DNA from: a virus
Lineage: Duplodnaviria > Caudoviricetes
Virus record (IMG/VR): IMGVR_UViG_3300033121_002154
Coordinates: 1-64,000 of that record
Length of the DNA stretch: 64,000 nucleotides
Direction: 5' to 3' (one strand)
Shown here: positions 1 through 64,000 of the stretch, piece after piece
Layout of the letters: the number at the start of each line of letters is the position of its first letter
Numbering within the stretch: position 1 is the stretch's first letter
Made by a program: the position numbers and the translations under genes
The notes under the pieces: model-generated
What the model was told of the DNA's origin: nothing
What the model saw: only the letters and a program-made list of their open reading frames with translations
Database searches by the model: none

Positions 1-198
1 TGAAGTAAGCCATAATGCAGCCCCATTTTTCAAAAGTCCAGTATTATAAAGTGCATTCTCAACAATGCCATCTCTTTTTTTATTTCTTTCTGAACTTCCG
101 ATATATCCAAAAACAACACCACTATTTATATAATTTTGAAATTGTTTTGTTTCAAAAATATTATTTGAAAAACCGCCTTGATAATTTATTTTTTTCAT
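1..198 (-). CDS. hypothetical protein, partial (runs off the window start)
   Basis: Read by hand: ATG at 198, open frame MKKINYQGGFSNNIFETKQFQNYINSGVVFGYIGSSERNKKRDGIVENALYNTGLLKNGAALWLTS... to the window edge, downstream of the neck gene on the same strand. Confidence 0.5.
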   Translation of the reverse strand, partial: MKKINYQGGFSNNIFETKQFQNYINSGVVFGYIGSSERNKKRDGIVENALYNTGLLKNGAALWLTS

Positions 199-255
199 AT
201 TATAATTTTAATTTATTATAATATAATAATAATATGTTACTTTAATATTACTTTT

Positions 256-1536
256 TTATCCCATCATGATAGTCAAAGGGAAAAATTTGAGCTGATCATT
301 AAGTGCTTGTGCAATTTCAGCTTCTTCTTTCATCATATTACTTTTCTTAAATTTTTCTAAATCAGTCTTCAATTCTTCTCTTAATCTTGCTTGATCAGCT
401 ATTCCTCTTTGAACCAAATCAGAACCATTTAACTGAACATCACCATTTGGTAAAGGTATACTTGCATATTTTCCTCTAATATCTCCCAATAATTCTTTAC
501 AAATTGCAATTGTATATTCTCTAATCCACTGTCTTGAAACTGGGTTCATTTCTTCATAATTTATATCTTGCATAGGTACATTCCAAAATGCATTTATACC
601 ACTCATTGTATTATCAATTCCACCAGATAAACTTCCAGTTAAACTTGATGATAAACTTGTATGATTTAATGATTCCATACCAGAATGAAAAGCATCAGGG
701 TCTTGAAAATATTCAAAAAATATTTTTATAGCATGCTTTGGAGTAGGAAGTAAAATTAATCTATTGCCAAATTGATTATATGAATAATTTGATCTTCTGA
801 CTAAATCAGACTGCCTATTTACCTGCCCTCTTAAAATATCATTCCACACAGGCATTACATAATATGAAGAATAATTTGGGCCAGCATAAGATTCAATTGG
901 CATTTCAGTTGATAAAACATTATAATTATTACTGCTCCATAAATCAAAACCCCTATTTAAACTTAAAGGTTGATTATGATATAATTTAGCAATTGTTACT
1001 GAAGCAGGATTCGCTGAATTACTTAGAACATAATTTCCTAAACTTAATCCTGTTTGTACATCAAATAAATCAGTATAGATGTTATAATCTTGTTGACCAG
1101 GAGTTACACTTACATATCCTCTTCTTATATCAACATTTCCACCAACCGGTGTTGGTCCAAATATTCCATAATTCTTTGCATTTCTTCTCATAAATGAAAA
1201 TGTTTCATAAGGAAGAATATTCTTTAAATCATGTTCTGAATAATCTCTTGAAAGTCCCATAATTGTAGAAAAATAATTTCCAATCTGAATTGTTGATAAT
1301 ATTCTACTATATTCAAGATTTGATCTTTCAAAGGCAGAGTTAATTTGACTGTCACTTATTTCTACAGTTAATACAGGTTCTCCCAATTGATATCGTGTCA
1401 TTCTGCATATTTCTCCAAATTCACCACTTAAAGAATTTAAATCAGATGATCCAAGTAAACCAGTGTCAGAAAAAATTGATTGAAAATCAGTGTCTGTTGA
1501 ATTTTGACTAAGATCTGTAAATTTAATAAATGACAT
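256..1536 (-). CDS. neck / head-completion protein (T4 gp13-like)
   Basis: N-terminal QLGEPVLTVEISDSQI and C-terminal WIREYTIAICKELLGDIRGKYASIPLPNGDVQLNGSDL resemble gp13-family motifs; head-module context. Confidence 0.75.
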   Translation of the reverse strand: MSFIKFTDLSQNSTDTDFQSIFSDTGLLGSSDLNSLSGEFGEICRMTRYQLGEPVLTVEISDSQINSAFERSNLEYSRILSTIQIGNYFSTIMGLSRDYSEHDLKNILPYETFSFMRRNAKNYGIFGPTPVGGNVDIRRGYVSVTPGQQDYNIYTDLFDVQTGLSLGNYVLSNSANPASVTIAKLYHNQPLSLNRGFDLWSSNNYNVLSTEMPIESYAGPNYSSYYVMPVWNDILRGQVNRQSDLVRRSNYSYNQFGNRLILLPTPKHAIKIFFEYFQDPDAFHSGMESLNHTSLSSSLTGSLSGGIDNTMSGINAFWNVPMQDINYEEMNPVSRQWIREYTIAICKELLGDIRGKYASIPLPNGDVQLNGSDLVQRGIADQARLREELKTDLEKFKKSNMMKEEAEIAQALNDQLKFFPLTIMMG

Positions 1537-1537
1537 T

Positions 1538-2392
1538 TTAATTTTCCCCTTTATTTAATTTTCTTGTAAGATGACTAAGTTTTGCTGCAATACTTCTTTT
1601 TATTTTGTTTTCTTCTGAATTATATTCAGATGTTTGTTTTCTGATTAAAAATTTCTTTTTTATTAATTCTCTTCTTTCATCTGTCCATTTTTTTTGTTTT
1701 CTATTTTCAAAATTTAAATTAGGATTTAATTTACAATTTTCATTATGCCATTTTTTTAAATTTGAAACATCATATTCATTTTTACAATATATACATTTTT
1801 CCTTTTTTCTATTTTTTGCAGCATTACCAATTTTTATTTTTGTTTCTTCTGAACATTTTGGCCCAAATCCTTTTTTGCAGTGAGCCTTACTTAATTTTTC
1901 TCTATGTTCTTTAGTATTACATTTTATTTTACAGCTATCACAAATTGATTTTTTATGTTCTTCAGATAATTTTATACCTATACGAAGCTTTGATAGTTTT
2001 GCTTTTGCAAAATCTGATTGCTTCTTTCCCTTCATTCCAAAATTAGGATTTATTTTTATATTCTTTTTGACACTTTGACTAATTTTTTTATAAATTTCAA
2101 TTTTATTTGGATGACTTGATAGTACATCACCAAATTGACCGCCAATTGCAATATTATATCCAATATTCAAATTTCTTGATTCTAATGCTTTAATCCAATA
2201 TTTTTCAGATTCATTTATTTCTTGTTTTGACCAGCATTTTTTGATGATGTCTTTCTTGAAGTTTTTTCTACCATATTTTTTTATGGCGTAGTTTAATAGT
2301 AATCCAGAACCTAAATATTGTTCATTATTTCCCTTTTCCTGTCCAACATAAATCTTTCCATTTATGAGATTTGTTGTTTTGTATATTTGCAT
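1538..2392 (-). mobile_element. free-standing GIY-YIG homing endonuclease (Seg-like) with NUMOD3-type repeats
   Basis: IYKTTNLINGKIYVGQ...YLGSG...GYNI catalytic module followed by repeated SEEHKKSI / SEETKIKIG-type DNA-binding motifs. Confidence 0.88.
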
Positions 2393-2404
2393 AATTTAAT
2401 TATA

Positions 2405-2446
2405 TTTATATAAATATTATAAAATTTTTAATAATATTTATATAAA
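2405..2446. promoter_or_regulatory. 16-bp perfect inverted repeat carrying back-to-back TAATATTTAT motifs; putative divergent late promoters
   Basis: 2405-2420 tttatataaatattat and 2431-2446 ataatatttatataaa lie in the divergent intergenic gap; the same or a one-mismatch 10-mer recurs upstream of genes at 9332, 42378, 47673 and 48341. Confidence 0.45.
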
Positions 2447-2497
2447 ATTAGTTTTTATTGGTTTATCCTCATAAAAATGTAAAATAAAATCTTAAAT

Positions 2498-2791
2498 ATG
2501 AATTTTAAAAAAAATAAAGTTGGTGATTACCTATTGATAGACTCATCAGATGGCGCTATTGAATATCGTGGCACAAAAGAGCAAATCAAAGAATTAGTTT
2601 GGAAGTCATTTATATCTAAAAAAGATTTATCTTGGTTGACACTTATATCTGTATCTCAATGGAAAAAACAATGGAAATCTACTTGGGATGAAGATAGCAT
2701 GGACGGAACTGATAGCTTTAAAGAATTTGGAATAAATGAAAATAATATTTATAATTCTATTAAAGGAATAAAAAAAAAATATGTTAATTAG
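2498..2791 (+). CDS. hypothetical protein
   Basis: 97-aa ORF, first gene of the plus-strand run. Confidence 0.6.
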   Translation: MNFKKNKVGDYLLIDSSDGAIEYRGTKEQIKELVWKSFISKKDLSWLTLISVSQWKKQWKSTWDEDSMDGTDSFKEFGINENNIYNSIKGIKKKYVN

Positions 2792-2815
2792 ATTAATAAA
2801 TGGACAATTAAAATC

Positions 2816-3079
2816 ATGATAAGTCTATCAAATTTATTAAAACTTATTCTTGAACAACAAAGAAAAAGAGTTGTTAGAAATGGAAAAATTGTGAATAAAA
2901 TCATATGTCCTCCAGGTAAGAAAATTGTCAATGGAAGATGTGTTCAAATGACATCAATTGAAAAAGTTAACAGAAAAAAATCTGCAAAGAAAGCTGCCAT
3001 TAAAAGAAAAAGTAAGAAAAGTACATCAACAAGAAAACGAAATCTTTCAATGAAGAAAAGAAAAAATTCAGGATTATAA
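2816..3079 (+). CDS. prohead core protein (T4 gp68-like), basic, with LILEQ leader
   Basis: Highly basic C-terminus RKRNLSMKKRKNSGL resembles the gp68 C-terminus; RVVRNGK motif. Confidence 0.6.
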   Translation: MISLSNLLKLILEQQRKRVVRNGKIVNKIICPPGKKIVNGRCVQMTSIEKVNRKKSAKKAAIKRKSKKSTSTRKRNLSMKKRKNSGL

Positions 3080-3351
3080 TGAAAATAAGAAAAAAAGATT
3101 TAATTAAACTGATAAATGAACAAAATCATAGTTCAATCGAAGATCAATCAACACATTTTAAAAATGATCTTTTATTAGCTATTAAAAATATAGATACTTT
3201 TAATTTATCAAATAAACAATTGAAAACCAAAGGAATTAATGCCAAATCATTAGTTGATGTTAAAAATGGCTGGAAACTTATTTGGGAAACTGATAATAAA
3301 AAATTTGAAACAATTTGTACACTATCTCATAAAGAAATTAAAAAATTATGA
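3079..3351 (+). CDS. leader-bearing putative internal head protein
   Basis: MKIRKKDLIKLINEQ leader. Confidence 0.6.
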   Translation: MKIRKKDLIKLINEQNHSSIEDQSTHFKNDLLLAIKNIDTFNLSNKQLKTKGINAKSLVDVKNGWKLIWETDNKKFETICTLSHKEIKKL

Positions 3352-4265
3352 TTCTAAAAGAAGAAGAGTTTATACCAAAAATATTAGAATACAGAAATAA
3401 TCCTTCTATATTTTGTAAAGAACAATGTAAAATCAAACACGTAACCAGGGGTTTGGTACCATTTGAAACATTTCCTGCACAAGATAGATGTATGCAAGAT
3501 TTTTTAAAACATAGATTTAATATAATTTTAAAAAGCCGACAAATTGGTATTTCAACTGTTGTAGCAGGATATATTTCTTGGAAATTAATATTTTTCCCAC
3601 ATCAGGAAATTAGAGTAATTGCTACAAAAGCTGAGACATCGAAGATTATTATAACAATGGCTTATAATATGATTGATAGCTGTGATCAAAGGATTTTATC
3701 TGTTATGGGTGCAACAAGAACATCTTTGGCAAAACATACAATTTCACTTGCAAATGGAAGTAAAGCTTATTCATTTGGACAAGCAAAAGGTGATAATCCA
3801 GATACAGGTGTAGGAACAAGTTTAAGTTTATTGGTAATTGACGAGGCAGCTTTGATTTCAAATATTTCTGAGGTTTGGACATCTGCATATCCTTCACTTT
3901 CACAAGGTGGAGATTGTATTATACTTTCAACTCCAAGAGGCGTTGATAATTGGTTTTATGAAATGTATCAAAAGGCAGAAAATAAAGAATATGGTTATGG
4001 TGAAGAACCATTTAATCCAATAAGACTTATGTGGTGGGAAAATTTAGAAAGAATTCAACATCCATTTACACCACTTGAAGATGATCCAACAGCAATAGGT
4101 GGAAAATCAAATTCTTGGTCAAGAGCAACTTTTGGTTCATTAACAAAGAAAAAGATTGCACAAGAATACTGTACTTCTGGTGATACAAAAATTACTTTAA
4201 GAGATAAAGAAACCGGAATTGTTTTTGATACTTCTATGGAAGAATTTTATAAACAACTATCATGA
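3348..4265 (+). CDS. terL: terminase large subunit, N-terminal ATPase half fused to split-intein N fragment
   Basis: Walker A-like KSRQIGIST, Walker B LLVIDEAA, coupling motif ILSTP; ends AQEY-CTSGDTKITL...YKQLS. Confidence 0.93.
   Translation: MILKEEEFIPKILEYRNNPSIFCKEQCKIKHVTRGLVPFETFPAQDRCMQDFLKHRFNIILKSRQIGISTVVAGYISWKLIFFPHQEIRVIATKAETSKIIITMAYNMIDSCDQRILSVMGATRTSLAKHTISLANGSKAYSFGQAKGDNPDTGVGTSLSLLVIDEAALISNISEVWTSAYPSLSQGGDCIILSTPRGVDNWFYEMYQKAENKEYGYGEEPFNPIRLMWWENLERIQHPFTPLEDDPTAIGGKSNSWSRATFGSLTKKKIAQEYCTSGDTKITLRDKETGIVFDTSMEEFYKQLS
4170..4262 (+). mobile_element. split intein N fragment (IntN, 31 aa)
   Basis: CTSGDTKITLRDKETGIVFDTSMEEFYKQLS: intein block A (C1-x-x-G-D-T) followed directly by a stop codon. 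Confidence 0.9.
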
Positions 4266-4786
4266 AAAAAATAATATTTATCTTTTTAATGTTTTGTTCA
4301 GTTATATCTTTTGGACAATCGGTTACATCAACAATTACAAATTTTCAAATTACAAAAGATAAACTTCTTTTTGATGTTTACATTCTCAGAACAAGTAAAT
4401 TACCATTAAACATGGGTAATTCATCATATATTTGGAATGTTGAAAAAGGAGTATTTAAAAATCCAAAAATAGTATATTTTAATTCAAAATATACATCAAA
4501 AAGTAATTCACAAGATTATGCAGATCCAAAATTAATTGCTATAAATACTTTCACTAAAAGTAAAATTGCATTACAGATATATTGCACTCAAGGTGATGGT
4601 ATTGGTGAAGAAATTAGTGGTTCTGGAGAATCAATTTATGGTGAAAAACTTTGTACTATTCAAATGGATATTATAAAATTTGGTTCATTAAATATAAAAT
4701 GGGATGTATTAAATTCAGCAACAGTTACTCCATCATTTTGGCCAATAATTACTGATACTTATTTTATTGATTTTTTTAAACAATAA
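4262..4786 (+). CDS. secreted cohesin-like beta-sandwich protein (paralog of 5237)
   Basis: Signal peptide MKKIIFIFLMFCSVISFG/Q; shares FDV..MG.SS...NP...N.(K/R)YT..LQI with 5237. Confidence 0.55.
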   Translation: MKKIIFIFLMFCSVISFGQSVTSTITNFQITKDKLLFDVYILRTSKLPLNMGNSSYIWNVEKGVFKNPKIVYFNSKYTSKSNSQDYADPKLIAINTFTKSKIALQIYCTQGDGIGEEISGSGESIYGEKLCTIQMDIIKFGSLNIKWDVLNSATVTPSFWPIITDTYFIDFFKQ

Positions 4787-4818
4787 AAATATATTTAAGC
4801 AAATTTAAAAATATTGAA

Positions 4819-5214
4819 ATGAAAATTACAAAAACTTTATTAAAGCAAATAATTCTTGAACAAAATCATCATTTTTTTGGACCATCAGCTGCCGATGAAA
4901 AAGAAACTGGGTTAGCAAATTTAAGAATTAAAAATCCGTTTATTTATAGAGGAAGATTTAAAAATGGTGATGCTTTTAAAAAATATATTAAAAAATATTA
5001 TTTAAAAAATGATTACAAAAGATTGTCAAGTACCCCTGTAAAAATAATACCAGGGAATCGAAATTTATTAACATTTTATTCTAAAGATGGGTTTGACAGA
5101 AAAAATGTTGAAAATATATTTAAGCCTATAATTATAAAATTTAATACAGTAGAAAGTTTACAGTTAAAATTAATAGATTTTAAACAAAATCAGTTTACTT
5201 TAATAATTGAATAA
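4819..5214 (+). CDS. leader-bearing putative internal head protein
   Basis: MKITKTLLKQIILEQ leader. Confidence 0.6.
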   Translation: MKITKTLLKQIILEQNHHFFGPSAADEKETGLANLRIKNPFIYRGRFKNGDAFKKYIKKYYLKNDYKRLSSTPVKIIPGNRNLLTFYSKDGFDRKNVENIFKPIIIKFNTVESLQLKLIDFKQNQFTLIIE

Positions 5215-5236
5215 TTGAATAATTGAATAAAAGAAT

Positions 5237-5758
5237 ATGAAAAAATTAATAATATTTTTAATTGCACTATTATTCATCAGTTGCAACAATGATAATAATG
5301 TAATTTCTACAAATACAGAAAATATAGATAGAATAAGTAAAACAAAAGCATTAAGTGATACTGTTTCAGTTAAATTAACAAATATGACTATTGTCGGTGA
5401 TTTTTTGAAATTTGATGTTGAATGTAAATTAGTTTCAACTGAAAATTTTATTATGGGCAGTTCAACATTTGCATTTGATAAAATAGCACTAATAAATCCA
5501 ACATTAAGTAATGTAAATCCAAGATATACAATTGGCAATGGGAATGGATATTATCAAATGATGGTTGGTGATTATGGTTCTCAAGTTGTATTACAAATAA
5601 TTTATTTGAATTCACCAGGAAGTAGTTTATTTAATAAATATGAAAGAATTGCAACTATAACAATGAAAATTGTTGGTAGTCATCAATTAAGTTTTAATAA
5701 TGGTTTATCATTTATAATTAAACCAGATTTAACAAGAGCTTTTATTTTGTTAAATTAA
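5237..5758 (+). CDS. lipoprotein with cohesin-like domain (paralog of 4262)
   Basis: Lipobox LFIS/C followed by NNDNN; similarity to 4262. Confidence 0.6.
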   Translation: MKKLIIFLIALLFISCNNDNNVISTNTENIDRISKTKALSDTVSVKLTNMTIVGDFLKFDVECKLVSTENFIMGSSTFAFDKIALINPTLSNVNPRYTIGNGNGYYQMMVGDYGSQVVLQIIYLNSPGSSLFNKYERIATITMKIVGSHQLSFNNGLSFIIKPDLTRAFILLN

Positions 5759-5767
5759 AAAGAAATT

Positions 5768-6628
5768 ATGAATAAAATTAGTTTAAAATTAGCAAAAAAA
5801 GTTGCAGACAAACTTGAAATTAAATTTGACAAATTTAGTTTAAAGCAATTTTGTTATGGAATGAATGTCGAAACAGAACACGGAAGTAAAGATAAAAAAA
5901 CACAAATTGTAAAAAATGATAATCCAATGATATTTGGTAAAATTGCTTTGGCACACTTGAATGAGTTTCCTGATTATTATATTAGATTAAATAGAATGGA
6001 GAAACAGGCAAAAAAAGATCAAAAAATTTTAAAAGAAAATCCTGATAAAATTAATCTAAAATATATAAGACAGGATAAACGAGATAGGGAAATAATATGG
6101 TTTGACAATGATACATATACATTTGGATATTTTGATAATAGATTATATATTGAATCTGGCGGAATTAAACATAGTGATTTAAAAAATGAAATGGGCCAAT
6201 TTGGTAGAGATGATCTTAAACATGCTGGAAGATTTTGGTTAAAAAATCATGTAATATCTTTTTGGAACCCTATAAACACACAAGATTTAAAGAAATTGAT
6301 TAGAGATATTTATAAAGAAGTACAAGTAAAAATTGAAAATGATTGGTATATTGAATATGATTATAATAAATTTAAAACAATAGGTGAATTCACAGGAGAA
6401 ACAACTAAAAGTAAAGATATTAATTCTGATCATACTGTTCCACCAATGTATAAAATTAAAAAACCGATAAGGGGTTTTGGTTCTGATAAATATAATAAAT
6501 TAGCTGCAACAAATAAATATAATTCTGTAGCTCAAATGAATTATTATAATAAGAACAAATATGCAAATGAAGAATATAAAATTACAAAAAAAGTTTTACT
6601 TGAAATTATCAGAAAATTTATAAAATAG
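5768..6628 (+). CDS. two-domain protein: DUF5661-like N-terminus + ESPD/GRFW-family domain + C-terminal leader-like helix
   Basis: GMNVETEH...IALAHLNEFPDYYIRL; ILKE/NPD junction; GRFW..SFW..GFGSDKY..AQMNY shared with 6941 and 29076; ends EEYKITKKVLLEII. Confidence 0.65.
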   Translation: MNKISLKLAKKVADKLEIKFDKFSLKQFCYGMNVETEHGSKDKKTQIVKNDNPMIFGKIALAHLNEFPDYYIRLNRMEKQAKKDQKILKENPDKINLKYIRQDKRDREIIWFDNDTYTFGYFDNRLYIESGGIKHSDLKNEMGQFGRDDLKHAGRFWLKNHVISFWNPINTQDLKKLIRDIYKEVQVKIENDWYIEYDYNKFKTIGEFTGETTKSKDINSDHTVPPMYKIKKPIRGFGSDKYNKLAATNKYNSVAQMNYYNKNKYANEEYKITKKVLLEIIRKFIK

Positions 6629-6666
6629 TTTTTTATTGAAGTAATAATTAAAAAGGAGACATCAAG

Positions 6667-6933
6667 ATGACATCATTAACAAAATTCTTTGTAGAAAATA
6701 AAAATTTCTTCAGCAATATTTTGGCTTTTATTTTATTCATTTATCAACCATTAAGTGATTATTTAACTAATCAGGAATTCAACTGGAAAACATTTATCGT
6801 ATTCTTATTAGGTGCAATTGTTTCATTCACAATTGGTAAATATCCAACAAAATTAATTCCAAAAAATTCTAATACTGAAATTCAAAAAGAAATAGATGAA
6901 AAAGGTTTTATTAATTATAAAGATTTAAAATAA
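6667..6933 (+). CDS. small two-TM membrane protein (holin-like)
   Basis: Two hydrophobic segments, charged C-terminus, AAGGAG SD at 6653. Confidence 0.45.
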   Translation: MTSLTKFFVENKNFFSNILAFILFIYQPLSDYLTNQEFNWKTFIVFLLGAIVSFTIGKYPTKLIPKNSNTEIQKEIDEKGFINYKDLK

Positions 6934-6940
6934 AATTAAA

Positions 6941-7549
6941 TTGAAATTACTTAAAGAAAGTCCAGATCACTATTATCTTACTGCAGAAAATAACAATGGA
7001 AAATTCATTGATGGTGATTGGAGAGATAGTGATGCATGGTGTTTTTGTTATTATAAAGATGAATTCTATATTGCAAAATCATGTAGTCATTTTAAATTAT
7101 TAAGTATTAATTTTAAAAATAGCGAAGATATAGATGAAATAATTGATGATGCATATTATAAAGGTAGATTTTGGAAAAATGGTAAATATTTAGCATTCTG
7201 GGAAAATCCAAGTAAAAGTGTATTACCTAAAATCATCAGTGATATTTACAAAGACACAAGAATCAAAATCACTGATGATTGGTGGATGGAATTAGATAAT
7301 GATAGAGCAGACCCTGTAAAAGTTCGTGATTATCTTGGTCATAAAAGAAAAGAAATAGATATGTCAAAAAGACATTTAACAAGTCCAATGTATAAGGATA
7401 AAAAAGATATAAGTGGTTTTGGTTCAGAAAAATATCAAAAAACAAGTTCATCTAATGGTTTTAATTCTGTTGCACAAATGAATTATTTAAAAAATGAGAA
7501 TAATTTAACTTTAAAAGCCATTTTAAATGAAATTAATAAAAATTATTGA
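6941..7549 (+). CDS. ESPD/GRFW-family protein with minimal leader
   Basis: MKLLKE/SPD; GRFW..AFW..GFGSEKY..AQMNY. Confidence 0.65.
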   Translation: MKLLKESPDHYYLTAENNNGKFIDGDWRDSDAWCFCYYKDEFYIAKSCSHFKLLSINFKNSEDIDEIIDDAYYKGRFWKNGKYLAFWENPSKSVLPKIISDIYKDTRIKITDDWWMELDNDRADPVKVRDYLGHKRKEIDMSKRHLTSPMYKDKKDISGFGSEKYQKTSSSNGFNSVAQMNYLKNENNLTLKAILNEINKNY

Positions 7550-8093
7550 GCAAATACAAATTCCAGATAAAATGGATTTTTATGAACTATTAAATTATTA
7601 TAATATATCCTTTGATGATTATTCTAATATTAGTGATGTTTGGGTAGACTGGCACAATAAAAACAAATCAAGTGCAATAAATAAATTATTAAAAAATTCA
7701 AAAAATACTTTAATTTCAAAAATTAGATTTTATCAGGAACATATTTTAAAGATTAAAAATTTCGGCAGTAAAGTTTTATCCGTAAAAGAATTTGAAAAAG
7801 CTTTAAATAAAACAATAACAATATATAGAGGTGGAGCTGGAGAATATGATCCAAAATATTCTAATTATAATAGAAAATGGGTGTCATTTACAGCATCTAA
7901 AAATAGAGTAGCTACTTTTTCTGAATATGCTGGTTCTGTTGCACAACATGTTTATATGTTACCGAAAAATAAAGAATATTGGAAAGTACAGGTTAATTGT
8001 AAATTAGATGATATTCTTTTATATTATGATGTTGGTGATGATGAAGTAATAATTCCATTGAGCATTGCAAAAACTGCAAAATTAATAATTTAA
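7527..8093 (+). CDS. putative ADP-ribosyltransferase (R-S-E type) with leader
   Basis: MKLIKIIEQ; IYRG...WVSFT...GDDEVII. Confidence 0.55.
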   Translation: MKLIKIIEQIQIPDKMDFYELLNYYNISFDDYSNISDVWVDWHNKNKSSAINKLLKNSKNTLISKIRFYQEHILKIKNFGSKVLSVKEFEKALNKTITIYRGGAGEYDPKYSNYNRKWVSFTASKNRVATFSEYAGSVAQHVYMLPKNKEYWKVQVNCKLDDILLYYDVGDDEVIIPLSIAKTAKLII

Positions 8094-8100
8094 ATAAAAT

Positions 8101-8439
8101 ATGCTAAAATTAACTAATAAATATGAAGTTTTAACCCCAAATGGCTGGGATAATTTTGATGGGATTAATCAAACTGAATCTCAATATTTGATTAAAATTA
8201 CATTGGAAAATAAATTAATTATTAGAGTTACGCCTAATCATCAATTTGTAGTAAATAACATAAATGTTACTGCTAATGATTTGCAAGTTTTTGATGTAAT
8301 TCAAAGCAAAACAGGCTTAACAAAGATAATGAATATAGAAAGAGAAATTGATGAAAAAAATTTATTTAAAGTTTATGATTTATATAATGTCAATAATATT
8401 CAAAGAGCATATTATACAAATAATGTCATTAGTCATAAT
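8101..8439 (+). mobile_element. split intein C fragment (IntC, 113 aa)
   Basis: VLTPNGW start, block B TPNH, block F VYDLYNV, terminal SHN followed by Cys+1. Confidence 0.92.
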
Positions 8440-9315
8440 TGTTGTGACTTTATATTATCTGGTGAAACTGCAATAGATGCAGAAATTATCGAGTGGATTA
8501 AACAGAATTATATGAAAGAACCAATCGATAAACAAGGACAAGATAAAGATTTTTGGATTTGGAAATATCCTGAAACTGGTAGAAATTATATTATAGGTGC
8601 TGACGTTTGTAAAGGTGATGGAAGTGATTATGCATCTGCACAGATAATATGTGTTGAAACGCTTGAACAGGTCGCTGAATTTAAAGCAAAAGTTGATGCA
8701 GAAAGATTGGGTGCTTTGCTTTGTAAATGGGGAATTGATTATAATAATGCACTATTAGTTCCAGAAAATAATAACTTTGGACAAAGAACAATACAAAAAA
8801 TTCTTGATTTAAATTATACAAATTTATTTTGGTTTGATAAAAGATTTAAGGGATTAGTATTTTCTAATTCTGCTGAAGAACCCAATCAGGATAAAAAAGA
8901 ACCTGGTTTTCCAACAACAGGTAAAACAAGACCATTAATGTTAGAAAATTTGATTAAATATATAAATGAGTTGGTTGAATGTGGTTACAGAGGAATACCT
9001 GGGGGTATTATAATACATAGCAGTAGATTGATAACTGAATTTAATTCTTGGGGATGGTTTAATGGTAGATTGGATCATGCAAAAGGTAAACATGATGATT
9101 TAATTATCGCAATAGCAATTGCTTGTTTTATTTCAACTGTTTACAAACGTATTTCCGATAATGGTAACAATACTGTTATTGAATTTATGAAATTTTTCTC
9201 AAATGATAAACAGAAAATTGATGCATCTTTTGGTTTATATACAAGTGGTAAGAATAGTGGTCATAACCCGTATATAACACCTCAAGGTGAGGATATTTCA
9301 TTTTTGGTAAAATAA
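8101..9315 (+). CDS. terL: split-intein C fragment fused to terminase large subunit nuclease half
   Basis: First 113 aa are intein-like, then CCDFILSG; RNase H-like IIGADVCKG and HDDLIIA motifs. Confidence 0.93.
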   Translation: MLKLTNKYEVLTPNGWDNFDGINQTESQYLIKITLENKLIIRVTPNHQFVVNNINVTANDLQVFDVIQSKTGLTKIMNIEREIDEKNLFKVYDLYNVNNIQRAYYTNNVISHNCCDFILSGETAIDAEIIEWIKQNYMKEPIDKQGQDKDFWIWKYPETGRNYIIGADVCKGDGSDYASAQIICVETLEQVAEFKAKVDAERLGALLCKWGIDYNNALLVPENNNFGQRTIQKILDLNYTNLFWFDKRFKGLVFSNSAEEPNQDKKEPGFPTTGKTRPLMLENLIKYINELVECGYRGIPGGIIIHSSRLITEFNSWGWFNGRLDHAKGKHDDLIIAIAIACFISTVYKRISDNGNNTVIEFMKFFSNDKQKIDASFGLYTSGKNSGHNPYITPQGEDISFLVK

Positions 9316-9445
9316 TTTAATATTTTTTTAATAATATTTATTAAAATGGTTTTTTTATTAAAAAAAACAAAAACGAAAATGACAAAAAAAAAAATTAATT
9401 AGATTAATCTCAGAACAATATAAAAAGATTGTCAATGAGTTAAAT

Positions 9446-10708
9446 GTGTCAACATTGGTAAGTGCAATGGAGAAAGCTAAAGGACGTGAAAGAATAAGAA
9501 AATATCAAAAAGCTATTGAAAAAACTATCAATGATAAATTAAAAAGTTTGGGTGAGATAAAATTTAAAGAGAGAGATTCTGAAAAGGAATTAAATTTATG
9601 TAAAATAGGTGTTGTATTGGATTTTGGAGATTATCCTGTTGATATTGAAATTAATAATAAAGAATACGGAAAAGATAGTATTCAATATGTAACATATAGT
9701 GTTGATACTATTTCAAAATATAATGAATTTATTGATTTTATTAAAAATTCAAATTTAAAAATGAATGGAAATCTTTATGAGGTTAAAACTTATGGAGATG
9801 AAAAATTTATTGAAATTCCAATTAATAAAACATTAGAAAATTATAATACAAAATTTTTAGTATTATCTATTCAAAAAAATGTTAGAAAAGATAATGAAAT
9901 AAAAATAAAATATAAAGTAGGAAATGAAATTAAGACTGATAGTCCACAAAGCTTTTTTGATAAAGTATTCTTTAACTGTCTGGAAAATGTCAAATTTATA
10001 ATTGAAAAATTAAAAACAGAATTTGGATTTATTTTAAAATCCAACTCAACTATAGATGTGTGGATTGATGATAATTTTAAAATAAATGATAAACCTGTAA
10101 GAATTATTTATTATCTCAAGGCAAATGGATCAGATACATTAGAAATAAAAAATGATAAAAGATATTTATTAAGTGGTGATGTTGGAAAATCATTAAGAGC
10201 CCCTTGGCCTGATGCTGAAATCAAATTATCAGATAATTTAATTTCAGCTTTAAAACAATATTTTCCAAATGTTTCAAGAGATATTCAAAAAATTAATCAA
10301 GATACAATTCAAAGAAAAACTGAAGAATTAAGTAAACAGCAATCTCTTAAATCTGAAAAGAAAAATGCAAAGAATGTCTTAAAAGATTTTTTTACAAATT
10401 TAGAAAATAGAAAATTAAAAGCTAAAGTTTCTTCAAGATATGAAAGAGATAATCAGAATTATGATTTTGTTATAAGTAAATTTAATATATCTACTGATAA
10501 ATCTGATATCACATTAATAGATGATAAAGGTTGGAATAAAATTTTTATTTCCTTTAATGGTCAAAAAACAATTTGGTTTAAAATGGGTAGTACACCCTCA
10601 AGAGCTGATGAAGTAGTTTTTGATAGAAGATCTGCAGGAATTCTTGTAAAGTTGGCAAAAGTTGTTTGGAATATGGACTTAAAACCTTATGAAATTCCGC
10701 AATTTTAA
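9446..10708 (+). CDS. hypothetical protein; leader lies upstream, frameshifted in an A11 tract
   Basis: 420-aa ORF with GTG start; in-frame upstream KKKLIRLISEQ, but the ATG at 9379 is one base out of frame. Confidence 0.7.
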   Translation: MSTLVSAMEKAKGRERIRKYQKAIEKTINDKLKSLGEIKFKERDSEKELNLCKIGVVLDFGDYPVDIEINNKEYGKDSIQYVTYSVDTISKYNEFIDFIKNSNLKMNGNLYEVKTYGDEKFIEIPINKTLENYNTKFLVLSIQKNVRKDNEIKIKYKVGNEIKTDSPQSFFDKVFFNCLENVKFIIEKLKTEFGFILKSNSTIDVWIDDNFKINDKPVRIIYYLKANGSDTLEIKNDKRYLLSGDVGKSLRAPWPDAEIKLSDNLISALKQYFPNVSRDIQKINQDTIQRKTEELSKQQSLKSEKKNAKNVLKDFFTNLENRKLKAKVSSRYERDNQNYDFVISKFNISTDKSDITLIDDKGWNKIFISFNGQKTIWFKMGSTPSRADEVVFDRRSAGILVKLAKVVWNMDLKPYEIPQF

Positions 10709-10739
10709 TTAGTTTTTAAAACAAAATAAAATACATTTA

Positions 10740-12419
10740 ATGGAACAAAATAATTTTTTTAAAAAACTAACAAGATTTGTTCAGAAAAAAGGGTTTAGAA
10801 GAAATGTACCCACTGATAAGCCCATGTCTCAAACAGGAGTAGGAAATTACCCCGGATCAATTTTAGGAACAAATAGATTAGCAATGAGTATATATGAACA
10901 AAATTTGCAAGCTAATGCGGATAGAGTTGGAAGACTTAGAGACTATGATTTAATGGATTTTACACCTATTCCATCAAGTGCATTAAATGTAATCGCTGAT
11001 GATACATGCTCATATAATGAAGATGGAAAAATTTTAACAATTGAATCAAATAGTGAAAAAATTACCAAAGAATTAGAATATTTCTTTAATGATATTATTA
11101 ATATTGAATTTAATATTTATCACTGGATAAGAACACTTGTGAAATATGGTGATTCATTTCAATTAATGTCTGTAGAACCTAAGAAGGGTGTTTCTGGTAT
11201 TATCAGTTTACCAACTGCTGAAATTGAAAGAGATGAAGCTTTTGATGGTGATCCAAATTCAATTAGATTTAGATGGTTAAGTCAGATTGGTGATTATTAT
11301 CAAGATTATCAAGTTGCACACTTTAGATTAATTGGTGATGATGGATTTTTACCATATGGTAGAAGTATATTGGAATCAGGTAGAAGAACCTGGAAACAAT
11401 TACAATTATTAGAAGATGCAATGTTGATATACAGAATTTCAAGAGCATCTGAAAAACGTGTATTTCATATTGAAACAGGTAATTTACCACCAGATCAAAT
11501 ACCAGGATTTTTAGAAGAACAAAGATCAAGAATAAAAACAGAAACCTTAGTTAATCCTAATACTGGGGAAATTGATTTACGGTATCGTTCTTCAGCAATA
11601 ACTGATGATTTCTTTTTTGCAAAAAGAGGTGACATTAGTAGTACAATAGAAGTTTTACAAGGTGGTCAAAGAATTGGTGATACAGAAGATATAGAATATA
11701 TAAAACAACAATTAATTACCTCAATCGGAGTTCCTAAAATATATTTACAGTTTGATGAAGAATTAGGAAGTCGTTCATCTGCATCAAAGGAAGATATTAG
11801 ATTTTCCAGAACAGTTCAAAGAATTCAAAAAATTGTAATATCGGAATTAAAGAAAATGGCTATGATTCATTTATATAGTTTACAAAAATATGAAATGAAA
11901 GATATTATTAATTTTGATTTAAAATTATATAATCCTTCTACAATTATGGAACTTGGTAAACTTGAATTAATTGAAAAAAGATTTAGTATTTATAATCAAA
12001 GTGTAAATGAGGCAAATGCAATTTCAGCAACAAAAGCAAAAAGAGATATTTTACATATGACAGATGTTGAGATTAATGATGATTCTAAACAAATGATAGA
12101 GGATAAAAAGAAAGAAGCTAATCTTAAGAAAATTGAAGAAGGTGGAATGGAGCAGAGTGAAAGTGAAACACAACCAGAAAAATCAGCTGTTGATAATCAA
12201 TTTGATGATTCAAATGATTCATTAGGGGATGAATCAGATTCTGAATTTAAATTAGATCCAGCAATAGGAAGAAACAATAGCATAAAACAAGGAACCCCAT
12301 CAGAATTTCAAACTTCAAGCAAAGATGATTTCAAAATAGAGAACAGAAAAATTTTACATAATTTTGAATCTAATAAAAAGTTAATAGACTTCTTAGGGCT
12401 TAGAAAAACAATTAAATAA
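10740..12419 (+). CDS. portal protein (T4 gp20-like)
   Basis: LEDAMLIYRISRASEKRVFHIETGNLP, DDFFFAKRG, GVPK, EDIRFSR motifs. Confidence 0.93.
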   Translation: MEQNNFFKKLTRFVQKKGFRRNVPTDKPMSQTGVGNYPGSILGTNRLAMSIYEQNLQANADRVGRLRDYDLMDFTPIPSSALNVIADDTCSYNEDGKILTIESNSEKITKELEYFFNDIINIEFNIYHWIRTLVKYGDSFQLMSVEPKKGVSGIISLPTAEIERDEAFDGDPNSIRFRWLSQIGDYYQDYQVAHFRLIGDDGFLPYGRSILESGRRTWKQLQLLEDAMLIYRISRASEKRVFHIETGNLPPDQIPGFLEEQRSRIKTETLVNPNTGEIDLRYRSSAITDDFFFAKRGDISSTIEVLQGGQRIGDTEDIEYIKQQLITSIGVPKIYLQFDEELGSRSSASKEDIRFSRTVQRIQKIVISELKKMAMIHLYSLQKYEMKDIINFDLKLYNPSTIMELGKLELIEKRFSIYNQSVNEANAISATKAKRDILHMTDVEINDDSKQMIEDKKKEANLKKIEEGGMEQSESETQPEKSAVDNQFDDSNDSLGDESDSEFKLDPAIGRNNSIKQGTPSEFQTSSKDDFKIENRKILHNFESNKKLIDFLGLRKTIK

Positions 12420-12426
12420 TAAAAAT

Positions 12427-13038
12427 TTGGATAGTATAGCAAAAGAATTAGGGGTATTCTTAGGTGCATTAGCTGCAGGCCTTCTTATTACTCTATTTAA
12501 AATAATCAAAGAAAAATTTTTACAAAGAAAAAAGAAAAATTTATCTTTAATAAAAAATAATTATAAAAATTATGAAAAAATTCATGATAAATTAATTGAA
12601 TTAAGACAATCAGTAAATGCAGACAGGATTACTGTTTATCAGTTCCATAACGGTGAATATTATTCTACAAATAATTCGATTCTCAAAGTAAGTGTAACTC
12701 ATGAAAATTGTAGTGAATCTGTAAAATCTTATTTAAATGAAATGCAAAATATTCAACCAAGTTTATTTGTTGAATTTTTTAAGGATGTTTTTGATAAAAA
12801 AGAAAACATTGTTACAATACATGCTGATACATTAGTAGACTCATCATTAAAAAATTTAATGTTGTTTAGAGCAGTTAACACTGAAATATTCTGCCCATTA
12901 TATAATGATCACGGTGATATGATAGGATTTATTGGCGTGGTATATATAGATAAATATACACATACAAAAGAGATAGAAAATTATATTATATCTTATTCAA
13001 AAATTATTTCTTATATCTTAAATTTAAAAAATAATTAA
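12427..13038 (+). CDS. single-TM protein with GAF-like domain (T4 T-type holin-like)
   Basis: N-terminal TM segment; ADRITVYQFHNG...IGFIGV. Confidence 0.5.
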   Translation: MDSIAKELGVFLGALAAGLLITLFKIIKEKFLQRKKKNLSLIKNNYKNYEKIHDKLIELRQSVNADRITVYQFHNGEYYSTNNSILKVSVTHENCSESVKSYLNEMQNIQPSLFVEFFKDVFDKKENIVTIHADTLVDSSLKNLMLFRAVNTEIFCPLYNDHGDMIGFIGVVYIDKYTHTKEIENYIISYSKIISYILNLKNN

Positions 13039-13074
13039 AATTTTTCTTACTAAATTAGAAAATGATAATACAAT

Positions 13075-13908
13075 ATGAAGCATTCCAAATATTTAAATAG
13101 TGGTTTAATAAACTACTTGATTGAAAACATTATCACTTCTAAAATCTCGAAAAATGATAAAACCATTGCCAAAGATTTTATGAAGTATGTAAAGTTAATT
13201 AAAAGTTTACCATTAATTCGAGAAGAATTAAAATTTTATGATCAGTTAACAACTTCTTTTGTCGAAAAAAGATATTTAGGCAGTAAACTTTTGTCTGAAA
13301 TTAAGAAAGATTTAAAAAAAGTAGAATGGGATAATCTGTCAAGACAAAGACAAATGTTTTTTGATAAAACAAAAAAGATATTTCCTGAATTGTTAACAGA
13401 AATAAATAATAGACAAAACAAATATAAATTATTTGCTTCCATACAAAATTTCATTGATGATGCAAAAGTTAATAAATTAACTGCAAAAGAAAGAATTATT
13501 GTTGAAGAAAATATAATTGAAAATCTTAGCAATGGTTTTGGAATAACAGAATTTGTTGATAAAGTAAAAGAATATAATGAAATACCTCTTGAGGCTGATC
13601 CTCTTGTTGTATCTATAATGATAAAAGACTTTAATAAAAAATGGAAATCTGTATTATCTGAAACACAATATAAGTATTTAGTAGATTATACTTCAAATGG
13701 TAATTCTATAAATTCAACCTGGATAAATAGAATTAAAAAATCTTTGAATCAATATAATCCTGAGCTTATTAAATCAGAAGAAATTTCTAATAAAGTTGAA
13801 AAAATAATTACTGAGGTTACAAATAAGACAACTTTTAATAGTGAAAATATTTTACAATATTGTGAATTGATTGACTCATTAAAAGAATTTTCATCTAAAA
13901 CTAATTAA
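13075..13908 (+). CDS. conserved large-phage head-region protein
   Basis: MKHSKYLNSGLI N-terminus; sits between portal and protease. Confidence 0.55.
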   Translation: MKHSKYLNSGLINYLIENIITSKISKNDKTIAKDFMKYVKLIKSLPLIREELKFYDQLTTSFVEKRYLGSKLLSEIKKDLKKVEWDNLSRQRQMFFDKTKKIFPELLTEINNRQNKYKLFASIQNFIDDAKVNKLTAKERIIVEENIIENLSNGFGITEFVDKVKEYNEIPLEADPLVVSIMIKDFNKKWKSVLSETQYKYLVDYTSNGNSINSTWINRIKKSLNQYNPELIKSEEISNKVEKIITEVTNKTTFNSENILQYCELIDSLKEFSSKTN

Positions 13909-13937
13909 ATTTTTCTTAAAAATTAAAAAAGAATACT

Positions 13938-14156
13938 ATGCAATTAAAAATGATGAATGTTCTCAATAAAATTTTATATGAGAAAAAAAGAATTCTAAAT
14001 GATGAAGAAATTTTAAATGATGTTTGTGAAAATTGCGGTGAATGTCATTCTGATTTAGATGAATGTGTTACAAATGAGCAAGAAGATTTTTTAGATGAAC
14101 AAAGTTCAACCAGCGGAATGGCTGGCATGAACTTACCATTAGGTGATTATAGATAA
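13938..14156 (+). CDS. small acidic protein with [I/L]xE sites
   Basis: ILYE and FLDEQ motifs; CENCGEC. Confidence 0.45.
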   Translation: MQLKMMNVLNKILYEKKRILNDEEILNDVCENCGECHSDLDECVTNEQEDFLDEQSSTSGMAGMNLPLGDYR

Positions 14157-14161
14157 AATTT

Positions 14162-14485
14162 ATGAAAAATCAAACTTTAACATTGTCGAATGTAAAAAAT
14201 AATTATTTTTTTAATGAAAAACTTTTGAAAAAAATTTGTAATGAAATAAATGAAAAAACTTCAGTTATAAATTTTTATCCTCAAAAAATTACAAAGACAA
14301 AATTTGGCTTAAGGCAGGTTATTTTGCGTAGTAAATATAAAAAAAATAATGTCAATAGTCAATGTAAATTATTATTGTTTGAAAATAGTAAAGGTAAAAT
14401 TAAACCTACAATAAGAATTGGGTTTATGCTTTCATTTGTCCAAGATATTAATATCTTAAACAAAATCATGAAAAAATATGAATAA
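14162..14485 (+). CDS. hypothetical protein
   Basis: 107-aa ORF packed in operon. Confidence 0.5.
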   Translation: MKNQTLTLSNVKNNYFFNEKLLKKICNEINEKTSVINFYPQKITKTKFGLRQVILRSKYKKNNVNSQCKLLLFENSKGKIKPTIRIGFMLSFVQDINILNKIMKKYE

Positions 14486-14819
14486 AGTAAAAAATTTTAT
14501 TAGAAAAGAAGTAAGAAAAATTAATGAACAACAATTACGAAGTCATAAACTTGGATATGATTTAAGTAAATCTAATACTTCAGTAACTCATTGGCTTGAA
14601 GATCATTTGAAAGAAATTGAAAATAAAAAAATATATCAAGATAAAGAGAAATTAATAGAGGTAATAAAAAGTATGAAAAATGATGGTATTCATGTGAGTG
14701 AACAGTATATTGATAAATTAATTATGACAATTAAAAAAATTAATCAACCACAGAAAATTTTACAATTTCTTTATGATGTATATTTAAAAGGTAGCTCCCT
14801 TGGAACACCAGAGAATTAA
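14478..14819 (+). CDS. leader-bearing protein
   Basis: MNKVKNFIRKEVRKINEQ; C-terminal LYDVYL..G similar to 19704. Confidence 0.55.
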   Translation: MNKVKNFIRKEVRKINEQQLRSHKLGYDLSKSNTSVTHWLEDHLKEIENKKIYQDKEKLIEVIKSMKNDGIHVSEQYIDKLIMTIKKINQPQKILQFLYDVYLKGSSLGTPEN

Positions 14820-14858
14820 AATTTTTTAAATAATATTTTAAAATAAAAATAAAAATAA

Positions 14859-15278
14859 ATGAAAATTAAAAAAGAAGTTTTATCAAAGCTTATCAAAAAA
14901 ATTATTAATGAAGGTGTTAGCAACTACCAGTGGGATTTAGGTGATTTGGACAATTCTCAAAAAAAACTGAAGCCAGGGCAAAAAATAGGTGATTATGTAA
15001 TTTTGTATAATGACGGTGACTGTATGTTTATAAGATTAAAGACATCTTATAAAAGAATATTGGACATTTATAAAAAAGAATATCAAAAATATGCAACAAA
15101 AGAAATACCTGCATTAGGGTGGATTAAAATGTTAAATAGCGTTGGCACTGACTATGCCTCGGGACTTTTTACTAACAAAGGAAGAAGACTTTGTATAAAA
15201 AATATTAAAAAACAAAGAGGTGGTAACAATGGAATGCCAATGATATTAATGCCAAAACCGTCTAGAATGAATTATTAA
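14859..15278 (+). CDS. leader-bearing protein
   Basis: MKIKKEVLSKLIKKIINEG. Confidence 0.6.
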   Translation: MKIKKEVLSKLIKKIINEGVSNYQWDLGDLDNSQKKLKPGQKIGDYVILYNDGDCMFIRLKTSYKRILDIYKKEYQKYATKEIPALGWIKMLNSVGTDYASGLFTNKGRRLCIKNIKKQRGGNNGMPMILMPKPSRMNY

Positions 15279-15318
15279 TATTTAATAAAATTTATTTTCA
15301 AAATAAAAAGGATTAATT

Positions 15319-15963
15319 ATGACAAATAACAAAGCACTTTTAACTGAATGTAGAATCTGGAATACTTCTAAACAGTTAGTTATTGAACAAACAGAAAAGG
15401 GTATTCAAAAACTTTTTTTAAAAGGAAAAATTCAAGAAGCAGAAGCTGAAAATCAAAATGAAAGATTTTACCCAATGCATATTCTTGAAAGAGAAGTTGA
15501 AAATTTTAAAAAAATTATAGCTTCAAATAGTACTCAGGCAATCGGTGAATTAGATCATCCTGAAAATGCAGTTGTAAATTTAGAAAATGCATCACACATA
15601 ATGAGAGATATTTGGTGGCAAGGAAGAGAAGTCTGGGGAAAATTGGAAGTTTTAAACGGGCCAGATCCATATGGAACACCTAAGGGTAGAATATTGGAGA
15701 GTTTAATTCGAAGAGGATTAACTGTTGGAATATCAAGCCGAGGAGTGGGTTCAACATTGGATGATAGAAATGGAAAAGAAATCATTCAAGATGATTATCA
15801 AATTATTACATTTGATATTGTTAGTAATCCTTCAACAAGAGGGGCATTTTTATTAAAAGAAAATTATGCTAAATTAAGTAAACCATTAACTGCAAAACAA
15901 CTTAATCACATAAAATATTTTAAATTAAATAACATTTTAACTAAAATTTTGGGACAGGGATGA
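15319..15963 (+). CDS. prohead protease (T4 gp21-like)
   Basis: NQNERFYP, GELDHP, GISSRGVGS, DIVSNPS motifs. Confidence 0.93.
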   Translation: MTNNKALLTECRIWNTSKQLVIEQTEKGIQKLFLKGKIQEAEAENQNERFYPMHILEREVENFKKIIASNSTQAIGELDHPENAVVNLENASHIMRDIWWQGREVWGKLEVLNGPDPYGTPKGRILESLIRRGLTVGISSRGVGSTLDDRNGKEIIQDDYQIITFDIVSNPSTRGAFLLKENYAKLSKPLTAKQLNHIKYFKLNNILTKILGQG

Positions 15964-16256
15964 AAATTTCAAAAAAACAATTAATCAAATTAATAAAAGA
16001 GCAGGCTCAAATGTCTTCAATGAAAATTATGTCTAATGATGATTTGACTAATCAAAAATTATTTTATAATATGGCAAATATTACTAGAAATCTTCATAAA
16101 GATAATGATTTAAAATCATTTGCATCTTATACACTTTCTCAATTGATAAAAAAATATCCAAATGATAAATATGTTATTAGATTAAAAAAAATACTTTATA
16201 TTGCTGCAAATGCTGATGATTTTAATGAAGATTTAAAAGATTACTTAGTTACTTAA
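15960..16256 (+). CDS. leader-bearing putative internal head protein
   Basis: MKISKKQLIKLIKEQ. Confidence 0.65.
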   Translation: MKISKKQLIKLIKEQAQMSSMKIMSNDDLTNQKLFYNMANITRNLHKDNDLKSFASYTLSQLIKKYPNDKYVIRLKKILYIAANADDFNEDLKDYLVT

Positions 16257-16274
16257 AAATAAAAAAAATAAAAA

Positions 16275-16625
16275 ATGAAAATTTCAAAAAAACAATTAAT
16301 AAGACTAATTAAAGAACAGATTAAAAATAAAAATTCTGATCTTGATGAAGCAATTTTTAAAGCTGCGGATTTGTGTAGAAATGAATTTAAAAATTCTTTT
16401 CAAGATGGTAGAGATAGCTTTTCAAATTTTGAAAATTTAGTTGAAAAATATCTGGGTAGACCTCTTGGCAAAGATAAAAATGACTCTGAATTTAGAAGAG
16501 TATCAAAATTAATAGATAGAATTGCAGAAGCAAATGATCGTATAGAATATGCATATAGAGTTAATGGGGAAAAACAAGGTAAAATGGCAAAGCATGTTTT
16601 TGAAAAATTATTAGATCAATTATAA
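16275..16625 (+). CDS. leader-bearing protein, tandem paralog of 16627
   Basis: MKISKKQLIRLIKEQ; SDL.EAIFKA.DLC..EF...DSFSNFENLV shared with 16627. Confidence 0.7.
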   Translation: MKISKKQLIRLIKEQIKNKNSDLDEAIFKAADLCRNEFKNSFQDGRDSFSNFENLVEKYLGRPLGKDKNDSEFRRVSKLIDRIAEANDRIEYAYRVNGEKQGKMAKHVFEKLLDQL

Positions 16626-16626
16626 T

Positions 16627-16977
16627 ATGAAGATAACAAAAAAACAATTAATAAGACTAATTAAAGAACAGATTAATAATGATACTTCTGATCTTCATGA
16701 AGCAATTTTTAAAGCCACAGATTTGTGTAAAAGGGAATTTGAATATGCTAAATTTCATAATAAAGATTCATTTTCAAATTTTGAAAATTTGGTAAAAAAG
16801 TATCTTGGAAGATCACTTTCAACAACGGAGAAAAATGATTCTGAATATAAAAGAATAATAAAAATAATTGATGATTTGAATGAAGCTATGGATGATATTG
16901 AAATTGCTTATAGCAAGAGTAATTCTGATGGGTTAAGAGCAAAAAATAAATTTTATCAATTATTAAAAAGATTTTAA
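16627..16977 (+). CDS. leader-bearing protein, tandem paralog of 16275
   Basis: MKITKKQLIRLIKEQ; same 116-aa length. Confidence 0.7.
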   Translation: MKITKKQLIRLIKEQINNDTSDLHEAIFKATDLCKREFEYAKFHNKDSFSNFENLVKKYLGRSLSTTEKNDSEYKRIIKIIDDLNEAMDDIEIAYSKSNSDGLRAKNKFYQLLKRF

Positions 16978-17004
16978 TTTTATAAAAATCTATAAAATAT
17001 TAAT

Positions 17005-17607
17005 ATGAATATAAAACAAACAATAAAGGAAGAAATTTATAGACAAAAATGTTGGAAAATAATTTCTGAACAAACAGAAAAAAAATTTCCATCTGGAAAA
17101 GTAAAAAAATTACTTGCAGATTATAAAAGTAATCAGAAACAATTGCAAGAATTAAATGATATGATTGCACCTATTTTAAATAAAATTTCCGAATTAGATG
17201 CCTCACAGTCAAAACTTGAAAATGAAGTTAAACAAAAAATGAAAGATTATAATAAAAAAGAAATAATCATTTCTGGTTATATTGCAAAGTTAATTCAGAG
17301 TACGACCACAACAAAACCCACAGGTAGTTACAAAAGTGGTTTTGAGGAAGCATTAACATATTTGAATGAAGAAACTAAAAGATTGGTTCAAAATTTCTTT
17401 GAATCAACAAAAGTTGCAAAAACAATAACTCAAGAATTATTTTCATTAAAAAAATTACCAGATTCAATTGAAGAAGGTGTTGGAGACTGGATTATAAAGA
17501 AAATGAAAGCAATATTTAAAAAATTTAAATTAATTGTTGTAAATATTATGAATAGTTTTTCAAGTGTTTCTTCTGCACAAGATAAACTTATAAAACAATT
17601 AAAATGA
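17005..17607 (+). CDS. coiled-coil protein with leader and internal IxE sites
   Basis: MNIKQTIKEE..IISEQ; long heptad-like helices; IEEG near the C-terminus. Confidence 0.6.
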   Translation: MNIKQTIKEEIYRQKCWKIISEQTEKKFPSGKVKKLLADYKSNQKQLQELNDMIAPILNKISELDASQSKLENEVKQKMKDYNKKEIIISGYIAKLIQSTTTTKPTGSYKSGFEEALTYLNEETKRLVQNFFESTKVAKTITQELFSLKKLPDSIEEGVGDWIIKKMKAIFKKFKLIVVNIMNSFSSVSSAQDKLIKQLK

Positions 17608-17882
17608 AAATAACAAAAAAACAATTAATAAAGTTAATTAAAGAGCAATCAGACATAAAATACTCACCTGAATCATTTGTGCATGGAGCTTCTGAAGATA
17701 TGTTTCAAGATAAACTTTTATTATTGATTAGACAATATTATCCCATTTACCCTTCGAAAAGAGGTGAAATGATTACAAAAATAATATTAAATCTTTTATT
17801 TAATGGAAAAACAATTGATTCAAATAAAACAGATAAAATCAATAATTATATAAATAAAATTTTTAATAAAACTACTTCATAA
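17604..17882 (+). CDS. leader-bearing protein
   Basis: MKITKKQLIKLIKEQ; C-terminal half resembles 18921 (F.GK..D....INKIF). Confidence 0.65.
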   Translation: MKITKKQLIKLIKEQSDIKYSPESFVHGASEDMFQDKLLLLIRQYYPIYPSKRGEMITKIILNLLFNGKTIDSNKTDKINNYINKIFNKTTS

Positions 17883-17908
17883 AATTTTTAATTAAATAAA
17901 ATAAAATT

Positions 17909-18439
17909 ATGAAAATCACTAAAAGACAATTAATAAAATTGATTAAAGAAAGTTATGGATCAAATGCTTTTAACAATTTTCAATATGGGAAATTTAATTT
18001 ACATAATAATGAACTTAGAGGACAGGACACATTTGAATTTAATGTGAAAAATTTTCATGATGTATGGGAAGTTGTTGAAATATTATCTGATTTTTATGAT
18101 AAATATAAATTACCAAAATTTATGTCTAATTATAAAAATGATGAAGAATCAATTGAACCAGAATTTTCATACTTTCTAGCAGATTTTTCAAACTATTTAG
18201 GTGATATAATGTTTAAATCCTTTAAAAGTAAATATATTTCAGACTGGTCATTTTTAGGTAGAAATAATGGTTGGTATGTTATTATATTATCATCATATTT
18301 CAAAGATTTAACTGAAAATCAGCAAGTAAAAATTTTATCTAATATTGAGGATAAATTTATGAAAATTAAAAAATTATTTAATGATAAATATGAAATTTAC
18401 TTCAAAAAATTTTTACAAAGTTATAAAAATAGTTTTTAA
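17909..18439 (+). CDS. leader-bearing protein
   Basis: MKITKRQLIKLIKES; WSFLGRNNGW motif. Confidence 0.65.
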   Translation: MKITKRQLIKLIKESYGSNAFNNFQYGKFNLHNNELRGQDTFEFNVKNFHDVWEVVEILSDFYDKYKLPKFMSNYKNDEESIEPEFSYFLADFSNYLGDIMFKSFKSKYISDWSFLGRNNGWYVIILSSYFKDLTENQQVKILSNIEDKFMKIKKLFNDKYEIYFKKFLQSYKNSF

Positions 18440-18460
18440 AAAATTTAAAATTTTTAAAAA

Positions 18461-18835
18461 ATGAAATTCAAAAAATCAGTATTAAAAAGTTTATTAAAAG
18501 AATCTCTTCTTGAACTTATAGAAGAAGGAGCTATTTCTTTTCATTCACAAACAGTTCAAGAAGTAAAAGTTGCAACAAGAAATACAAATGATCAAAATAC
18601 TATATCTGAAAATATAAAAAATACTTTGGCAGAATATGAAAAAATAAAAAGACCACAGATGCAAAATCAAACACGCCAAAATATTCCACAAAAACCAAAA
18701 AGTATTACTGGAAATCCTATGTTAGATCAAATAATATCTGAAGTAAAAGATCCTGAAATTGTACAAAATCAATCTGCAATTCAAGGTACAAATGTACCAA
18801 TGGAAGATTATTCAAAGTTTATAGAAAATATATAA
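18461..18835 (+). CDS. leader-bearing head-region protein
   Basis: MKFKKSVLKSLLKES; TGNPMLDQIISE. Confidence 0.6.
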   Translation: MKFKKSVLKSLLKESLLELIEEGAISFHSQTVQEVKVATRNTNDQNTISENIKNTLAEYEKIKRPQMQNQTRQNIPQKPKSITGNPMLDQIISEVKDPEIVQNQSAIQGTNVPMEDYSKFIENI

Positions 18836-18920
18836 AATAAAAATTTGCAAAAAAATAAAAAACAAATTGGAAAATCATGATTTTTCACAGTTTATGGATT
18901 CAATATAAAAATAATATAAA

Positions 18921-19190
18921 ATGAAAATTACAAAGAAAGAATTAGTGAAATTGATTAAAGAACAAGTTAAACCTGTATCATCAATTTCAGATAAAGAACT
19001 CAATGATATTAAAAAACAAACTTTAATTTTAATAAACAGTGCAATAGCTAGAACTGGAAATGCAGATAAATTTACAAAATATGAAATACAAAATTTCAAT
19101 ATGTGTATTTCAATTTTATTTGTTCATTTTTTTGAAGGTAAAAAGTTTGATGGTAATGTAATATTAAATATAAATAAAATTTTCTCATGA
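18921..19190 (+). CDS. leader-bearing protein
   Basis: MKITKKELVKLIKEQ. Confidence 0.65.
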   Translation: MKITKKELVKLIKEQVKPVSSISDKELNDIKKQTLILINSAIARTGNADKFTKYEIQNFNMCISILFVHFFEGKKFDGNVILNINKIFS

Positions 19191-19720
19191 AAAAACAAAA
19201 AGGTATGTTAGGCAGTTCTGATCCATTTTTTTCTGAAAATGCACCTTTAGATACTCCATTTCTTACCGAAGCTGAAGTTTATACAGATGAATCAGGAAAA
19301 TATTGGGGAAATAGTGGCGCCGGTGTAATATTTTATTGTAAGAAAACCGGAAGAATTCTTTTAGCAAGAAGAAGTTTGGCCGTAAATGAACCGCATACTT
19401 GGTGTGGAATTGGTGGAAAAATTGATCAAGAAGAAACACCTCAACAAGCTGCCAAAAGAGAAGTTCAAGAAGAGGCAAGAGTTATAGGCTCATACAAATT
19501 AAAATTATTTTATATTTATAAAGATGAAGATTTTAAGTTTTATAATTTTATTGTAACAGTAAATAAAGAATTTAAACCAAAAATTACATCAGAAATTGAT
19601 AAATTTATTTGGTGTGATTATTCTGATATAAAATCTTTACCAAAACCTTTACATTTTGGATTCAAATATTTATATTCAAATTTGAAAAAAATTATTAAAG
19701 CAATTGAAGAAAAAGATTAA
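19187..19720 (+). CDS. Nudix hydrolase
   Basis: Nudix box GGKIDQEETPQQAAKREVQEEA; FLTE/A site before the domain. Confidence 0.9.
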   Translation: MKKQKGMLGSSDPFFSENAPLDTPFLTEAEVYTDESGKYWGNSGAGVIFYCKKTGRILLARRSLAVNEPHTWCGIGGKIDQEETPQQAAKREVQEEARVIGSYKLKLFYIYKDEDFKFYNFIVTVNKEFKPKITSEIDKFIWCDYSDIKSLPKPLHFGFKYLYSNLKKIIKAIEEKD

Positions 19721-20009
19721 TATTATAAAGGATGCTCCACAGGAAGTTTGTTCATTAATTAATAATAATTTAAAAAAAATTAATGAAATCTATACAAAAC
19801 CAAAAATTTTTGAAAATTATTTATTTAAAAATGTATTAATAACTAAAGATAAAGAATGGTTAAAAGAATTTAGAAGTGAATTTAAATTAAAAAATGCAAC
19901 TGAAAAATTACAACTTTTATATGATATTTATTTAAGTCAGCAAGGTTTATATATTGAGTTTCCAGAAGGTGAAACACCTATAGAATTTAAAAAAATAAAA
20001 AAATTATGA
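19704..20009 (+). CDS. hypothetical protein
   Basis: 101-aa ORF; LQLLYDIYLSQQGL similar to the 14478 C-terminus. Confidence 0.5.
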   Translation: MKKKINIIKDAPQEVCSLINNNLKKINEIYTKPKIFENYLFKNVLITKDKEWLKEFRSEFKLKNATEKLQLLYDIYLSQQGLYIEFPEGETPIEFKKIKKL

Positions 20010-20272
20010 AAATTACTAAAAGAAATTTGATCAAATTAATCAGAGAACAAGCAGAAGCAACAGAAGAAACATTCAATGTAGATGATAAAGTAAAAATGAA
20101 TCCTGTTATTGCAAAAAAAATACTTGCTATGTTCGGAAAGGGCCCTGAAACAGCCTATGTTAATTTTGATGGAATAGTAAAAAAAGTATTTAAATTTGGA
20201 ATTATGGTTTCTTGGGCAAATGGTACTGGAAATGTCAATCCAAGAGAATCACTAATAAAAATAAAAAAGTAA
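20006..20272 (+). CDS. leader-bearing small SH3-like protein
   Basis: MKITKRNLIKLIREQ; FNVDDKV..GIVKKV..VSW pattern. Confidence 0.55.
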   Translation: MKITKRNLIKLIREQAEATEETFNVDDKVKMNPVIAKKILAMFGKGPETAYVNFDGIVKKVFKFGIMVSWANGTGNVNPRESLIKIKK

Positions 20273-20276
20273 AATT

Positions 20277-20765
20277 ATGAAATTTAAACTAATACTTAAA
20301 GAAGAAAAATTCCATCCAAATTTTCACATTCAGAAAATTGCTTTGAATATCTTTAATCAAATAAAGAAGATTGATTTTAAAGCATATAAATTAATGGCTT
20401 CCCCATTATATAACGGAAGAGAAAAGGGAATAGCTTTAAAGGTTTTAAGAAATCAAACTAATGATGGAATTTTAGTAATTAATTTTGGTAAAGAACGAGA
20501 TAGTGAAAAGATCTTTGTTACCATTGGTTTATCGGTTGGTCATCATTCTGAACCTGCATCTATGGATGACATTTCGGATGATATGTATAAGAAAAGAAAA
20601 TTGTATGAATTATCAGATACAGAAAAAGCAGTAGAACTTATTAATTTTCATATAAACAAGTTTTTAACTACTAATGATTATAATTATCTTCCAAAATCTG
20701 ATAATTATAATAATTTGAACGAAAATAAGTCTTTAAGTTTGATTGGTATTTTAAAAAAAATATAA
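20277..20765 (+). CDS. leader-bearing protein with C-terminal leader-like helix
   Basis: MKFKLILKEE...NLNENKSLSLIGILKKI. Confidence 0.6.
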   Translation: MKFKLILKEEKFHPNFHIQKIALNIFNQIKKIDFKAYKLMASPLYNGREKGIALKVLRNQTNDGILVINFGKERDSEKIFVTIGLSVGHHSEPASMDDISDDMYKKRKLYELSDTEKAVELINFHINKFLTTNDYNYLPKSDNYNNLNENKSLSLIGILKKI

Positions 20766-20769
20766 AAAA

Positions 20770-21477
20770 ATGAAAATAAAATCTAAAAAAGTAATATCTG
20801 AAATAATCAGAAAAGTATTAAACGAATCACCAATGATGTATGATCCTCATCAATCTACAATACAATCAAGAATGTATAAAAATCAATTAAAACAAGGTGA
20901 GCATATTTTAAAATATCCAAGTCAAAGAGAAATTGATCATGAAATGATGAGATTAAATACTTTATTTGTTCCAAGACCTGCACAATATAAATTAAGATTA
21001 ACAAAAATTACAAACCCTCAAAAAATGTATGATGCTTATGTTTCAATATTATCCTGGAAAAAGAAAAATCCACAATATGATGATTTATTAGATGATATTC
21101 TTGATAATGTTAGATATTATTTAAGAAAAAATGGTTATGGTGATATGTTAGCTGGTAGAGGTGGAAGAGCAGTTCATGTAGAGAATAGAAAAATTAATGA
21201 AGAATTCGATAGAGAATTTAATAAAAATCAATTTGATTTAGTTAAAAAAAAAATAATTAGAATAGAAACAAAAGAATCGGAAAGATGGAAACAAAATATT
21301 AATTCAATGTATATTGGAAGTGCAGGTATTAATTCTATGAAATCATATTTAAAATTACTAAATAATTGTAGAGATATAAATACATTAATTAAAGTATGGT
21401 CAGCATTTCATATTGCAATGGATGATACTGAAAATTCTACAGAAGATGATTTTTGGGAAATTCTTAAAAATAACTAA
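20770..21477 (+). CDS. leader-bearing two-part protein
   Basis: MKIKSKKVISEIIRKVLNES; internal KINEE. Confidence 0.6.
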   Translation: MKIKSKKVISEIIRKVLNESPMMYDPHQSTIQSRMYKNQLKQGEHILKYPSQREIDHEMMRLNTLFVPRPAQYKLRLTKITNPQKMYDAYVSILSWKKKNPQYDDLLDDILDNVRYYLRKNGYGDMLAGRGGRAVHVENRKINEEFDREFNKNQFDLVKKKIIRIETKESERWKQNINSMYIGSAGINSMKSYLKLLNNCRDINTLIKVWSAFHIAMDDTENSTEDDFWEILKNN

Positions 21478-21483
21478 TATTTA

Positions 21484-22944
21484 ATGAATATTAAAAAACT
21501 AAAACATATTATTCAGGAAATAAAATATCCGGTTGAATTTGATAAAAATAAAATCTATGCTATTTCTTCTGAGTCAAATTTAACAGTTAATAGTTTAATT
21601 CCAAAAGTAATATATAATATGCAATATAATACATCTTTAAAAAACAATAAATGGATTACTTTTAATCATTCTAAGGAGAGATTTTATGCTCATGATGATA
21701 AAGATTATATTTATGAAGTTGAATTTAATGCAAATAATGAAAAAAAATTATCTATTATAGATGCTCAAAAAGAATTCTTCAAAATATATGATAAAAATAA
21801 AATTGAGTTTTTAAAAGAATTAAAATCTATAAGTTATAAAGAAGATTATGAAGAATTTTTAGAGACTATTAATAATCGAAACAATTTTTTTGAAAAATTT
21901 AAAGATAATTACAGTATAGATAAAATTTTTGATACATTTATTAGAATATTATTTGAAAAAAATAAAAGTATTTCAATTCTTAAAACAAATCATGATTTTT
22001 CATCAAGTAAAACTATAGGTGAATTTATAAACATAAATACAATTTCTAATTTCAAATTAATTATTTCCAGAGATCAATTATTTTCAGAAAAAGATCCACA
22101 AATTTCTGATAATTTTTTATCTGATTATGATATTAAAATTCTAAGTTCATTTATGTCAAAAGTTGGTGGGAATATTTCAAAATCAGACTGGAATAGATTT
22201 AATGAATTTATTCCATCTAATTCTATTAAAGTTTATAGAGGATTATCTTGGAAATTTGAAAATTTGTATAAACTTGAAAATTTTAGTTATTACCCATTTA
22301 AATTAAATGATAAAATTAATATTAAAAGTAAAAGAACAACTTCCTGGACTACAGATTTAAGTGTTGCAGATGGATTTTCAGGCGAACATGAATATTCAAT
22401 TATAATTGAATTAATAGTTAAGCCAATTGATATTATAATTGATACAAGACTATTAAATTCAGAAATTCGAAAAGAATTATATCAAGCTAATCAAAGAGAA
22501 GTCATTTTAAAACCTGGAAAATTTCAGGCAAAAATTATTGAAATAACTGATAACGGCAAAAATGTAATAACTGGATTTGAAAATATTGATATTAAAATGA
22601 TTCAAAATATTACAAACACATTTGCTAATTTTGCTAAAAAAATAAAAAGTGAAATGAGAAATTTTACTTATATGACAAAAAATCAAAGTATTTTTGGCGA
22701 TTATGCTGTAGAAGTACCCTTAATAAAAGTTAGTGGTGATGGTATTCAAGGAGTTATTGAAATTAGAATTGATGAAAAAGATAGAAATAAGTTTCATATT
22801 AAATTTAATAAATGGGAACCAAAATCAGGATTTAAAACTTTTGACTTTAACAATGATAAAGAATTAATAAATTATATTAAAAATTATAATGTTTTTAAAG
22901 ATGAAATAATTAAATTTTTTCTAAATAATTTTAAAAATGTATAA
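21484..22944 (+). CDS. putative ADP-ribosyltransferase (R-S-E type), paralog of 36820
   Basis: VYRGLS...SWTTDLSVA...DIIIDTRLL...NQREVILKPG. Confidence 0.65.
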   Translation: MNIKKLKHIIQEIKYPVEFDKNKIYAISSESNLTVNSLIPKVIYNMQYNTSLKNNKWITFNHSKERFYAHDDKDYIYEVEFNANNEKKLSIIDAQKEFFKIYDKNKIEFLKELKSISYKEDYEEFLETINNRNNFFEKFKDNYSIDKIFDTFIRILFEKNKSISILKTNHDFSSSKTIGEFININTISNFKLIISRDQLFSEKDPQISDNFLSDYDIKILSSFMSKVGGNISKSDWNRFNEFIPSNSIKVYRGLSWKFENLYKLENFSYYPFKLNDKINIKSKRTTSWTTDLSVADGFSGEHEYSIIIELIVKPIDIIIDTRLLNSEIRKELYQANQREVILKPGKFQAKIIEITDNGKNVITGFENIDIKMIQNITNTFANFAKKIKSEMRNFTYMTKNQSIFGDYAVEVPLIKVSGDGIQGVIEIRIDEKDRNKFHIKFNKWEPKSGFKTFDFNNDKELINYIKNYNVFKDEIIKFFLNNFKNV

Positions 22945-23515
22945 ACTCACTAAAAATGATTTGAATTATTTATTTAATCATTTTGAACAATCTGGAGAAC
23001 ATGAATTTCTAATTCCTCAATATCAATCAGAATCTGCAGATATGGATATTATTAATGGAGATGAAGATGATATATTAGTTTCAGACGATTACCGAAGTTG
23101 GTTTGATTATGAAATGGGATATAAATCTGAAGAAATTATAGATAACATAAAATATTTGATGAATGGAAATAAGATAACTGCTTGGAGAAGAATGTTAGTT
23201 CAAGATAATTTTTTAGATGATTTATTGATAGGAAAAGTTAAAAGATTAGGAAAATATTGGAGTTGGGATAAAGAATCCGCAGAACCACACAGCGGTTATG
23301 GAAATGGCCCAAAAGATATTTTAATGGAAGGGAAAATAAATTCAAATAATGTTGACTGGAAGAAGACAATTTATGCAAATTTAAGTCCTTCAATGGGTGA
23401 AGATGAAGCTGAAATAACTGTTCAAGAATATAAAGAAATTATTTTGGAAAAAATTTGGGTAAATGATAAAATTTTTGATTTAAGTCTTTTGAAAAATAAA
23501 AAGTTTATAGCTTAA
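22937..23515 (+). CDS. putative ADP-ribosyltransferase-fold protein
   Basis: AWR...GKYWSWD...EDEAEITV. Confidence 0.45.
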   Translation: MYKLTKNDLNYLFNHFEQSGEHEFLIPQYQSESADMDIINGDEDDILVSDDYRSWFDYEMGYKSEEIIDNIKYLMNGNKITAWRRMLVQDNFLDDLLIGKVKRLGKYWSWDKESAEPHSGYGNGPKDILMEGKINSNNVDWKKTIYANLSPSMGEDEAEITVQEYKEIILEKIWVNDKIFDLSLLKNKKFIA

Positions 23516-23533
23516 AAATAAATAAATAAGAAA

Positions 23534-23950
23534 ATGAAAATTACAAAAAAGCACTTAGTAAAGCTAATAAAGGAACAAACTGAAACTCAAGGAGTTGAGA
23601 ATGCAATGAAAACAATGGAAGAAAATAATGCATTAGATTCTCTTACAAAATTATTTCAACCAATGTTAGGATTTGCACCTAAATTTAATATGAAAATACG
23701 TAATAAATATATTAATATTGAAAGTAATGATTTTGCCGACAAATTGGATAAAATTGGAAAACTAATTTTTAAAAAAATTACAATAGACTTTTGGGGCGGT
23801 GATTATAATTCTAAAGAAAATCAGGTTTATTTTTCACCTCATATGTCTTATACTCATCCAGGTGGAGGAACAAATGGAATTGCATTTGGATATGATTATA
23901 TTTCTTATGATTGTACAGAAAATAAGTGGATTAAAGGGAGTTATAAATGA
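23534..23950 (+). CDS. leader-bearing protein
   Basis: MKITKKHLVKLIKEQ; YTHPGGGTNG motif. Confidence 0.65.
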   Translation: MKITKKHLVKLIKEQTETQGVENAMKTMEENNALDSLTKLFQPMLGFAPKFNMKIRNKYINIESNDFADKLDKIGKLIFKKITIDFWGGDYNSKENQVYFSPHMSYTHPGGGTNGIAFGYDYISYDCTENKWIKGSYK

Positions 23951-24858
23951 AAATTACAAAAAGCCATTTAATAAGATTAATCAAAGAACAAACTGAAGAA
24001 AAACAAGATTCTGGATTTTTAAACATTCTAAGAAAATATACTGGAATGAAAAATGTTGTTCAATTAAAATATTTATCTAAAATGATATTCTATATTGTAA
24101 ATACTTTGATGATTAGTCCATTTAATTCTGGAAAATTAAATAGATTTTTTAGTATAATGGATAAGAATTTTGGTAATTCTGAAAAAACAATTAAAGAGAA
24201 TTTATTATTAAAAACAAAAGTTTCTGATAAAGATTGGAAACGTATGGCTGATTTAATAATTTCTAAAAAAGATGGGGAAAATGTTGCAAAAGTTATTAAA
24301 GACAAAAATAAAGCAATTGTTAGATTTGTTGCAGGTTTAAAACTTTTAAACAAAGATATATTTTTCTATAACAATCAGTATTATTCAGGCCCATTTAGTG
24401 ACTTTGGAAAAAAGGCTTTAGAATTAGGTGCTACTTCAGAAGAAATTCAAGATATTTTTGATAAAACTGATATTCCTGAAAAATATTCTCAGCTTATAAA
24501 TGATAATCCGCAAAAGGGTTCCAAAGGCTTTCTCACAAAATTTATTCTTGATTTAGGATATAAAATAAAATACTTACCTCATAACGGTTATGCATTAACT
24601 TCTGAAGGCAAAGATGCAATGAGAAGAAATGGTAGAAAATGGACAATGGGATATAAAACCGAAATTGATTTAGGAAATAAAAAGGTTAAATTTGCATTTG
24701 ATGATGTTACTGATGAAGGTAATGGGCCATCATATTATATTATGTGTAGAGATCATAATTATTCTGATTTCTTTGATGCAGATGAATGGGAAAAATTGGG
24801 GAAAATGAAATTTTTAGAAATGTTAAAAAAATGGTTAGAAAAAATAAAAAATCAATGA
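23947..24858 (+). CDS. leader-bearing protein
   Basis: MKITKSHLIRLIKEQ. Confidence 0.65.
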   Translation: MKITKSHLIRLIKEQTEEKQDSGFLNILRKYTGMKNVVQLKYLSKMIFYIVNTLMISPFNSGKLNRFFSIMDKNFGNSEKTIKENLLLKTKVSDKDWKRMADLIISKKDGENVAKVIKDKNKAIVRFVAGLKLLNKDIFFYNNQYYSGPFSDFGKKALELGATSEEIQDIFDKTDIPEKYSQLINDNPQKGSKGFLTKFILDLGYKIKYLPHNGYALTSEGKDAMRRNGRKWTMGYKTEIDLGNKKVKFAFDDVTDEGNGPSYYIMCRDHNYSDFFDADEWEKLGKMKFLEMLKKWLEKIKNQ

Positions 24859-25991
24859 AAATTCCACTCAAGGTCGGAGATATAATTTTATCCGGCCGTT
24901 TTAAAAATAAACCTAACATTGTTGCCGACATTACCCAAGATGAGAATGGGCAACCGGTAGTTATTACAAAAACAGGCAAAAAAATAAAGCTTTTGGCAGT
25001 AAGAATTAAAAGTTTAATGAAAGAAGAAACTTTGAAAATTAATGAGATTAGAAATTATATTAGAAAATTTTTATTACAAGAATCTGCAGCCTCAGAAGAA
25101 GCACATAAAAAAGGTTTGGAAAGTGCAGGTTTTGGTAACTGGAAAGATAAATCTGGAAATGTTGTTGCAAAAACAAAAGATGGAAAATTAACAAAGGTTG
25201 GTTCTAAGTCTACTGAAAAAGATGATAAAAAAGATTCTAAAGAAAAATCTACTGAAACAAAGAAAAAACCAGAAGAAAAAGTAAATAAAAGTACAGATGA
25301 ATTAAGATCTAAAAAAGATTCTATTAGTGGAAATTTAGATACTGAAAAAAAGGTTGTTGATGAATTAAATAGAATTTTTAAAAGAGTTCAAAGCTTAAAA
25401 AAATCTGGTAAACCGATTCCGACTTATGACTTATGTAAAGTAACAATTCCAGGAACAAATTTATTTTGTGGTGGAAATAAAGGAATACCAAGAGCAGAAA
25501 TGCCACAATTAAAAGGAATGCCAGAAAAAGGAAGTTTGGCTGATAAGTTACCAAAAGACAAAAATGGTGAAGTAAGTATTGAAAATGCATTTAAAAAAGC
25601 TTTACTTAAAGATGGACATGAAATTAAAACTAAAGAAATTGATGTAACAAAATTAAAAGCCACACAAAATCAATTGGTTGGTTCTAAAATTGTAGGTATG
25701 TTGGATGCATTAAAAAATAAAACCCCAGAGGAAACTGCAGGTATAAGAGCACCAATATTTATTTCAAAAGATGGATATATTCTTGATGGTCATCATAGAT
25801 GGGCAGCTTTAGTAGGATTGGATCTATCAAATGGTGGTGGACCTGATATAAAAATGAATGTAATGCAAGTTGATATGAATGTTACTGATTTAGTAAAATA
25901 CACAAATAAATTTGCTACTAAAATTGGAATAAAACAAAAGAAAGCAAGTGTAAAAGAAAATAAAATTTTTATTAATTTATTAAAAGATTAA
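24855..25991 (+). CDS. multidomain protein: small beta domain + AHKKGL module + ParB/Srx-like domain (likely start 24855)
   Basis: ATG at 24855 overlaps the upstream stop; internal helix ending FLLQE/S; LKATQ...ILDGHHRWAA. Confidence 0.7.
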   Translation: MKIPLKVGDIILSGRFKNKPNIVADITQDENGQPVVITKTGKKIKLLAVRIKSLMKEETLKINEIRNYIRKFLLQESAASEEAHKKGLESAGFGNWKDKSGNVVAKTKDGKLTKVGSKSTEKDDKKDSKEKSTETKKKPEEKVNKSTDELRSKKDSISGNLDTEKKVVDELNRIFKRVQSLKKSGKPIPTYDLCKVTIPGTNLFCGGNKGIPRAEMPQLKGMPEKGSLADKLPKDKNGEVSIENAFKKALLKDGHEIKTKEIDVTKLKATQNQLVGSKIVGMLDALKNKTPEETAGIRAPIFISKDGYILDGHHRWAALVGLDLSNGGGPDIKMNVMQVDMNVTDLVKYTNKFATKIGIKQKKASVKENKIFINLLKD

Positions 25992-25997
25992 TTATAA

Positions 25998-26216
25998 ATG
26001 AAAATTACAAAAAAAGAATTAATTAAATTAATTAAAGAAAATCTTGGTGATTCTGAATTTGAAAATCTTATTCAAAAAAAAGTCAAAGAAATAAAAAATA
26101 CTGCACTTAAAAGTATTGGTTCATTTAAAATAGATTATAAAAAAATGAAAGTTCCTGAATATTATAGACAATATTTATTAGAAAAGTTAATAGAATCATT
26201 GGAAAAAGAAGTATAA
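25998..26216 (+). CDS. leader-bearing small protein
   Basis: MKITKKELIKLIKEN. Confidence 0.6.
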   Translation: MKITKKELIKLIKENLGDSEFENLIQKKVKEIKNTALKSIGSFKIDYKKMKVPEYYRQYLLEKLIESLEKEV

Positions 26217-26218
26217 TT

Positions 26219-26794
26219 ATGAAACTTATAAAAATTTTAGAACAAATTGAAAGAAATTTTCCCAAAAACAAATGGGTTAACTTAAGAGATGATATTGAAA
26301 AAGATACTGATCTTAGACATTCTTTAACTGATTTAGTAAAAAATGCTTATAATAATATTGGTGGTCATATTAAATTAGAAAAAGACCCTAATAGATTAGT
26401 TTCAAAATATAATTATGAAATGGGATTGGATTGGGATAAAGACCCTGATATTGATGCTTTTGTTTTTGGTAAAAAGGGAAATTATATAAAGACATCAGGA
26501 ATTGGTCATGATGGACAACAAAAAAGTAAAAAAGATATTTTGGATAAACAAGCACAAGATATAAAAAATGGAAAAATATTTTCTGCAGTAAGTGATGCTT
26601 TAGCACATATTTTAATAACAAAATATCACACACCATTTATAGATAATCAGAAAGATGTTGAAAAAGTTTTAGGGAAACCAGTAAAATGGGTAGGTAAAAG
26701 ACCTGATGGAAAATATGAAGATTATGATGCTTGGTTTATTTTAGATATTCAAGGAAATGAAAAAATGAAAATATTGATGGGAAGATTAAATTAG
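26219..26794 (+). CDS. leader-bearing protein, possible GNAT-like fold
   Basis: MKLIKILEQ; AYNNIGGH...GIGHDG; the fold call is weak. Confidence 0.5.
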   Translation: MKLIKILEQIERNFPKNKWVNLRDDIEKDTDLRHSLTDLVKNAYNNIGGHIKLEKDPNRLVSKYNYEMGLDWDKDPDIDAFVFGKKGNYIKTSGIGHDGQQKSKKDILDKQAQDIKNGKIFSAVSDALAHILITKYHTPFIDNQKDVEKVLGKPVKWVGKRPDGKYEDYDAWFILDIQGNEKMKILMGRLN

Positions 26795-26821
26795 ATTTTA
26801 TTATAAATTTAAAATGAAAAA

Positions 26822-27031
26822 ATGAAAATTACAAAAAGAGTATTGATGAAAATTATAGCTGAACAAGTTAAAAAAATCACACCTATAAAAAAGATTAAAA
26901 AAATTGATCCGGGTGATGGTATCAGTGATATCAAACCAGAAAAACCAATTAAACCAATAAAGCCAATTAAACCAATTGAGCTTACGAAACCAATTAAGCA
27001 AAATAATAAAATAAAAGCAAATTATGACTGA
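26822..27031 (+). CDS. leader + Pro/Ile/Lys repeat peptide
   Basis: MKITKRVLMKIIAEQ then KPIKPIKPIKPI. Confidence 0.55.
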   Translation: MKITKRVLMKIIAEQVKKITPIKKIKKIDPGDGISDIKPEKPIKPIKPIKPIELTKPIKQNNKIKANYD

Positions 27032-27221
27032 TATTACTAATAAATTTGAAAATCTTGATTCAAATATTAAAATATTTTCTGAAATTAAAAATGGTGAATG
27101 TCATTTTGATGTGTTTTACAATGATAAAACAATAACGAAATTTTTTGTTATCATGAGTGATGCTTCAGAAGAAGATGCAAAAAAATTTATTTTAAAAAGA
27201 ATTAAAGAATATATTTTATGA
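27024..27221 (+). CDS. hypothetical protein
   Basis: 65-aa ORF overlapping both neighbours. Confidence 0.5.
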   Translation: MTDITNKFENLDSNIKIFSEIKNGECHFDVFYNDKTITKFFVIMSDASEEDAKKFILKRIKEYIL

Positions 27222-28336
27222 TTAATTTTAATGAACATTTAAAAACATTAAAAGAACTTACTGAAGCCAGACTAAACATAAATTTTTGTAGAAATGTACT
27301 TACATATTTTGATTATAGAATAATCAGCAGCAAAATTAAAAGAGATGGCGGAAAAAGAAATATATTCAAAACTTACAATAATTTTATAGACATTCTTCCT
27401 AATACTTTAAGAAAAAAATGCTTTAATTTATTTTTAAAATTAAGAGATGACATAAAATTATCGATATTGACAGATAGACATGGAGCTGAACATGAACTTT
27501 TATATGAACTAATAAAGTATGCTAAATTGCATATAAAAGATGATAATAAAGTTGATAATTTTAATTTAGTTTTTTATAATAATATTAACCAAGAATCAAA
27601 AGATAAAATTGTATATTTTTTACAAAAAGCTGTTAATATATTAAAAAAAGATTTTGATTTTTTAATATACGGCAAAATTTTAGTACAAAATGTTGGTCAT
27701 GCTGGTGCAACATATGCTCATGAACTTGACAGCATAGCTCTACGATATAACATTTTAGATTATTCTAAAGGTAATGAATTTGCTACTGAGACAATAATTC
27801 ATGAAATTGGACATAGATATTGGTATAAATTTATGACAAGTAGTGAAAGATATGATTATAAAAAAGGTGTTGAAGTAAATAAAGTTATAATTACTGCAAA
27901 TGATAGACGTAATATTTTTAAAAAATTAGGTAATTTAATGTATTCTTTGTATAAATATGGCATTAATGATCAAAATTTCAAAAAAAATGTTTTATGGCAA
28001 TATAAACATTATACTAAAGATGAAAAAACAAAATTACTTTTTTGGTTAAAATATAAAGGCTTAAATGATATTTTTGCAGCCATTGCAAAAGTTAGCAAAT
28101 GGTATGATATTGAAAAAGATGAATTGATAAACAGCGCAAAAGATTATATTGTTGGAAATGAAAATGATATAATTATTACAACCAAAAACAGACAACATAT
28201 GAATATTTTGGGGCCAACAAATTATGGAAGAAAAAATGTTGAAGAGAGTTTTGCTGAGACATTTTTATATTATGTGTTAAATAAACCATTAGACAAAGAA
28301 CTAAAAGATATTTTTTTAAAAGCAATAAAAAAATAA
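27218..28336 (+). CDS. zincin metallopeptidase-domain protein
   Basis: IIHEIGH with downstream YGRKNVEESFAE; N-terminal LKELTE/A. Confidence 0.75.
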   Translation: MINFNEHLKTLKELTEARLNINFCRNVLTYFDYRIISSKIKRDGGKRNIFKTYNNFIDILPNTLRKKCFNLFLKLRDDIKLSILTDRHGAEHELLYELIKYAKLHIKDDNKVDNFNLVFYNNINQESKDKIVYFLQKAVNILKKDFDFLIYGKILVQNVGHAGATYAHELDSIALRYNILDYSKGNEFATETIIHEIGHRYWYKFMTSSERYDYKKGVEVNKVIITANDRRNIFKKLGNLMYSLYKYGINDQNFKKNVLWQYKHYTKDEKTKLLFWLKYKGLNDIFAAIAKVSKWYDIEKDELINSAKDYIVGNENDIIITTKNRQHMNILGPTNYGRKNVEESFAETFLYYVLNKPLDKELKDIFLKAIKK

Positions 28337-28370
28337 TGAAAAAATTAATTCAAATTATAAATGAAATGAA

Positions 28371-29072
28371 ATGAAATATGATTCTAATATTTTTATACGT
28401 TTCGGTGGATTAAGCATTAAAAAACAACATGGATATTCCGCTAATTCTAAAACTTTTCATACTCCTCCGGCAAAAAGAGGTGTATATGCATTTCCTGTGA
28501 AGGCAATAGAATTATTTTTATTAGGTGGAAATTATCAAAAATATTCATATCAACAATTAAAAGCACGAGGTGCAAAAACTTTTAAATATAATGGCCAAAT
28601 TTGGCATCATTTGGGAAATAGACTAAAACCAAATGAAATTTTAGTTAGAAAAGGTGAATGGGTAAAATCTGAATTTATTTATTGGGAGAAAGCTTTTAAA
28701 AAAGAATCATTGAACAATAAATATGGTTATGGCGGTGATTTATTTGGTAGAATAAAAAGTATCAATGAACCAATTAGATCAGGAGTAAGCGGAGGATTTT
28801 CAAAAGATAATCTTGAAGTATTTATAGAAGATAAAATTGGAAATGAACCGATAAAATCAAATCAACAAAAAACAAAACTTAAAAGGCCAAAATATTCTGT
28901 AATGAGTTATGCTGGTAGAACTGCTGAAGAAATTAAATTATTTGAAATTACTCTTAAAAGAGGATTTTTTAATCTTGAAAAAGCTATTAAATATAGGAAT
29001 TTACTAAATACAAAATATTTAAATGCTGAGTTTTTTGTTGTTGATAATTTAACAAATCAAACGATAGAATAA
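28371..29072 (+). CDS. hypothetical protein; leader detached upstream by an (ATGAA)3 repeat
   Basis: FIRFGGL..FHTPPAKRGVYAFP; upstream mini-ORF MKKLIQIINEMK* at 28336-28374. Confidence 0.7.
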   Translation: MKYDSNIFIRFGGLSIKKQHGYSANSKTFHTPPAKRGVYAFPVKAIELFLLGGNYQKYSYQQLKARGAKTFKYNGQIWHHLGNRLKPNEILVRKGEWVKSEFIYWEKAFKKESLNNKYGYGGDLFGRIKSINEPIRSGVSGGFSKDNLEVFIEDKIGNEPIKSNQQKTKLKRPKYSVMSYAGRTAEEIKLFEITLKRGFFNLEKAIKYRNLLNTKYLNAEFFVVDNLTNQTIE

Positions 29073-29075
29073 AAT

Positions 29076-30122
29076 TTGAAAATTATTGGAAACCTACCTA
29101 ATGTTGGTAAATATCAAGTGGCTTATTTTGATAAAAACACTGATACTTTGATTACTTATAAAGGTACACATGCTGATCAAAATTTATTAAAAATTTTAAA
29201 AGATAATTCAATTTCTCGAGAATATTTTAATAAAGGTTTTATTGATCATTCTATTCAAGGTGGGTTTACGGATAATAAAGGAAAATTTTTTACTAATTCG
29301 GATAATACAAATTTGAAAAGAGAATCAAAAATAATCAAAGAAAGTCCTGATAAAATTTATAATACTGGTGCATTTTTAGTTGGTGCTTTTTCTCAGTCTA
29401 ATTATTCATTTGGATATTTCCAAAATAAATTATTAATAGAAAAAGATTTAGTTCATTATCGAATATTTTATAAATATCTTACATCAAATTTAAAAAGCAA
29501 TAAATTAGATTTAATGAAAGCAAATCAATCATTTAATGTAAATGAGTATATTATAAATAAAAATGATTATTTTTTAATTGACAAAATTAAAACATTTATT
29601 TTAATTTTTAATAATTTATCAAATAAATTTGATAAAAAAATAGAATTATCTGAGAAAAAAGGTTATGAAGTTTTTAAAAGCAGTACTGAAGTACCTAAAA
29701 GAATAATATTCAAATTTTGTGGTAGATTTTGGCCAAAAGCAAAAGTAATTAGTTTTTGGATAAATCCAACAAAAACTGAATTAAAAAAATTAATTTTAGA
29801 TATAAAAAGAAAAGTTAATATAGAAATAACTGATGATTGGTTATTTGAATATGAAGAAGATAAATTAATTAAGCTTGGTGATTATCTTGGTCATGTAAGA
29901 AAAAATACTGATATAGAAAAACAGCATACTGTTTCACCAATATTTAAAACAAAAAGAGATATTGAGGGGTTTGGTTCTGATAAATATAATAAACTTGCTA
30001 AAACAATGAATTATGATAATACTGCTCAAATGAATTATTATCATAAAAATCAGTATTATAAATTTGAAGAAAAGAAATTAAAAAATTTTATTACAAAAAT
30101 AATTATTGAATGTAAATTATGA
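29076..30122 (+). CDS. two-domain protein with ESPD/GRFW-family domain
   Basis: Internal IIKE/SPD; GRFW..SFW..GFGSDKY..AQMNY; C-terminal LKNFITKIIIE helix. Confidence 0.65.
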   Translation: MKIIGNLPNVGKYQVAYFDKNTDTLITYKGTHADQNLLKILKDNSISREYFNKGFIDHSIQGGFTDNKGKFFTNSDNTNLKRESKIIKESPDKIYNTGAFLVGAFSQSNYSFGYFQNKLLIEKDLVHYRIFYKYLTSNLKSNKLDLMKANQSFNVNEYIINKNDYFLIDKIKTFILIFNNLSNKFDKKIELSEKKGYEVFKSSTEVPKRIIFKFCGRFWPKAKVISFWINPTKTELKKLILDIKRKVNIEITDDWLFEYEEDKLIKLGDYLGHVRKNTDIEKQHTVSPIFKTKRDIEGFGSDKYNKLAKTMNYDNTAQMNYYHKNQYYKFEEKKLKNFITKIIIECKL

Positions 30123-31111
30123 AATTAACTAAAATTATAAATGAATCAAATTTAATTAATATTCCAAGACAAATGCTTGGTGGAACTTTTGCATTTATTA
30201 AAGCCAGATTTTTGACAATTTCTTATAAATATTCTATTGAATATCAAAAAGCTATTAATATAGAATATAAAAGAAAATCAAATTATGGAATTAAACAGAT
30301 AAATCAAGAATTTAAAAAATTAGGTTTATTAACTTTAGAAAATAATAATGCAAAAGAATTTGAATTTTCTCATATGATATTTCCATTAAATTATCAAAAA
30401 AGATTAGAAAATATTAGCCCTTTAAAGTTACTTGTTATAACTTTTACAAAACTTTCACCAAAAGGGTATTATGTAAATGATAATATTGGTATTAAAATTG
30501 ATCAAGTAATAAGAATAACTGTAGATAAAAATAAACATATTATGAGAAATCTTACTTATAGAGAATTTAATTTAAAAAAGACACATCAATATTCAATAAG
30601 TTTTTTTGAAAGAGATGCATTTACTTATTTAAAATCATTAAGTGAAACTCTTGAACATGAACTTACACATTTTATTGACTATAAATTAAGAAAAGCACAA
30701 AAAATTAGTAATATTGAAAAAGTTAGTGTTGACGCTAAAGATTTTATGGATTTTAATGTTGAAAAATATTTTCAATCAAAAACTGAATACAAAACTCAAT
30801 TATTAACATCTTATAGAGGATTGATAAAATATTATGCTCATTATAAGATAACATATGAAAATTTATTTTCAGCATTTCAAGGTTTTCAGAATTCTATTAT
30901 TTTACCACATTGGAGTATATATTTAATATATAATGCCATATATCCACAGAAAATTGAAAAGATTTTAAAAACTATCTTAAATACTTTTTATAAGACCGGG
31001 AGATTATTAAGAGATAATAAGAAAGAAAAAATTTACATGAAAAAATATATTAAAATTTTATTATCATATAATAAATTACTTAAAAAACAGAGAAATGACA
31101 AAACAACTTAA
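30119..31111 (+). CDS. leader-bearing zincin-like (HExxH) protein
   Basis: MKLTKIINES; LEHELTHFID...YFQSKTE. Confidence 0.6.
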   Translation: MKLTKIINESNLINIPRQMLGGTFAFIKARFLTISYKYSIEYQKAINIEYKRKSNYGIKQINQEFKKLGLLTLENNNAKEFEFSHMIFPLNYQKRLENISPLKLLVITFTKLSPKGYYVNDNIGIKIDQVIRITVDKNKHIMRNLTYREFNLKKTHQYSISFFERDAFTYLKSLSETLEHELTHFIDYKLRKAQKISNIEKVSVDAKDFMDFNVEKYFQSKTEYKTQLLTSYRGLIKYYAHYKITYENLFSAFQGFQNSIILPHWSIYLIYNAIYPQKIEKILKTILNTFYKTGRLLRDNKKEKIYMKKYIKILLSYNKLLKKQRNDKTT

Positions 31112-32291
31112 AAAATATATATTAGAAATTATCAATGAACAGTTTAATGAAAAAAGAATAATAAGTTCAACAGAAATTGCATATTTAAATAATTTCATTG
31201 ATATAATGAAAAGAATTTATGAATTAACTAAATCTTCTGATTTAAATGATTATAATCAATTTTTAATTTTTATTCAAAAAAATGTTCAAGCTTATCCATT
31301 TCTAAACAAGGTAAAAAATATAATTAGTGATATTAAAAGAAAAGTTGCAAATTCTAAAACAGCTTCATCTAATTTAGATAAAAACGCAGAAATAATTATG
31401 AATTATCAGAGACAACTGGATTCATTTTTTGATAATTTAAAAAACAATAATTTAAGTCAATTAAATTCAGCATATGTAATAGCTCAAAAAATAAATCAAG
31501 TATTTAGTAAAGCAAAAATTGGAATGAGATATACTGACTTTGGTGAATATTCTAAATCAATTAAAGATATTTTTCAAATGAGCTCGATGGCAAATGCATT
31601 CTTTAGCGGTGGTAAAATTTCTCAATATATTGACGGATTTGATAAAAAAGATTGGGAAAATTTAATCAATTTAAAAATAAAATCCGGGAAAACAAATTTA
31701 TCACAACTTAAAAAATCAAGTGATTATACATATTACATTTATTTTATAAATTCATTAGATAAAGAAATTGAAGATTCTGAGATAGAAAGACAAATTAAGT
31801 TTAATTTTGAAGATGATCCACAATACAAAAATTTAGATAAATTAGTTAATGATTATCAACATTCAAATAATAAAAAATTAATTCCTGAAATATTAAAAGA
31901 AATGAATAAATTTCCTCAATTAATTAAATATCATGAAAAACTAAAGAAACAACATACAGAATTATATAGAGGAATTCCTGTGAATGTTGATGAAAATGGT
32001 GTAAAAGAATATTCAATAGAACAAATAAAAAAGAAAGAAAAATCTCAACAATTTATTGCTACATCTAATTCTGATTATTCCGCTAAAAACTTTGCAAAAT
32101 CAAAAGGGCATTTAGAATCTGTTGGCAGAACATCCGGATATCTTTTAACATATAATGTTACAAATCCAAAAGCTGTTGTATTAGATTTTAAAATTTTTGG
32201 TAGTTTATTTTATGAAAATGAAATTTTAATTAATCCAAAATATGCAGTTCTTACAAACTATGAATATATTGATAAAGGGTATGAAGAATGA
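31095..32291 (+). CDS. leader-bearing protein with C-terminal ADP-ribosyltransferase (R-S-E)
   Basis: IINEQ leader; LYRGI...IATSNS..AKNFA...ENEILI. Confidence 0.6.
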   Translation: MTKQLKKYILEIINEQFNEKRIISSTEIAYLNNFIDIMKRIYELTKSSDLNDYNQFLIFIQKNVQAYPFLNKVKNIISDIKRKVANSKTASSNLDKNAEIIMNYQRQLDSFFDNLKNNNLSQLNSAYVIAQKINQVFSKAKIGMRYTDFGEYSKSIKDIFQMSSMANAFFSGGKISQYIDGFDKKDWENLINLKIKSGKTNLSQLKKSSDYTYYIYFINSLDKEIEDSEIERQIKFNFEDDPQYKNLDKLVNDYQHSNNKKLIPEILKEMNKFPQLIKYHEKLKKQHTELYRGIPVNVDENGVKEYSIEQIKKKEKSQQFIATSNSDYSAKNFAKSKGHLESVGRTSGYLLTYNVTNPKAVVLDFKIFGSLFYENEILINPKYAVLTNYEYIDKGYEE

Positions 32292-32616
32292 AAAATGAAT
32301 TATATTTTTCCAGCAGAGCAATAAAAATTTACTCTGATGAACCTAATGAATATAGTATTAATAATTTTGATTTAAGAACTTTGATTATTGATAACAGTAA
32401 TAATAGAAAAAAATGTATAGTAGAACTTGCAGAATTACAAAAAGAATTACAAAAAGAATTTAATAAAGTTTCTGAAATTTTTTCAAGTTATACAAAAACA
32501 CTTGTTTCAAAATATGAAGTAGAAGCTGATAAAATTTTAAAAAAATATGAGTAAACAATCATTACAAGTTATGAATATATTGATAAAGGGTATGAAGAAT
32601 GAAAAATGAATTATAT
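32259..32616 (+). repeat. 47-bp perfect direct repeat (32259-32305 and 32570-32616) marking a tandem gene duplication
   Basis: tatgaatatattgataaagggtatgaagaatgaaaaatgaattatat occurs twice; near-identical aaaat(t/c)ttaaaaaaatatgagtaaacaa at 32531 and 32863. Confidence 0.9.
32288..32554 (+). CDS. small helical protein, paralog family (1 of 4)
   Basis: MKNELY; C-terminal L.K...K...I...Y.K pattern shared with the next three genes. Confidence 0.65.
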   Translation: MKNELYFSSRAIKIYSDEPNEYSINNFDLRTLIIDNSNNRKKCIVELAELQKELQKEFNKVSEIFSSYTKTLVSKYEVEADKILKKYE

Positions 32617-32886
32617 ATTTTTAATGGAATAATAAAATTTTATTTAGATGATGATAGCAGAGATAGCTATTTTGTTGGTTCATATGACAGTGATGATTTT
32701 CAAAAAAAAATCTGGAAAGAAATAAAAACTAATAATAAAGAAAAGGCTCTTTCTGAATATGACAGTTTGAAAAGCAGTTTACATAAAGAATATAGTAAAG
32801 TTGCAGAAATTTTTGCAAATTATATTAAAACAATTGTTATAAAGCATGATGTTGAAGGAAATAAAATCTTAAAAAAATATGAGTAA
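32599..32886 (+). CDS. small helical protein, paralog family (2 of 4)
   Basis: MKNELY...KILKKYE as in 32288. Confidence 0.65.
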   Translation: MKNELYIFNGIIKFYLDDDSRDSYFVGSYDSDDFQKKIWKEIKTNNKEKALSEYDSLKSSLHKEYSKVAEIFANYIKTIVIKHDVEGNKILKKYE

Positions 32887-33145
32887 ACAAACATTTGACG
32901 GATTAATTATCAATGGGAGGTCTGATATAAAACTTGATTTTATTGATAAAAATATTAGAAATGTAATAAGAACAAGAAAATATAACATTTTAGATAATGA
33001 TAGAAGACATAAAATTGATGAAGAAATTTATAATATTGAAATCGAACTTGATAAAAAACTTCAAAAAATAGATTTTATATATGAATCTTATATTAAAACA
33101 CTTTTTTCAGAATATAAATTAAGAATTGAACAAGCATTTAAATAA
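32879..33145 (+). CDS. small helical protein, paralog family (3 of 4)
   Basis: LIINGRSD..DFID...FIYESYIK, close to 33166. Confidence 0.65.
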   Translation: MSKQTFDGLIINGRSDIKLDFIDKNIRNVIRTRKYNILDNDRRHKIDEEIYNIEIELDKKLQKIDFIYESYIKTLFSEYKLRIEQAFK

Positions 33146-33165
33146 TAAATTTAAAAAATAAAAAT

Positions 33166-33435
33166 ATGAATGGAGCACAATTTAGAAGTTTAATAGTTAA
33201 TAGAAGACCAGATATGGATTTTGATTTTGTAGATACAAATTTAATAGATTCAATGCATGAAATGACTTGGGATATTGATGATAAAGTTAAAAAAGAAAAA
33301 ATTCAAAATGAATTATATGAAATTCAAAAGCAACTTTCAAATAAACTTGAAAAAGTAAATTTTATTTATCAGTCTTTTATAAAAGCATTAATTACTGAAT
33401 ATAAACAAAAGGGTGAAAAAGCTTTAAAACAATGA
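33166..33435 (+). CDS. small helical protein, paralog family (4 of 4)
   Basis: LIVNRRPD..DFVD...FIYQSFIK. Confidence 0.65.
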   Translation: MNGAQFRSLIVNRRPDMDFDFVDTNLIDSMHEMTWDIDDKVKKEKIQNELYEIQKQLSNKLEKVNFIYQSFIKALITEYKQKGEKALKQ

Positions 33436-34892
33436 AAAAATTGAAAAAACTTCTTGATATAATTAATGAAAATAATGCAAAAAATGCTTATAATTTAATA
33501 AAAAATATTATTAAAAATACTAAGTGGGATAATAGAATTTTTGCAGCAGGCGGATATGTTAGAGATGAACTTTTAAAAAATACATCAAAAGATTTAGATA
33601 TTGTTGTAAATGCAGATAATGGCGGAATTGAATTTGCAGAATGGTTAGCAAAAAAACTTAAAATATATAAGGCAAATTCAAATCCAGTAGTCTTCAAAAA
33701 TTTTGGAACAGCTAAATTATCACTTAAAGGTATAAAATATAATGGTTATGATTTATCAGATTTTGAAGTAGAATTTGTTATGCCAAGAGGAGAAAAATAT
33801 ACGATTGGTTCAAGAAAACCAGAAGTTTATAAGAGTGATTTAAAACAAGATGCTTTACGAAGAGATTTAACTGTAAATTCTCTTTTTAAAAATTTGACAA
33901 ATGATGAAATATTAGATTTAACAGGAAAAGGAATAACTGATTTAAAATTCGGTATAGCAAGAACTCCATTAAATAATCCCGATGAGACATTCAAAGACGA
34001 CCCACTTAGGATGCTTAGGTTAATAAGATTTTCTTGTAAATACGGCTGGAAATTACCAAGATTTATGTTATTGGCTTTAAAGAAAAATGCACAAATGATT
34101 CAGCATATTAGTAAAGAAAGAGTTAGAGATGAATTTGATAAAATTTTAATTTCACCCAATCCAGATAAAGGAATTAGATTGATTCAGTGGACGGGATTAA
34201 GTAAATGGATATTACCAGAATGGGATTCGTTAGTAGGATTAACTCAAAATAAATATCATAATCAAACTGTTGATAGACATATTTTAAGTGTTGTAAAAAA
34301 TGTTCCAAGTCATTTAATAGCAAGATTAATTGCTGCATTTCATGATATTGGAAAAGCAGACACAAAAAGTGTTATTGATGGAGAAGTTCATTTTTATTTA
34401 CATGAAGACATTGGTGCTGATATTGCAGAAAAAATTATGAAAAGATTAAAATATCCTATTGATATAATTAATGCAGTCAAATTAGGAATTAAAAATCATA
34501 TGAGATTAAAAGGCTCAGGAAATGAAGGTGAGATAATTTCTGATAAAGCTTTAAGAAAATTAAAATTTGAATTGGGAGAACATCTTGAAAATATTCTTGA
34601 TGTCATGCATGCTGATAATATTTCTCATTCAGATGAACATAGTATGCCAAATCAGATTCCGGGTATAAGAAAAAGATTATCATCATTAAGTGATATACCA
34701 AAAAATCAGCATATTAAATTACCAGTGTCTGGAAATGATTTAATTATTATTTTTGGAGTAAGACCTGGGCCAATTATGAAAGAAATTTTGAAAGCAGTTG
34801 AAGATGAATTCTTTAACAATCCAGATATGACAAGAGAAGAAGCATTACAAATAGTAAAAAATTTCATAGATGAATATAAATTTAAAAAATGA
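33432..34892 (+). CDS. cca: class II tRNA nucleotidyltransferase (CCA-adding enzyme) with HD domain and leader
   Basis: AGGYVRDELL..DLD, DALRRDLTVNS, DDPLRMLR, ISKERVRDE, FHDIGK; N-terminal MKKLKKLLDIINEN. Confidence 0.9.
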   Translation: MKKLKKLLDIINENNAKNAYNLIKNIIKNTKWDNRIFAAGGYVRDELLKNTSKDLDIVVNADNGGIEFAEWLAKKLKIYKANSNPVVFKNFGTAKLSLKGIKYNGYDLSDFEVEFVMPRGEKYTIGSRKPEVYKSDLKQDALRRDLTVNSLFKNLTNDEILDLTGKGITDLKFGIARTPLNNPDETFKDDPLRMLRLIRFSCKYGWKLPRFMLLALKKNAQMIQHISKERVRDEFDKILISPNPDKGIRLIQWTGLSKWILPEWDSLVGLTQNKYHNQTVDRHILSVVKNVPSHLIARLIAAFHDIGKADTKSVIDGEVHFYLHEDIGADIAEKIMKRLKYPIDIINAVKLGIKNHMRLKGSGNEGEIISDKALRKLKFELGEHLENILDVMHADNISHSDEHSMPNQIPGIRKRLSSLSDIPKNQHIKLPVSGNDLIIIFGVRPGPIMKEILKAVEDEFFNNPDMTREEALQIVKNFIDEYKFKK

Positions 34893-35740
34893 AAAACTTA
34901 AAAAATTTAATTAAAGAATCATTTGCATTTTATGGTTCTTCAGAAAATCAAAAAAGTGCAATTAGAACCATTGAATCATGGCTTAAAAGAATAAATATGA
35001 AAATTATAGGAGCATCACAATTTGGTGAACATGGAACAGTATCACTTGATTTAACAAAAAAGTATTCAGGAGAAATTTATGTTGGTGAAAATGGTTTTGG
35101 AGATAGCAAAGCCGATAGATCTTTCAAGGGTGGATATGGTCGTTTCGGGGGAAGCGTAGAAGTAAACGGAATCCCTATTCCAAATGAAAAAAGTTTTAAT
35201 GAATTTAAAAAAGCTATTTTGGAATCTTTAGTAATTCAAAATGAATACAAAAAAATGAAATCATTATCATTAATACAAATATTAGAAACATATTATCATG
35301 GTCGAAGAGGAAAAATTATATTTGATGAAGATAAACCCATGTTTTTTGCCAAAGATAAAGAAACAGCTGATTGGTATTCTGATGCTCGGGGAAAAGGAGA
35401 ATCAAATATTCTTGAAACTGATTTAGATATTAAAAAACCTTTTAAATTATACTCGAAGAAAGATGCCTTTAAATTTATAGAAATAATTAAAAGGGCAGGA
35501 TTTGATATAGTCATTGACTATAAAAAAGTAGGATGGGATATACCACAAAAATATACTCAACCTGTTAGAGATCATTCACCTTATGATGGAGAAAATTTAA
35601 TTGATTGGATATATGTTCCTAAAGTAAAAGATCAATTAAAAAAAGAAGGATATGATGGGATATTAGCATATGATATTCTTGGAAATAAAGAAATTGAAAT
35701 TGCCATTCCATTTTTTAAAAGACAAATAAAAAATTTATAA
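34889..35740 (+). CDS. two-domain protein with C-terminal ART-PolyVal-like domain
   Basis: MKNLKNLIKES leader; internal MKSLSLIQILE/T then YYHG..MFFAKDKETA..Y...EGYDGI. Confidence 0.6.
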   Translation: MKNLKNLIKESFAFYGSSENQKSAIRTIESWLKRINMKIIGASQFGEHGTVSLDLTKKYSGEIYVGENGFGDSKADRSFKGGYGRFGGSVEVNGIPIPNEKSFNEFKKAILESLVIQNEYKKMKSLSLIQILETYYHGRRGKIIFDEDKPMFFAKDKETADWYSDARGKGESNILETDLDIKKPFKLYSKKDAFKFIEIIKRAGFDIVIDYKKVGWDIPQKYTQPVRDHSPYDGENLIDWIYVPKVKDQLKKEGYDGILAYDILGNKEIEIAIPFFKRQIKNL

Positions 35741-35742
35741 AA

Positions 35743-36390
35743 ATGAAATTAAACATTATAATTGAGAATATTAATAAGCATAATTTATTTTTAGACATTA
35801 TTTTAAAAAAAGCTAATGATTCTGGAATTAATATTAATAGTGCTAAATTAATATCAAAATCAAATAAAACATTTTCATTGGAGATTATTATCAGGAGAGA
35901 AATTGATGCCAAACCTAATGAATTAAATAAAATTGAATTATTTAAAAAGTGGTTTTATGCACTTCTTAATAAAAACAAATATTTTATAGAAGATAATAAT
36001 GAGTGGCTTACTGATACTGGTTTTCATGATGATTTATTTAGATTTGAAAAAAATAATGATGTTGCAATAAAAAAATTACCAAAATTTATTTATCATTTTA
36101 CAACAGAAGAAAATTTAAAATCAATTCTTACTCATGGCTTAATTCCAAAAGCAAATAATAAAATTGAAAATCATCCGAAAAGAATTTTTTGTTTAACAAC
36201 AAAAAATAAAAAGTGGACATTTGAACAAAGTCTTTTATATCATTCTAAAACAAACTTCAATCATTTACGATTAATAAAAATTGATACATCAAAAATTAAT
36301 AATAAATTTTATTTAGACAATGATACAGTCGATGGAATATACACAAATACAAAAATTAATCCTATTGCATTGACATTAGCACATTTATAA
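35743..36390 (+). CDS. ART-fold (Tpt1/KptA/DUF952-like) protein with leader
   Basis: IYHFTTEENLKSILTHGLIP..RIF..LIKID..FYLD..GIYT. Confidence 0.6.
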   Translation: MKLNIIIENINKHNLFLDIILKKANDSGININSAKLISKSNKTFSLEIIIRREIDAKPNELNKIELFKKWFYALLNKNKYFIEDNNEWLTDTGFHDDLFRFEKNNDVAIKKLPKFIYHFTTEENLKSILTHGLIPKANNKIENHPKRIFCLTTKNKKWTFEQSLLYHSKTNFNHLRLIKIDTSKINNKFYLDNDTVDGIYTNTKINPIALTLAHL

Positions 36391-36403
36391 AAAGTTTTAT
36401 AAA

Positions 36404-36823
36404 ATGAAATTAATCAAAATTCTTGAAAATTTAGATATTAGAGCTTATCCAAAGAAATTATATCACATTACTTTTGTAAATAATTGGAATAATGGAATTT
36501 TATGGGATGGTTTAATTCCTCAGAAAACTACTAGAACAATTCATGATAAAAAACCAAAAATTTATTTTATTGACACTGATTTTAGTTGGCAATATTTAGC
36601 AGATGATTTGGCGAAATATAATAAAGAAGATTATGCTTTATTATTAAAAGTTAATTTAAATAGTTTACCAAAAAATATTAAATTTTATGAAGATGAAGAT
36701 TCAAATGGATATTATACTTATTCAAAAATTCCTAAGTCTGCAATATCTCATGTAGGTTCTTATAAAATTAATAGAGAATTTGATATCAATCCTTTTAATG
36801 GGAAAAAAACTTATTATAAATGA
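36404..36823 (+). CDS. ART-fold (Tpt1/KptA/DUF952-like) protein with leader
   Basis: MKLIKILEN; LYHIT..GLIP..KIYF..LLKVN..FYED..GYYT..IP. Confidence 0.6.
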   Translation: MKLIKILENLDIRAYPKKLYHITFVNNWNNGILWDGLIPQKTTRTIHDKKPKIYFIDTDFSWQYLADDLAKYNKEDYALLLKVNLNSLPKNIKFYEDEDSNGYYTYSKIPKSAISHVGSYKINREFDINPFNGKKTYYK

Positions 36824-37659
36824 ACATAAAAAAATTACGAAATACTGTATTAAAAAGAAATCATATATACATAAAGTCAAAAATTCCACTAAATATTAGT
36901 AAGCTTAAAAATATAGCATCTGATGGATTTGTCGGTAATAAAAAATATTTTGAATTATTTTCTACAAGTTTTAAATACAATAAAATTTTTATGATGCCTT
37001 ATGATGATGTATTTAAATTTGATGCACATGATAATTATGATAATTATTTATATGAAATTATACTTAAATCTGAAAAAGTAAAACAAGATTTAATAAGTCG
37101 TAATGAAAATGGAGAACCTGAAATTATATTATATTTTTCAGATATTGCACATTTATCATTAGTTATTAGTGAAAAACAATTTGATAGATACAACAAAAAA
37201 AAATACAATAAAATTATAAATGATAAAATTTCTAGTGAACTTTTTCAAGTTCTGAAATCATATATGATGGGATATGGGGAAATGGAAAAGGAATATTATA
37301 ATTCTTTTCAAAAATTTAAATTAAATCGTAAATTAATTTTATTTAGAGGATTATCAATAGATATATATCATAAAAATTTTAAAAATTTTAAAAAAAATAA
37401 AATTATTAATTTAAATCTTTTACACTCGTCAAGCTGGACTACCAATCTTGTGGTTGCAAATGACTTTGCAGTAACAATGAGTGATAGATGTATCGGGATG
37501 ATTATCACAGCGACAATCTTTCCAAAAGATATTATAATTGATACAAGATTATTGCCCTCAGAAACATTAGATTCTTTATACACAGGAAATCAAAGAGAAA
37601 TTATTGTAAAACCAGGAAAATACAAAGGGAGAATTGTCTCAATAAATGAAAATTTATAA
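36820..37659 (+). CDS. putative ADP-ribosyltransferase, paralog of 21484
   Basis: LFRGLS...SSWTTNLVVA...DIIIDTRLL...NQREIIVKPG. Confidence 0.65.
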   Translation: MNIKKLRNTVLKRNHIYIKSKIPLNISKLKNIASDGFVGNKKYFELFSTSFKYNKIFMMPYDDVFKFDAHDNYDNYLYEIILKSEKVKQDLISRNENGEPEIILYFSDIAHLSLVISEKQFDRYNKKKYNKIINDKISSELFQVLKSYMMGYGEMEKEYYNSFQKFKLNRKLILFRGLSIDIYHKNFKNFKKNKIINLNLLHSSSWTTNLVVANDFAVTMSDRCIGMIITATIFPKDIIIDTRLLPSETLDSLYTGNQREIIVKPGKYKGRIVSINENL

Positions 37660-38485
37660 ATCATTATATCACATATTAGATTATGATAGTTTAGTATATG
37701 CATTGAAATGTAATTGCTTAAGGGGTAATCATTATGCCGGTCAGGTTTCATTGACAAAATCTAAAGATTTGAACTATTATATTGGCGCAAGATCTGGTTC
37801 ATTTATTAAACTTGAATTAGATGGCGTTTTGCTTGCAAAAGATTATGATTTAAAAAATTTTACATTTGTATCACATACAGGTATAAGATTTAGCGGGGAA
37901 AAAGAAGTTTTAATACAAGGTGAATTAAAAAATTTATCAAAATATTTAAAAAGAATAATTTTAATAAAAAGTGAAATTGAATCATTAAAAAATACAAATT
38001 GGTTTACTATCAAGGGTGTTAGAAATGGTGTTGGCCAAAGAAGTCTACCAAGTATAGTTAATTCTATATACAAAAAATTTAAAAATATTTTATATGTTCA
38101 AGATGATTCTGAAATTAAAAAAGATAATATTTATATAAAAAACTTAATCAATTATTCATTGAAGTCTGTATTTGATGGATATGCAATTTATTATCGTGGT
38201 TTTGAAAGAAAATATTCAGATAATTGGCATGGAATTATTAATAAAGAAATATGTTTACCAAATGATATAGCAAATCCGATTATAAATCAACTTGTTATTG
38301 GTTATGACTATGAAAATTTGAAATTATATAAAAATTTAGATGATTTAAATAAAAATATCAAATTAAAGAAAAATTTTAAAATATACTATTTTAAGTTTGA
38401 ATATGAATCAAAAGATATAAAAAAAGATTTTAAGAAATTTTGTTTAATTACTTCTGCAAGATTAATTGATATAGATTTATTATAA
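37646..38485 (+). CDS. possible ART-fold protein
   Basis: LYHI...VSLTKS...KLELDG...GEKEVLI. Confidence 0.45.
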   Translation: MKIYKSLYHILDYDSLVYALKCNCLRGNHYAGQVSLTKSKDLNYYIGARSGSFIKLELDGVLLAKDYDLKNFTFVSHTGIRFSGEKEVLIQGELKNLSKYLKRIILIKSEIESLKNTNWFTIKGVRNGVGQRSLPSIVNSIYKKFKNILYVQDDSEIKKDNIYIKNLINYSLKSVFDGYAIYYRGFERKYSDNWHGIINKEICLPNDIANPIINQLVIGYDYENLKLYKNLDDLNKNIKLKKNFKIYYFKFEYESKDIKKDFKKFCLITSARLIDIDLL

Positions 38486-38520
38486 AAAATTAGATTTTAT
38501 TAAAATAAAAAAATAAAAAA

Positions 38521-38958
38521 ATGAAATTAAATCAATTAAAACTTTTAATTAAAAAAGTGATAAAAGAATCAAAAGCTTCTGATGAAGCTCATAAAAAGGG
38601 ATTGGAAAGTGCTGGTTTTGGACATTGGAAAGACAAAAGTGGTAAGATAGTTGCCACAACTTCGGATGATAAACTTGTTTTTAATAAAAATAAAGATGAT
38701 AAAAAAGAAAAAAGTGAACAAAAAAATGATGAGGATTTATTTAAAGTTGATAAAGAAGATAGATTATATAATGAAGATTTAGATGATAATGGTAATGAAA
38801 TTTTAAATTATGCTTCAAAAAAATATCCAAAAGTTGACACAAATATTTTAAAAAAGAGAGTTGAAAGAATGATGAATGATGATTATTATATTGATGATGA
38901 TACTGGTTTTGTAGACAGAAAAAAGTTTAAAAATCGTTTAAATACTATATTTAAATAA
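38521..38958 (+). CDS. leader + AHKKGL module protein
   Basis: MKLNQLKLLIKKVIKES; ASDEAHKKGLESAGFGHWKDKSG nearly identical to the module in 24855. Confidence 0.7.
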   Translation: MKLNQLKLLIKKVIKESKASDEAHKKGLESAGFGHWKDKSGKIVATTSDDKLVFNKNKDDKKEKSEQKNDEDLFKVDKEDRLYNEDLDDNGNEILNYASKKYPKVDTNILKKRVERMMNDDYYIDDDTGFVDRKKFKNRLNTIFK

Positions 38959-38959
38959 A

Positions 38960-39754
38960 ATGACATTAAAAAAAATATTAAATGAATTGATATATGCCGA
39001 AAAAATTCCAAATGATTTATCAAAAATTTATTGGAAAAATGGTAGAATTGCATTTAGCACAGATGACATGACAATGTTATTTGATTCTATAATTTTTGGA
39101 GTTAACAAAGAATCAAAAGAATTATTTTATTATACAATGGATGATTGGTCTGAAATTCGTTCAATCAAGCATATTCAGCAAGCTTTAAAAGATTTAATAC
39201 GTGCAAAAATTATTGATTTAACATGGATTGTAACAATTGAAAGTAAAAAAAATACAATACGTTCTTTAAATTCAAATAAAGTCAAAGACATAATAAATAT
39301 TGATACAAATTTTAGTAATAAAATTCCATTTTGTTTTCATGGAACTTCCACAGAATATCTACCAGATATTTTAAAAAATGGTATTATTAATAGAAAAAAT
39401 TCAAAAACAAAACCAAACTGGGATAAAGGATATGTTGAAATATCTAAATATAACATTTATCTTACAATTGATTATCAACGTGCAGTTTATTACGCAAACA
39501 AAACAGTAGAAGCAAATAAAAATCAAGGAATAATTTCAAAGCCAATAGTTATAATGATCAAAGATTTAGATACTAAATTTGCAATAACTGATGATGATTA
39601 TTTGACACATAAAAATTTATCATTACTACAATATTTAAGAACAGGTAAGAAAGCAAAAGATAATTATATTCAGGGAATTCGTAATACATCACAATTTGCA
39701 TATACAAAAAATATTCCTGCAAATAAAATTTATAAAGTATTTAAACGACATTAA
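38960..39754 (+). CDS. leader-bearing ART-fold protein
   Basis: MTLKKILNE; FHGTS..ILKNGI..IYLT..AVYYA. Confidence 0.6.
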   Translation: MTLKKILNELIYAEKIPNDLSKIYWKNGRIAFSTDDMTMLFDSIIFGVNKESKELFYYTMDDWSEIRSIKHIQQALKDLIRAKIIDLTWIVTIESKKNTIRSLNSNKVKDIINIDTNFSNKIPFCFHGTSTEYLPDILKNGIINRKNSKTKPNWDKGYVEISKYNIYLTIDYQRAVYYANKTVEANKNQGIISKPIVIMIKDLDTKFAITDDDYLTHKNLSLLQYLRTGKKAKDNYIQGIRNTSQFAYTKNIPANKIYKVFKRH

Positions 39755-39765
39755 AAAAGGAAAAA

Positions 39766-40248
39766 ATGCCAACAATTAATTTAAGTATTAAAGTTATTCC
39801 ACAAGGTTTATATGATAAAAATAATGACTCACTTATAACAGAAGTTTATCCAACTGTTAATTTGTGGTCACTTACATCTGGAACAAAACAATTGTCAGGT
39901 CAAAGTACAGCAGTTTTAAATAGATATACATTTAAAACTCAAATGAGTTATTCATATGCTGGTTCGGCTTCTGCAGATCGTCCACTTTATATTCAAGTGA
40001 CACTTCCAAACCATATTGAAATTTGGAGTAGTACATCAATAATATTCAATCAATCAGTTACATCAAATTATAATTATGATTTTACGATAGCTCAAACAAA
40101 AACATTAGGAGATAATTCAATTAATGTAAGTACTTCATCTTCAAGATTTGCAATGTTTGTTGGTGATTTAAATAATGATGGAATAATTGACACAACTGAT
40201 TTAAGTACTTTAGAAAATAATATGGATATTTATGCAATTACCCCTTAA
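39766..40248 (+). CDS. host-like beta domain ending in one dockerin/EF-hand-like repeat
   Basis: NHIEIWS...YDFT...GDN...RFAMFVGDLNNDGIIDTTDL. Confidence 0.6.
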   Translation: MPTINLSIKVIPQGLYDKNNDSLITEVYPTVNLWSLTSGTKQLSGQSTAVLNRYTFKTQMSYSYAGSASADRPLYIQVTLPNHIEIWSSTSIIFNQSVTSNYNYDFTIAQTKTLGDNSINVSTSSSRFAMFVGDLNNDGIIDTTDLSTLENNMDIYAITP

Positions 40249-40256
40249 ATAAAAAT

Positions 40257-41420
40257 ATGGATATATTAGATAAAAAAATAGAGAACCCAGAAACACATAG
40301 ACAGATAAAATTAAGTACTGCATTACATCATGATAAAGATGATACAGTATATAAAACAGCCAAAAATATTATTGATAAAAGTAAAAAAGAAAAAAAACCA
40401 AAAAAAGAACCAAGTATTTTTATTAAAAAATATGGCAATTTAAAATTAAATGCATTTCCACCTGAAGATGTGAAAGAGGAAGATGTAAAAGTTAATACAG
40501 AAGGTGACATTCATAGTCATGCTGTGTTAACTTGGCGTGATCCAAAAACTGGTCGTGCTGTAAATAGTTACACTCAAAAATTTATGAAAAGAAATGCAAA
40601 AATTAAATGGGCTAGAATAAAAAAATTAAATAGCCATAAAGTTGAATCTATAATAAAAGAATCAAATGATGAATTAAATTCAGATGATCCCGAAATAAGT
40701 GATAGTGCTGCAATCATTTCTATAATTGCACAAACTGGATTAAGAATAGGTGATCATACCAATTATAATAGAACTAAAAATCGTGGTGTAATGACACTTG
40801 GTCCTGAAAATATAAAAATTGAAGACAATATAATTAAATTAAATTTTGTAGGTAAAAGTTATAAAGAAAACAATGCATCGATAAAAGATGAAAAATTAGC
40901 AAATTATTTACAAAAAAGATTAAATGAAAATAAAGATAAAAATTTTATATTTGATACTGGGTATAATGAAGTAAATAGTTTATTTGATAAATTTGCTGGA
41001 AATAAATTTAAAATCAAAGATTTAAGAACATATACTGCAACAACTATGGCAAAAAATATTCTCTTAAAAGATAAAACTCCACCGCCACCTTTGCCTGAAA
41101 ATGATAGACAAATAAAAAAAGCAATTAAGAAAAAATTATTAAATGTATTTGAACAAGTTAGCCAGAGATTAAATAATACACCAGCAATGGCAAAATCAAG
41201 TTATATTCATCCTGAAATTATTAATAAATGGTTAGCAACATTAGGTGTAAGAGAAGAATTAACAAAAGAAGTATATTCAGAAGGAAAAATATTTGTTAAT
41301 TTATTAACAGAAGAAAAGAAAAGTTCAACATTTAAAGTCACAAATGATTTTGAAGATTGTGATGAATATGAATTACCAAAATGGTGGAATGATGAAAATG
41401 TTAAATTAATTAAAAAATGA
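40257..41420 (+). CDS. DNA topoisomerase IB (bacterial/poxvirus-like)
   Basis: GLRIG (Arg), FVGKS (Lys), KDLRTY (Arg), LNNT, SYIHP (catalytic Tyr). Confidence 0.85.
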   Translation: MDILDKKIENPETHRQIKLSTALHHDKDDTVYKTAKNIIDKSKKEKKPKKEPSIFIKKYGNLKLNAFPPEDVKEEDVKVNTEGDIHSHAVLTWRDPKTGRAVNSYTQKFMKRNAKIKWARIKKLNSHKVESIIKESNDELNSDDPEISDSAAIISIIAQTGLRIGDHTNYNRTKNRGVMTLGPENIKIEDNIIKLNFVGKSYKENNASIKDEKLANYLQKRLNENKDKNFIFDTGYNEVNSLFDKFAGNKFKIKDLRTYTATTMAKNILLKDKTPPPPLPENDRQIKKAIKKKLLNVFEQVSQRLNNTPAMAKSSYIHPEIINKWLATLGVREELTKEVYSEGKIFVNLLTEEKKSSTFKVTNDFEDCDEYELPKWWNDENVKLIKK

Positions 41421-42361
41421 AATTAATAAATATTTTAAATGAATTACGATATTTAGATTATCAAAAAGATATTGCTAATAATAAAATTTTAAAAGATAAT
41501 GAAACAATTTCAGTATTTCACGGGTTTGCTCAATTAAATCAAGCATTGTTAGCAATAAAATTTGGATTATCTGGTAAAGAAAATGCTGATAGAAGATATA
41601 GTTATGAATATGGTAATAATCCTAAAGGTTTATTTGTAAGTGCAGATATTCAAACAATAATTCGCTCACATTTTGCAGGTAGCGGTGTCATCATTCAATT
41701 TTCAACAAAAGTAAAAAATCTTGAATCACCTGTTTGGGTAGGTGGAAGAAGTTACTTTGTTCAAGGTGAATATACAAAAAGTTTTAAAGATGATAATGAA
41801 AGAGAAGAACAAAGATTAAAAAATAGAGAAAGAGATAGTGCAAATATATATCCAACAATTTCAAAAAGTGATAGGCCTGAATTGGCACAAACATTATTTG
41901 ATAATATGGAACATCAAGCTTTGTTTATTGGACATTTAAATCCAAATATGATTAAGTATGTTTGGGTACATAAAAATTTAATGATTAACAAAAGAACAAG
42001 TGGAATATGGAAGAAAATGCAACCAAAAGTATTTTTAAAAAAATATTTTGAATCAAATGCTAAATCAAAAACACAATCTTATAATAGAAAAACTCAAAAA
42101 TGGGAATATGGAGAAGAGGATTATTCTGATGAATATTATAAACATTTAGATAAAATTTTTAAACCAAATGATGATTTTAATTTAAATAAAGTTAATGAAT
42201 ATTTTAAAAAACATAAATTTACAATAAGTGGAAATGAATATACATCTTTTACTCTAAATACATTTTTAAAATCTTTTTATCAAAGTAGAATTTATGAAGA
42301 TTATATAGACAAAATGTTTTGGCCAAAACAAATTGAGCAAATTGAGCAACTTTTAAAATAA
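41417..42361 (+). CDS. leader-bearing possible ART-fold protein
   Basis: MKLINILNE; VFHGF..GLSG..GLFVS..EHQALF. Confidence 0.5.
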   Translation: MKLINILNELRYLDYQKDIANNKILKDNETISVFHGFAQLNQALLAIKFGLSGKENADRRYSYEYGNNPKGLFVSADIQTIIRSHFAGSGVIIQFSTKVKNLESPVWVGGRSYFVQGEYTKSFKDDNEREEQRLKNRERDSANIYPTISKSDRPELAQTLFDNMEHQALFIGHLNPNMIKYVWVHKNLMINKRTSGIWKKMQPKVFLKKYFESNAKSKTQSYNRKTQKWEYGEEDYSDEYYKHLDKIFKPNDDFNLNKVNEYFKKHKFTISGNEYTSFTLNTFLKSFYQSRIYEDYIDKMFWPKQIEQIEQLLK

Positions 42362-42423
42362 TTTAAATATTAAATTATAATATTTATATAAAAGTTTTTA
42401 TTTTTTTAAATAAATTTTTAAAT

Positions 42424-42639
42424 ATGCCAAAATCAACAACAACAGCAAATGATACTTTAGATGCTTTATTAAGATCAGTAGATCCATCATGGAGAAGTGG
42501 GGCAACAAGATATGTAGCATTACATACAGGTGATCCTGGCAATCCAGCAACAATTACTCCAAATAGCATTATTTCAGGAGATGTAGAGGTAGATATTTCA
42601 GGTAATGGTGAAACATTATCAATTTTAACTAGACAATAA
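42424..42639 (+). CDS. short virion/tail-fibre-associated protein, possibly truncated
   Basis: YVALHTGDPG motif recalled from longer phage structural proteins. Confidence 0.45.
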   Translation: MPKSTTTANDTLDALLRSVDPSWRSGATRYVALHTGDPGNPATITPNSIISGDVEVDISGNGETLSILTRQ

Positions 42640-43046
42640 TGATTAATACTTTATCAGTTGCTACAAGAAGGAAGCTTTGTTCAACACTTAAAAAGACATT
42701 ATCAATAGCGGCATTTGGTTTACTTATACAACAAGATATTACTGAGCCAATTATTCAACAGGATGTAGTAACAAAAACTCATTATGGTGGCGGTGGTAAT
42801 TCTGAAGTTAGAATAAAAAATAAAAATCAAAACCAAAAAGCAAAATTTTTATCTTTTAAAATTAAACTTAAAGGAACAAATAAATGGCAACATGTTGTAT
42901 ATGATAACAAAGAAAATAATGATATATTATTTTTATTAATGAACAATCCATTGATAACGAAAGAAAATATAAAATTAAAATTTAATTTGAAAACATATGA
43001 AAATGAAAAAAAGTTTACTTTTACATTAAATCAGGGAAAAATATGA
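42639..43046 (+). CDS. hypothetical protein
   Basis: 135-aa ORF coupled to its neighbours. Confidence 0.5.
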   Translation: MINTLSVATRRKLCSTLKKTLSIAAFGLLIQQDITEPIIQQDVVTKTHYGGGGNSEVRIKNKNQNQKAKFLSFKIKLKGTNKWQHVVYDNKENNDILFLLMNNPLITKENIKLKFNLKTYENEKKFTFTLNQGKI

Positions 43047-43513
43047 AATTAGACATAACTGAAAAACAAAATATAGAGTTTGATTTACAATTTTCTGGAG
43101 CAGATTCAGATGAATTGAAACCAAGACTGGTTTTACATGAAAACAATTATTCTTTAGTCTTTGAAGGTAAATTAAGTAAAGGGAAATGTAATTTTTCATT
43201 ACCTATATTATCAAAAGTAATTCAAAGCAAAAAAATGCTTGCTGAAATTGAGGTGATTGTAGAAAATAAAATATATAAACCGTGGTCATCAGATATTGAT
43301 ATTGAGAGTCCAATTAATTTCAATATCAAAGAAAGTAACAATCAATCCAAACTTGATGTTGTATTTGAAAACATAAATGTAAAAAATGTATCAAAGATGA
43401 TTAAGGTTAAAACCCCAAGAGGATTAAAAGAATACAAATTACTTAAGCGAGGTGAAAAAGAAATTATTGTTGAAGATAATAGAGGCAAAGAAAAAACAAT
43501 AAAAATAAAATAA
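43043..43513 (+). CDS. conserved large-phage hypothetical protein
   Basis: PRLVL...AEIEVIVE...PW pattern. Confidence 0.55.
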   Translation: MKLDITEKQNIEFDLQFSGADSDELKPRLVLHENNYSLVFEGKLSKGKCNFSLPILSKVIQSKKMLAEIEVIVENKIYKPWSSDIDIESPINFNIKESNNQSKLDVVFENINVKNVSKMIKVKTPRGLKEYKLLKRGEKEIIVEDNRGKEKTIKIK

Positions 43514-43516
43514 TTT

Positions 43517-44008
43517 ATGATAATATTACAAAATGACTCAGAAAACCTTGAACAAACATTTGTTCGTAAAGGTTTAATTGCACATATTCCTATATTAATA
43601 GATGGGGAAACATATTGGGCAACAGACACTCAAACACTCCATGTTGGTCAAGCAGACGGAAAGAATAAAGTATTTTATCCTGGACAAATAGGTTATACAA
43701 TTATAGATGCAGTTGGTGAACCTATTCAGGTTGATTGTTCATTTAATATAAATTTTTATATTCCATTTTACGGTGATGGTGTTAGTAACTCTCAAGTTAT
43801 GTTAAATAATATGCCAGAAGGAAAGTGGATAACTGTAGTATCTGATAATTATGTACCTGGGTATGGTGAATATGAATTTATAGATGTAATATGGCCAACG
43901 GATGAGCCGACAGCTGATGATACACAAACATTTTTTTATTCTTTCATTAAATTTAATGGCAAAATTTTTGGAACCAGTAGAAAAAAATACCCATATACAG
44001 TACTTTAG
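43517..44008 (+). CDS. tail-fibre N-terminal-like protein
   Basis: PILIDGETYWATDTQTLHVG resembles the Mtd/hyaluronidase N-terminal fibre-attachment motif. Confidence 0.5.
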   Translation: MIILQNDSENLEQTFVRKGLIAHIPILIDGETYWATDTQTLHVGQADGKNKVFYPGQIGYTIIDAVGEPIQVDCSFNINFYIPFYGDGVSNSQVMLNNMPEGKWITVVSDNYVPGYGEYEFIDVIWPTDEPTADDTQTFFYSFIKFNGKIFGTSRKKYPYTVL

Positions 44009-47000
44009 TTTAACAATAATATTATTTTTAGCTTTATTTGTCAATGGAGTTGCACAGCCAATTTTTACTCCTCCGCAGCCAAATAGAACTGTAAAGAAAT
44101 ATTTTGTTAGTAAATTAGGAAATGATGCAAATAGTGGACTAACAGCTGGTACATCTTGGCAGACATTAGATAGAGTAAATAGACAAAGATTGTTTAGTGG
44201 TGATTCTGTTGTATTTAATGGTGGTGATACTATTTTAGGTTCTTTAAATTTAAATTCACAAAAAAATTCTCAATTTAATAATATTGATGTTAGTTCAGTA
44301 TTACCAATAAGTTTTAATAGTTATGGAACCGGAAAAGCAACATTAAAATGTGCAGATACATTATCTTATGTTGTTAAAATTACTTATTTAGCTAAAACAA
44401 AAATTACATTTAAAAATTTAAATTTCTTAGGTATTTATGATGCAGTATCTTATTCAGGCGGTAATAATTCAATTGGATATGGAATTGTAATTGATAATTA
44501 TACAAGAAATTTTTATGTTGATAAAAATGGCATTAATATTTATCCCGGTTCAGGAGGATTGTTTAGTGTTGATTCTTGTAGATTTTCAAGGTTTAAAACT
44601 GCAGGAATAGGATTAATAGTTGTATCACCATTAAAACAGGAAGCAACATTTAATATAACCTCAAATGATTTTGATAGTATTGGATTTACTGGAATTTATG
44701 GAATTGGAATTTATAGCTGCAATGTTAATATTACAAATAATAGCATTACAAATATAATTGGAAAAAATTCAACAGATAATTATTCTTCAGCAGGAATATT
44801 TTTTAATAGAGTAAACAATGCTTCAATTCAATATAATTACATAAATAAAATTGGCATGAATAATCTTCAGTCATTTGGTGGAGTTTATATTGCTGGTTCA
44901 TCAAATTGTGAAATAAGAAGAAATGAAATTAAAAATGTAAGAAATAAAACCGGAAGTGATGGGGCAGGAATATATTTTAATTGTCAATCTGATTCAAATT
45001 CAGCTGAATATAATTACATTGCAAATTGTGAAACAGGTATAATTTTAAGTAATGCTACAAATAATTCTTGTCCAGATTGGCACACACCAGAAGATGAATT
45101 TGTTCAATCATCTTATAATGTTGCTGCTTATAATATTATAATGATGGATTCCGGTGCAACAACTGGAATATCTTTATATAATTATCCCTATAGATCTGTA
45201 TATACAAGATATGATGGTAGATTTCCAAAAAGAAATTTTATTTATAATAATTTACTTTATATAAAAAGATCCAAAGATATTGGACAATCTAATATGGATG
45301 ATACTGCATATTTTACTTGTGGTATTAGACAATTTGGATATAATGATTCAACATACATTTATAATAATATACTTTATTTAAAAGATTCAACTTTAGCAAT
45401 TTCTACAGCACTTACACATTCATCTGATATAAGTGATTCATTAACTAATCAATGGGGCAATTTATTTACAAATTCAAAAATTTTAAATAACAATTATTAT
45501 TTTGAAAATGAAGATAGTACTTATAGATTTTCAGAACAATTAGGAACATTTGGACCTGCACCAAATTATTATCCGCTTTCAAGAAAATTTTTATATCCAA
45601 CATATTGGTCTGATTCCACAAGTTCAGAAAAAGATGTTGATTATTTATATTCATATTATAATACTGATCCTGGTATAAAAAACATAACTCAAAATTTATC
45701 AGTGAAAATAAATCCATATGAATTTGATACATTAACATGCTTTCAGATAACCGATATTTATTCCAATGTGCTCGGAAATGGCACAGATTTTAATACTGAT
45801 ATTCAAAAAATTGCAAATGTTTTATCACTTGATATTTATGGTAATGCAATACCACAACAACCTTCATTAGGTGTTTATCAAGGATATATTAGAACAAGAC
45901 ATTATTATGTATCTTCTGCTGGCGATGATAATAATAGCGGGCTTTTAACCACAAGAAGCTTTAAAACTTTAACAAAAATCAGTACAATTAATCTTCATTC
46001 TGGTGACACAGTTTCATTTAAAGGTGGTGATATAATTTATGGTCAATATAATAAAACAATTGTTTTAAAAAATGACTCAAGTAAAATTGTGTTTAATAGT
46101 TATGGTACCGGAAAAGCAACAATTGAGGCAATTGTTGGACAAGATAAAATATTTAATTTAAATTATAGCAAACAAATAAAATATGAATTTAAAAATCTTA
46201 TTTTTAAAGGAGATTATGATGCATATAATCGCTCTGGAGATACATTAAATCAATATGGAATAATGTTCACAAATTCAGACAAAACAATTACACCAGAATG
46301 CAGTAACTTTTATTTTAATATAGATAGTTGTGAATTTACTGGATTTAAAGTATCAGGATTATGTTTAATAAATAATAATTATTATATTAGAGGATATTTA
46401 AGAATACAAAATTCTAATTTTCATGATATTGGTGTCAAAGGATTTGAAATTTATCGTATATATTATTCTGATTTTAAAGTTACAAATAACTCTATAACGA
46501 ATATTTATGGTAAGTGGGGAGGAACAACACCACATAGTTCTAATACATATAATTTATATGCTTATGCTACATATATAATTCAATCGAGAGGTTTGATAAT
46601 TGATTCCAATTATGTAAATAATATTGGGAATTATGCTGCTGGTTGTGGGTTGTATGTTTCTGCCAGTAAAAGTGTAAAATTTCAACATAATGAAGTTAGA
46701 AATATAAAGACTATGACTGGTGTTGAGGGTCATAGTTTATATCAAGATTGTGGTAGTGATTCGGTTTTATTTGAATATAATTATTCACAAAATTCTTATC
46801 ACGGTCTTTCACTTGCAGGTGGTGGTACAATATCATCAGGATATGATCCGATTTATTTCCCTGATGGGGTTGTTGAAGATAATATTGGTTCAAATAATAA
46901 TATTGCAAGATATAATATTTTTATTATGGATTCAACAAGTCATTCAGCTGCAACATTATATTCTGCTGATACAAATTATAGACATGGTGATTATTCATAT

Positions 47001-47633
47001 GCAACTCACAACAATATGTTTTATAATAATTTAGTTTATGCAGGAATAGTTGGAACTCCGGATACGGCTGATGCAAAAGTATATCCATCTGGTATTACAT
47101 CATTTGGTGGGCATGATTCTTTATATGTTTTTAATAATATTTTTATTCTGGATTCTGGAAGAGCATTTAGATTAGAACCCACATATAAAAGTGAACATGG
47201 GCAGACAATAAATGCATTTATTCATAATAATATATATTGGGATGTAGACGGAACTCAAGATAAAATAATTTCACAATGGAGAAAAACAGGATGGACTTTA
47301 GTGACATGGTTTCACTGGTTTGATAAAACTTTTAGCTCACTTACTGAATGGGCTGACTCAACGGGTTATGAAAAAAATGGTATGAGTTATACATTTATAA
47401 ATACAAATCCTAATATTAAAAATATAATGGCTAGAATTTATGGCACATCTGCAAGAATAAAATTACTTGATACATTAAATAATTTTAAACCATTACCAGG
47501 TTCTGTAGCATTTAATAGTGGAACAAACTATAATAATATTGTAAGATATTTGGGCCACGATACTGCAACATATGATTTTTATGGAAATATAATTGATGCA
47601 ACAGATGATATTGGAATATATTCATCACCATAA
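43902..47633 (+). CDS. large tandem right-handed beta-helix protein (depolymerase/pectate-lyase-like) with signal-peptide-like segment; start uncertain
   Basis: Two copies of Y(F/Y)VS..G.D.NSGL...S..TL...GD.V.F.GGD...FNSYGTGKAT; Asn-ladder repeats; IILFLALFVNGVA/Q. Confidence 0.75.
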   Translation: MSRQLMIHKHFFILSLNLMAKFLEPVEKNTHIQYFSLTIILFLALFVNGVAQPIFTPPQPNRTVKKYFVSKLGNDANSGLTAGTSWQTLDRVNRQRLFSGDSVVFNGGDTILGSLNLNSQKNSQFNNIDVSSVLPISFNSYGTGKATLKCADTLSYVVKITYLAKTKITFKNLNFLGIYDAVSYSGGNNSIGYGIVIDNYTRNFYVDKNGINIYPGSGGLFSVDSCRFSRFKTAGIGLIVVSPLKQEATFNITSNDFDSIGFTGIYGIGIYSCNVNITNNSITNIIGKNSTDNYSSAGIFFNRVNNASIQYNYINKIGMNNLQSFGGVYIAGSSNCEIRRNEIKNVRNKTGSDGAGIYFNCQSDSNSAEYNYIANCETGIILSNATNNSCPDWHTPEDEFVQSSYNVAAYNIIMMDSGATTGISLYNYPYRSVYTRYDGRFPKRNFIYNNLLYIKRSKDIGQSNMDDTAYFTCGIRQFGYNDSTYIYNNILYLKDSTLAISTALTHSSDISDSLTNQWGNLFTNSKILNNNYYFENEDSTYRFSEQLGTFGPAPNYYPLSRKFLYPTYWSDSTSSEKDVDYLYSYYNTDPGIKNITQNLSVKINPYEFDTLTCFQITDIYSNVLGNGTDFNTDIQKIANVLSLDIYGNAIPQQPSLGVYQGYIRTRHYYVSSAGDDNNSGLLTTRSFKTLTKISTINLHSGDTVSFKGGDIIYGQYNKTIVLKNDSSKIVFNSYGTGKATIEAIVGQDKIFNLNYSKQIKYEFKNLIFKGDYDAYNRSGDTLNQYGIMFTNSDKTITPECSNFYFNIDSCEFTGFKVSGLCLINNNYYIRGYLRIQNSNFHDIGVKGFEIYRIYYSDFKVTNNSITNIYGKWGGTTPHSSNTYNLYAYATYIIQSRGLIIDSNYVNNIGNYAAGCGLYVSASKSVKFQHNEVRNIKTMTGVEGHSLYQDCGSDSVLFEYNYSQNSYHGLSLAGGGTISSGYDPIYFPDGVVEDNIGSNNNIARYNIFIMDSTSHSAATLYSADTNYRHGDYSYATHNNMFYNNLVYAGIVGTPDTADAKVYPSGITSFGGHDSLYVFNNIFILDSGRAFRLEPTYKSEHGQTINAFIHNNIYWDVDGTQDKIISQWRKTGWTLVTWFHWFDKTFSSLTEWADSTGYEKNGMSYTFINTNPNIKNIMARIYGTSARIKLLDTLNNFKPLPGSVAFNSGTNYNNIVRYLGHDTATYDFYGNIIDATDDIGIYSSP

Positions 47634-47686
47634 TAAAATTTCAAAATAATTTTTTATTGATTAAAAAATATAAAATATTTATTAAA

Positions 47687-48316
47687 ATGATAACTATAAA
47701 AAAAATATTAAATGAAATTCTTTTAAATGAAGGAATGGAAAAAGATGCATTAGTAGATAATGCAAGTAAGGCTTTATTCAAAGTTATGAATAAATATGCT
47801 ACTAAAGAAAATAGATATCAAGCCATATTATTGGTAATAATGCAAGCTATAGATTATAGATTAAATTCTGTAGATGATAGCTTTAAATATCTTCAATATA
47901 TTGCACATAACATTCTTCGTGGGGAAAATTTTCAATTGAATAATAATGCTATGGATATATTATTAGATAAAGAAAAAGTAAATTTGGATAAAAATGAAGA
48001 TTTTAATGAACATGATGAAATTTCATTAGATGGAATTGTAATAAATAATAGAACAAAAACTGTTAATTTTGGTGACAACCCTTCTATACAAATGCCAAAT
48101 ATTCAATTTAAAATTTTATATTTCTTAATGTCTCATCCGGATGTATTTTATTCAAGACAATCAATATTAAAAAATGTTTGGGGTGATAGAGGATATGATG
48201 TCAATGATAGAAATGTTGATGTTAAAATTTCACAATTAAAAGGATTTATGCCTAATGAATTCAAATCAAAAATAATTGGTAAAAAGAATATTGGATATAA
48301 GTTTGATTCTAAATAG
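47687..48316 (+). CDS. leader + OmpR/PhoB-type winged-helix DNA-binding domain, no receiver domain (likely start 47687)
   Basis: FKILYFLMSHPDVFYSRQSILKNVWG..DRNVDVKISQLK..IGYKF; MITIKKILNEILLNEG. Confidence 0.8.
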   Translation: MITIKKILNEILLNEGMEKDALVDNASKALFKVMNKYATKENRYQAILLVIMQAIDYRLNSVDDSFKYLQYIAHNILRGENFQLNNNAMDILLDKEKVNLDKNEDFNEHDEISLDGIVINNRTKTVNFGDNPSIQMPNIQFKILYFLMSHPDVFYSRQSILKNVWGDRGYDVNDRNVDVKISQLKGFMPNEFKSKIIGKKNIGYKFDSK

Positions 48317-48361
48317 TTTTTAATTGATAAATAACTAAAATAATATTTATTAAAAAAATAA

Positions 48362-48574
48362 ATGAATAAATGTAATGGTGTTTTTGTAAATCAAAGTTTT
48401 CCAGGTGAATCTGTAGATTCACTATTAAAAAAATTTAAGAAAAAAATTAAATTATCAAAAATTCTTCAATTAAAAACTGAATCAGATGTTTTTATAAAAC
48501 CATCTGTAAAAAAGAGATTAAAAAAAATTGAACAAATTAGAAAAAATCAAAGTAATTTAAAATTAAATTTTTAA
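48362..48574 (+). CDS. rpsU: ribosomal protein bS21 homolog
   Basis: GESVDSLLKKFKKKI...FIKPSVKKRLK matches the bS21 pattern; 70 aa, basic. Confidence 0.78.
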   Translation: MNKCNGVFVNQSFPGESVDSLLKKFKKKIKLSKILQLKTESDVFIKPSVKKRLKKIEQIRKNQSNLKLNF

Positions 48575-48613
48575 AATTTTTCATTTCAATTATAATTTAG
48601 AGGAGCGAGTTGC

Positions 48614-49714
48614 ATGAATAAGAGCAATTCAAATTTGGCTAAAGCAATTAATGAAGCAGATACAATCAAAGCAGGTGCACTTAGAAATGCTAATGATTTG
48701 CTTATTGAACAATTTAGACCAAAGATTAAAAATTTTATAAATAGTGCTTTAAATGAACAAGCTCTTGGGCTTGATGAAACTGTACCTTCTGATTTTGATC
48801 CGAGTGCAGGTGAAGACGGTGTTGAAAATCCACAAAACACTATAAATGTTGGTGGTGGTGGTATTCCATTAACTGAACAAGAAGAAGAAGATTTAGAAAA
48901 TCCAGAAGACATTGTTGAACAAGACAATGTTGATTTTGATGATGAAGAAATTGTCGAACAAGAAGATATAAACCTTGACGATGAGAATATTTCTGAACAA
49001 GAAGATATTGATCTTGATGATGAAGACATATCTGAACAAGATATTGATCTTGATGATGAAGATATTTCAGAGCAAGAAGATATTGATCTTGATGATGAAG
49101 ATATATCTGAACAAGTAAATGATTTCAATGATCTTGACGATGATGCTATTATTGAAATTGATGATGAAGAATTAGATGATGATTCTATAAGTGAAGAAGA
49201 TGATAAAGATGTTACTGATGATGAAGATGATATCGATGAAGATGTTGATGTAAATTCAGCATATAGCGATGAAATCTTGAATAGCACAAATGAATCAAGA
49301 AATTTCAGAAAATTAAAAATTGAATATAGAAATTTAAAAAGAGCAAATGCAAATCTTAAAAGAGAAAATGCAAAATATAATAAAGGCATTTTAATTTTAA
49401 GAAAAAGATTGCAAGATGTAAATCTTTTTAATGAAAAATTATCTTATTCAATGAAAGTAATTAATAACAAACCAAATCTTTCTCAAAAACAAAAAAGATC
49501 AATTGTTGAACAATTTGATAATTGTAAAAACATAAGAGAAGTAAAGATTACATTTAATGCAATTAATAAATTTTCAAAGCCCTCTGTACAAAAAACAGTT
49601 CCACAAAGAGGATTAAATGAATCAACAAGAAGAATTTTCAGAAATATAAATGAAAACAGAACTAATAAAAATTCTGGAAATGATTCAAGAATGATGCAAT
49701 TAGCAGGTTTATAA
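48614..49714 (+). CDS. prohead scaffold/core protein (gp22-equivalent)
   Basis: Directly upstream of the MCP; acidic repeats, coiled coil, many [I/L]xE[Q/S] sites, C-terminal RMMQLAGL; GAGGAG SD. Confidence 0.8.
   Translation: MNKSNSNLAKAINEADTIKAGALRNANDLLIEQFRPKIKNFINSALNEQALGLDETVPSDFDPSAGEDGVENPQNTINVGGGGIPLTEQEEEDLENPEDIVEQDNVDFDDEEIVEQEDINLDDENISEQEDIDLDDEDISEQDIDLDDEDISEQEDIDLDDEDISEQVNDFNDLDDDAIIEIDDEELDDDSISEEDDKDVTDDEDDIDEDVDVNSAYSDEILNSTNESRNFRKLKIEYRNLKRANANLKRENAKYNKGILILRKRLQDVNLFNEKLSYSMKVINNKPNLSQKQKRSIVEQFDNCKNIREVKITFNAINKFSKPSVQKTVPQRGLNESTRRIFRNINENRTNKNSGNDSRMMQLAGL
48911..49113 (+). repeat. coding tandem repeat of 36-39 bp units (I[S/V]EQEDIDLDDED)
   Basis: About six degenerate units such as tctgaacaagaagatattgatcttgatgatgaaga. 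Confidence 0.85.
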
Positions 49715-49776
49715 ATTTTATATAAAAATAAAAAAATAAAAAGTATTCTTTTTAAATAACTTGGGAGAAATAAGAA

Positions 49777-51513
49777 ATGAATTATAATGAATTAGTAAAA
49801 CTTACTCCGCAATTTAATGAAAGAAGTTTAGAACAAAGAGATAGACGAGCTAAACTTTTGGTTGAAAAGTGGAATAGAACTGGTCTTTTAAAGAAAATGT
49901 CATCTGTTGAAAACAGAAACAATATGGCTATGATTTTAGAAAATCAGGCTTTGGCGTTAAGACAATTAAATGAAAGCTCATCTGTAGCTGATATTGCATC
50001 TTTTAACAAAGTTGCATTTCCGTTAGTAAGAAGAGTTTTCGGTTCTCTTTTAGCAAATGAAATTGTATCTGTACAACCAATGAATATGCCTTCTGGTTTA
50101 TTATTCTATTTGGATTTTGTATATGATAGAACAAAACCTGGATTCTCTTTCGAAAGTGGAAAATCCTTGTATGGTAACAGAAATGCCGTAGTATCTTCAA
50201 AATTGCAGGGGATTGGAGGTATGAACGCTACAGGAGGTTATTATAACCTTAATAGTTCATACTCAAAGCGAATGTTCAGAATATCTTCACAATTGGCATC
50301 TGCTTCTGCTTCATATGCAAGTATTACAGCAACATCACCAACTGTTACAGGAACTTTATCAGGATTTAATTTTACTTTAGCTGCTTCTGATGGAAGTATT
50401 GATATATCTCAATTAAGAGTTATCAGACCTGTAAGATCTGGTGAAATCAGTTATGAAGGTGGATCTTTTAGAAGTTTATCAGCTATAAAATCCATAACGG
50501 CAGATTCACTTGCTCCAACAATTGATCAAGGTTTAACACAGTTAGTTGATGCAAGTACAATTAGAATTTTTTCAAATATATATTTAAAAGGAAATAACTT
50601 AGAACTTGGTAATGCTACTGGTTCTATGTCAGCTGTTTTGGTTGGACCTGCAGCTACAAAAATTGATGATTTAACACCATCAACATTAGTTGGTGATTTT
50701 GAATCTGTATCAGAAATTCCACAAGTAAATATTCAAATTAAATCTGTTCCAGTTGTTGCAGTAACAAGAAAATTGAAAACTGTATGGACACCAGAATTAT
50801 CACAAGATATGAATGCTACTTTAACTTTGGATCCTGATGTTGAATTAACAAAAGTTCTTTCAGAGTCAATTGCACTTGAAATTGATAATGAAATTTTATC
50901 TGATTTATTAGCTGGTGCGGAAGTAAAAGCTGTATGGTCAAGAAAAATCGGTAGATATTTGAAATTAAATGCTGACGGAACTGTTACTTTACAATCATTT
51001 GCAGATGCTTCAAACGGTACCTATCAGGCAAATTTTGGAACACAAAATGAATGGTATCAAACATTTATTGAAACAATCAATGCTTGTTCAAATGAAATCT
51101 ATAAGAGAAATAAAAGATCTGGTGCAAACTGGATTATAGTTTCTCCTGAAATCGCTTCAATCATTGAATCACTTTCACAATTTCAAACTGATATTGTATC
51201 AGATTCAGCAAAATCTATATACTCCGTTGGAGTTACAAAAGTAGGTATGTTGAATAGCAGATATACAGTTTACAAAAATCCTCATATGCCGGTTAATAAA
51301 GTTCTTATCGGTTACAGAGGAGATTCATTCTTGGAAACAGGTTATGTATATAGTCCTTATGTTCCTTTATTAATTACACCGACTATTTATGATCCTGAGA
51401 ACTTCACTCCAAGAAAAGCCGTTATGACAAGATATGCTACCCAAATGGTTAGACCAGAATATTATGGTGTTGTTACCGTATTTGATCTTGATATAATTGG
51501 TAACGGTTTATAA
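49777..51513 (+). CDS. major capsid protein (T4 gp23-like)
   Basis: ILENQ, PLVRRVF..LLANEIVSVQPM..PSGL.F, TRKLKTVWTPELSQD, EIDNEIL, YSPYVPL, F.PRK..MTRY; predicted LNE/S cleavage at E66. Confidence 0.96.
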   Translation: MNYNELVKLTPQFNERSLEQRDRRAKLLVEKWNRTGLLKKMSSVENRNNMAMILENQALALRQLNESSSVADIASFNKVAFPLVRRVFGSLLANEIVSVQPMNMPSGLLFYLDFVYDRTKPGFSFESGKSLYGNRNAVVSSKLQGIGGMNATGGYYNLNSSYSKRMFRISSQLASASASYASITATSPTVTGTLSGFNFTLAASDGSIDISQLRVIRPVRSGEISYEGGSFRSLSAIKSITADSLAPTIDQGLTQLVDASTIRIFSNIYLKGNNLELGNATGSMSAVLVGPAATKIDDLTPSTLVGDFESVSEIPQVNIQIKSVPVVAVTRKLKTVWTPELSQDMNATLTLDPDVELTKVLSESIALEIDNEILSDLLAGAEVKAVWSRKIGRYLKLNADGTVTLQSFADASNGTYQANFGTQNEWYQTFIETINACSNEIYKRNKRSGANWIIVSPEIASIIESLSQFQTDIVSDSAKSIYSVGVTKVGMLNSRYTVYKNPHMPVNKVLIGYRGDSFLETGYVYSPYVPLLITPTIYDPENFTPRKAVMTRYATQMVRPEYYGVVTVFDLDIIGNGL

Positions 51514-51539
51514 AATAAAAGTAATATAAATATATAATT

Positions 51540-51574
51540 AATGGAACCAATAGAAATATTGGTTCCATTTTTTT
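51540..51574 (+). terminator. rho-independent terminator after the MCP
   Basis: 13-bp stem aatggaaccaata / tattggttccatt, GAAA loop, U-tract; lies at the convergence of the two gene blocks. Confidence 0.9.
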
Positions 51575-51591
51575 ATTGTTAATATTCAAGT

Positions 51592-51795
51592 TTAGTTATT
51601 TCTGTTACTTTTATATTTTTCTCTTTCTTCTATAACTTTTCTTGCATCATAATACCAAGTATGTTCACTTAAAAAATAATCATTATATGTTATATTTTTT
51701 TCTTCATCATATATATATTGCAACTTTTGTATTTTTTCAACTACATCATATAATAAATTACGCAATTGTATTGGAGTTAATTTATTTAAATTCAT
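51592..51795 (-). CDS. hypothetical protein
   Basis: Last ORF of the minus-strand block. Confidence 0.5.
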   Translation of the reverse strand: MNLNKLTPIQLRNLLYDVVEKIQKLQYIYDEEKNITYNDYFLSEHTWYYDARKVIEEREKYKSNRNN

Positions 51796-51830
51796 AAGAT
51801 TTATTAATTTCTGTTAAATTTATTTAATTA

Positions 51831-52223
51831 TTATTTAATATGTTCTACAACTCCATTCTCATCAGGTTTACCCCATATTCTCTTTTTATTTATTTCAAGT
51901 TTTTCTTTCATAATATTTTTAATATCCTCAAAATCCAGACCATAAGCAAAAGCTGAACCAAAAAGTAAGAAAAAACAATCAGCATATTCTAAAAGAATAT
52001 TTTCAACTTCTTTCTGAGTCATATTAGCTTTTGTTTTTTCTAAATTATTTTCTAATTCTAATATCTCAAGTTTAAGATGTTTTATTTTAGATAATGAGGT
52101 TGAATCAGGAAATGTTTTTGTTTGCCACTTATCAATATTCTTTAATAATTTTTTAAAATTCATTTTATTTTTTTTATTTAATTTTTTCAATATATTGATA
52201 TGGAATTTTTTCTTTAATTTCAA
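51831..52223 (-). CDS. DUF550-like dATP/dGTP pyrophosphohydrolase (MazG-like fold); true start probably the internal MNFKK
   Basis: WQTKTFP..KHLKLEI.E..EYADCF..KLEINKKRIW..PD.NG.VEH. Confidence 0.75.
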   Translation of the reverse strand: MKLKKKFHINILKKLNKKNKMNFKKLLKNIDKWQTKTFPDSTSLSKIKHLKLEILELENNLEKTKANMTQKEVENILLEYADCFFLLFGSAFAYGLDFEDIKNIMKEKLEINKKRIWGKPDENGVVEHIK

Positions 52224-52488
52224 ATATATGATAAACAGATGAATTACCGTTTATTTTCACTGTCGAAATATATTTAAATTCACAAATATCCTGTTGCATG
52301 AAACCGTGTGTTTGATATATTTGTATAATTTTTGTTTCTTTTGAAATGCTATTTCGCGGTGTCAAGATCCAAATATAAAGTTTATCATATAGAACCTGAA
52401 CAGTTAATATTTCTGAACCTTTAGGTACAACTATATTTTGCGGTTCTCCTATTAGTTCTAATGGATATTCATTAATAGTGTTAAACAT
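52174..52488 (-). CDS. conserved phage hypothetical protein
   Basis: VPKGSEILTVQ..LYIW..YISTV..VYHIFE pattern. Confidence 0.6.
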   Translation of the reverse strand: MFNTINEYPLELIGEPQNIVVPKGSEILTVQVLYDKLYIWILTPRNSISKETKIIQIYQTHGFMQQDICEFKYISTVKINGNSSVYHIFEIKEKIPYQYIEKIK

Positions 52489-52503
52489 AATAATTTTAAA
52501 TTT

Positions 52504-54440
52504 TTATTTTTCAGAAATTGTACCATCAACTTTTTTAATTCTTTCTTCATCAATAACAACTGAAAATGGTGATTTTAAAAAATAATAAATACCTTTTACT
52601 TTTTTTAATCTTCTACCTAAATAAATTATTCTTTCTACTAATGAATTTTCATTTTCAGATTTAATAATATCTATTAAAAGAAATTTTCCTTTATGTTTTA
52701 TTATATCACCAACATTAAATCTTGATATTGAATTTGCATATTTATTATTTAATTTTATTATTGCATCATGCAATTGCCAATATTTAGAAACATAATCTAT
52801 TGTTTTTTTATTTTTCATTATTTTGTTTATTTACAAACTCTTCCACTAACATTTTAGCTGATTCTAATCCAGCTATTTTACCATTATGATAACTTAATTC
52901 TTATACAGATGAAAATCCATAATGTTGTTGATTTAAGAAATTTATATTAATTTGTAATTGTGTTAAAAGTTCTTCTGCTTCATTTTTCATAATTTTTATA
53001 TCACCGAATTTAAATATTTTACAATTCATTTTATTTTAAAATCAACTTAATATCTTTTAATAAATCTTCATCTACTATTAATATTCTAACTGTAGGGTTA
53101 TCTAACAATTCCCTAAAATCTGCTGGAGGTTTTGAACCGTGAAGAAAAGTTTCCAAATAATTACAAAACCATTTTCTTCTATAGTTATCATCATGAGTTG
53201 CACCATAATTATTATCCAAATAGACTAATTTTAATTCATTTAAAAGTCTTTTATTGTTTGCCAAATCATGAAATTTTATATCAATAGTTCTTTCAGACAA
53301 TTCAAGTTCAGTATTTGTAATACAATACTTATTATCTATGTAATAAAATTTTAGCATTGATTTTTTTTAAATTTTTTAAAAGAATTCATTTTTTTTTATT
53401 GTAAATATTTTTTTATTCTTGCAATAATTTCTAATATATTCTTTTGCTTTTTCTTTATCATTTGTTAAATCTTCATCTGTCCACCATACTTCAATTTTGC
53501 CATTTAACTTATCTATTATTTCACATACAAGTTCTTTTTGTTCTTTGGTTTCCTGTTCTGCTGTGCAACCTTCATTTATTTCATTGTATTTATCTAATGC
53601 AACTTGTGATTCAGGGCTATTAACAAAACACCAAGACTTAATTGTACCAAATTTTAGAAGTAAAAAATCTTCATTTTTCATAATATTTTTTTTATTAAAT
53701 GTAATTAATAAACATTACTTTGATATTACTTTTCAATAAACTTTTTCAACATATTTTCTATAAATAAATTTGCCAACCCTTTAGCATTTATATTTTTAGC
53801 ATTTTCATCTACTTCCCAAAATCTATCTTCCCATCCTGCTTTGTAAAGATCAATTAAATCTTTTTTTAAATTTTTTATCTGAAACATTAATTTTTTATTT
53901 AATTTTGAATAATCAATATTTTCAGCGGTATTGAATTTTGTAGGTTTTGATATTTCATATTTAAGATCAATAGCGGGATCATTAATCCAGTCATATGCTT
54001 GTTTTTTTGTATCAAACCACCAAACATATCTCCTGCTTGGTTTATGACCATTTGCCAAGTCAAATACTAACCAAATCGGGTTTTTAGGAAAATATTCTGT
54101 TGATGGATTTTTATTTATTCTTTTTAATTTTTCTTTTTTCATTTGGCTTAGTTAATATTACAAAAAATAAAGTTCTTAATTTACATTTAAATTCTTCTGA
54201 GAAAATGCAATATGGTTCATAAATGTTCTTAAAAGATTCTATGTCTTCTTTAAAATCATATTCTTCTCCCGAAAGTATAATTTGCAATGAATCATTAACC
54301 CTATGCCAAAATTTTTTTATTAATTCATCAGAAAAACATCCTGATAAATTTAATGTGTCCATTAAATTAACAGCAGCTTCTAAATTATTTTTATATTTTG
54401 GTAAAAATTTTGAATAATTTTCAATATAAATTTTAAGCAT
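52504..54440 (-). CDS. run of five small hypothetical genes (52504-52818, 53031-53357, 53376-53681, 53726-54142, 54111-54440)
   Basis: Closely spaced co-oriented ORFs with A-rich upstream regions. Confidence 0.55.
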
Positions 54441-54469
54441 ATTATTTTATTATTTAAGTTTTTAAATTG

Positions 54470-55030
54470 TTATGAACACATCCACCAGGGTTTATTTTCA
54501 AATACTAAAAATTTTACTTTTTTATTCATTTTTTCAGATAAAAATTTTTCTATTTCAATTATATCTCTTCCACATTTACCTATAAAAAATCCCGGTTTTC
54601 CCAAATAAATAGAAATAGTTATATTTTTTTGAAAATTAATTTCAAGTCTTGAAATTTCCAGAAAATTACTATCATAATTCTTATCAATATATTGTCTCAT
54701 ATTTCTCTTTAATTTTCTTTCCATAATTTTTTTTTCATCAGATGTTTCAATTAAATCAAGACCATCATTATTAAAAGATAAATAAGCTTGAGAATCTGAT
54801 TTAAAAAAGAATGCAATCTTCTTTAAACCATCAAATAAATAATACCAATTTTCTTTATCGTAAGCAACAATTAAATTATCAGGTAATTCTACTTCTACTG
54901 TGAAATCATTTTCTTTTAATATTTTTATACCAAGTTTATTATAAACATAAGTATAATCATATTCATCAAAAGGATAATAATTGTTTAATATACTCTTTGG
55001 TAAATTTTTTGTGATTATATCTATTTTCAT
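54470..55030 (-). CDS. protein with C-terminal ribosomal uS3-like type II KH domain (likely start 55030)
   Basis: RQYI...ISRLEI...ITISIYLGKPGFFIGKCGRDIIEIEKFLSEKMNKKV; N-half resembles 61381. Confidence 0.7.
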   Translation of the reverse strand: MKIDIITKNLPKSILNNYYPFDEYDYTYVYNKLGIKILKENDFTVEVELPDNLIVAYDKENWYYLFDGLKKIAFFFKSDSQAYLSFNNDGLDLIETSDEKKIMERKLKRNMRQYIDKNYDSNFLEISRLEINFQKNITISIYLGKPGFFIGKCGRDIIEIEKFLSEKMNKKVKFLVFENKPWWMCS

Positions 55031-55034
55031 ATTT

Positions 55035-56092
55035 TTATGGTTTGAGTTTAAATTCATAATCTGGAAAATATTCAGAATTAGAAAAAGGTGCCAAAGATTC
55101 CTCTCCATTTATTAAAAAAAATTCTTGAGTAATACCGAATACATTATTGTCTATAACTTTAATTTCACTATTAATAAATTTGAAAGAAATATTTAGCTCT
55201 TCCATTAGTTTTTTAACTTTTTCCAACTTTTTGTAAGTTGGATGATCAGAAGTTAACATTCTCGGTCTTAATTTCATTTAAATTATTTTAATTTTTAATA
55301 ATAAAGAAATAAAATAAATTATATATGCTGGAATTGCAATTGTTGTAATTGCTATTTGTGCACAACATATAAAACGTGTAGTTTCTAAAAATTTATATTT
55401 ATAAGTGAACATACCAATTATATTTAAAAATATGAAAAGTATAATTGGAATAATTTGCCAAGGTATTTCCATAATTAAATTCCATTTTTATAAATTTTAT
55501 ATAAAAAATGCCAATATGATAATTTGAATATTCTTTTCCACTTTAAAGAAATAAAATAATCAAATTCTTTATTGAACTTTATTCTATCTTCTGTTGTCAA
55601 ATTATTAAAATCTATTTTCATAACTTTCCCAATGGTTTATATTTCTTTGATATTCTTCAGGACTTTCAAGTTTTTCAATTTCTTTATCAATAAGAAATAA
55701 TTTTTTATAAAACATTTTTTGTTCCCAATGATTATTTACCATTGTATTTGCTAACAAATTATCTTTACATAATTTCAATTCTTTCAATTTTTTATTTAAA
55801 TTTTTCATTTTTATTAAATAAAATTATTTAAAGATTTATTTATTAAATATAATTATTGATTATTACTTTAGTATTACTTTTCAATAATATTACCTTCTAT
55901 TGTTTCATTTAAATCACTATGAATTGCTTCATTTATAAACTCTGCAAATTCTTGAAATTTATTTCTGTATTTTACTAAAATTTCTTTTACATGTTCATTG
56001 CGAATATCATCATCCGGATCATTTTCATAATAAAGATTTTCTAATAATTCAATGAAGTCATCTGAATGAATATTTGGAAATTTTTTATACAT
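55035..56092 (-). CDS. four small hypothetical genes (55035-55277, 55278-55472 membrane protein, 55605-55808, 55874-56092)
   Basis: Co-oriented ORFs; two TM segments in 55278-55472. Confidence 0.5.
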
Positions 56093-56174
56093 TTTTACTC
56101 CTTTTTATTTTATTAAATTATTAATTACTAATTCATTTTATAAAATTTTATTTTAAGGTTTTTTAAATATTAAT

Positions 56175-56561
56175 TTATCTAGTTCCATTTTTCCAAATTC
56201 CAGCTTTCCATATTCCACTTAACCAAAATCCATTTTCCCATATACCATTCTCCCAAAGTCCATTTTCCCAAACTCCAGCTTTCCAAATTCCATTTTTCCA
56301 AACCCCATGCTCCCAAATTCCGCCATACCATACTCCGTTTATCCAAGTTCCAGATTTCCAAAGCCCACCCAGTAAAACTCCAGATTCCCAAATTCCATCA
56401 TACCAAATAAGATTTCCAAGTGAACTAAGCCCCAATATTGCATTTTCAATTTTTGCCTCTAAAACCCATGTGAATTTTTCTTTTAAGATTTCTAAAGTTA
56501 AATTATCTTTTAATTTAATTATTCCATATTTTCTAAAATTATCTTCAAAAAAATATTTCAT
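56175..56561 (-). CDS. G-x-W-x-x pentapeptide repeat protein
   Basis: About 14 repeats of the GIWEN type. Confidence 0.75.
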   Translation of the reverse strand: MKYFFEDNFRKYGIIKLKDNLTLEILKEKFTWVLEAKIENAILGLSSLGNLIWYDGIWESGVLLGGLWKSGTWINGVWYGGIWEHGVWKNGIWKAGVWENGLWENGIWENGFWLSGIWKAGIWKNGTR

Positions 56562-56574
56562 TTTATTTTTAAAT

Positions 56575-57500
56575 TTATTGATATGCTACATCATCTTCAT
56601 AAAATTCTATTTCCGCCAAAGTTAAATATCTTGCTTGTTTTTGAGTTATTCTATATTTATAATATCCAATCATAGCACCACTTTTAGAATCAGAATCTTT
56701 TATAATATGTAACCATCCTTTTTCTTCTAAATTACTTACAGATTCATCTAAAATCATATCTGCATAAGTAATATGATTCTGATATTTACAATAATGCATA
56801 ACACCATCAGGTGATAACCATCCTATTTTTAATGTACTATCTTTTGAATCTTTTAATAAATTTTTATAAGTACTTGTTAAAGAAAAATCTAAATCCTGGA
56901 AAAATTCAGCTTTAGCCTTTTTTAATATCTTCATCCCTTTAATGGGTACATAATATGAAAATGAATCAGAATGATACAATTTTGATTGTTCCATAAGAGA
57001 TTTTTTAGGATCTGATGGTCTTTTCCATTCTATTTCTTCTTCAAATTGAATTAACCAATAAATATTCTTTTTCATATTTGTTTTATTAAATATAATTACC
57101 AAATATTACCCTAATATTACTAATTCATTTTATTTAACATTTTACTTAATTCTTTTTCAGATATATTTTCTTTATGCCCAAGTTCTAATAAATATAATCT
57201 ATAAAAATACCATCTCATGTATGCTAAATCGCTCATTTTCCTCCCTTTCATTTATATTTTTTATAAATCATTTTTATCAAAATATTCCCAATTATTTTTT
57301 ATTGCTCTCATCCATTCTTTACATTCAAATTTTATTCTTTGTCTATCATATTCTGTAGTTATGCCAAAATCATGTCTATAACTTAAACATACATTATTAA
57401 TAAATTTTTCTGAATTAAAACGTTCTATAATATCAGCTAAACAAGATGATGTCACCTGTGACTTTGGTAATACTTTAACTGTATTTTTAATCTTACTCAT
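56575..57500 (-). CDS. two hypothetical genes (56575-57102 with GWLSPDG..H..LEEKGW motif; 57261-57500)
   Basis: Co-oriented ORFs. Confidence 0.55.
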
Positions 57501-57644
57501 TTTTTATCCTGTTTATTTTTAATTTCAATTTCTAATTCTTTAATTGCTTTATTTTGTAGTGCTAATGCTATTAATATTAATATTAGAATTACACCAAAAA
57601 TCATTAATACAATTTCCATTTTTACTTCTTTTTTAGTTTTAAAA

Positions 57645-57938
57645 TTAATTTAGTAATCCACGTTCTTTAGAAAGTTTCATATATCTTTCAACTTTTTCCA
57701 TTTTTAGTCTAATTTTCTCAGGATCTATAAGATCATCAATTTCTTTAAAAACTCCTTCAATTTTTAATAATTTTATAGTTGCTACTACATCATTATATTC
57801 ATCTATGAGTCTTTTGTAATTCGGTTCATTATCTTTATATTTTTCATCATTACCAAAACAAATCATTTTAGTTGCTCGTTTTGTTAATTCTGAACATTCT
57901 TCTGCTAGTTTAACCAGCAGGTATTGTTGTTTTGTCAT
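57645..57938 (-). CDS. MazG-like nucleotide pyrophosphohydrolase
   Basis: LAEECSEL..K...FG...EYNDV. Confidence 0.7.
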   Translation of the reverse strand: MTKQQYLLVKLAEECSELTKRATKMICFGNDEKYKDNEPNYKRLIDEYNDVVATIKLLKIEGVFKEIDDLIDPEKIRLKMEKVERYMKLSKERGLLN

Positions 57939-57954
57939 TTTAATTTTTTTAATT

Positions 57955-59535
57955 TTACCAAATAATTTTAAAGCTCATTGCTTTTATTAATGACATTGCT
58001 ATTTTATTTTCTTTAATGATTTTAATTAAATCTTCCTTGCTAATTTTTTCTTTTACCCAGAATACAGACTTACTACCAGATCTTTTATCCATTGGGCTTC
58101 CACAAATAGCAATTACCGAATAATCATCACTTTGAAAAAATGAAATTTCACCTTTGTACAAATTATTTGTTAAATATTCAGGATGAAATGGTAAATCATT
58201 GAATTTTAAAGAATTATATTGTAATTCATCATTTATTATTTTCCATCTATAATGTCCATGTTCTTTTAAATTTGTACCAAAGTATTCTATTAAAATATCT
58301 GATTTTTTATTAAAAATATCTTCCCATGATTTTCGACATTCACAATATAGTTTATAAAGTTCGTCATCACTAAATTTCTCAAGATTATGTTCACTCCAAC
58401 ACCATATATCTGTAGAACCATTATAACTACCACATAATTTGACTATTGGATTTTCCAACATTGAATAATTTGGTTGTTGACCACAAACCAAACTTATTAG
58501 TGCTTTTTTATCTAAATCTACTTTCATTTTTATTTTTAAATAAATTTTTAAAAATTATTTTTATTATCCATATACTTTTTTTAATTTTTCATATAATTCC
58601 TTTTCTTTTTTTATCTTGTTTTCTTTTCTTTTCTCGGCTGATTTTTTTGTGCTTTTTTCTGATTTTCACTTTTTTCTATTCTCTTTTGAAATTCATTATC
58701 AGTTTCTAATCTTATACATTTGATTATTAATTCATCATAGATATCAGAATGCTCAATACCTAATTCAAAACGTATTAAATTTGGATAATCTGTTTTTAAT
58801 TTATTTTCTATTTCAACAAGTTTATTATGAACATCTTGAAAATTTCCTTTAATTAATTGATCAAGTTCCATAATATTACACAAATAAGCAGTTATTTCTT
58901 TTTTTTCAGTTTTCATTTTGTACCTCAATTTCCACTTGATAATACTTTTTCATATTATCAAAAATTTTTAAAATATTTTTAATATCCATTGCTTCTTCTT
59001 GAGTTTTAAAAACATTTCCTATTGAAATTCTACGCCTATCTGATTTAGAGCAATTTGGCTGATATTTGGTTGTATAATTAGTATAATCATCAAAACTATA
59101 ATACCAATAATTTTCATTTTCTTCTGGCATCCACTCCTCTGCATAGTAAATTGGATATTTAAGTGTTGAGTCATCAATACTGTTACACCATTCTAAAAAT
59201 CTATCATTATTAAAATACCATTCACCATTTTTTATTTTCCTTATTACTTGTGTTCCATCTTCATTCAGCAATGGTTTAATTATTTTATCCATTTTAATTT
59301 TTTTCATTTAATTTCCAATTGTTTTTCCATAAAATTGACAAGACATTTGTCCTTGTGGTGACCATTTTCCTCCTGATTCAAGAAAATAATGTCCACCATA
59401 TTTACTACATTCATCTTCCTGTTTATTCTGTTCTAATTCTTTTTGTTTATTATTTATAATAAATTCTTGTTCTAATTGTTGATTATATATGTCAACAATC
59501 TTTTTTGCTTCTAAATATTGTTTTTCTGTTATCAT
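57955..59535 (-). CDS. four hypothetical genes (57955-58527, 58611-58928, 58906-59307, 59308-59535)
   Basis: Closely packed co-oriented ORFs. Confidence 0.55.
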
Positions 59536-59540
59536 GATAT

Positions 59541-59948
59541 TTATTTCGATAAGTTAATATTTATCTCATTTTTATAACTGACTATTAAATCAGCTTTTCT
59601 AAAAATAGAAGTGCATAAACCTTTTCTTGTAAGTTCTGTAAATTCATCAATTTTTTCTTTTATTCCTTTTACATGTTTTAATATTTCTTTATATCTTGTT
59701 TTCCCAATTTTTTCAATTGTACAGTCTGGAACATTATTATTTAAATGTTTAAAAAATACATTAATATCCATTATTAGCCATATAACTGTTTGATTGCTTT
59801 TTGACATTTTATTAAAAACATTTTCATCTTTTTCATAATTTCTCCATACATTATCACCAAAACCCAGAATCAAAGCAATTTCTAATGGTTTTAATTTATA
59901 AACTTTGCGAATTGCTTTCATATCATTAAAAATAATATCATGTATCAT
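59541..59948 (-). CDS. XRE-type HTH protein
   Basis: IRKVYKLKPLEIALILGFGDNVWRNYE. Confidence 0.6.
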   Translation of the reverse strand: MIHDIIFNDMKAIRKVYKLKPLEIALILGFGDNVWRNYEKDENVFNKMSKSNQTVIWLIMDINVFFKHLNNNVPDCTIEKIGKTRYKEILKHVKGIKEKIDEFTELTRKGLCTSIFRKADLIVSYKNEININLSK

Positions 59949-59961
59949 TTTATCTAAATAA

Positions 59962-61400
59962 TTATAATTGACAAAAATTTTTTCGAATATCCTTTAAAGT
60001 ATTTATAGTTAAAAATCTATCACCAACAATTTTATTATAAAATTTTTGTTCATATTCATCTTCATCTAATTCATCATCATAATTGTCTAAACCCCGTTCG
60101 TCAACTGGAATATCAATTGAACCACCAATAATATATTTATTATAATGTTCTATTAATTCTTGGATAATATCAAAAAACTGCCAATCTTTTAAACTACTTT
60201 TACAATATTTAATACCAGTACAATAATTAATATAAGGATAATCTCCCTTGACAATACTATTTTTAACAAAATCTTCTATTTTAATTTCCCAATAAGTATT
60301 CTTTATTCTAAATGAACAAATGATACTCATATTTCCATTAATATTTAATAAAATATTTGCCCATACTCCTGAAGTTTCAATTAAATATTTATTATTAAAA
60401 TCAGCATACATATTTTACTGCCTTTCCATTATTAAACATTTCAAGATGAATACAAACATTAATACTACAAAGGTAATCTGCTAAATCTCTATCAATTTTT
60501 GATAAACCACGATTTAATGAACCATATTTATTCATAATATTCCATTCATCTGTTTCACCATCATAATACCAAAAAGTTATATCAGAACATTTTTTCATTT
60601 CACTTTCAGTTAATTGATCAGTTGATCTTAATTGCAATTGACACTCTGATATATTAGCTTCTTCATTAAAATATTTAACATCTTCAGCAACTAAAATATC
60701 ATATTGAACTTCTCTAAAAAGTTTAATATTTCCATCAACAAAATTTAATGAATGAATATCCCAAAGTTTATTTTTGTAAATAATTTTTGCATTAGGATAA
60801 TGAAATAAATCATCAAATTCTAATTTTTCTATTTTTATTTTTTGTTTCAAAGTTTTGTTTAATATTTTTATTAATCCATTTTTTCGAAACTTCTTACAGT
60901 AATTTCCCTCATTTCAAAAAATTCAAGATGATAAAAACAATCTTCATATGTAGAATTATCTGAATATAAATTGGATATAAATTTTATTCCTAAGTATCTA
61001 TTATCTATATCATAGACATCAATAGATGTTTCATAATGTCGATATTTTTCAACTTCCAAATTCCATCCTACAAGTTTTGAATTATGTTCAAAATATTCAA
61101 TCCATATATCTTCAGGTAGGCATTCTAACCAATCACATTCATTTTGTAAAATTTTTTTACTATTTAATTTTTCTAACAACTTATCAAATCTATCCATTCT
61201 TCTTTTAATTTTTTTTTATTAAGTTCAATTTTTAATTCTTCTAAAAATTCATTAGCTAATTTTTCAGTCGCATATTGAGCATGTTGTTTTCCCAACCAAA
61301 ATCCTGTCCAAAGAATATCATCTTTATATTGAGGATAATACATATCTTTAATATGTTTTACACGAAATTTTCTATTTTTATTATATTTCATTCTCTTCAA
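59962..61400 (-). CDS. four hypothetical genes (59962-60411, 60401-60850, 60871-61197, 61173-61400)
   Basis: Closely packed co-oriented ORFs. Confidence 0.55.
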
Positions 61401-62022
61401 AATTTATAAAAGCATCTCTGTCATAAAATGCAGCTTTATAAAAAATATTTGCTCTAATTTTACCTTCATCATCAATTAAATTGCTCCACATTGAATGGTC
61501 AGTTGCTGTTAATTTCCAATCTTTTGGTAATATAACATCATAAAACAATGCATCATCATCTTTCTTTCTGTCTAAAATTAATATCCCCATAGACTGATAT
61601 TTTTCTCTAATATCTATTCCATATGGTGAATTTACTTTTATAGGAAGTTGAGAGGAATTTACTAATTCTCTTTGACCTGCTGTTTCTTGCGCCTCAATAG
61701 CTCCAGGATTTCCACCACCTAACCATTCAGGATTAGGATTTTTTGTTGTATCTGTTATTTTATTCATTTTTATTTTTTTTAATAAATTGTTTAAAAATTG
61801 TTTAATACTTTTAGATTTTTTTGGTATATTTTTTTTAATAATTAATATATCATTTTCTAATTCTATAACTTTTTTTTTATTTTCAATAATTAATTTTCTT
61901 GCTTCTTCTATATCATATACTGTTATTGGCTTAAAATCTTTTCTTGTAATATTCCAAATGTATATTGTGTCTTTATTAAAAACATTCATCATTATCATAT
62001 CCTTCAAATAAATGATAATCAC
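61381..62022 (-). CDS. conserved phage protein (possibly two fused ORFs)
   Basis: AIEAQE..GQ..L...LP..W....DHSMW..L.D..G..RA.IFYKAAFYDRDA. Confidence 0.6.
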   Translation of the reverse strand: MIIIYLKDMIMMNVFNKDTIYIWNITRKDFKPITVYDIEEARKLIIENKKKVIELENDILIIKKNIPKKSKSIKQFLNNLLKKIKMNKITDTTKNPNPEWLGGGNPGAIEAQETAGQRELVNSSQLPIKVNSPYGIDIREKYQSMGILILDRKKDDDALFYDVILPKDWKLTATDHSMWSNLIDDEGKIRANIFYKAAFYDRDAFINFEENEI

Positions 62023-62414
62023 GTTTTTCTCTATCTGTTAAATCTTCTTTTCTACCACATGGATCATTCCACGGTTTTCTTGGATCATCACCGTCAAATC
62101 CATTATGCGGTGCGAATGGATTATCTTTTTCCATTGGATCATTCCACGGTTGTGTTGGATCTGTATTTAATGGTTCACTCATTTTTATTCCTTTCATTTT
62201 TATTTTTTTGTAATATTTTTAATGGATATTTAGAAACAAATAAAATATTTTCTTCATATTTAATTCGACAATAGGCATAACCAACAAATTTATTCTGTAT
62301 AAAATTTGTGACCAAAAAACCATTATCATTCATATAAACTTTATCTCCATCATGAATAACTTTAGGTTCAAAAATTTTAATTTTTTCCATTTTTAAACAT
62401 TTAAATGTTTGCAA
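61976..62414 (-). CDS. two small genes (61976-62197 with PWNDP repeats; 62175-62414)
   Basis: Co-oriented overlapping ORFs. Confidence 0.5.
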
Positions 62415-63397
62415 TCATATTTACTGCAAATTATACATGGCATTTTTACTCTATTATCAGTCCTGTTTTCATTATTAAACATTTTTCTATACTGAATAAA
62501 TCCCCTAAAATTTCCACACCAGCCATTCTCATATGCCATTTGATTTTCAAAAGCATATTTAGCATTACCATGTGAACCTTCATATTCAGATTCATTCATA
62601 ACTTTTGCACAATGTTCAAAAGCACTCCAATGTCCTGATTCTAATAATCTATCATGAAGTTTTAAATCTGCATTATAATCATCTTTGCCTTCAAATGAAT
62701 TATAACTTATTCTGGCACATCTGGCTGTTGATATTTCTATTTTAGTAAAAACTCTTATTTCTTTAGAAGATTCTTCTACACTTTCATTCATTGTTGCTTC
62801 TTTAACATCCCTTTTTATACATTCCCATAATCTATCTTCATCAAATGTATCACCAAATGGTATATGCCATTGACCTTCTTTTAATTTTTCCGGAATTGAT
62901 TTGTTATATTCAATTAACATTTTATTAGCTAAATCTTGTAAATGAATATCTGCTGCTTCATTGGCTCGTAAAGCAAAAAAGTTTTTAAATTCAGTAGCAG
63001 TTACTAAAACCGTGTGCCACATAAAAGGTTCTAATAGTCTATTACATAATTGTTTTGTAACCCCATATTCAGTTAAGTGTTCAGCCATTGTTATGGCTAA
63101 ATCTCTTGCATCCAACCATTTTTGTTTACATTTATCCCATTCATGAGGGTGTTCAAAGTATTCTGTTCCCTGCATTCCTGTATGTTCTTTCATCCATTTA
63201 ATTGGAATAAATGGATTTGTTTTTACCATTTCTAACATTTTGTTAAATGGAATTGCTCTTGAACTTGCTGAATTACGTGAAAACATTCTATGAGTATTAA
63301 ATTCCGCCAAAATATATCTGGGAAATGTTAATACAAATGTAGTAATTCTATTACCTCTTACATCTGCTGAATCTTTTATTATTTTTGCACTAATCAT
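62393..63397 (-). CDS. thyX: flavin-dependent thymidylate synthase (phage ThyX type)
   Basis: RYILAEFNTHRMFSRNSASSRAIP, KQ..NRLLEPF, ARCARISY, GHWSAFEH. Confidence 0.88.
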   Translation of the reverse strand: MISAKIIKDSADVRGNRITTFVLTFPRYILAEFNTHRMFSRNSASSRAIPFNKMLEMVKTNPFIPIKWMKEHTGMQGTEYFEHPHEWDKCKQKWLDARDLAITMAEHLTEYGVTKQLCNRLLEPFMWHTVLVTATEFKNFFALRANEAADIHLQDLANKMLIEYNKSIPEKLKEGQWHIPFGDTFDEDRLWECIKRDVKEATMNESVEESSKEIRVFTKIEISTARCARISYNSFEGKDDYNADLKLHDRLLESGHWSAFEHCAKVMNESEYEGSHGNAKYAFENQMAYENGWCGNFRGFIQYRKMFNNENRTDNRVKMPCIICSKYDCKHLNV

Positions 63398-63417
63398 ATT
63401 TTTTTATTAAATTATTT

Positions 63418-63898
63418 TTATAATTCAGAATCAGAATCATATATACACTTAAATTTTAAAATTCTTTCTGTTTCTTTATTTTCAACTATTAATGTCATTT
63501 CTTTTGTTGCATCTGAATTATAGTCTACTATATCTACCATATTATTATTTTTCAAATAATTTTCCCATGCAATATCTGACATACCATCTTCAAATATATA
63601 GTTTAAAAATTTATTATAAGAAACATCTGGCAATTTATGTTCTGAACCATCATCAAATTTTATTTTTATTATTGTACTCATTTTTTAATTTTTAATTTTT
63701 ATTTATTTGATCCGTTATGTATATTTGTTTACCCCAACAACTTAAGTATATAGGAACATTATTTTTATTAACATATACAGTAATGAACGTTTCTTTATTA
63801 TTTAAAGATTTAATAAATTTATTTAACTTGCGTTTTGACCATTTCTTTTTTAATCCTTTTAAATACTTGCTATATGAAAATTCAATATTCTTTTTCAT
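63418..63898 (-). CDS. two small hypothetical genes (63418-63681, 63692-63898)
   Basis: Co-oriented ORFs. Confidence 0.5.
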
Positions 63899-64000
63899 TT
63901 CTTATTTTACTTTTATTTATAATCTTGTATTTTTTAACATTGCAACAAAATATGTATAATAATCTGCAAATTTACTAATTTCTTCAATAAATAATTTAGC

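Follow-up and report, generated by a model that had tools for sequence, protein, structure and literature searches.

In an uncultured T4-like phage, 13 otherwise mostly unrelated late genes begin with one 15-residue leader peptide and about a dozen more with shorter versions; together these are probably a much enlarged version of the T4 capsid-loading signal, since every leader terminates in what is likely the motif cut by the phage's own head protease. The window analysed here is a 64,000-nucleotide stretch of a 93-kb fragment rated 44% complete. In T4, the gp21 protease cleaves after L/I-x-E, a 10-residue capsid-targeting sequence (CTS) is enough to package a protein, and the packaged proteins include Alt, an ADP-ribosyltransferase bearing short propeptides (PMC9026906, PMC3012670, PMC12373910).

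The canonical 15-residue leader, MKI[TSR]K..L..[LI]I.E[QSN], opens exactly 13 open reading frames, all on the plus strand, and each of the 13 starts that the earlier note gives for it proved exact. Searching with a degenerate DNA pattern of the 15-mer gave these 13 sites only and no match in 100 dinucleotide-preserving shuffles. The first two genes lie at 3079..3351 (90 aa) and 4819..5214 (131 aa), scoring 36.0 and 23.3 bits against a leader HMM, and another (15960..16256, 98 aa, 36.7 bits) sits directly 3' of the protease gene. The DNA pattern likewise marks 16275..16625 and 16627..16977 (116 aa each), 17604..17882 (92 aa), 17909..18439 (176 aa, with E/S at the site), 18921..19190 (89 aa), 20006..20272 (88 aa), 23534..23950 (138 aa), 23947..24858 (303 aa, its body belonging to a family widespread among phages), 25998..26216 (72 aa, E/N) and 26822..27031 (69 aa, with a Lys/Pro-rich basic body). 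With the first 22 residues cut off, BLAST found the 13 bodies to be mutually unrelated, 16275 and 16627 being the sole paralogue pair, which bears out the earlier description of the frames as mostly unrelated.

Similarity ends at the Glu, as had been claimed: mean pairwise amino-acid identity is 73% over residues 1-15, 6% over residues 16-30 and 6% over residues 31-50. Nucleotide identity falls from 77% within the leader to 34% in the sequence after it, and is 39% over the 45 nt ahead of it. Within leader codons, position 3 is 61% identical versus 83-86% at positions 1 and 2, and 34% of same-residue codon pairs use differing codons. Because third codon positions vary most and the upstream DNA is unconserved, codon choice shows selection on the leader peptide and not on the DNA, in agreement with the earlier note. 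These data bear directly on an alternative that is already disfavoured and that we regard as very improbable, namely that the conserved stretch acts as nucleic acid, either by enhancing translation initiation or by serving as a gene-moving recombination cassette, with the peptide incidental. An A-rich start region could help initiation, and shared 45-nt blocks might favour shuffling, in the way that promoter-terminator motifs do in T4-like phages (PMC4122927); against this stand the codon and upstream comparisons, the end of conservation at the codon boundary just past the Glu, and the occurrence of the same peptide with different DNA in contigs of 36-49% G+C. The proposal that the tag is an amphipathic helix fared less well: in hydrophobic moment the 15-mer is not exceptional, 25% of its own shuffles equalling it, and the helix is predicted with modest confidence (pLDDT 62-68).

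To count variant leaders, we compared the first 22 residues of 70 putatively late plus-strand genes with those of 96 minus-strand genes; the T4 late-promoter motif showed no enrichment. Two hydrophobic residues followed by x-E-[QSN] occur in 22 of the 70 late genes and in none of the 96 on the minus strand (Fisher p 6e-10), consistent with the near-absence from the minus-strand block noted earlier, and in only 1-2% of internal 22-residue windows, so that the tags keep to the strand bearing the head genes. Relaxing the motif to two hydrophobic residues-x-E gives 32/70 versus 5/96, and bare [IL]xE gives 41/70 versus 24/96, the latter count indicating that bare [IL]xE is frequent by chance. An HMM trained on the 13 leaders places 8 more late N-termini above every minus-strand N-terminus, and a short-form pattern, MKL.KI[IL](N)E, is found in 10 late genes and no minus-strand gene. 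From the strand counts, the HMM and the short-form pattern, therefore, about 22-28 tagged genes are supportable, 13 canonical and about 10-15 variant in one 93-kb fragment, unlike T4 with its 3 genes; the T-evens overall have 'at least 10' internal protein families (PMC12373910). The earlier figure of about 36 survives as an upper bound under the loosest pattern, by which a quarter or more would be expected by chance, and the weakest variant leaders are individually indistinguishable from chance.

Two coexisting leader forms separate small proteins from enzymes: canonical genes have a median of 98 aa versus 240 aa for the short form (p 5e-4). The short-form pattern, again on the plus strand, identifies 7527..8093 (188 aa, Glu at 8 residues), 26219..26794 (191 aa) and 30119..31111 (330 aa, with an HExxH motif), the last two also recognized by the leader HMM. 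Others are 34889..35740 (283 aa, with a weak ART-PolyVal match, PF18760 1.2e-4, below cut-off), 35743..36390 (215 aa, weak Tpt1/ART-like matches) and its relative 36404..36823 (139 aa), 38960..39754 (264 aa) and 41417..42361 (314 aa, weak ART-like leads). The leader of 47687..48316 (209 aa) has two consecutive sites ahead of an OmpR/PhoB-type winged-helix DNA-binding domain (PF00486 3e-13). Reading of the sequence also revealed a detached 12-codon leader mini-ORF (28336..28374, plus strand), read in a different frame from the 233-aa gene that begins at 28371 across an (ATGAA)x3 repeat.

Further plus-strand variants include 2816..3079 (87 aa, ending LILE/Q; at 10.7 bits above all minus-strand N-termini) and 14859..15278 (IINE/G, 9.9 bits), just 5' of the protease gene. 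A weaker possible case, a small protein at 14478..14819 (INE/Q at 15-18, 1.5 bits), sits upstream of the protease in the gp67/68 position. Leaders also end in IISE/Q at residue 22 of 17005..17607 (coiled-coil-like, 200 aa), in VLNE/S in 20770..21477 and in VIKE/S in 38521..38958, while 18461..18835 has both LLKE/S and LIEE/G. In 38521, the 30 residues past the leader are found again, at 80% identity, behind a leader-like stretch internal to 24786-25991.

Like T4, this phage encodes a gp21-family protease, a gp20 portal and a gp23 capsid protein. The S77 prohead serine protease (15319..15963, plus strand; PF03420 1.2e-26, phrog_207) is 32% identical to T4 gp21; His80, Ser139-Ser140 and Glu23 are invariant among 16 homologues, and Glu23 forms its own N-terminal site, LVIE/Q. 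The portal lies at 10740..12419 (PF07230 2.3e-64), the scaffold, with acidic repeats and in the gp22 position, at 48614..49714, and the major capsid protein (MCP) at 49777..51513 (PF07068 3.3e-71), all on the plus strand. The scaffold, homologous to a gene in the protease-MCP interval of Flavobacterium phage immuto (E 1e-11), contains 18 [ILVM]xE sites, ten of which read I-[SV]-E-Q, and a propeptide site is predicted in the MCP at LNE66/S, bearing out the earlier note's statements on these two proteins; further MCP sites lie at 28, 53 and 64. Scaffold I-x-E/Q sites match the I-K-E/Q of the leaders: Gln follows [IL]xE at 10 of 18 scaffold sites, which are not independent counts because they are located in tandem repeats, at 14 of 31 leader sites and at 5 of 290 elsewhere. 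As judged from sequence, then, the leaders' site type recurs in scaffold and MCP with the same unusual Gln after Glu. The order in T4 is 20-67-68-21-22-23, with protease and scaffold genes adjoining, and in immuto it is protease, two small genes, scaffold and MCP; here protease and scaffold are about 33 kb apart, with about 55 genes in between, and, unlike the separate ip loci of T4, mostly tagged genes fill this interval.

Such a shared site would also fit a peptide that is simply a propeptide removed by the protease, holding enzymes such as ADP-ribosyltransferases inactive or flagging proteins for timed processing, with any entry into the head conferred by other parts of the protein. The strongest conserved feature is indeed the cleavage-type end, a hydrophobic-x-Glu with Gln, Ser or Asn as the next residue, which scaffold and MCP share, and several cargo proteins are predicted to be potentially toxic enzymes. 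We consider this unlikely: residues 1-11 of the leader are conserved as strongly as the cleavage-type site, which a bare site would not need, targeting in T4 lies in the upstream CTS residues (PMC9026906), and the canonical cargo consists mostly of small non-enzymatic proteins.

Two groups of cargo are proposed. One comprises about a dozen small proteins that resemble T4 internal proteins in having diverse, mostly basic bodies; the other comprises larger enzymes, namely ADP-ribosyltransferases and a CCA-adding enzyme, together with the winged-helix DNA binder. At least two tagged R-S-E ADP-ribosyltransferases are predicted, and like T4 Alt they have R-S-(Q/E)xE signatures behind a short peptide with a protease-type end. 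T4 Alt is an injected ADP-ribosyltransferase whose short propeptides are removed by gp21. The first (21484..22944, plus strand, 486 aa, leader IIQE/I) has its putative domain at 197-365 with an R-S-QxE signature; across 40 homologues Ser287, Trp288 and Glu339 are invariant, and Arg252 and Gln337 nearly so. Its AF2 model (pLDDT 86.3) has at least 17 ART entries among its best 50 matches (Z 5.3-7.8, 125-147 residues aligned). The second (31095..32291, plus strand, 398 aa, leader IINE/Q) shows a C-terminal R-S-ExE signature with YRG, S-x-S and E-x-E motifs. Its Atlas neighbours bear ADPrib_exo_Tox, a lead only. Pfam gave no ART match for these genes, and comparison with the phage ARTs of the phage collection detected no similarity in sequence. 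Unlike T4, with Alt as a single packaged ART, there are several ART-like genes here, and the 21484 paralogue at 36820-37659 is without the Glu site.

Leaders are exchanged among homologues of two cargo proteins, which in other phages have different leaders with a hydrophobic-x-Glu end or lack one. Among 56 homologues of 23947, 34 have other leaders with two hydrophobic residues-x-E, 12 have other extensions and 10 have none, and the body starts at the same point; the AF2 model (pLDDT 85.6, leader helix at 5-16) had no fold match in the PDB. The CCA-adding tRNA nucleotidyltransferase (33432..34892, plus strand, leader IINE/N) matches phrog_2244 (1.2e-53) from residue 35, and 98 of 119 homologues open with a leader no longer than 16 residues that ends in two hydrophobic residues-x-E; this Glu precedes the GGxVRD core by 26 residues. 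This fixed spacing means that the N-terminal helix could be part of the enzyme itself, which would suit another account of the tag, as an uncleaved interaction helix or recognition tag for a modifying enzyme, a chaperone or an oligomerisation partner. Leader-like helices are also found in places where cleavage would be unexpected: C-terminally in the 5768/6941/29076 family and within the early-strand gene 57955. The odds are nonetheless well against it, given that the tag stops exactly at a protease-type site, the residue after its Glu is the same as at scaffold sites, no gene for a radical-SAM modifying enzyme lies in the 93 kb of this incomplete record, ten 23947 homologues do without any leader, and leader arrays co-occur with S77 proteases: PF03420 is encoded in 4 of 5 other records with such arrays, the fifth being a fragment rated 10% complete.

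Taken together, the leaders are likely to be T4-type capsid-targeting propeptides, and every computational test able to contradict that reading agreed with it. By analogy with T4, from which core binding, cleavage, packaging and ejection are all inferred, tagged proteins would be made late in infection with an N-terminal peptide of 15 residues (long form) or 8-10 (short form) that would keep them on the scaffolding core as the gp23-type shell closes. The gp21-type S77 protease would then cleave hydrophobic-x-Glu sites behind the Glu, with a preference for Gln, Ser or Asn as the next residue, taking the scaffold apart at about ten I-x-E/Q sites, removing the first 66 residues of the capsid protein, trimming itself and clipping the leaders. 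Mature cargo, free within the head, would exit with the DNA at the next infection.

Like the T4 CTS, the leader is a short N-terminal peptide common to otherwise unrelated small proteins that begins MK and ends hydrophobic-I-x-Glu; only this general design is in common, the sequence and length (15, or 8-10 in the short form, against 10) being different and Gln being preferred after the Glu here. In the giant phages phiKZ, 201phi2-1 and SPN3US, ejection or inner-body proteins are processed by a diverged gp21 homologue. The likeness extends to 19 or more head-internal proteins that are cut behind the Glu of a very short motif, with propeptides that may contain redundant sites, whereas the cut is at S/A-x-E, the capsid lineage differs and the genomes are much larger; to our knowledge no common N-terminal leader has been reported there. 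The MKITK...IKE leader family also occurs in marine T4-like contigs, one with leaders on 8 of 12 genes; unlike the Gln preferred here, Glu follows the leader site in 18 of 22, and Ala and Glu are commonest after scaffold sites. At least 120 viral contig stretches contain a second, T4-CTS-like leader type, leaders of its own kind occur in Flavobacterium phage immuto, and a literature search found no paper describing leader arrays in uncultured T4-like phages. The earlier note's count of 36 is too high, and the far larger, modular cargo set that it proposed is not unique to this phage: many uncultured T4-like phages have this leader family and tandem arrays of a similar kind.

The viral record is linear, 92,907 bp long and ~24% G+C, and the window covers its first 64 kb. 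Because CheckV rates the record as 44% complete, all counts of leaders and genes given here are lower bounds. Roughly 70 plus-strand genes (hereafter late genes) are packed into 2.5-51.5 kb, and the minus strand carries all other genes, 96 small ones by our gene call. The plus strand encodes the parts of a T4-type prohead: a gp20-type portal (10740; PF07230), a gp21-type S77 prohead protease (15319, ending at 15963; PF03420), a scaffold (starting at 48614, and recognized by position, homology to its equivalent in phage immuto and 18 candidate cleavage sites) and a gp23-type capsid protein (49777; PF07068). Among named phages, those with the most similar portal and capsid proteins are Flavobacterium phage immuto, Microcystis phage Mel-JY01 and Rhodothermus phage RM378, and as identity to these is only 34-45%, we regard the virus as a distant, uncultured T4-like phage. 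The best homologues of the protease are 57-72% identical, and a query of IMG/VR with the protease alone returned no close relatives. The large terminase is encoded on the plus strand in two pieces, an N-terminal ATPase part (3348-4265) and a C-terminal part (8101-9315), separated by 3.8 kb and seven genes. Two of the genes between them carry leaders (4819 and 7527) and two encode signal peptides (4262 and 5237) whose Bacteroidota-like style hints that the host is perhaps a member of that phylum.

Thirteen plus-strand genes begin with a 15-residue peptide, MKI[TSR]K..L..[LI]I.E[QSN], which we call the canonical leader. The earlier note had described this common start, placed the end of the similarity at its glutamate, and proposed that selection acts on the peptide rather than the DNA and that the proteins behind it are mostly unrelated; our results agree on each point. 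A degenerate DNA pattern for the 15-mer matches exactly these 13 starts, all on the plus strand, and gave no match in 100 shuffles. Pairwise identity falls from 73% over residues 1-15 to 6% over the next 15, and nucleotide identity is 77% in the 45-nt leader versus 39% in the 45 nt upstream and 34% downstream. Within the leader, conservation is lowest at third codon positions (61% versus 83-86% at the other positions), and where two copies share a residue they encode it by different codons in a third of pairs, indicating that the peptide is conserved and the DNA is not. This codon usage, together with the presence of the same peptide in contigs of higher G+C, disfavors the less well supported reading of the leader as a nucleic-acid-level signal. 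The T4 late-promoter motif is not enriched upstream of the tagged genes. When the first 22 residues are removed, BLAST relates only 16275 and 16627 among the 13 proteins, and descent of the tagged genes from one paralogous family was rejected on this ground. Chance or AT-rich composition was likewise set aside as a source of the leader, given the empty shuffles and its absence from all 96 minus-strand genes. What is found, one short N-terminal peptide ending in L/I-x-Glu and common to otherwise unrelated proteins, is what a T4-type system would show.

The extent of tagging depends on how strictly the motif is defined. Within the first 22 residues of each protein, two hydrophobic residues-x-Glu followed by [QSN] occur in 22 of 70 late genes, in none of the 96 on the minus strand (p = 6e-10) and in 1-2% of internal windows, an enrichment on the head-gene strand. 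With the last residue left free, the counts are 32/70 and 5/96; the bare [IL]xE, found in 41/70 and 24/96, is too frequent for gene-by-gene counting. An HMM built from the 13 canonical leaders scores eight further late N-termini above every minus-strand N-terminus. A short form of 8-10 residues (MKL.KI[IL], an optional Asn, then Glu) begins 10 late genes and no minus-strand gene. We therefore count ~22-28 tagged genes: 13 canonical, 10 short-form and a handful of irregular long variants. The earlier note's total of ~36 is reached only with the loosest pattern, and its description of the leader as an amphipathic helix was not borne out, the hydrophobic moment of the leader not being significant.

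In T4, gp21 cleaves after L/I-x-Glu, breaks down the scaffold protein gp22 and trims virion proteins of 7-65-residue propeptides, and a 10-residue capsid-targeting sequence suffices to load foreign proteins (PMC9026906; PMC3012670). The protease in the window scores 93.9 bits against PF03420 (cut-off 27) and is 32% identical to gp21. Its His80 and Ser139-Ser140 are invariant among 16 homologues, as is the Glu in LVIE23/Q, the protease's own N-terminal site. Leader-like sites also lie where the earlier note had placed them: throughout the scaffold, which has 18 [ILVM]xE sites, ten of them I-[SV]-E-Q and mostly within acidic tandem repeats, and in the capsid protein, where LNE66/S precedes the conserved core. 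Gln follows [IL]xE at 10 of 18 scaffold sites and 14 of 31 leader sites versus 5 of 290 elsewhere in the proteome, the scaffold count being the weaker as independent evidence since its sites stem from repeats. In marine relatives the residue after the leader site is Glu in 18 of 22 cases, and Ala and Glu are commonest after scaffold sites. Across 72 related loci, 11 of 21 strict leaders lie within three genes of the protease, a weak enrichment that we left out of the argument. The leader and the T4 capsid-targeting sequence have in common only the initial MK and the hydrophobic-I-x-E end, and the peptide is too short for this similarity to be tested statistically; in other phages, homologues of 23947 (a canonical-leader protein) carry leaders closer to the T4 sequence than the window's leader is.

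The capsid-targeting mechanism itself is already known from T4. We think it probable that the leaders represent a greatly expanded, T4-style capsid-targeting propeptide system with two forms, and by analogy cleavage of the leader, packaging and injection of the tagged proteins are predicted. The leader could instead be a propeptide without a targeting role, or an interaction tag that stays uncleaved; both are less well supported. No radical-SAM partner gene was found in the contig.

Comparison among homologues points to a swappable tag. The 23947 body is a member of a phage family that is widespread, and among 56 homologues compared, 34 have an N-terminal extension containing two hydrophobic residues-x-Glu (one type near the T4 capsid-targeting sequence), 12 have short extensions of other kinds, usually with [ILM]-Asn-Glu at the end, and 10 are leaderless and start directly at the conserved body. 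Among the 119 closest homologues of 33432, a CCA-adding enzyme by sequence match, 98 begin with a leader that is no longer than 16 residues and closes with two hydrophobic residues-x-Glu. Leaders in this family comprise 89 different sequences, yet the Glu always lies 26 residues ahead of the GGxVRD core, and the next residue is usually small. The MKITK...IKE leader also occurs in marine T4-like contigs of 36-49% G+C, with 22 strict copies in 1,231 genes around S77 proteases and no locus with more than three; on one metagenome contig, 8 of 12 genes have leaders of this family. At least 120 stretches of viral contigs show a second leader type, which tags up to 8 of 11 genes in an array. Four of five leader-array records encode PF03420; the other one is a fragment with a rated completeness of 10%. 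In three records with the second leader type, the S77 protease domain lies within open frames of 618-648 aa, suggesting fusion to another head protein. The cultured phage immuto carries MKKSQL...IIKE leaders, as well as a second shared N-terminus of the ME.xFDLKKFLVENKL type on four genes (3186, 17011, 18012 and 24621), and would lend itself well to experiments on what the leaders do. No paper on these families turned up in literature searches for the leader strings, although the arrays may still have been described.

T4 head genes are contiguous, in the order 20, 67, 68, 21, 22, 23, and in immuto the protease and scaffold are two small genes apart. In the window, ~33 kb and ~55 genes separate the end of the protease (15963) from the start of the scaffold (48614), and this interval houses the majority of tagged genes. 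Several genes inside this island have no recognizable leader: a type IB topoisomerase (40257-41420; PF01028, 2.1e-20), a NUDIX hydrolase (19187-19720; 7e-18) and, midway along it, four small tandem paralogues of 88-95 aa (32288-33435).

Proteins with canonical leaders are small (median 98 aa), with a pI above 8 in 9 of 13, and those with short leaders are larger and enzyme-like (median 240 aa; p = 5e-4). For most cargo proteins, Pfam and PDB sequence searches gave nothing above threshold, and the 23947 body, despite a confident predicted fold, had no convincing PDB structure match (best Z 6.2). In the AF2 model of 21484 (pLDDT 86.3), residues 197-365 align over 125-147 residues to at least 17 ADP-ribosyltransferase entries, including the Listeria ART-ARH toxin, Vis, C3 exoenzymes, VIP2, iota-like toxins, ExoS and SpvB, with Z values (5.3-7.8) that are middling but consistent, in alignments that span the triad. 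Across 40 homologues Ser287 and Glu339 are invariant and Arg252 and Gln337 near-invariant, so that the modeled protein appears to have both the triad and the fold of an R-S-E ADP-ribosyltransferase; a Pfam match to such enzymes was found in 0 of 40 family members, and there was no PDB sequence match. A paralogue, 36820, lacks the Glu site. In 31095 there are YRG, S-x-S and E-x-E signatures and ADP-ribosyltransferase neighbors in Atlas, and 34889, 35743, 36404, 38960 and 41417 give weak hints of that superfamily. Other cargo includes 47687, with an OmpR/PhoB-type DNA-binding domain, and 30119, with an HExxH motif.

Leader-like elements also occur in unusual settings. A 12-codon leader mini-ORF (28336-28375) stops two codons past its Glu, out of frame with the gene for a 233-aa protein at 28371. 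The two meet at an (ATGAA)x3 repeat, where a change by one 5-bp unit would join the tag to its cargo or split them apart. The 401-aa protein at 24786-25991 has an internal leader-like stretch ending LLQE/S near residue 102, followed by 30 residues 80% identical to the start of predicted mature 38521 (38521-38958), and a C-terminal ParB-like DGHHRW motif; the protein may consist of two modules that meet at a protease site. Paralogues at 5768-6628 (which adds an N-terminal DUF5661 domain), 6941-7549 and 29076-30122 all end in a leader-like helix, and as T4 Alt is processed at its C-terminus too, these may be C-terminal tags. On the minus strand, the early-strand gene 57955-58527 has a stretch near its C-terminus that gives the leader HMM its best internal match by a wide margin (20.6 bits).

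A more speculative reading, which we hold only tentatively, is that the protease-scaffold interval is a 33-kb arsenal of at least 25 packaged and injected proteins sorted by the two leader forms. Long leaders would mark abundant small anti-defense proteins, and short leaders low-copy enzymes: several ADP-ribosyltransferases, a CCA-adding enzyme mending damaged tRNA ends, and a winged-helix factor that might activate early promoters upon arrival. The two tag lengths also suggest, in testable form, how copy number might be set. If the tags act as in T4, at least two dozen ready-made proteins would be delivered with the DNA, before phage gene expression, among them enzymes that alter host proteins, mend tRNA and may initiate transcription. 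This would broaden our picture of phage-injected cargo and supply new short tags to load foreign proteins into capsids. Uncultured T4-like phages are abundant in water, and the leaders would make it possible to search them for injected effectors and anti-defense proteins with a simple sequence rule.

Follow-up and report, generated by a model that had tools for sequence, protein, structure and literature searches.

We propose that, in the late module of the uncultured, T4-related phage analysed here, a frameshift mutation of the Streisinger type, most simply the gain of one unit in a short tandem repeat, has probably separated an N-terminal leader peptide from its cargo protein at the tag/cargo junction of a T4-type capsid-targeting system, giving a derived loss-of-packaging allele. 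The locus was studied in a window of 64,000 nucleotides, which corresponds to the first 64 kb of a 92,907-bp IMG/VR virus record (CheckV completeness of approximately 44%; GC content of approximately 24%).

Layout of the locus and the leader family

The locus lies on the plus strand and begins with the end of a late gene encoding a 372-aa protein (27218..28336), which possesses an HEIGH (HExxH) motif and has no clear leader. The TAA stop codon of this gene (28334-36) shares its last A with the ATG of a mini-ORF, forming a TAATG junction (28334-38). The mini-ORF (28336..28374), the product of which is MKKLIQIINEMK, comprises twelve sense codons and a stop codon (ATG AAA AAA TTA ATT CAA ATT ATA AAT GAA ATG AAA TGA). 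Its first ten residues, MKKLIQIINE (encoded at 28336-28365), constitute the detached leader of the capsid-targeting type, with the isoleucine and glutamate residues at positions 8 and 10, respectively, while residues 11 and 12 duplicate the Met-Lys start of the cargo protein itself. The TGA codon of the mini-ORF (28372-74) overlaps the ATG codon (28371-73) of the next gene (28371..29072), which lies in the −1 frame relative to the leader ORF and encodes the untagged 233-aa cargo protein, beginning with MKYDSN. The junction is embedded in a perfect tandem repeat, (ATGAA)x3 (28361..28375), which TRF reported as (AAATG)x3.8 (28359-77; 100% matches). All these elements, namely the coupled ATG at 28336, the TGA/ATG overlap, the three ATGAA units and the 233-aa gene, had been described in an initial annotation of this DNA and can be read directly from the sequence.

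The same annotation regarded the cargo gene as intact and translationally coupled, though untagged. The composition of the late module agrees with this view, in that the 4-nt ATGA overlap is its commonest junction (15 of 71), and a Shine-Dalgarno sequence was observed at only eight of its 72 gene starts. As for the repeat, the exact (ATGAA)x3 15-mer occurs once in the window, as compared with 0.02 copies expected from shuffled sequences, and the 92.9-kb record contains five perfect pentanucleotide repeats of three units, as compared with approximately 1.4 in Markov simulations. By itself (ATGAA)x3 is unremarkable in such an AT-rich record; what exceeds chance is its position and the peptide that it cuts off.

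That this peptide is a genuine leader is indicated by the other late genes of the phage. Leaders open about 30-36 late genes, all of them in the plus-strand late module that spans approximately 2.8-48 kb, and the minus-strand early genes have none. Thirteen of the plus-strand genes begin with a near-identical 15-mer of the MKITKKQLIKLIKEQ type, and about twenty more begin with shorter or longer variants ending in [LIVM][LIVM]xE, such as MKLTKIINE or MKKLKKLLDIINE. The leader family is thus a short propeptide ending in [L/I][L/I]xE that is common to otherwise unrelated late proteins. Using a position matrix trained on 26 leaders of this genome, with which every ATG of the record was scored on both strands, the mini-ORF obtained 16.2 bits and ranked 15th among 2,200 ATGs, i.e. 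at the top of the approximately 2,170 ATGs that did not serve for training. This score rules out that the mini-ORF is a chance ORF, and its membership of the leader family, as proposed in the initial annotation, is further corroborated by the existence of a fused relative (P0155, see below).

The window also encodes the capsid machinery in which such leaders could operate, namely a T4 gp21-type prohead protease (Peptidase_S77; plus strand, 15319..15963; PF03420, 93.3 bits, E 6e-28, above the curated cut-off), the gene of which is located directly upstream of a run of leader genes, and a T4 Gp23-type major capsid protein (plus strand, 49777..51513; PF07068, E 3e-71; phrog_138). In T4, the capsid-targeting sequence (CTS) is made up of the first ten residues of the internal proteins, MKTYQEFIAE (PMC8442874). 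Proteins that bear it, even foreign ones, are loaded into the head, and gp21 then removes it. Targeting is determined by residues 4 and 7, and processing by residues 8 and 10 (PMC9026906; PMC3012670). Similarly to the CTS of IPI, IPII, IPIII and Alt, MKKLIQIINE is a ten-residue N-terminal propeptide with a Met-Lys start, a hydrophobic residue 8 and a glutamate residue 10, and its I8-N9-E10 end fits the (L/I)-x-E cleavage motif of gp21. Furthermore, both tags occur on unrelated and fast-turning-over accessory proteins, and an S77 protease and a Gp23 capsid protein are found here as in T4 (PMC9026906, PMC3012670, PMC8442874). The two systems differ in that the leaders of the present phage are written in another sequence dialect, are carried by tens of genes as compared with a handful in T4, and are known from sequence alone; at the present locus, moreover, a frameshift uncouples the tag from its cargo. 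By analogy with T4, the most likely role of the leader is to dock its protein in the prohead core, and the protease would be expected to clip it after the glutamate residue.

The fused form in a related phage and the history of the junction

The 90%-identity cluster of the cargo protein contains a second member, P0155 (243 aa; Logan run SRR31051132), which begins with MKKLTQIINEMKYDSNIFIRFGG and is an in-frame fusion, MKKLTQIINE-MKYDSN. Its contig, L019 (1,001 bp), harbors (ATGAA)x2 and is collinear with positions 28098-29098 of the window (86.7% identity, blastn), from the tail of the same upstream gene to the head of the same downstream gene. A single ATGAA unit is the sole indel in the 1,001-column alignment, and it is this unit that acts as a frameshifting insertion in the window: the covalent joining of leader and cargo is absent from the window and present in the relative. 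The initial annotation had predicted that the removal of one ATGAA would fuse the two; in silico, this loss indeed generates MKKLIQIINE-MKYDSN, and nature provides exactly such a fused form. Upstream of the leader, the relative uses an ATGA stop/start overlap, as compared with TAATG in the window. The same relative was recognized on two other contigs, L020 and L021, from two runs, which are collinear with positions 38998-47855 (88-93% identity). Taken as a whole, this syntenic relative shows a nucleotide identity of approximately 87-89% to the window. Both contigs join position 42372 to position 43507, and therefore lack a 1.13-kb segment of the window (42373-43506) with small ORFs at 42424, 42639 and 43043. 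A cluster look-up of ten other tagged cargos retrieved a relative for only one of them, with its leader state unchanged.

Between the window and L019, the cargo gene shows a dS of 0.45 and a dN/dS of 0.14 overall, i.e. 0.06 for residues 1-160 and 0.57 for the C-terminal third; this low dN/dS is an average over both lineages and says nothing about the current selection on the untagged copy. Because dS is about 0.45, the two alleles belong to two diverged lineages and are not variants of one population.

More distant homologues shed light on the order of events. The cargo family has 564 members at E≤1e-3, most of which are leaderless. The initial annotation had asked whether homologues of the 28371 gene carry a fused leader, and this turned out to be the case not only for P0155 but also for P0005, P0009, P0070 and P0087. 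The start of P0005, encoded by contig L006, reads MIKLKDMITE-GKSVGE-FVRFGG, and the leader of this second phage, MIKLKxLLxE, is common to six neighboring genes, including that of a CCA-adding enzyme; P0009, P0070 and P0087 are leader-fused in the same way. CTS-like N-termini were also noticed on P0084 (MKSYAEFVSE) and P0066 (MKKFNEFYAE); as their neighbors on the respective contigs have no clearly common leader, these two cases are suggestive only.

Since the leaderless homologue P0002, which is 57% identical to the cargo protein, begins with MKYSINYF, the ATG at 28371 is the native start of the family, in front of which the leader was once grafted onto a complete gene. The junction codons of such a graft, AAT GAA|ATG AAA, make (ATGAA)x2 on their own, so that grafting the leader before the native ATG created the substrate for the later one-unit slip. 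The fused form is probably ancestral and the detachment derived, by parsimony, because the fused architecture matches that of all the other tagged genes and of the distant homologues in the second leader-using phage. The detachment also looks young. Over the leader, the window and L019 differ at two of 30 nucleotides, as compared with about seven differences expected if the leader of the window lineage had evolved neutrally after the two lineages parted (Poisson P of approximately 0.03); because of this deficit, the duplication is probably recent, or the leader is still selected.

From these data, the following history can be proposed. In the ancestor, the cargo would have been tagged, as MKKL(I/T)QIINE-MKYDSN, and, by analogy with T4, the leader-tagged cargos would have been packaged in the head and injected with the DNA after removal of the propeptide. 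In the window lineage, slipped-strand mispairing would then have doubled one ATGAA unit and shifted the frame by −1 (equivalently +2), such that the leader ORF would stop at the TGA overlapping the original Met codon of the cargo. The outcome would be a 12-residue leader peptide and an intact, untagged cargo protein, whose synthesis would be coupled to that of the peptide by termination-reinitiation. The untagged cargo would presumably still be a late product, but one that stays behind in the cytoplasm instead of reaching the next host. We infer that the allele represents the loss of packaging of an accessory injected protein, reversible in principle by the loss of one unit, and that in all likelihood it arose recently and is either neutral or a step towards the loss of the gene.

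Frameshifts arising by slippage in short tandem repeats are classics of T4 rII and lysozyme genetics. The present event resembles them in the gain of one unit in a short direct repeat, in its frameshifting effect and in its reversibility in principle. It differs from them in that the protein survives: the shift falls at the tag/cargo junction, where it recreates a stop/start overlap and strips off only the address label. The loss of packaging also fits the ease with which internal proteins disappear. These proteins are accessory, host-specific and easily lost, and the deletion of ipIII in evolving T4 alters the host range (bioRxiv 10.1101/2022.04.14.488369). The likeness lies in the ready loss or change of dispensable, host-specific internal proteins between close lineages; the difference is that the whole gene was deleted in T4, whereas here only the targeting would be lost and the enzyme body is kept.

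The locus provides two natural versions of one cargo, one tagged and one untagged, in a pair of closely related uncultured phages, and their existence independently supports the view that the shared N-terminal peptide is a separable address label rather than a part of the enzymes. It also illustrates how such labels come and go: they are grafted ahead of an entire gene that retains its start codon, and a one-unit slip at the very junction made by the graft can remove them again. This offers a concrete mechanism by which T4-like phages could rapidly renew the set of proteins that they inject.

Alternative explanations and the question of switching

Several other explanations were weighed against the derived slip. 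The extra ATGAA could have been introduced during sequencing or assembly, or the consensus could have adopted a minor variant; in either case, the gene of the actual phage would be fused. The record is indeed a metagenome assembly, the only near relative has (ATGAA)x2, and a second frameshift of the record is found in an A11 run, a classic site of errors. However, a clean 5-bp tandem duplication is atypical of short-read or homopolymer error, as the initial annotation had already argued, no further indel separates the window from the relative across the 1-kb region, and the product retains a perfect ATGA overlap, such that we regard an artefact as quite improbable. It is also conceivable that the mutation is bypassed during translation, some ribosomes shifting by −1 or hopping by +5 between identical codons (for instance at the AAA preceding the UGA) to produce the fused protein and a low packaged dose of it. 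The repeat units being identical, any +5 hop within them would restore the fused sequence; the stop codon enters the A site after AAA, and low-level +5 and +6 hops over stops occur in E. coli. Such recoding nevertheless seems very unlikely at this locus, where no slippery heptamer of the X XXY YYZ type occurs, where the downstream structure is not significant (fold z of −1.69), and the arrangement of which is not conserved, the relative being in frame. This in-frame relative and the fold z-score led us to reject programmed frameshifting as the main reading.

According to yet another scenario, leader and cargo were never fused: recombination at the ATGAA microhomology would have placed a leaderless gene, complete with its ATG, behind a resident leader and out of frame. 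The occurrence of a Met right after the leader Glu, together with the MKY start of P0002, does show that a leader was at some time grafted onto a complete gene. But in the syntenic relative, where the flanking genes are the same, the junction is in frame and differs by one repeat unit only, from which it follows that the graft predates the split of the lineages and was in frame; we therefore give very little credence to this scenario. The derived slip remains our preferred reading.

A repeat-length switch between packaged and cytoplasmic forms was the central proposal of the initial annotation. Its first half holds, in that one extra unit detaches the leader; the switch itself is unsupported, the two alleles being found in diverged lineages and the tract numbering three units. 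In its full form, the proposal is that of a contingency locus, where the ATGAA tract would gain and lose units often, each population would hold both packaged (x2) and cytoplasmic (x3) forms, and the A11 tract would further diversify the arsenal. In line with this idea, the x2 and x3 states both occur in nature, the x3 state keeps the cargo intact with a clean stop/start overlap, the leader sequence is undecayed, and another leader has come off at the A11 run, which no other homopolymer of the record exceeds in length. Two of about 37 leaders are thus detached, both at slippage-prone tracts, which is mildly above a single random accident. The repeat lies inside a reading frame, and the length of its unit (5 nt) is not divisible by three. 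Yet the tract, which numbers three units in the window as compared with two on L019, is too short for high-frequency slippage; known phase-variable loci possess many more units, or homopolymers of eight or more. Likewise, alleles drawn from lineages separated by a dS of about 0.45 amount to a single mutational event, the repeat follows automatically from the codons at the junction (...NE|MK...), and it is one of the five comparable 5-mer x3 repeats of the record. We thus consider a contingency locus unlikely.

The initial annotation had tied its proposal to two expectations, the existence of fused homologues and a length polymorphism of the tract. The former was borne out, whereas exact-flank pattern scans of viral and metagenome contigs for other ATGAA lengths found none, which is a weak negative, as near-identical records may be missing from the contigs scanned. 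Hypermutable tracts do exist in phage genes, e.g. the polyG tracts of Campylobacter phage receptor-binding genes (PMC10877375). The present locus is akin to them in that the frame in which an accessory phage function is read depends on the length of a simple-sequence repeat; it differs in that the former are long homopolymers with measured within-population variation, as compared with three 5-mer units here.

The other detached leader (plus strand, 9379..10708) precedes a 420-aa ORF located between the terminase (8101) and portal (10740) genes. Its ATG ACA is followed by the A11 tract (9384-9394), which is longer than any other homopolymer of the 92.9-kb record, and runs into a TAG stop codon; with A10 instead of A11 it would read MTKKKLIRLISEQY, continuous with the 420-aa ORF. 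A database search with the 441-aa read-through protein matched nothing but itself. The A11 case could reflect an error, polymerase slippage or true variation. A speculative extension, in which the ATGAA and A11 tracts together toggle effectors between packaged, injected forms and late, undelivered ones, with +5 hopping adding a small packaged dose from x3, is in our opinion rather improbable; if it were true, a single phage population would possess a combinatorially variable injected arsenal. On the present evidence, the slip at the ATGAA tract is an ordinary frameshift mutation, and regulated or frequent switching is not shown.

The cargo family and other leader-tagged proteins

The cargo protein consists of a conserved N-domain (approximately residues 1-160), with the motifs FVRFGG, FHxPP, YAFP, WHHL and EVF, followed by a variable C-domain. 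Neither Pfam nor PHROG assigned a family to it or to its neighbors, including the upstream 372-aa protein. A PDB sequence profile search yielded no matches, and the ESM Atlas returned unnamed clusters only. An AlphaFold (AF2) model of the cargo built from 80 homologues had a mean pLDDT of 82; Foldseek found nothing in the PDB at E≤1e-3 with this model, and the best VIA-align matches of the N-domain were all ADP-ribosyltransferases, at Z<5, namely DarT1 (8baq; Z 4.8, rmsd 4.5 Å over 124 residues), 7yk3, 7omv and OspC3/CopC. The family has invariant R10, H30, Y39 and E149 residues, which are compatible with an ADP-ribosyltransferase (ART) and are no proof of it, and two or three of its members gave weak WHH/colicin-DNase matches. 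An ART-like enzyme is our leading guess for the cargo.

Seven long relatives from other metagenomes (P0032, P0043, P0046, P0057, P0083, P0113 and P0134; 560-1,008 aa) have the cargo domain as their C-terminus, and N-terminal regions with weak matches to polymerase-beta-type nucleotidyltransferases (NTP_transf_2). This fusion may be a functional clue to the cargo domain. With regard to nucleotide-level relatives, a blastn search of the locus against 50,697 phage records gave no match, and a tblastn search with the cargo gave only two, both leaderless homologues of megaphages (LR756502 and LR756504). A related-locus search of viral contigs retrieved no relative of the cargo, and a single 30%-identical match for the upstream gene.

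Several other proteins of the late module bear on the leader system. Among the tagged, putatively injected enzymes are an ART-PolyVal ADP-ribosyltransferase (at 34889) that calls to mind T4 Alt, the winged-helix protein at 47657 described below, and a CCA-adding enzyme (at 33432). The last of these (33432-34892), which comprises a PolyA_pol head and an HD domain, bears the MKKLKKLLDIINE leader. A CCA-adding enzyme tagged with MIKLKNLLNE is also encoded by the unrelated-looking, leader-using phage contig L006 (7857-9113), and it seems that a tRNA-repair enzyme recurs among the tagged cargos. The prohead protease itself (15319-15963) begins with MTNNKALLTE, and QLVIE follows soon after. These two leader-like cleavage motifs are reminiscent of the autoprocessing proposed for T4 gp21.

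A receiver-less winged-helix protein of the OmpR/PhoB type is encoded at 47657-48316 (Trans_reg_C, E 3e-13). Its true start is likely the ATG at 47687, from which it would begin with MITIKKILNE and be a leader-tagged DNA-binding protein. Finally, an HExxH motif occurs in both of the cargo-module proteins flanking the locus, as HEIGH in the upstream 372-aa protein (27218-28336) and as HELTH in a 330-aa protein (30119-31111), neither of which has a Pfam or PHROG match; both may be zinc metallopeptidase-like cargo.
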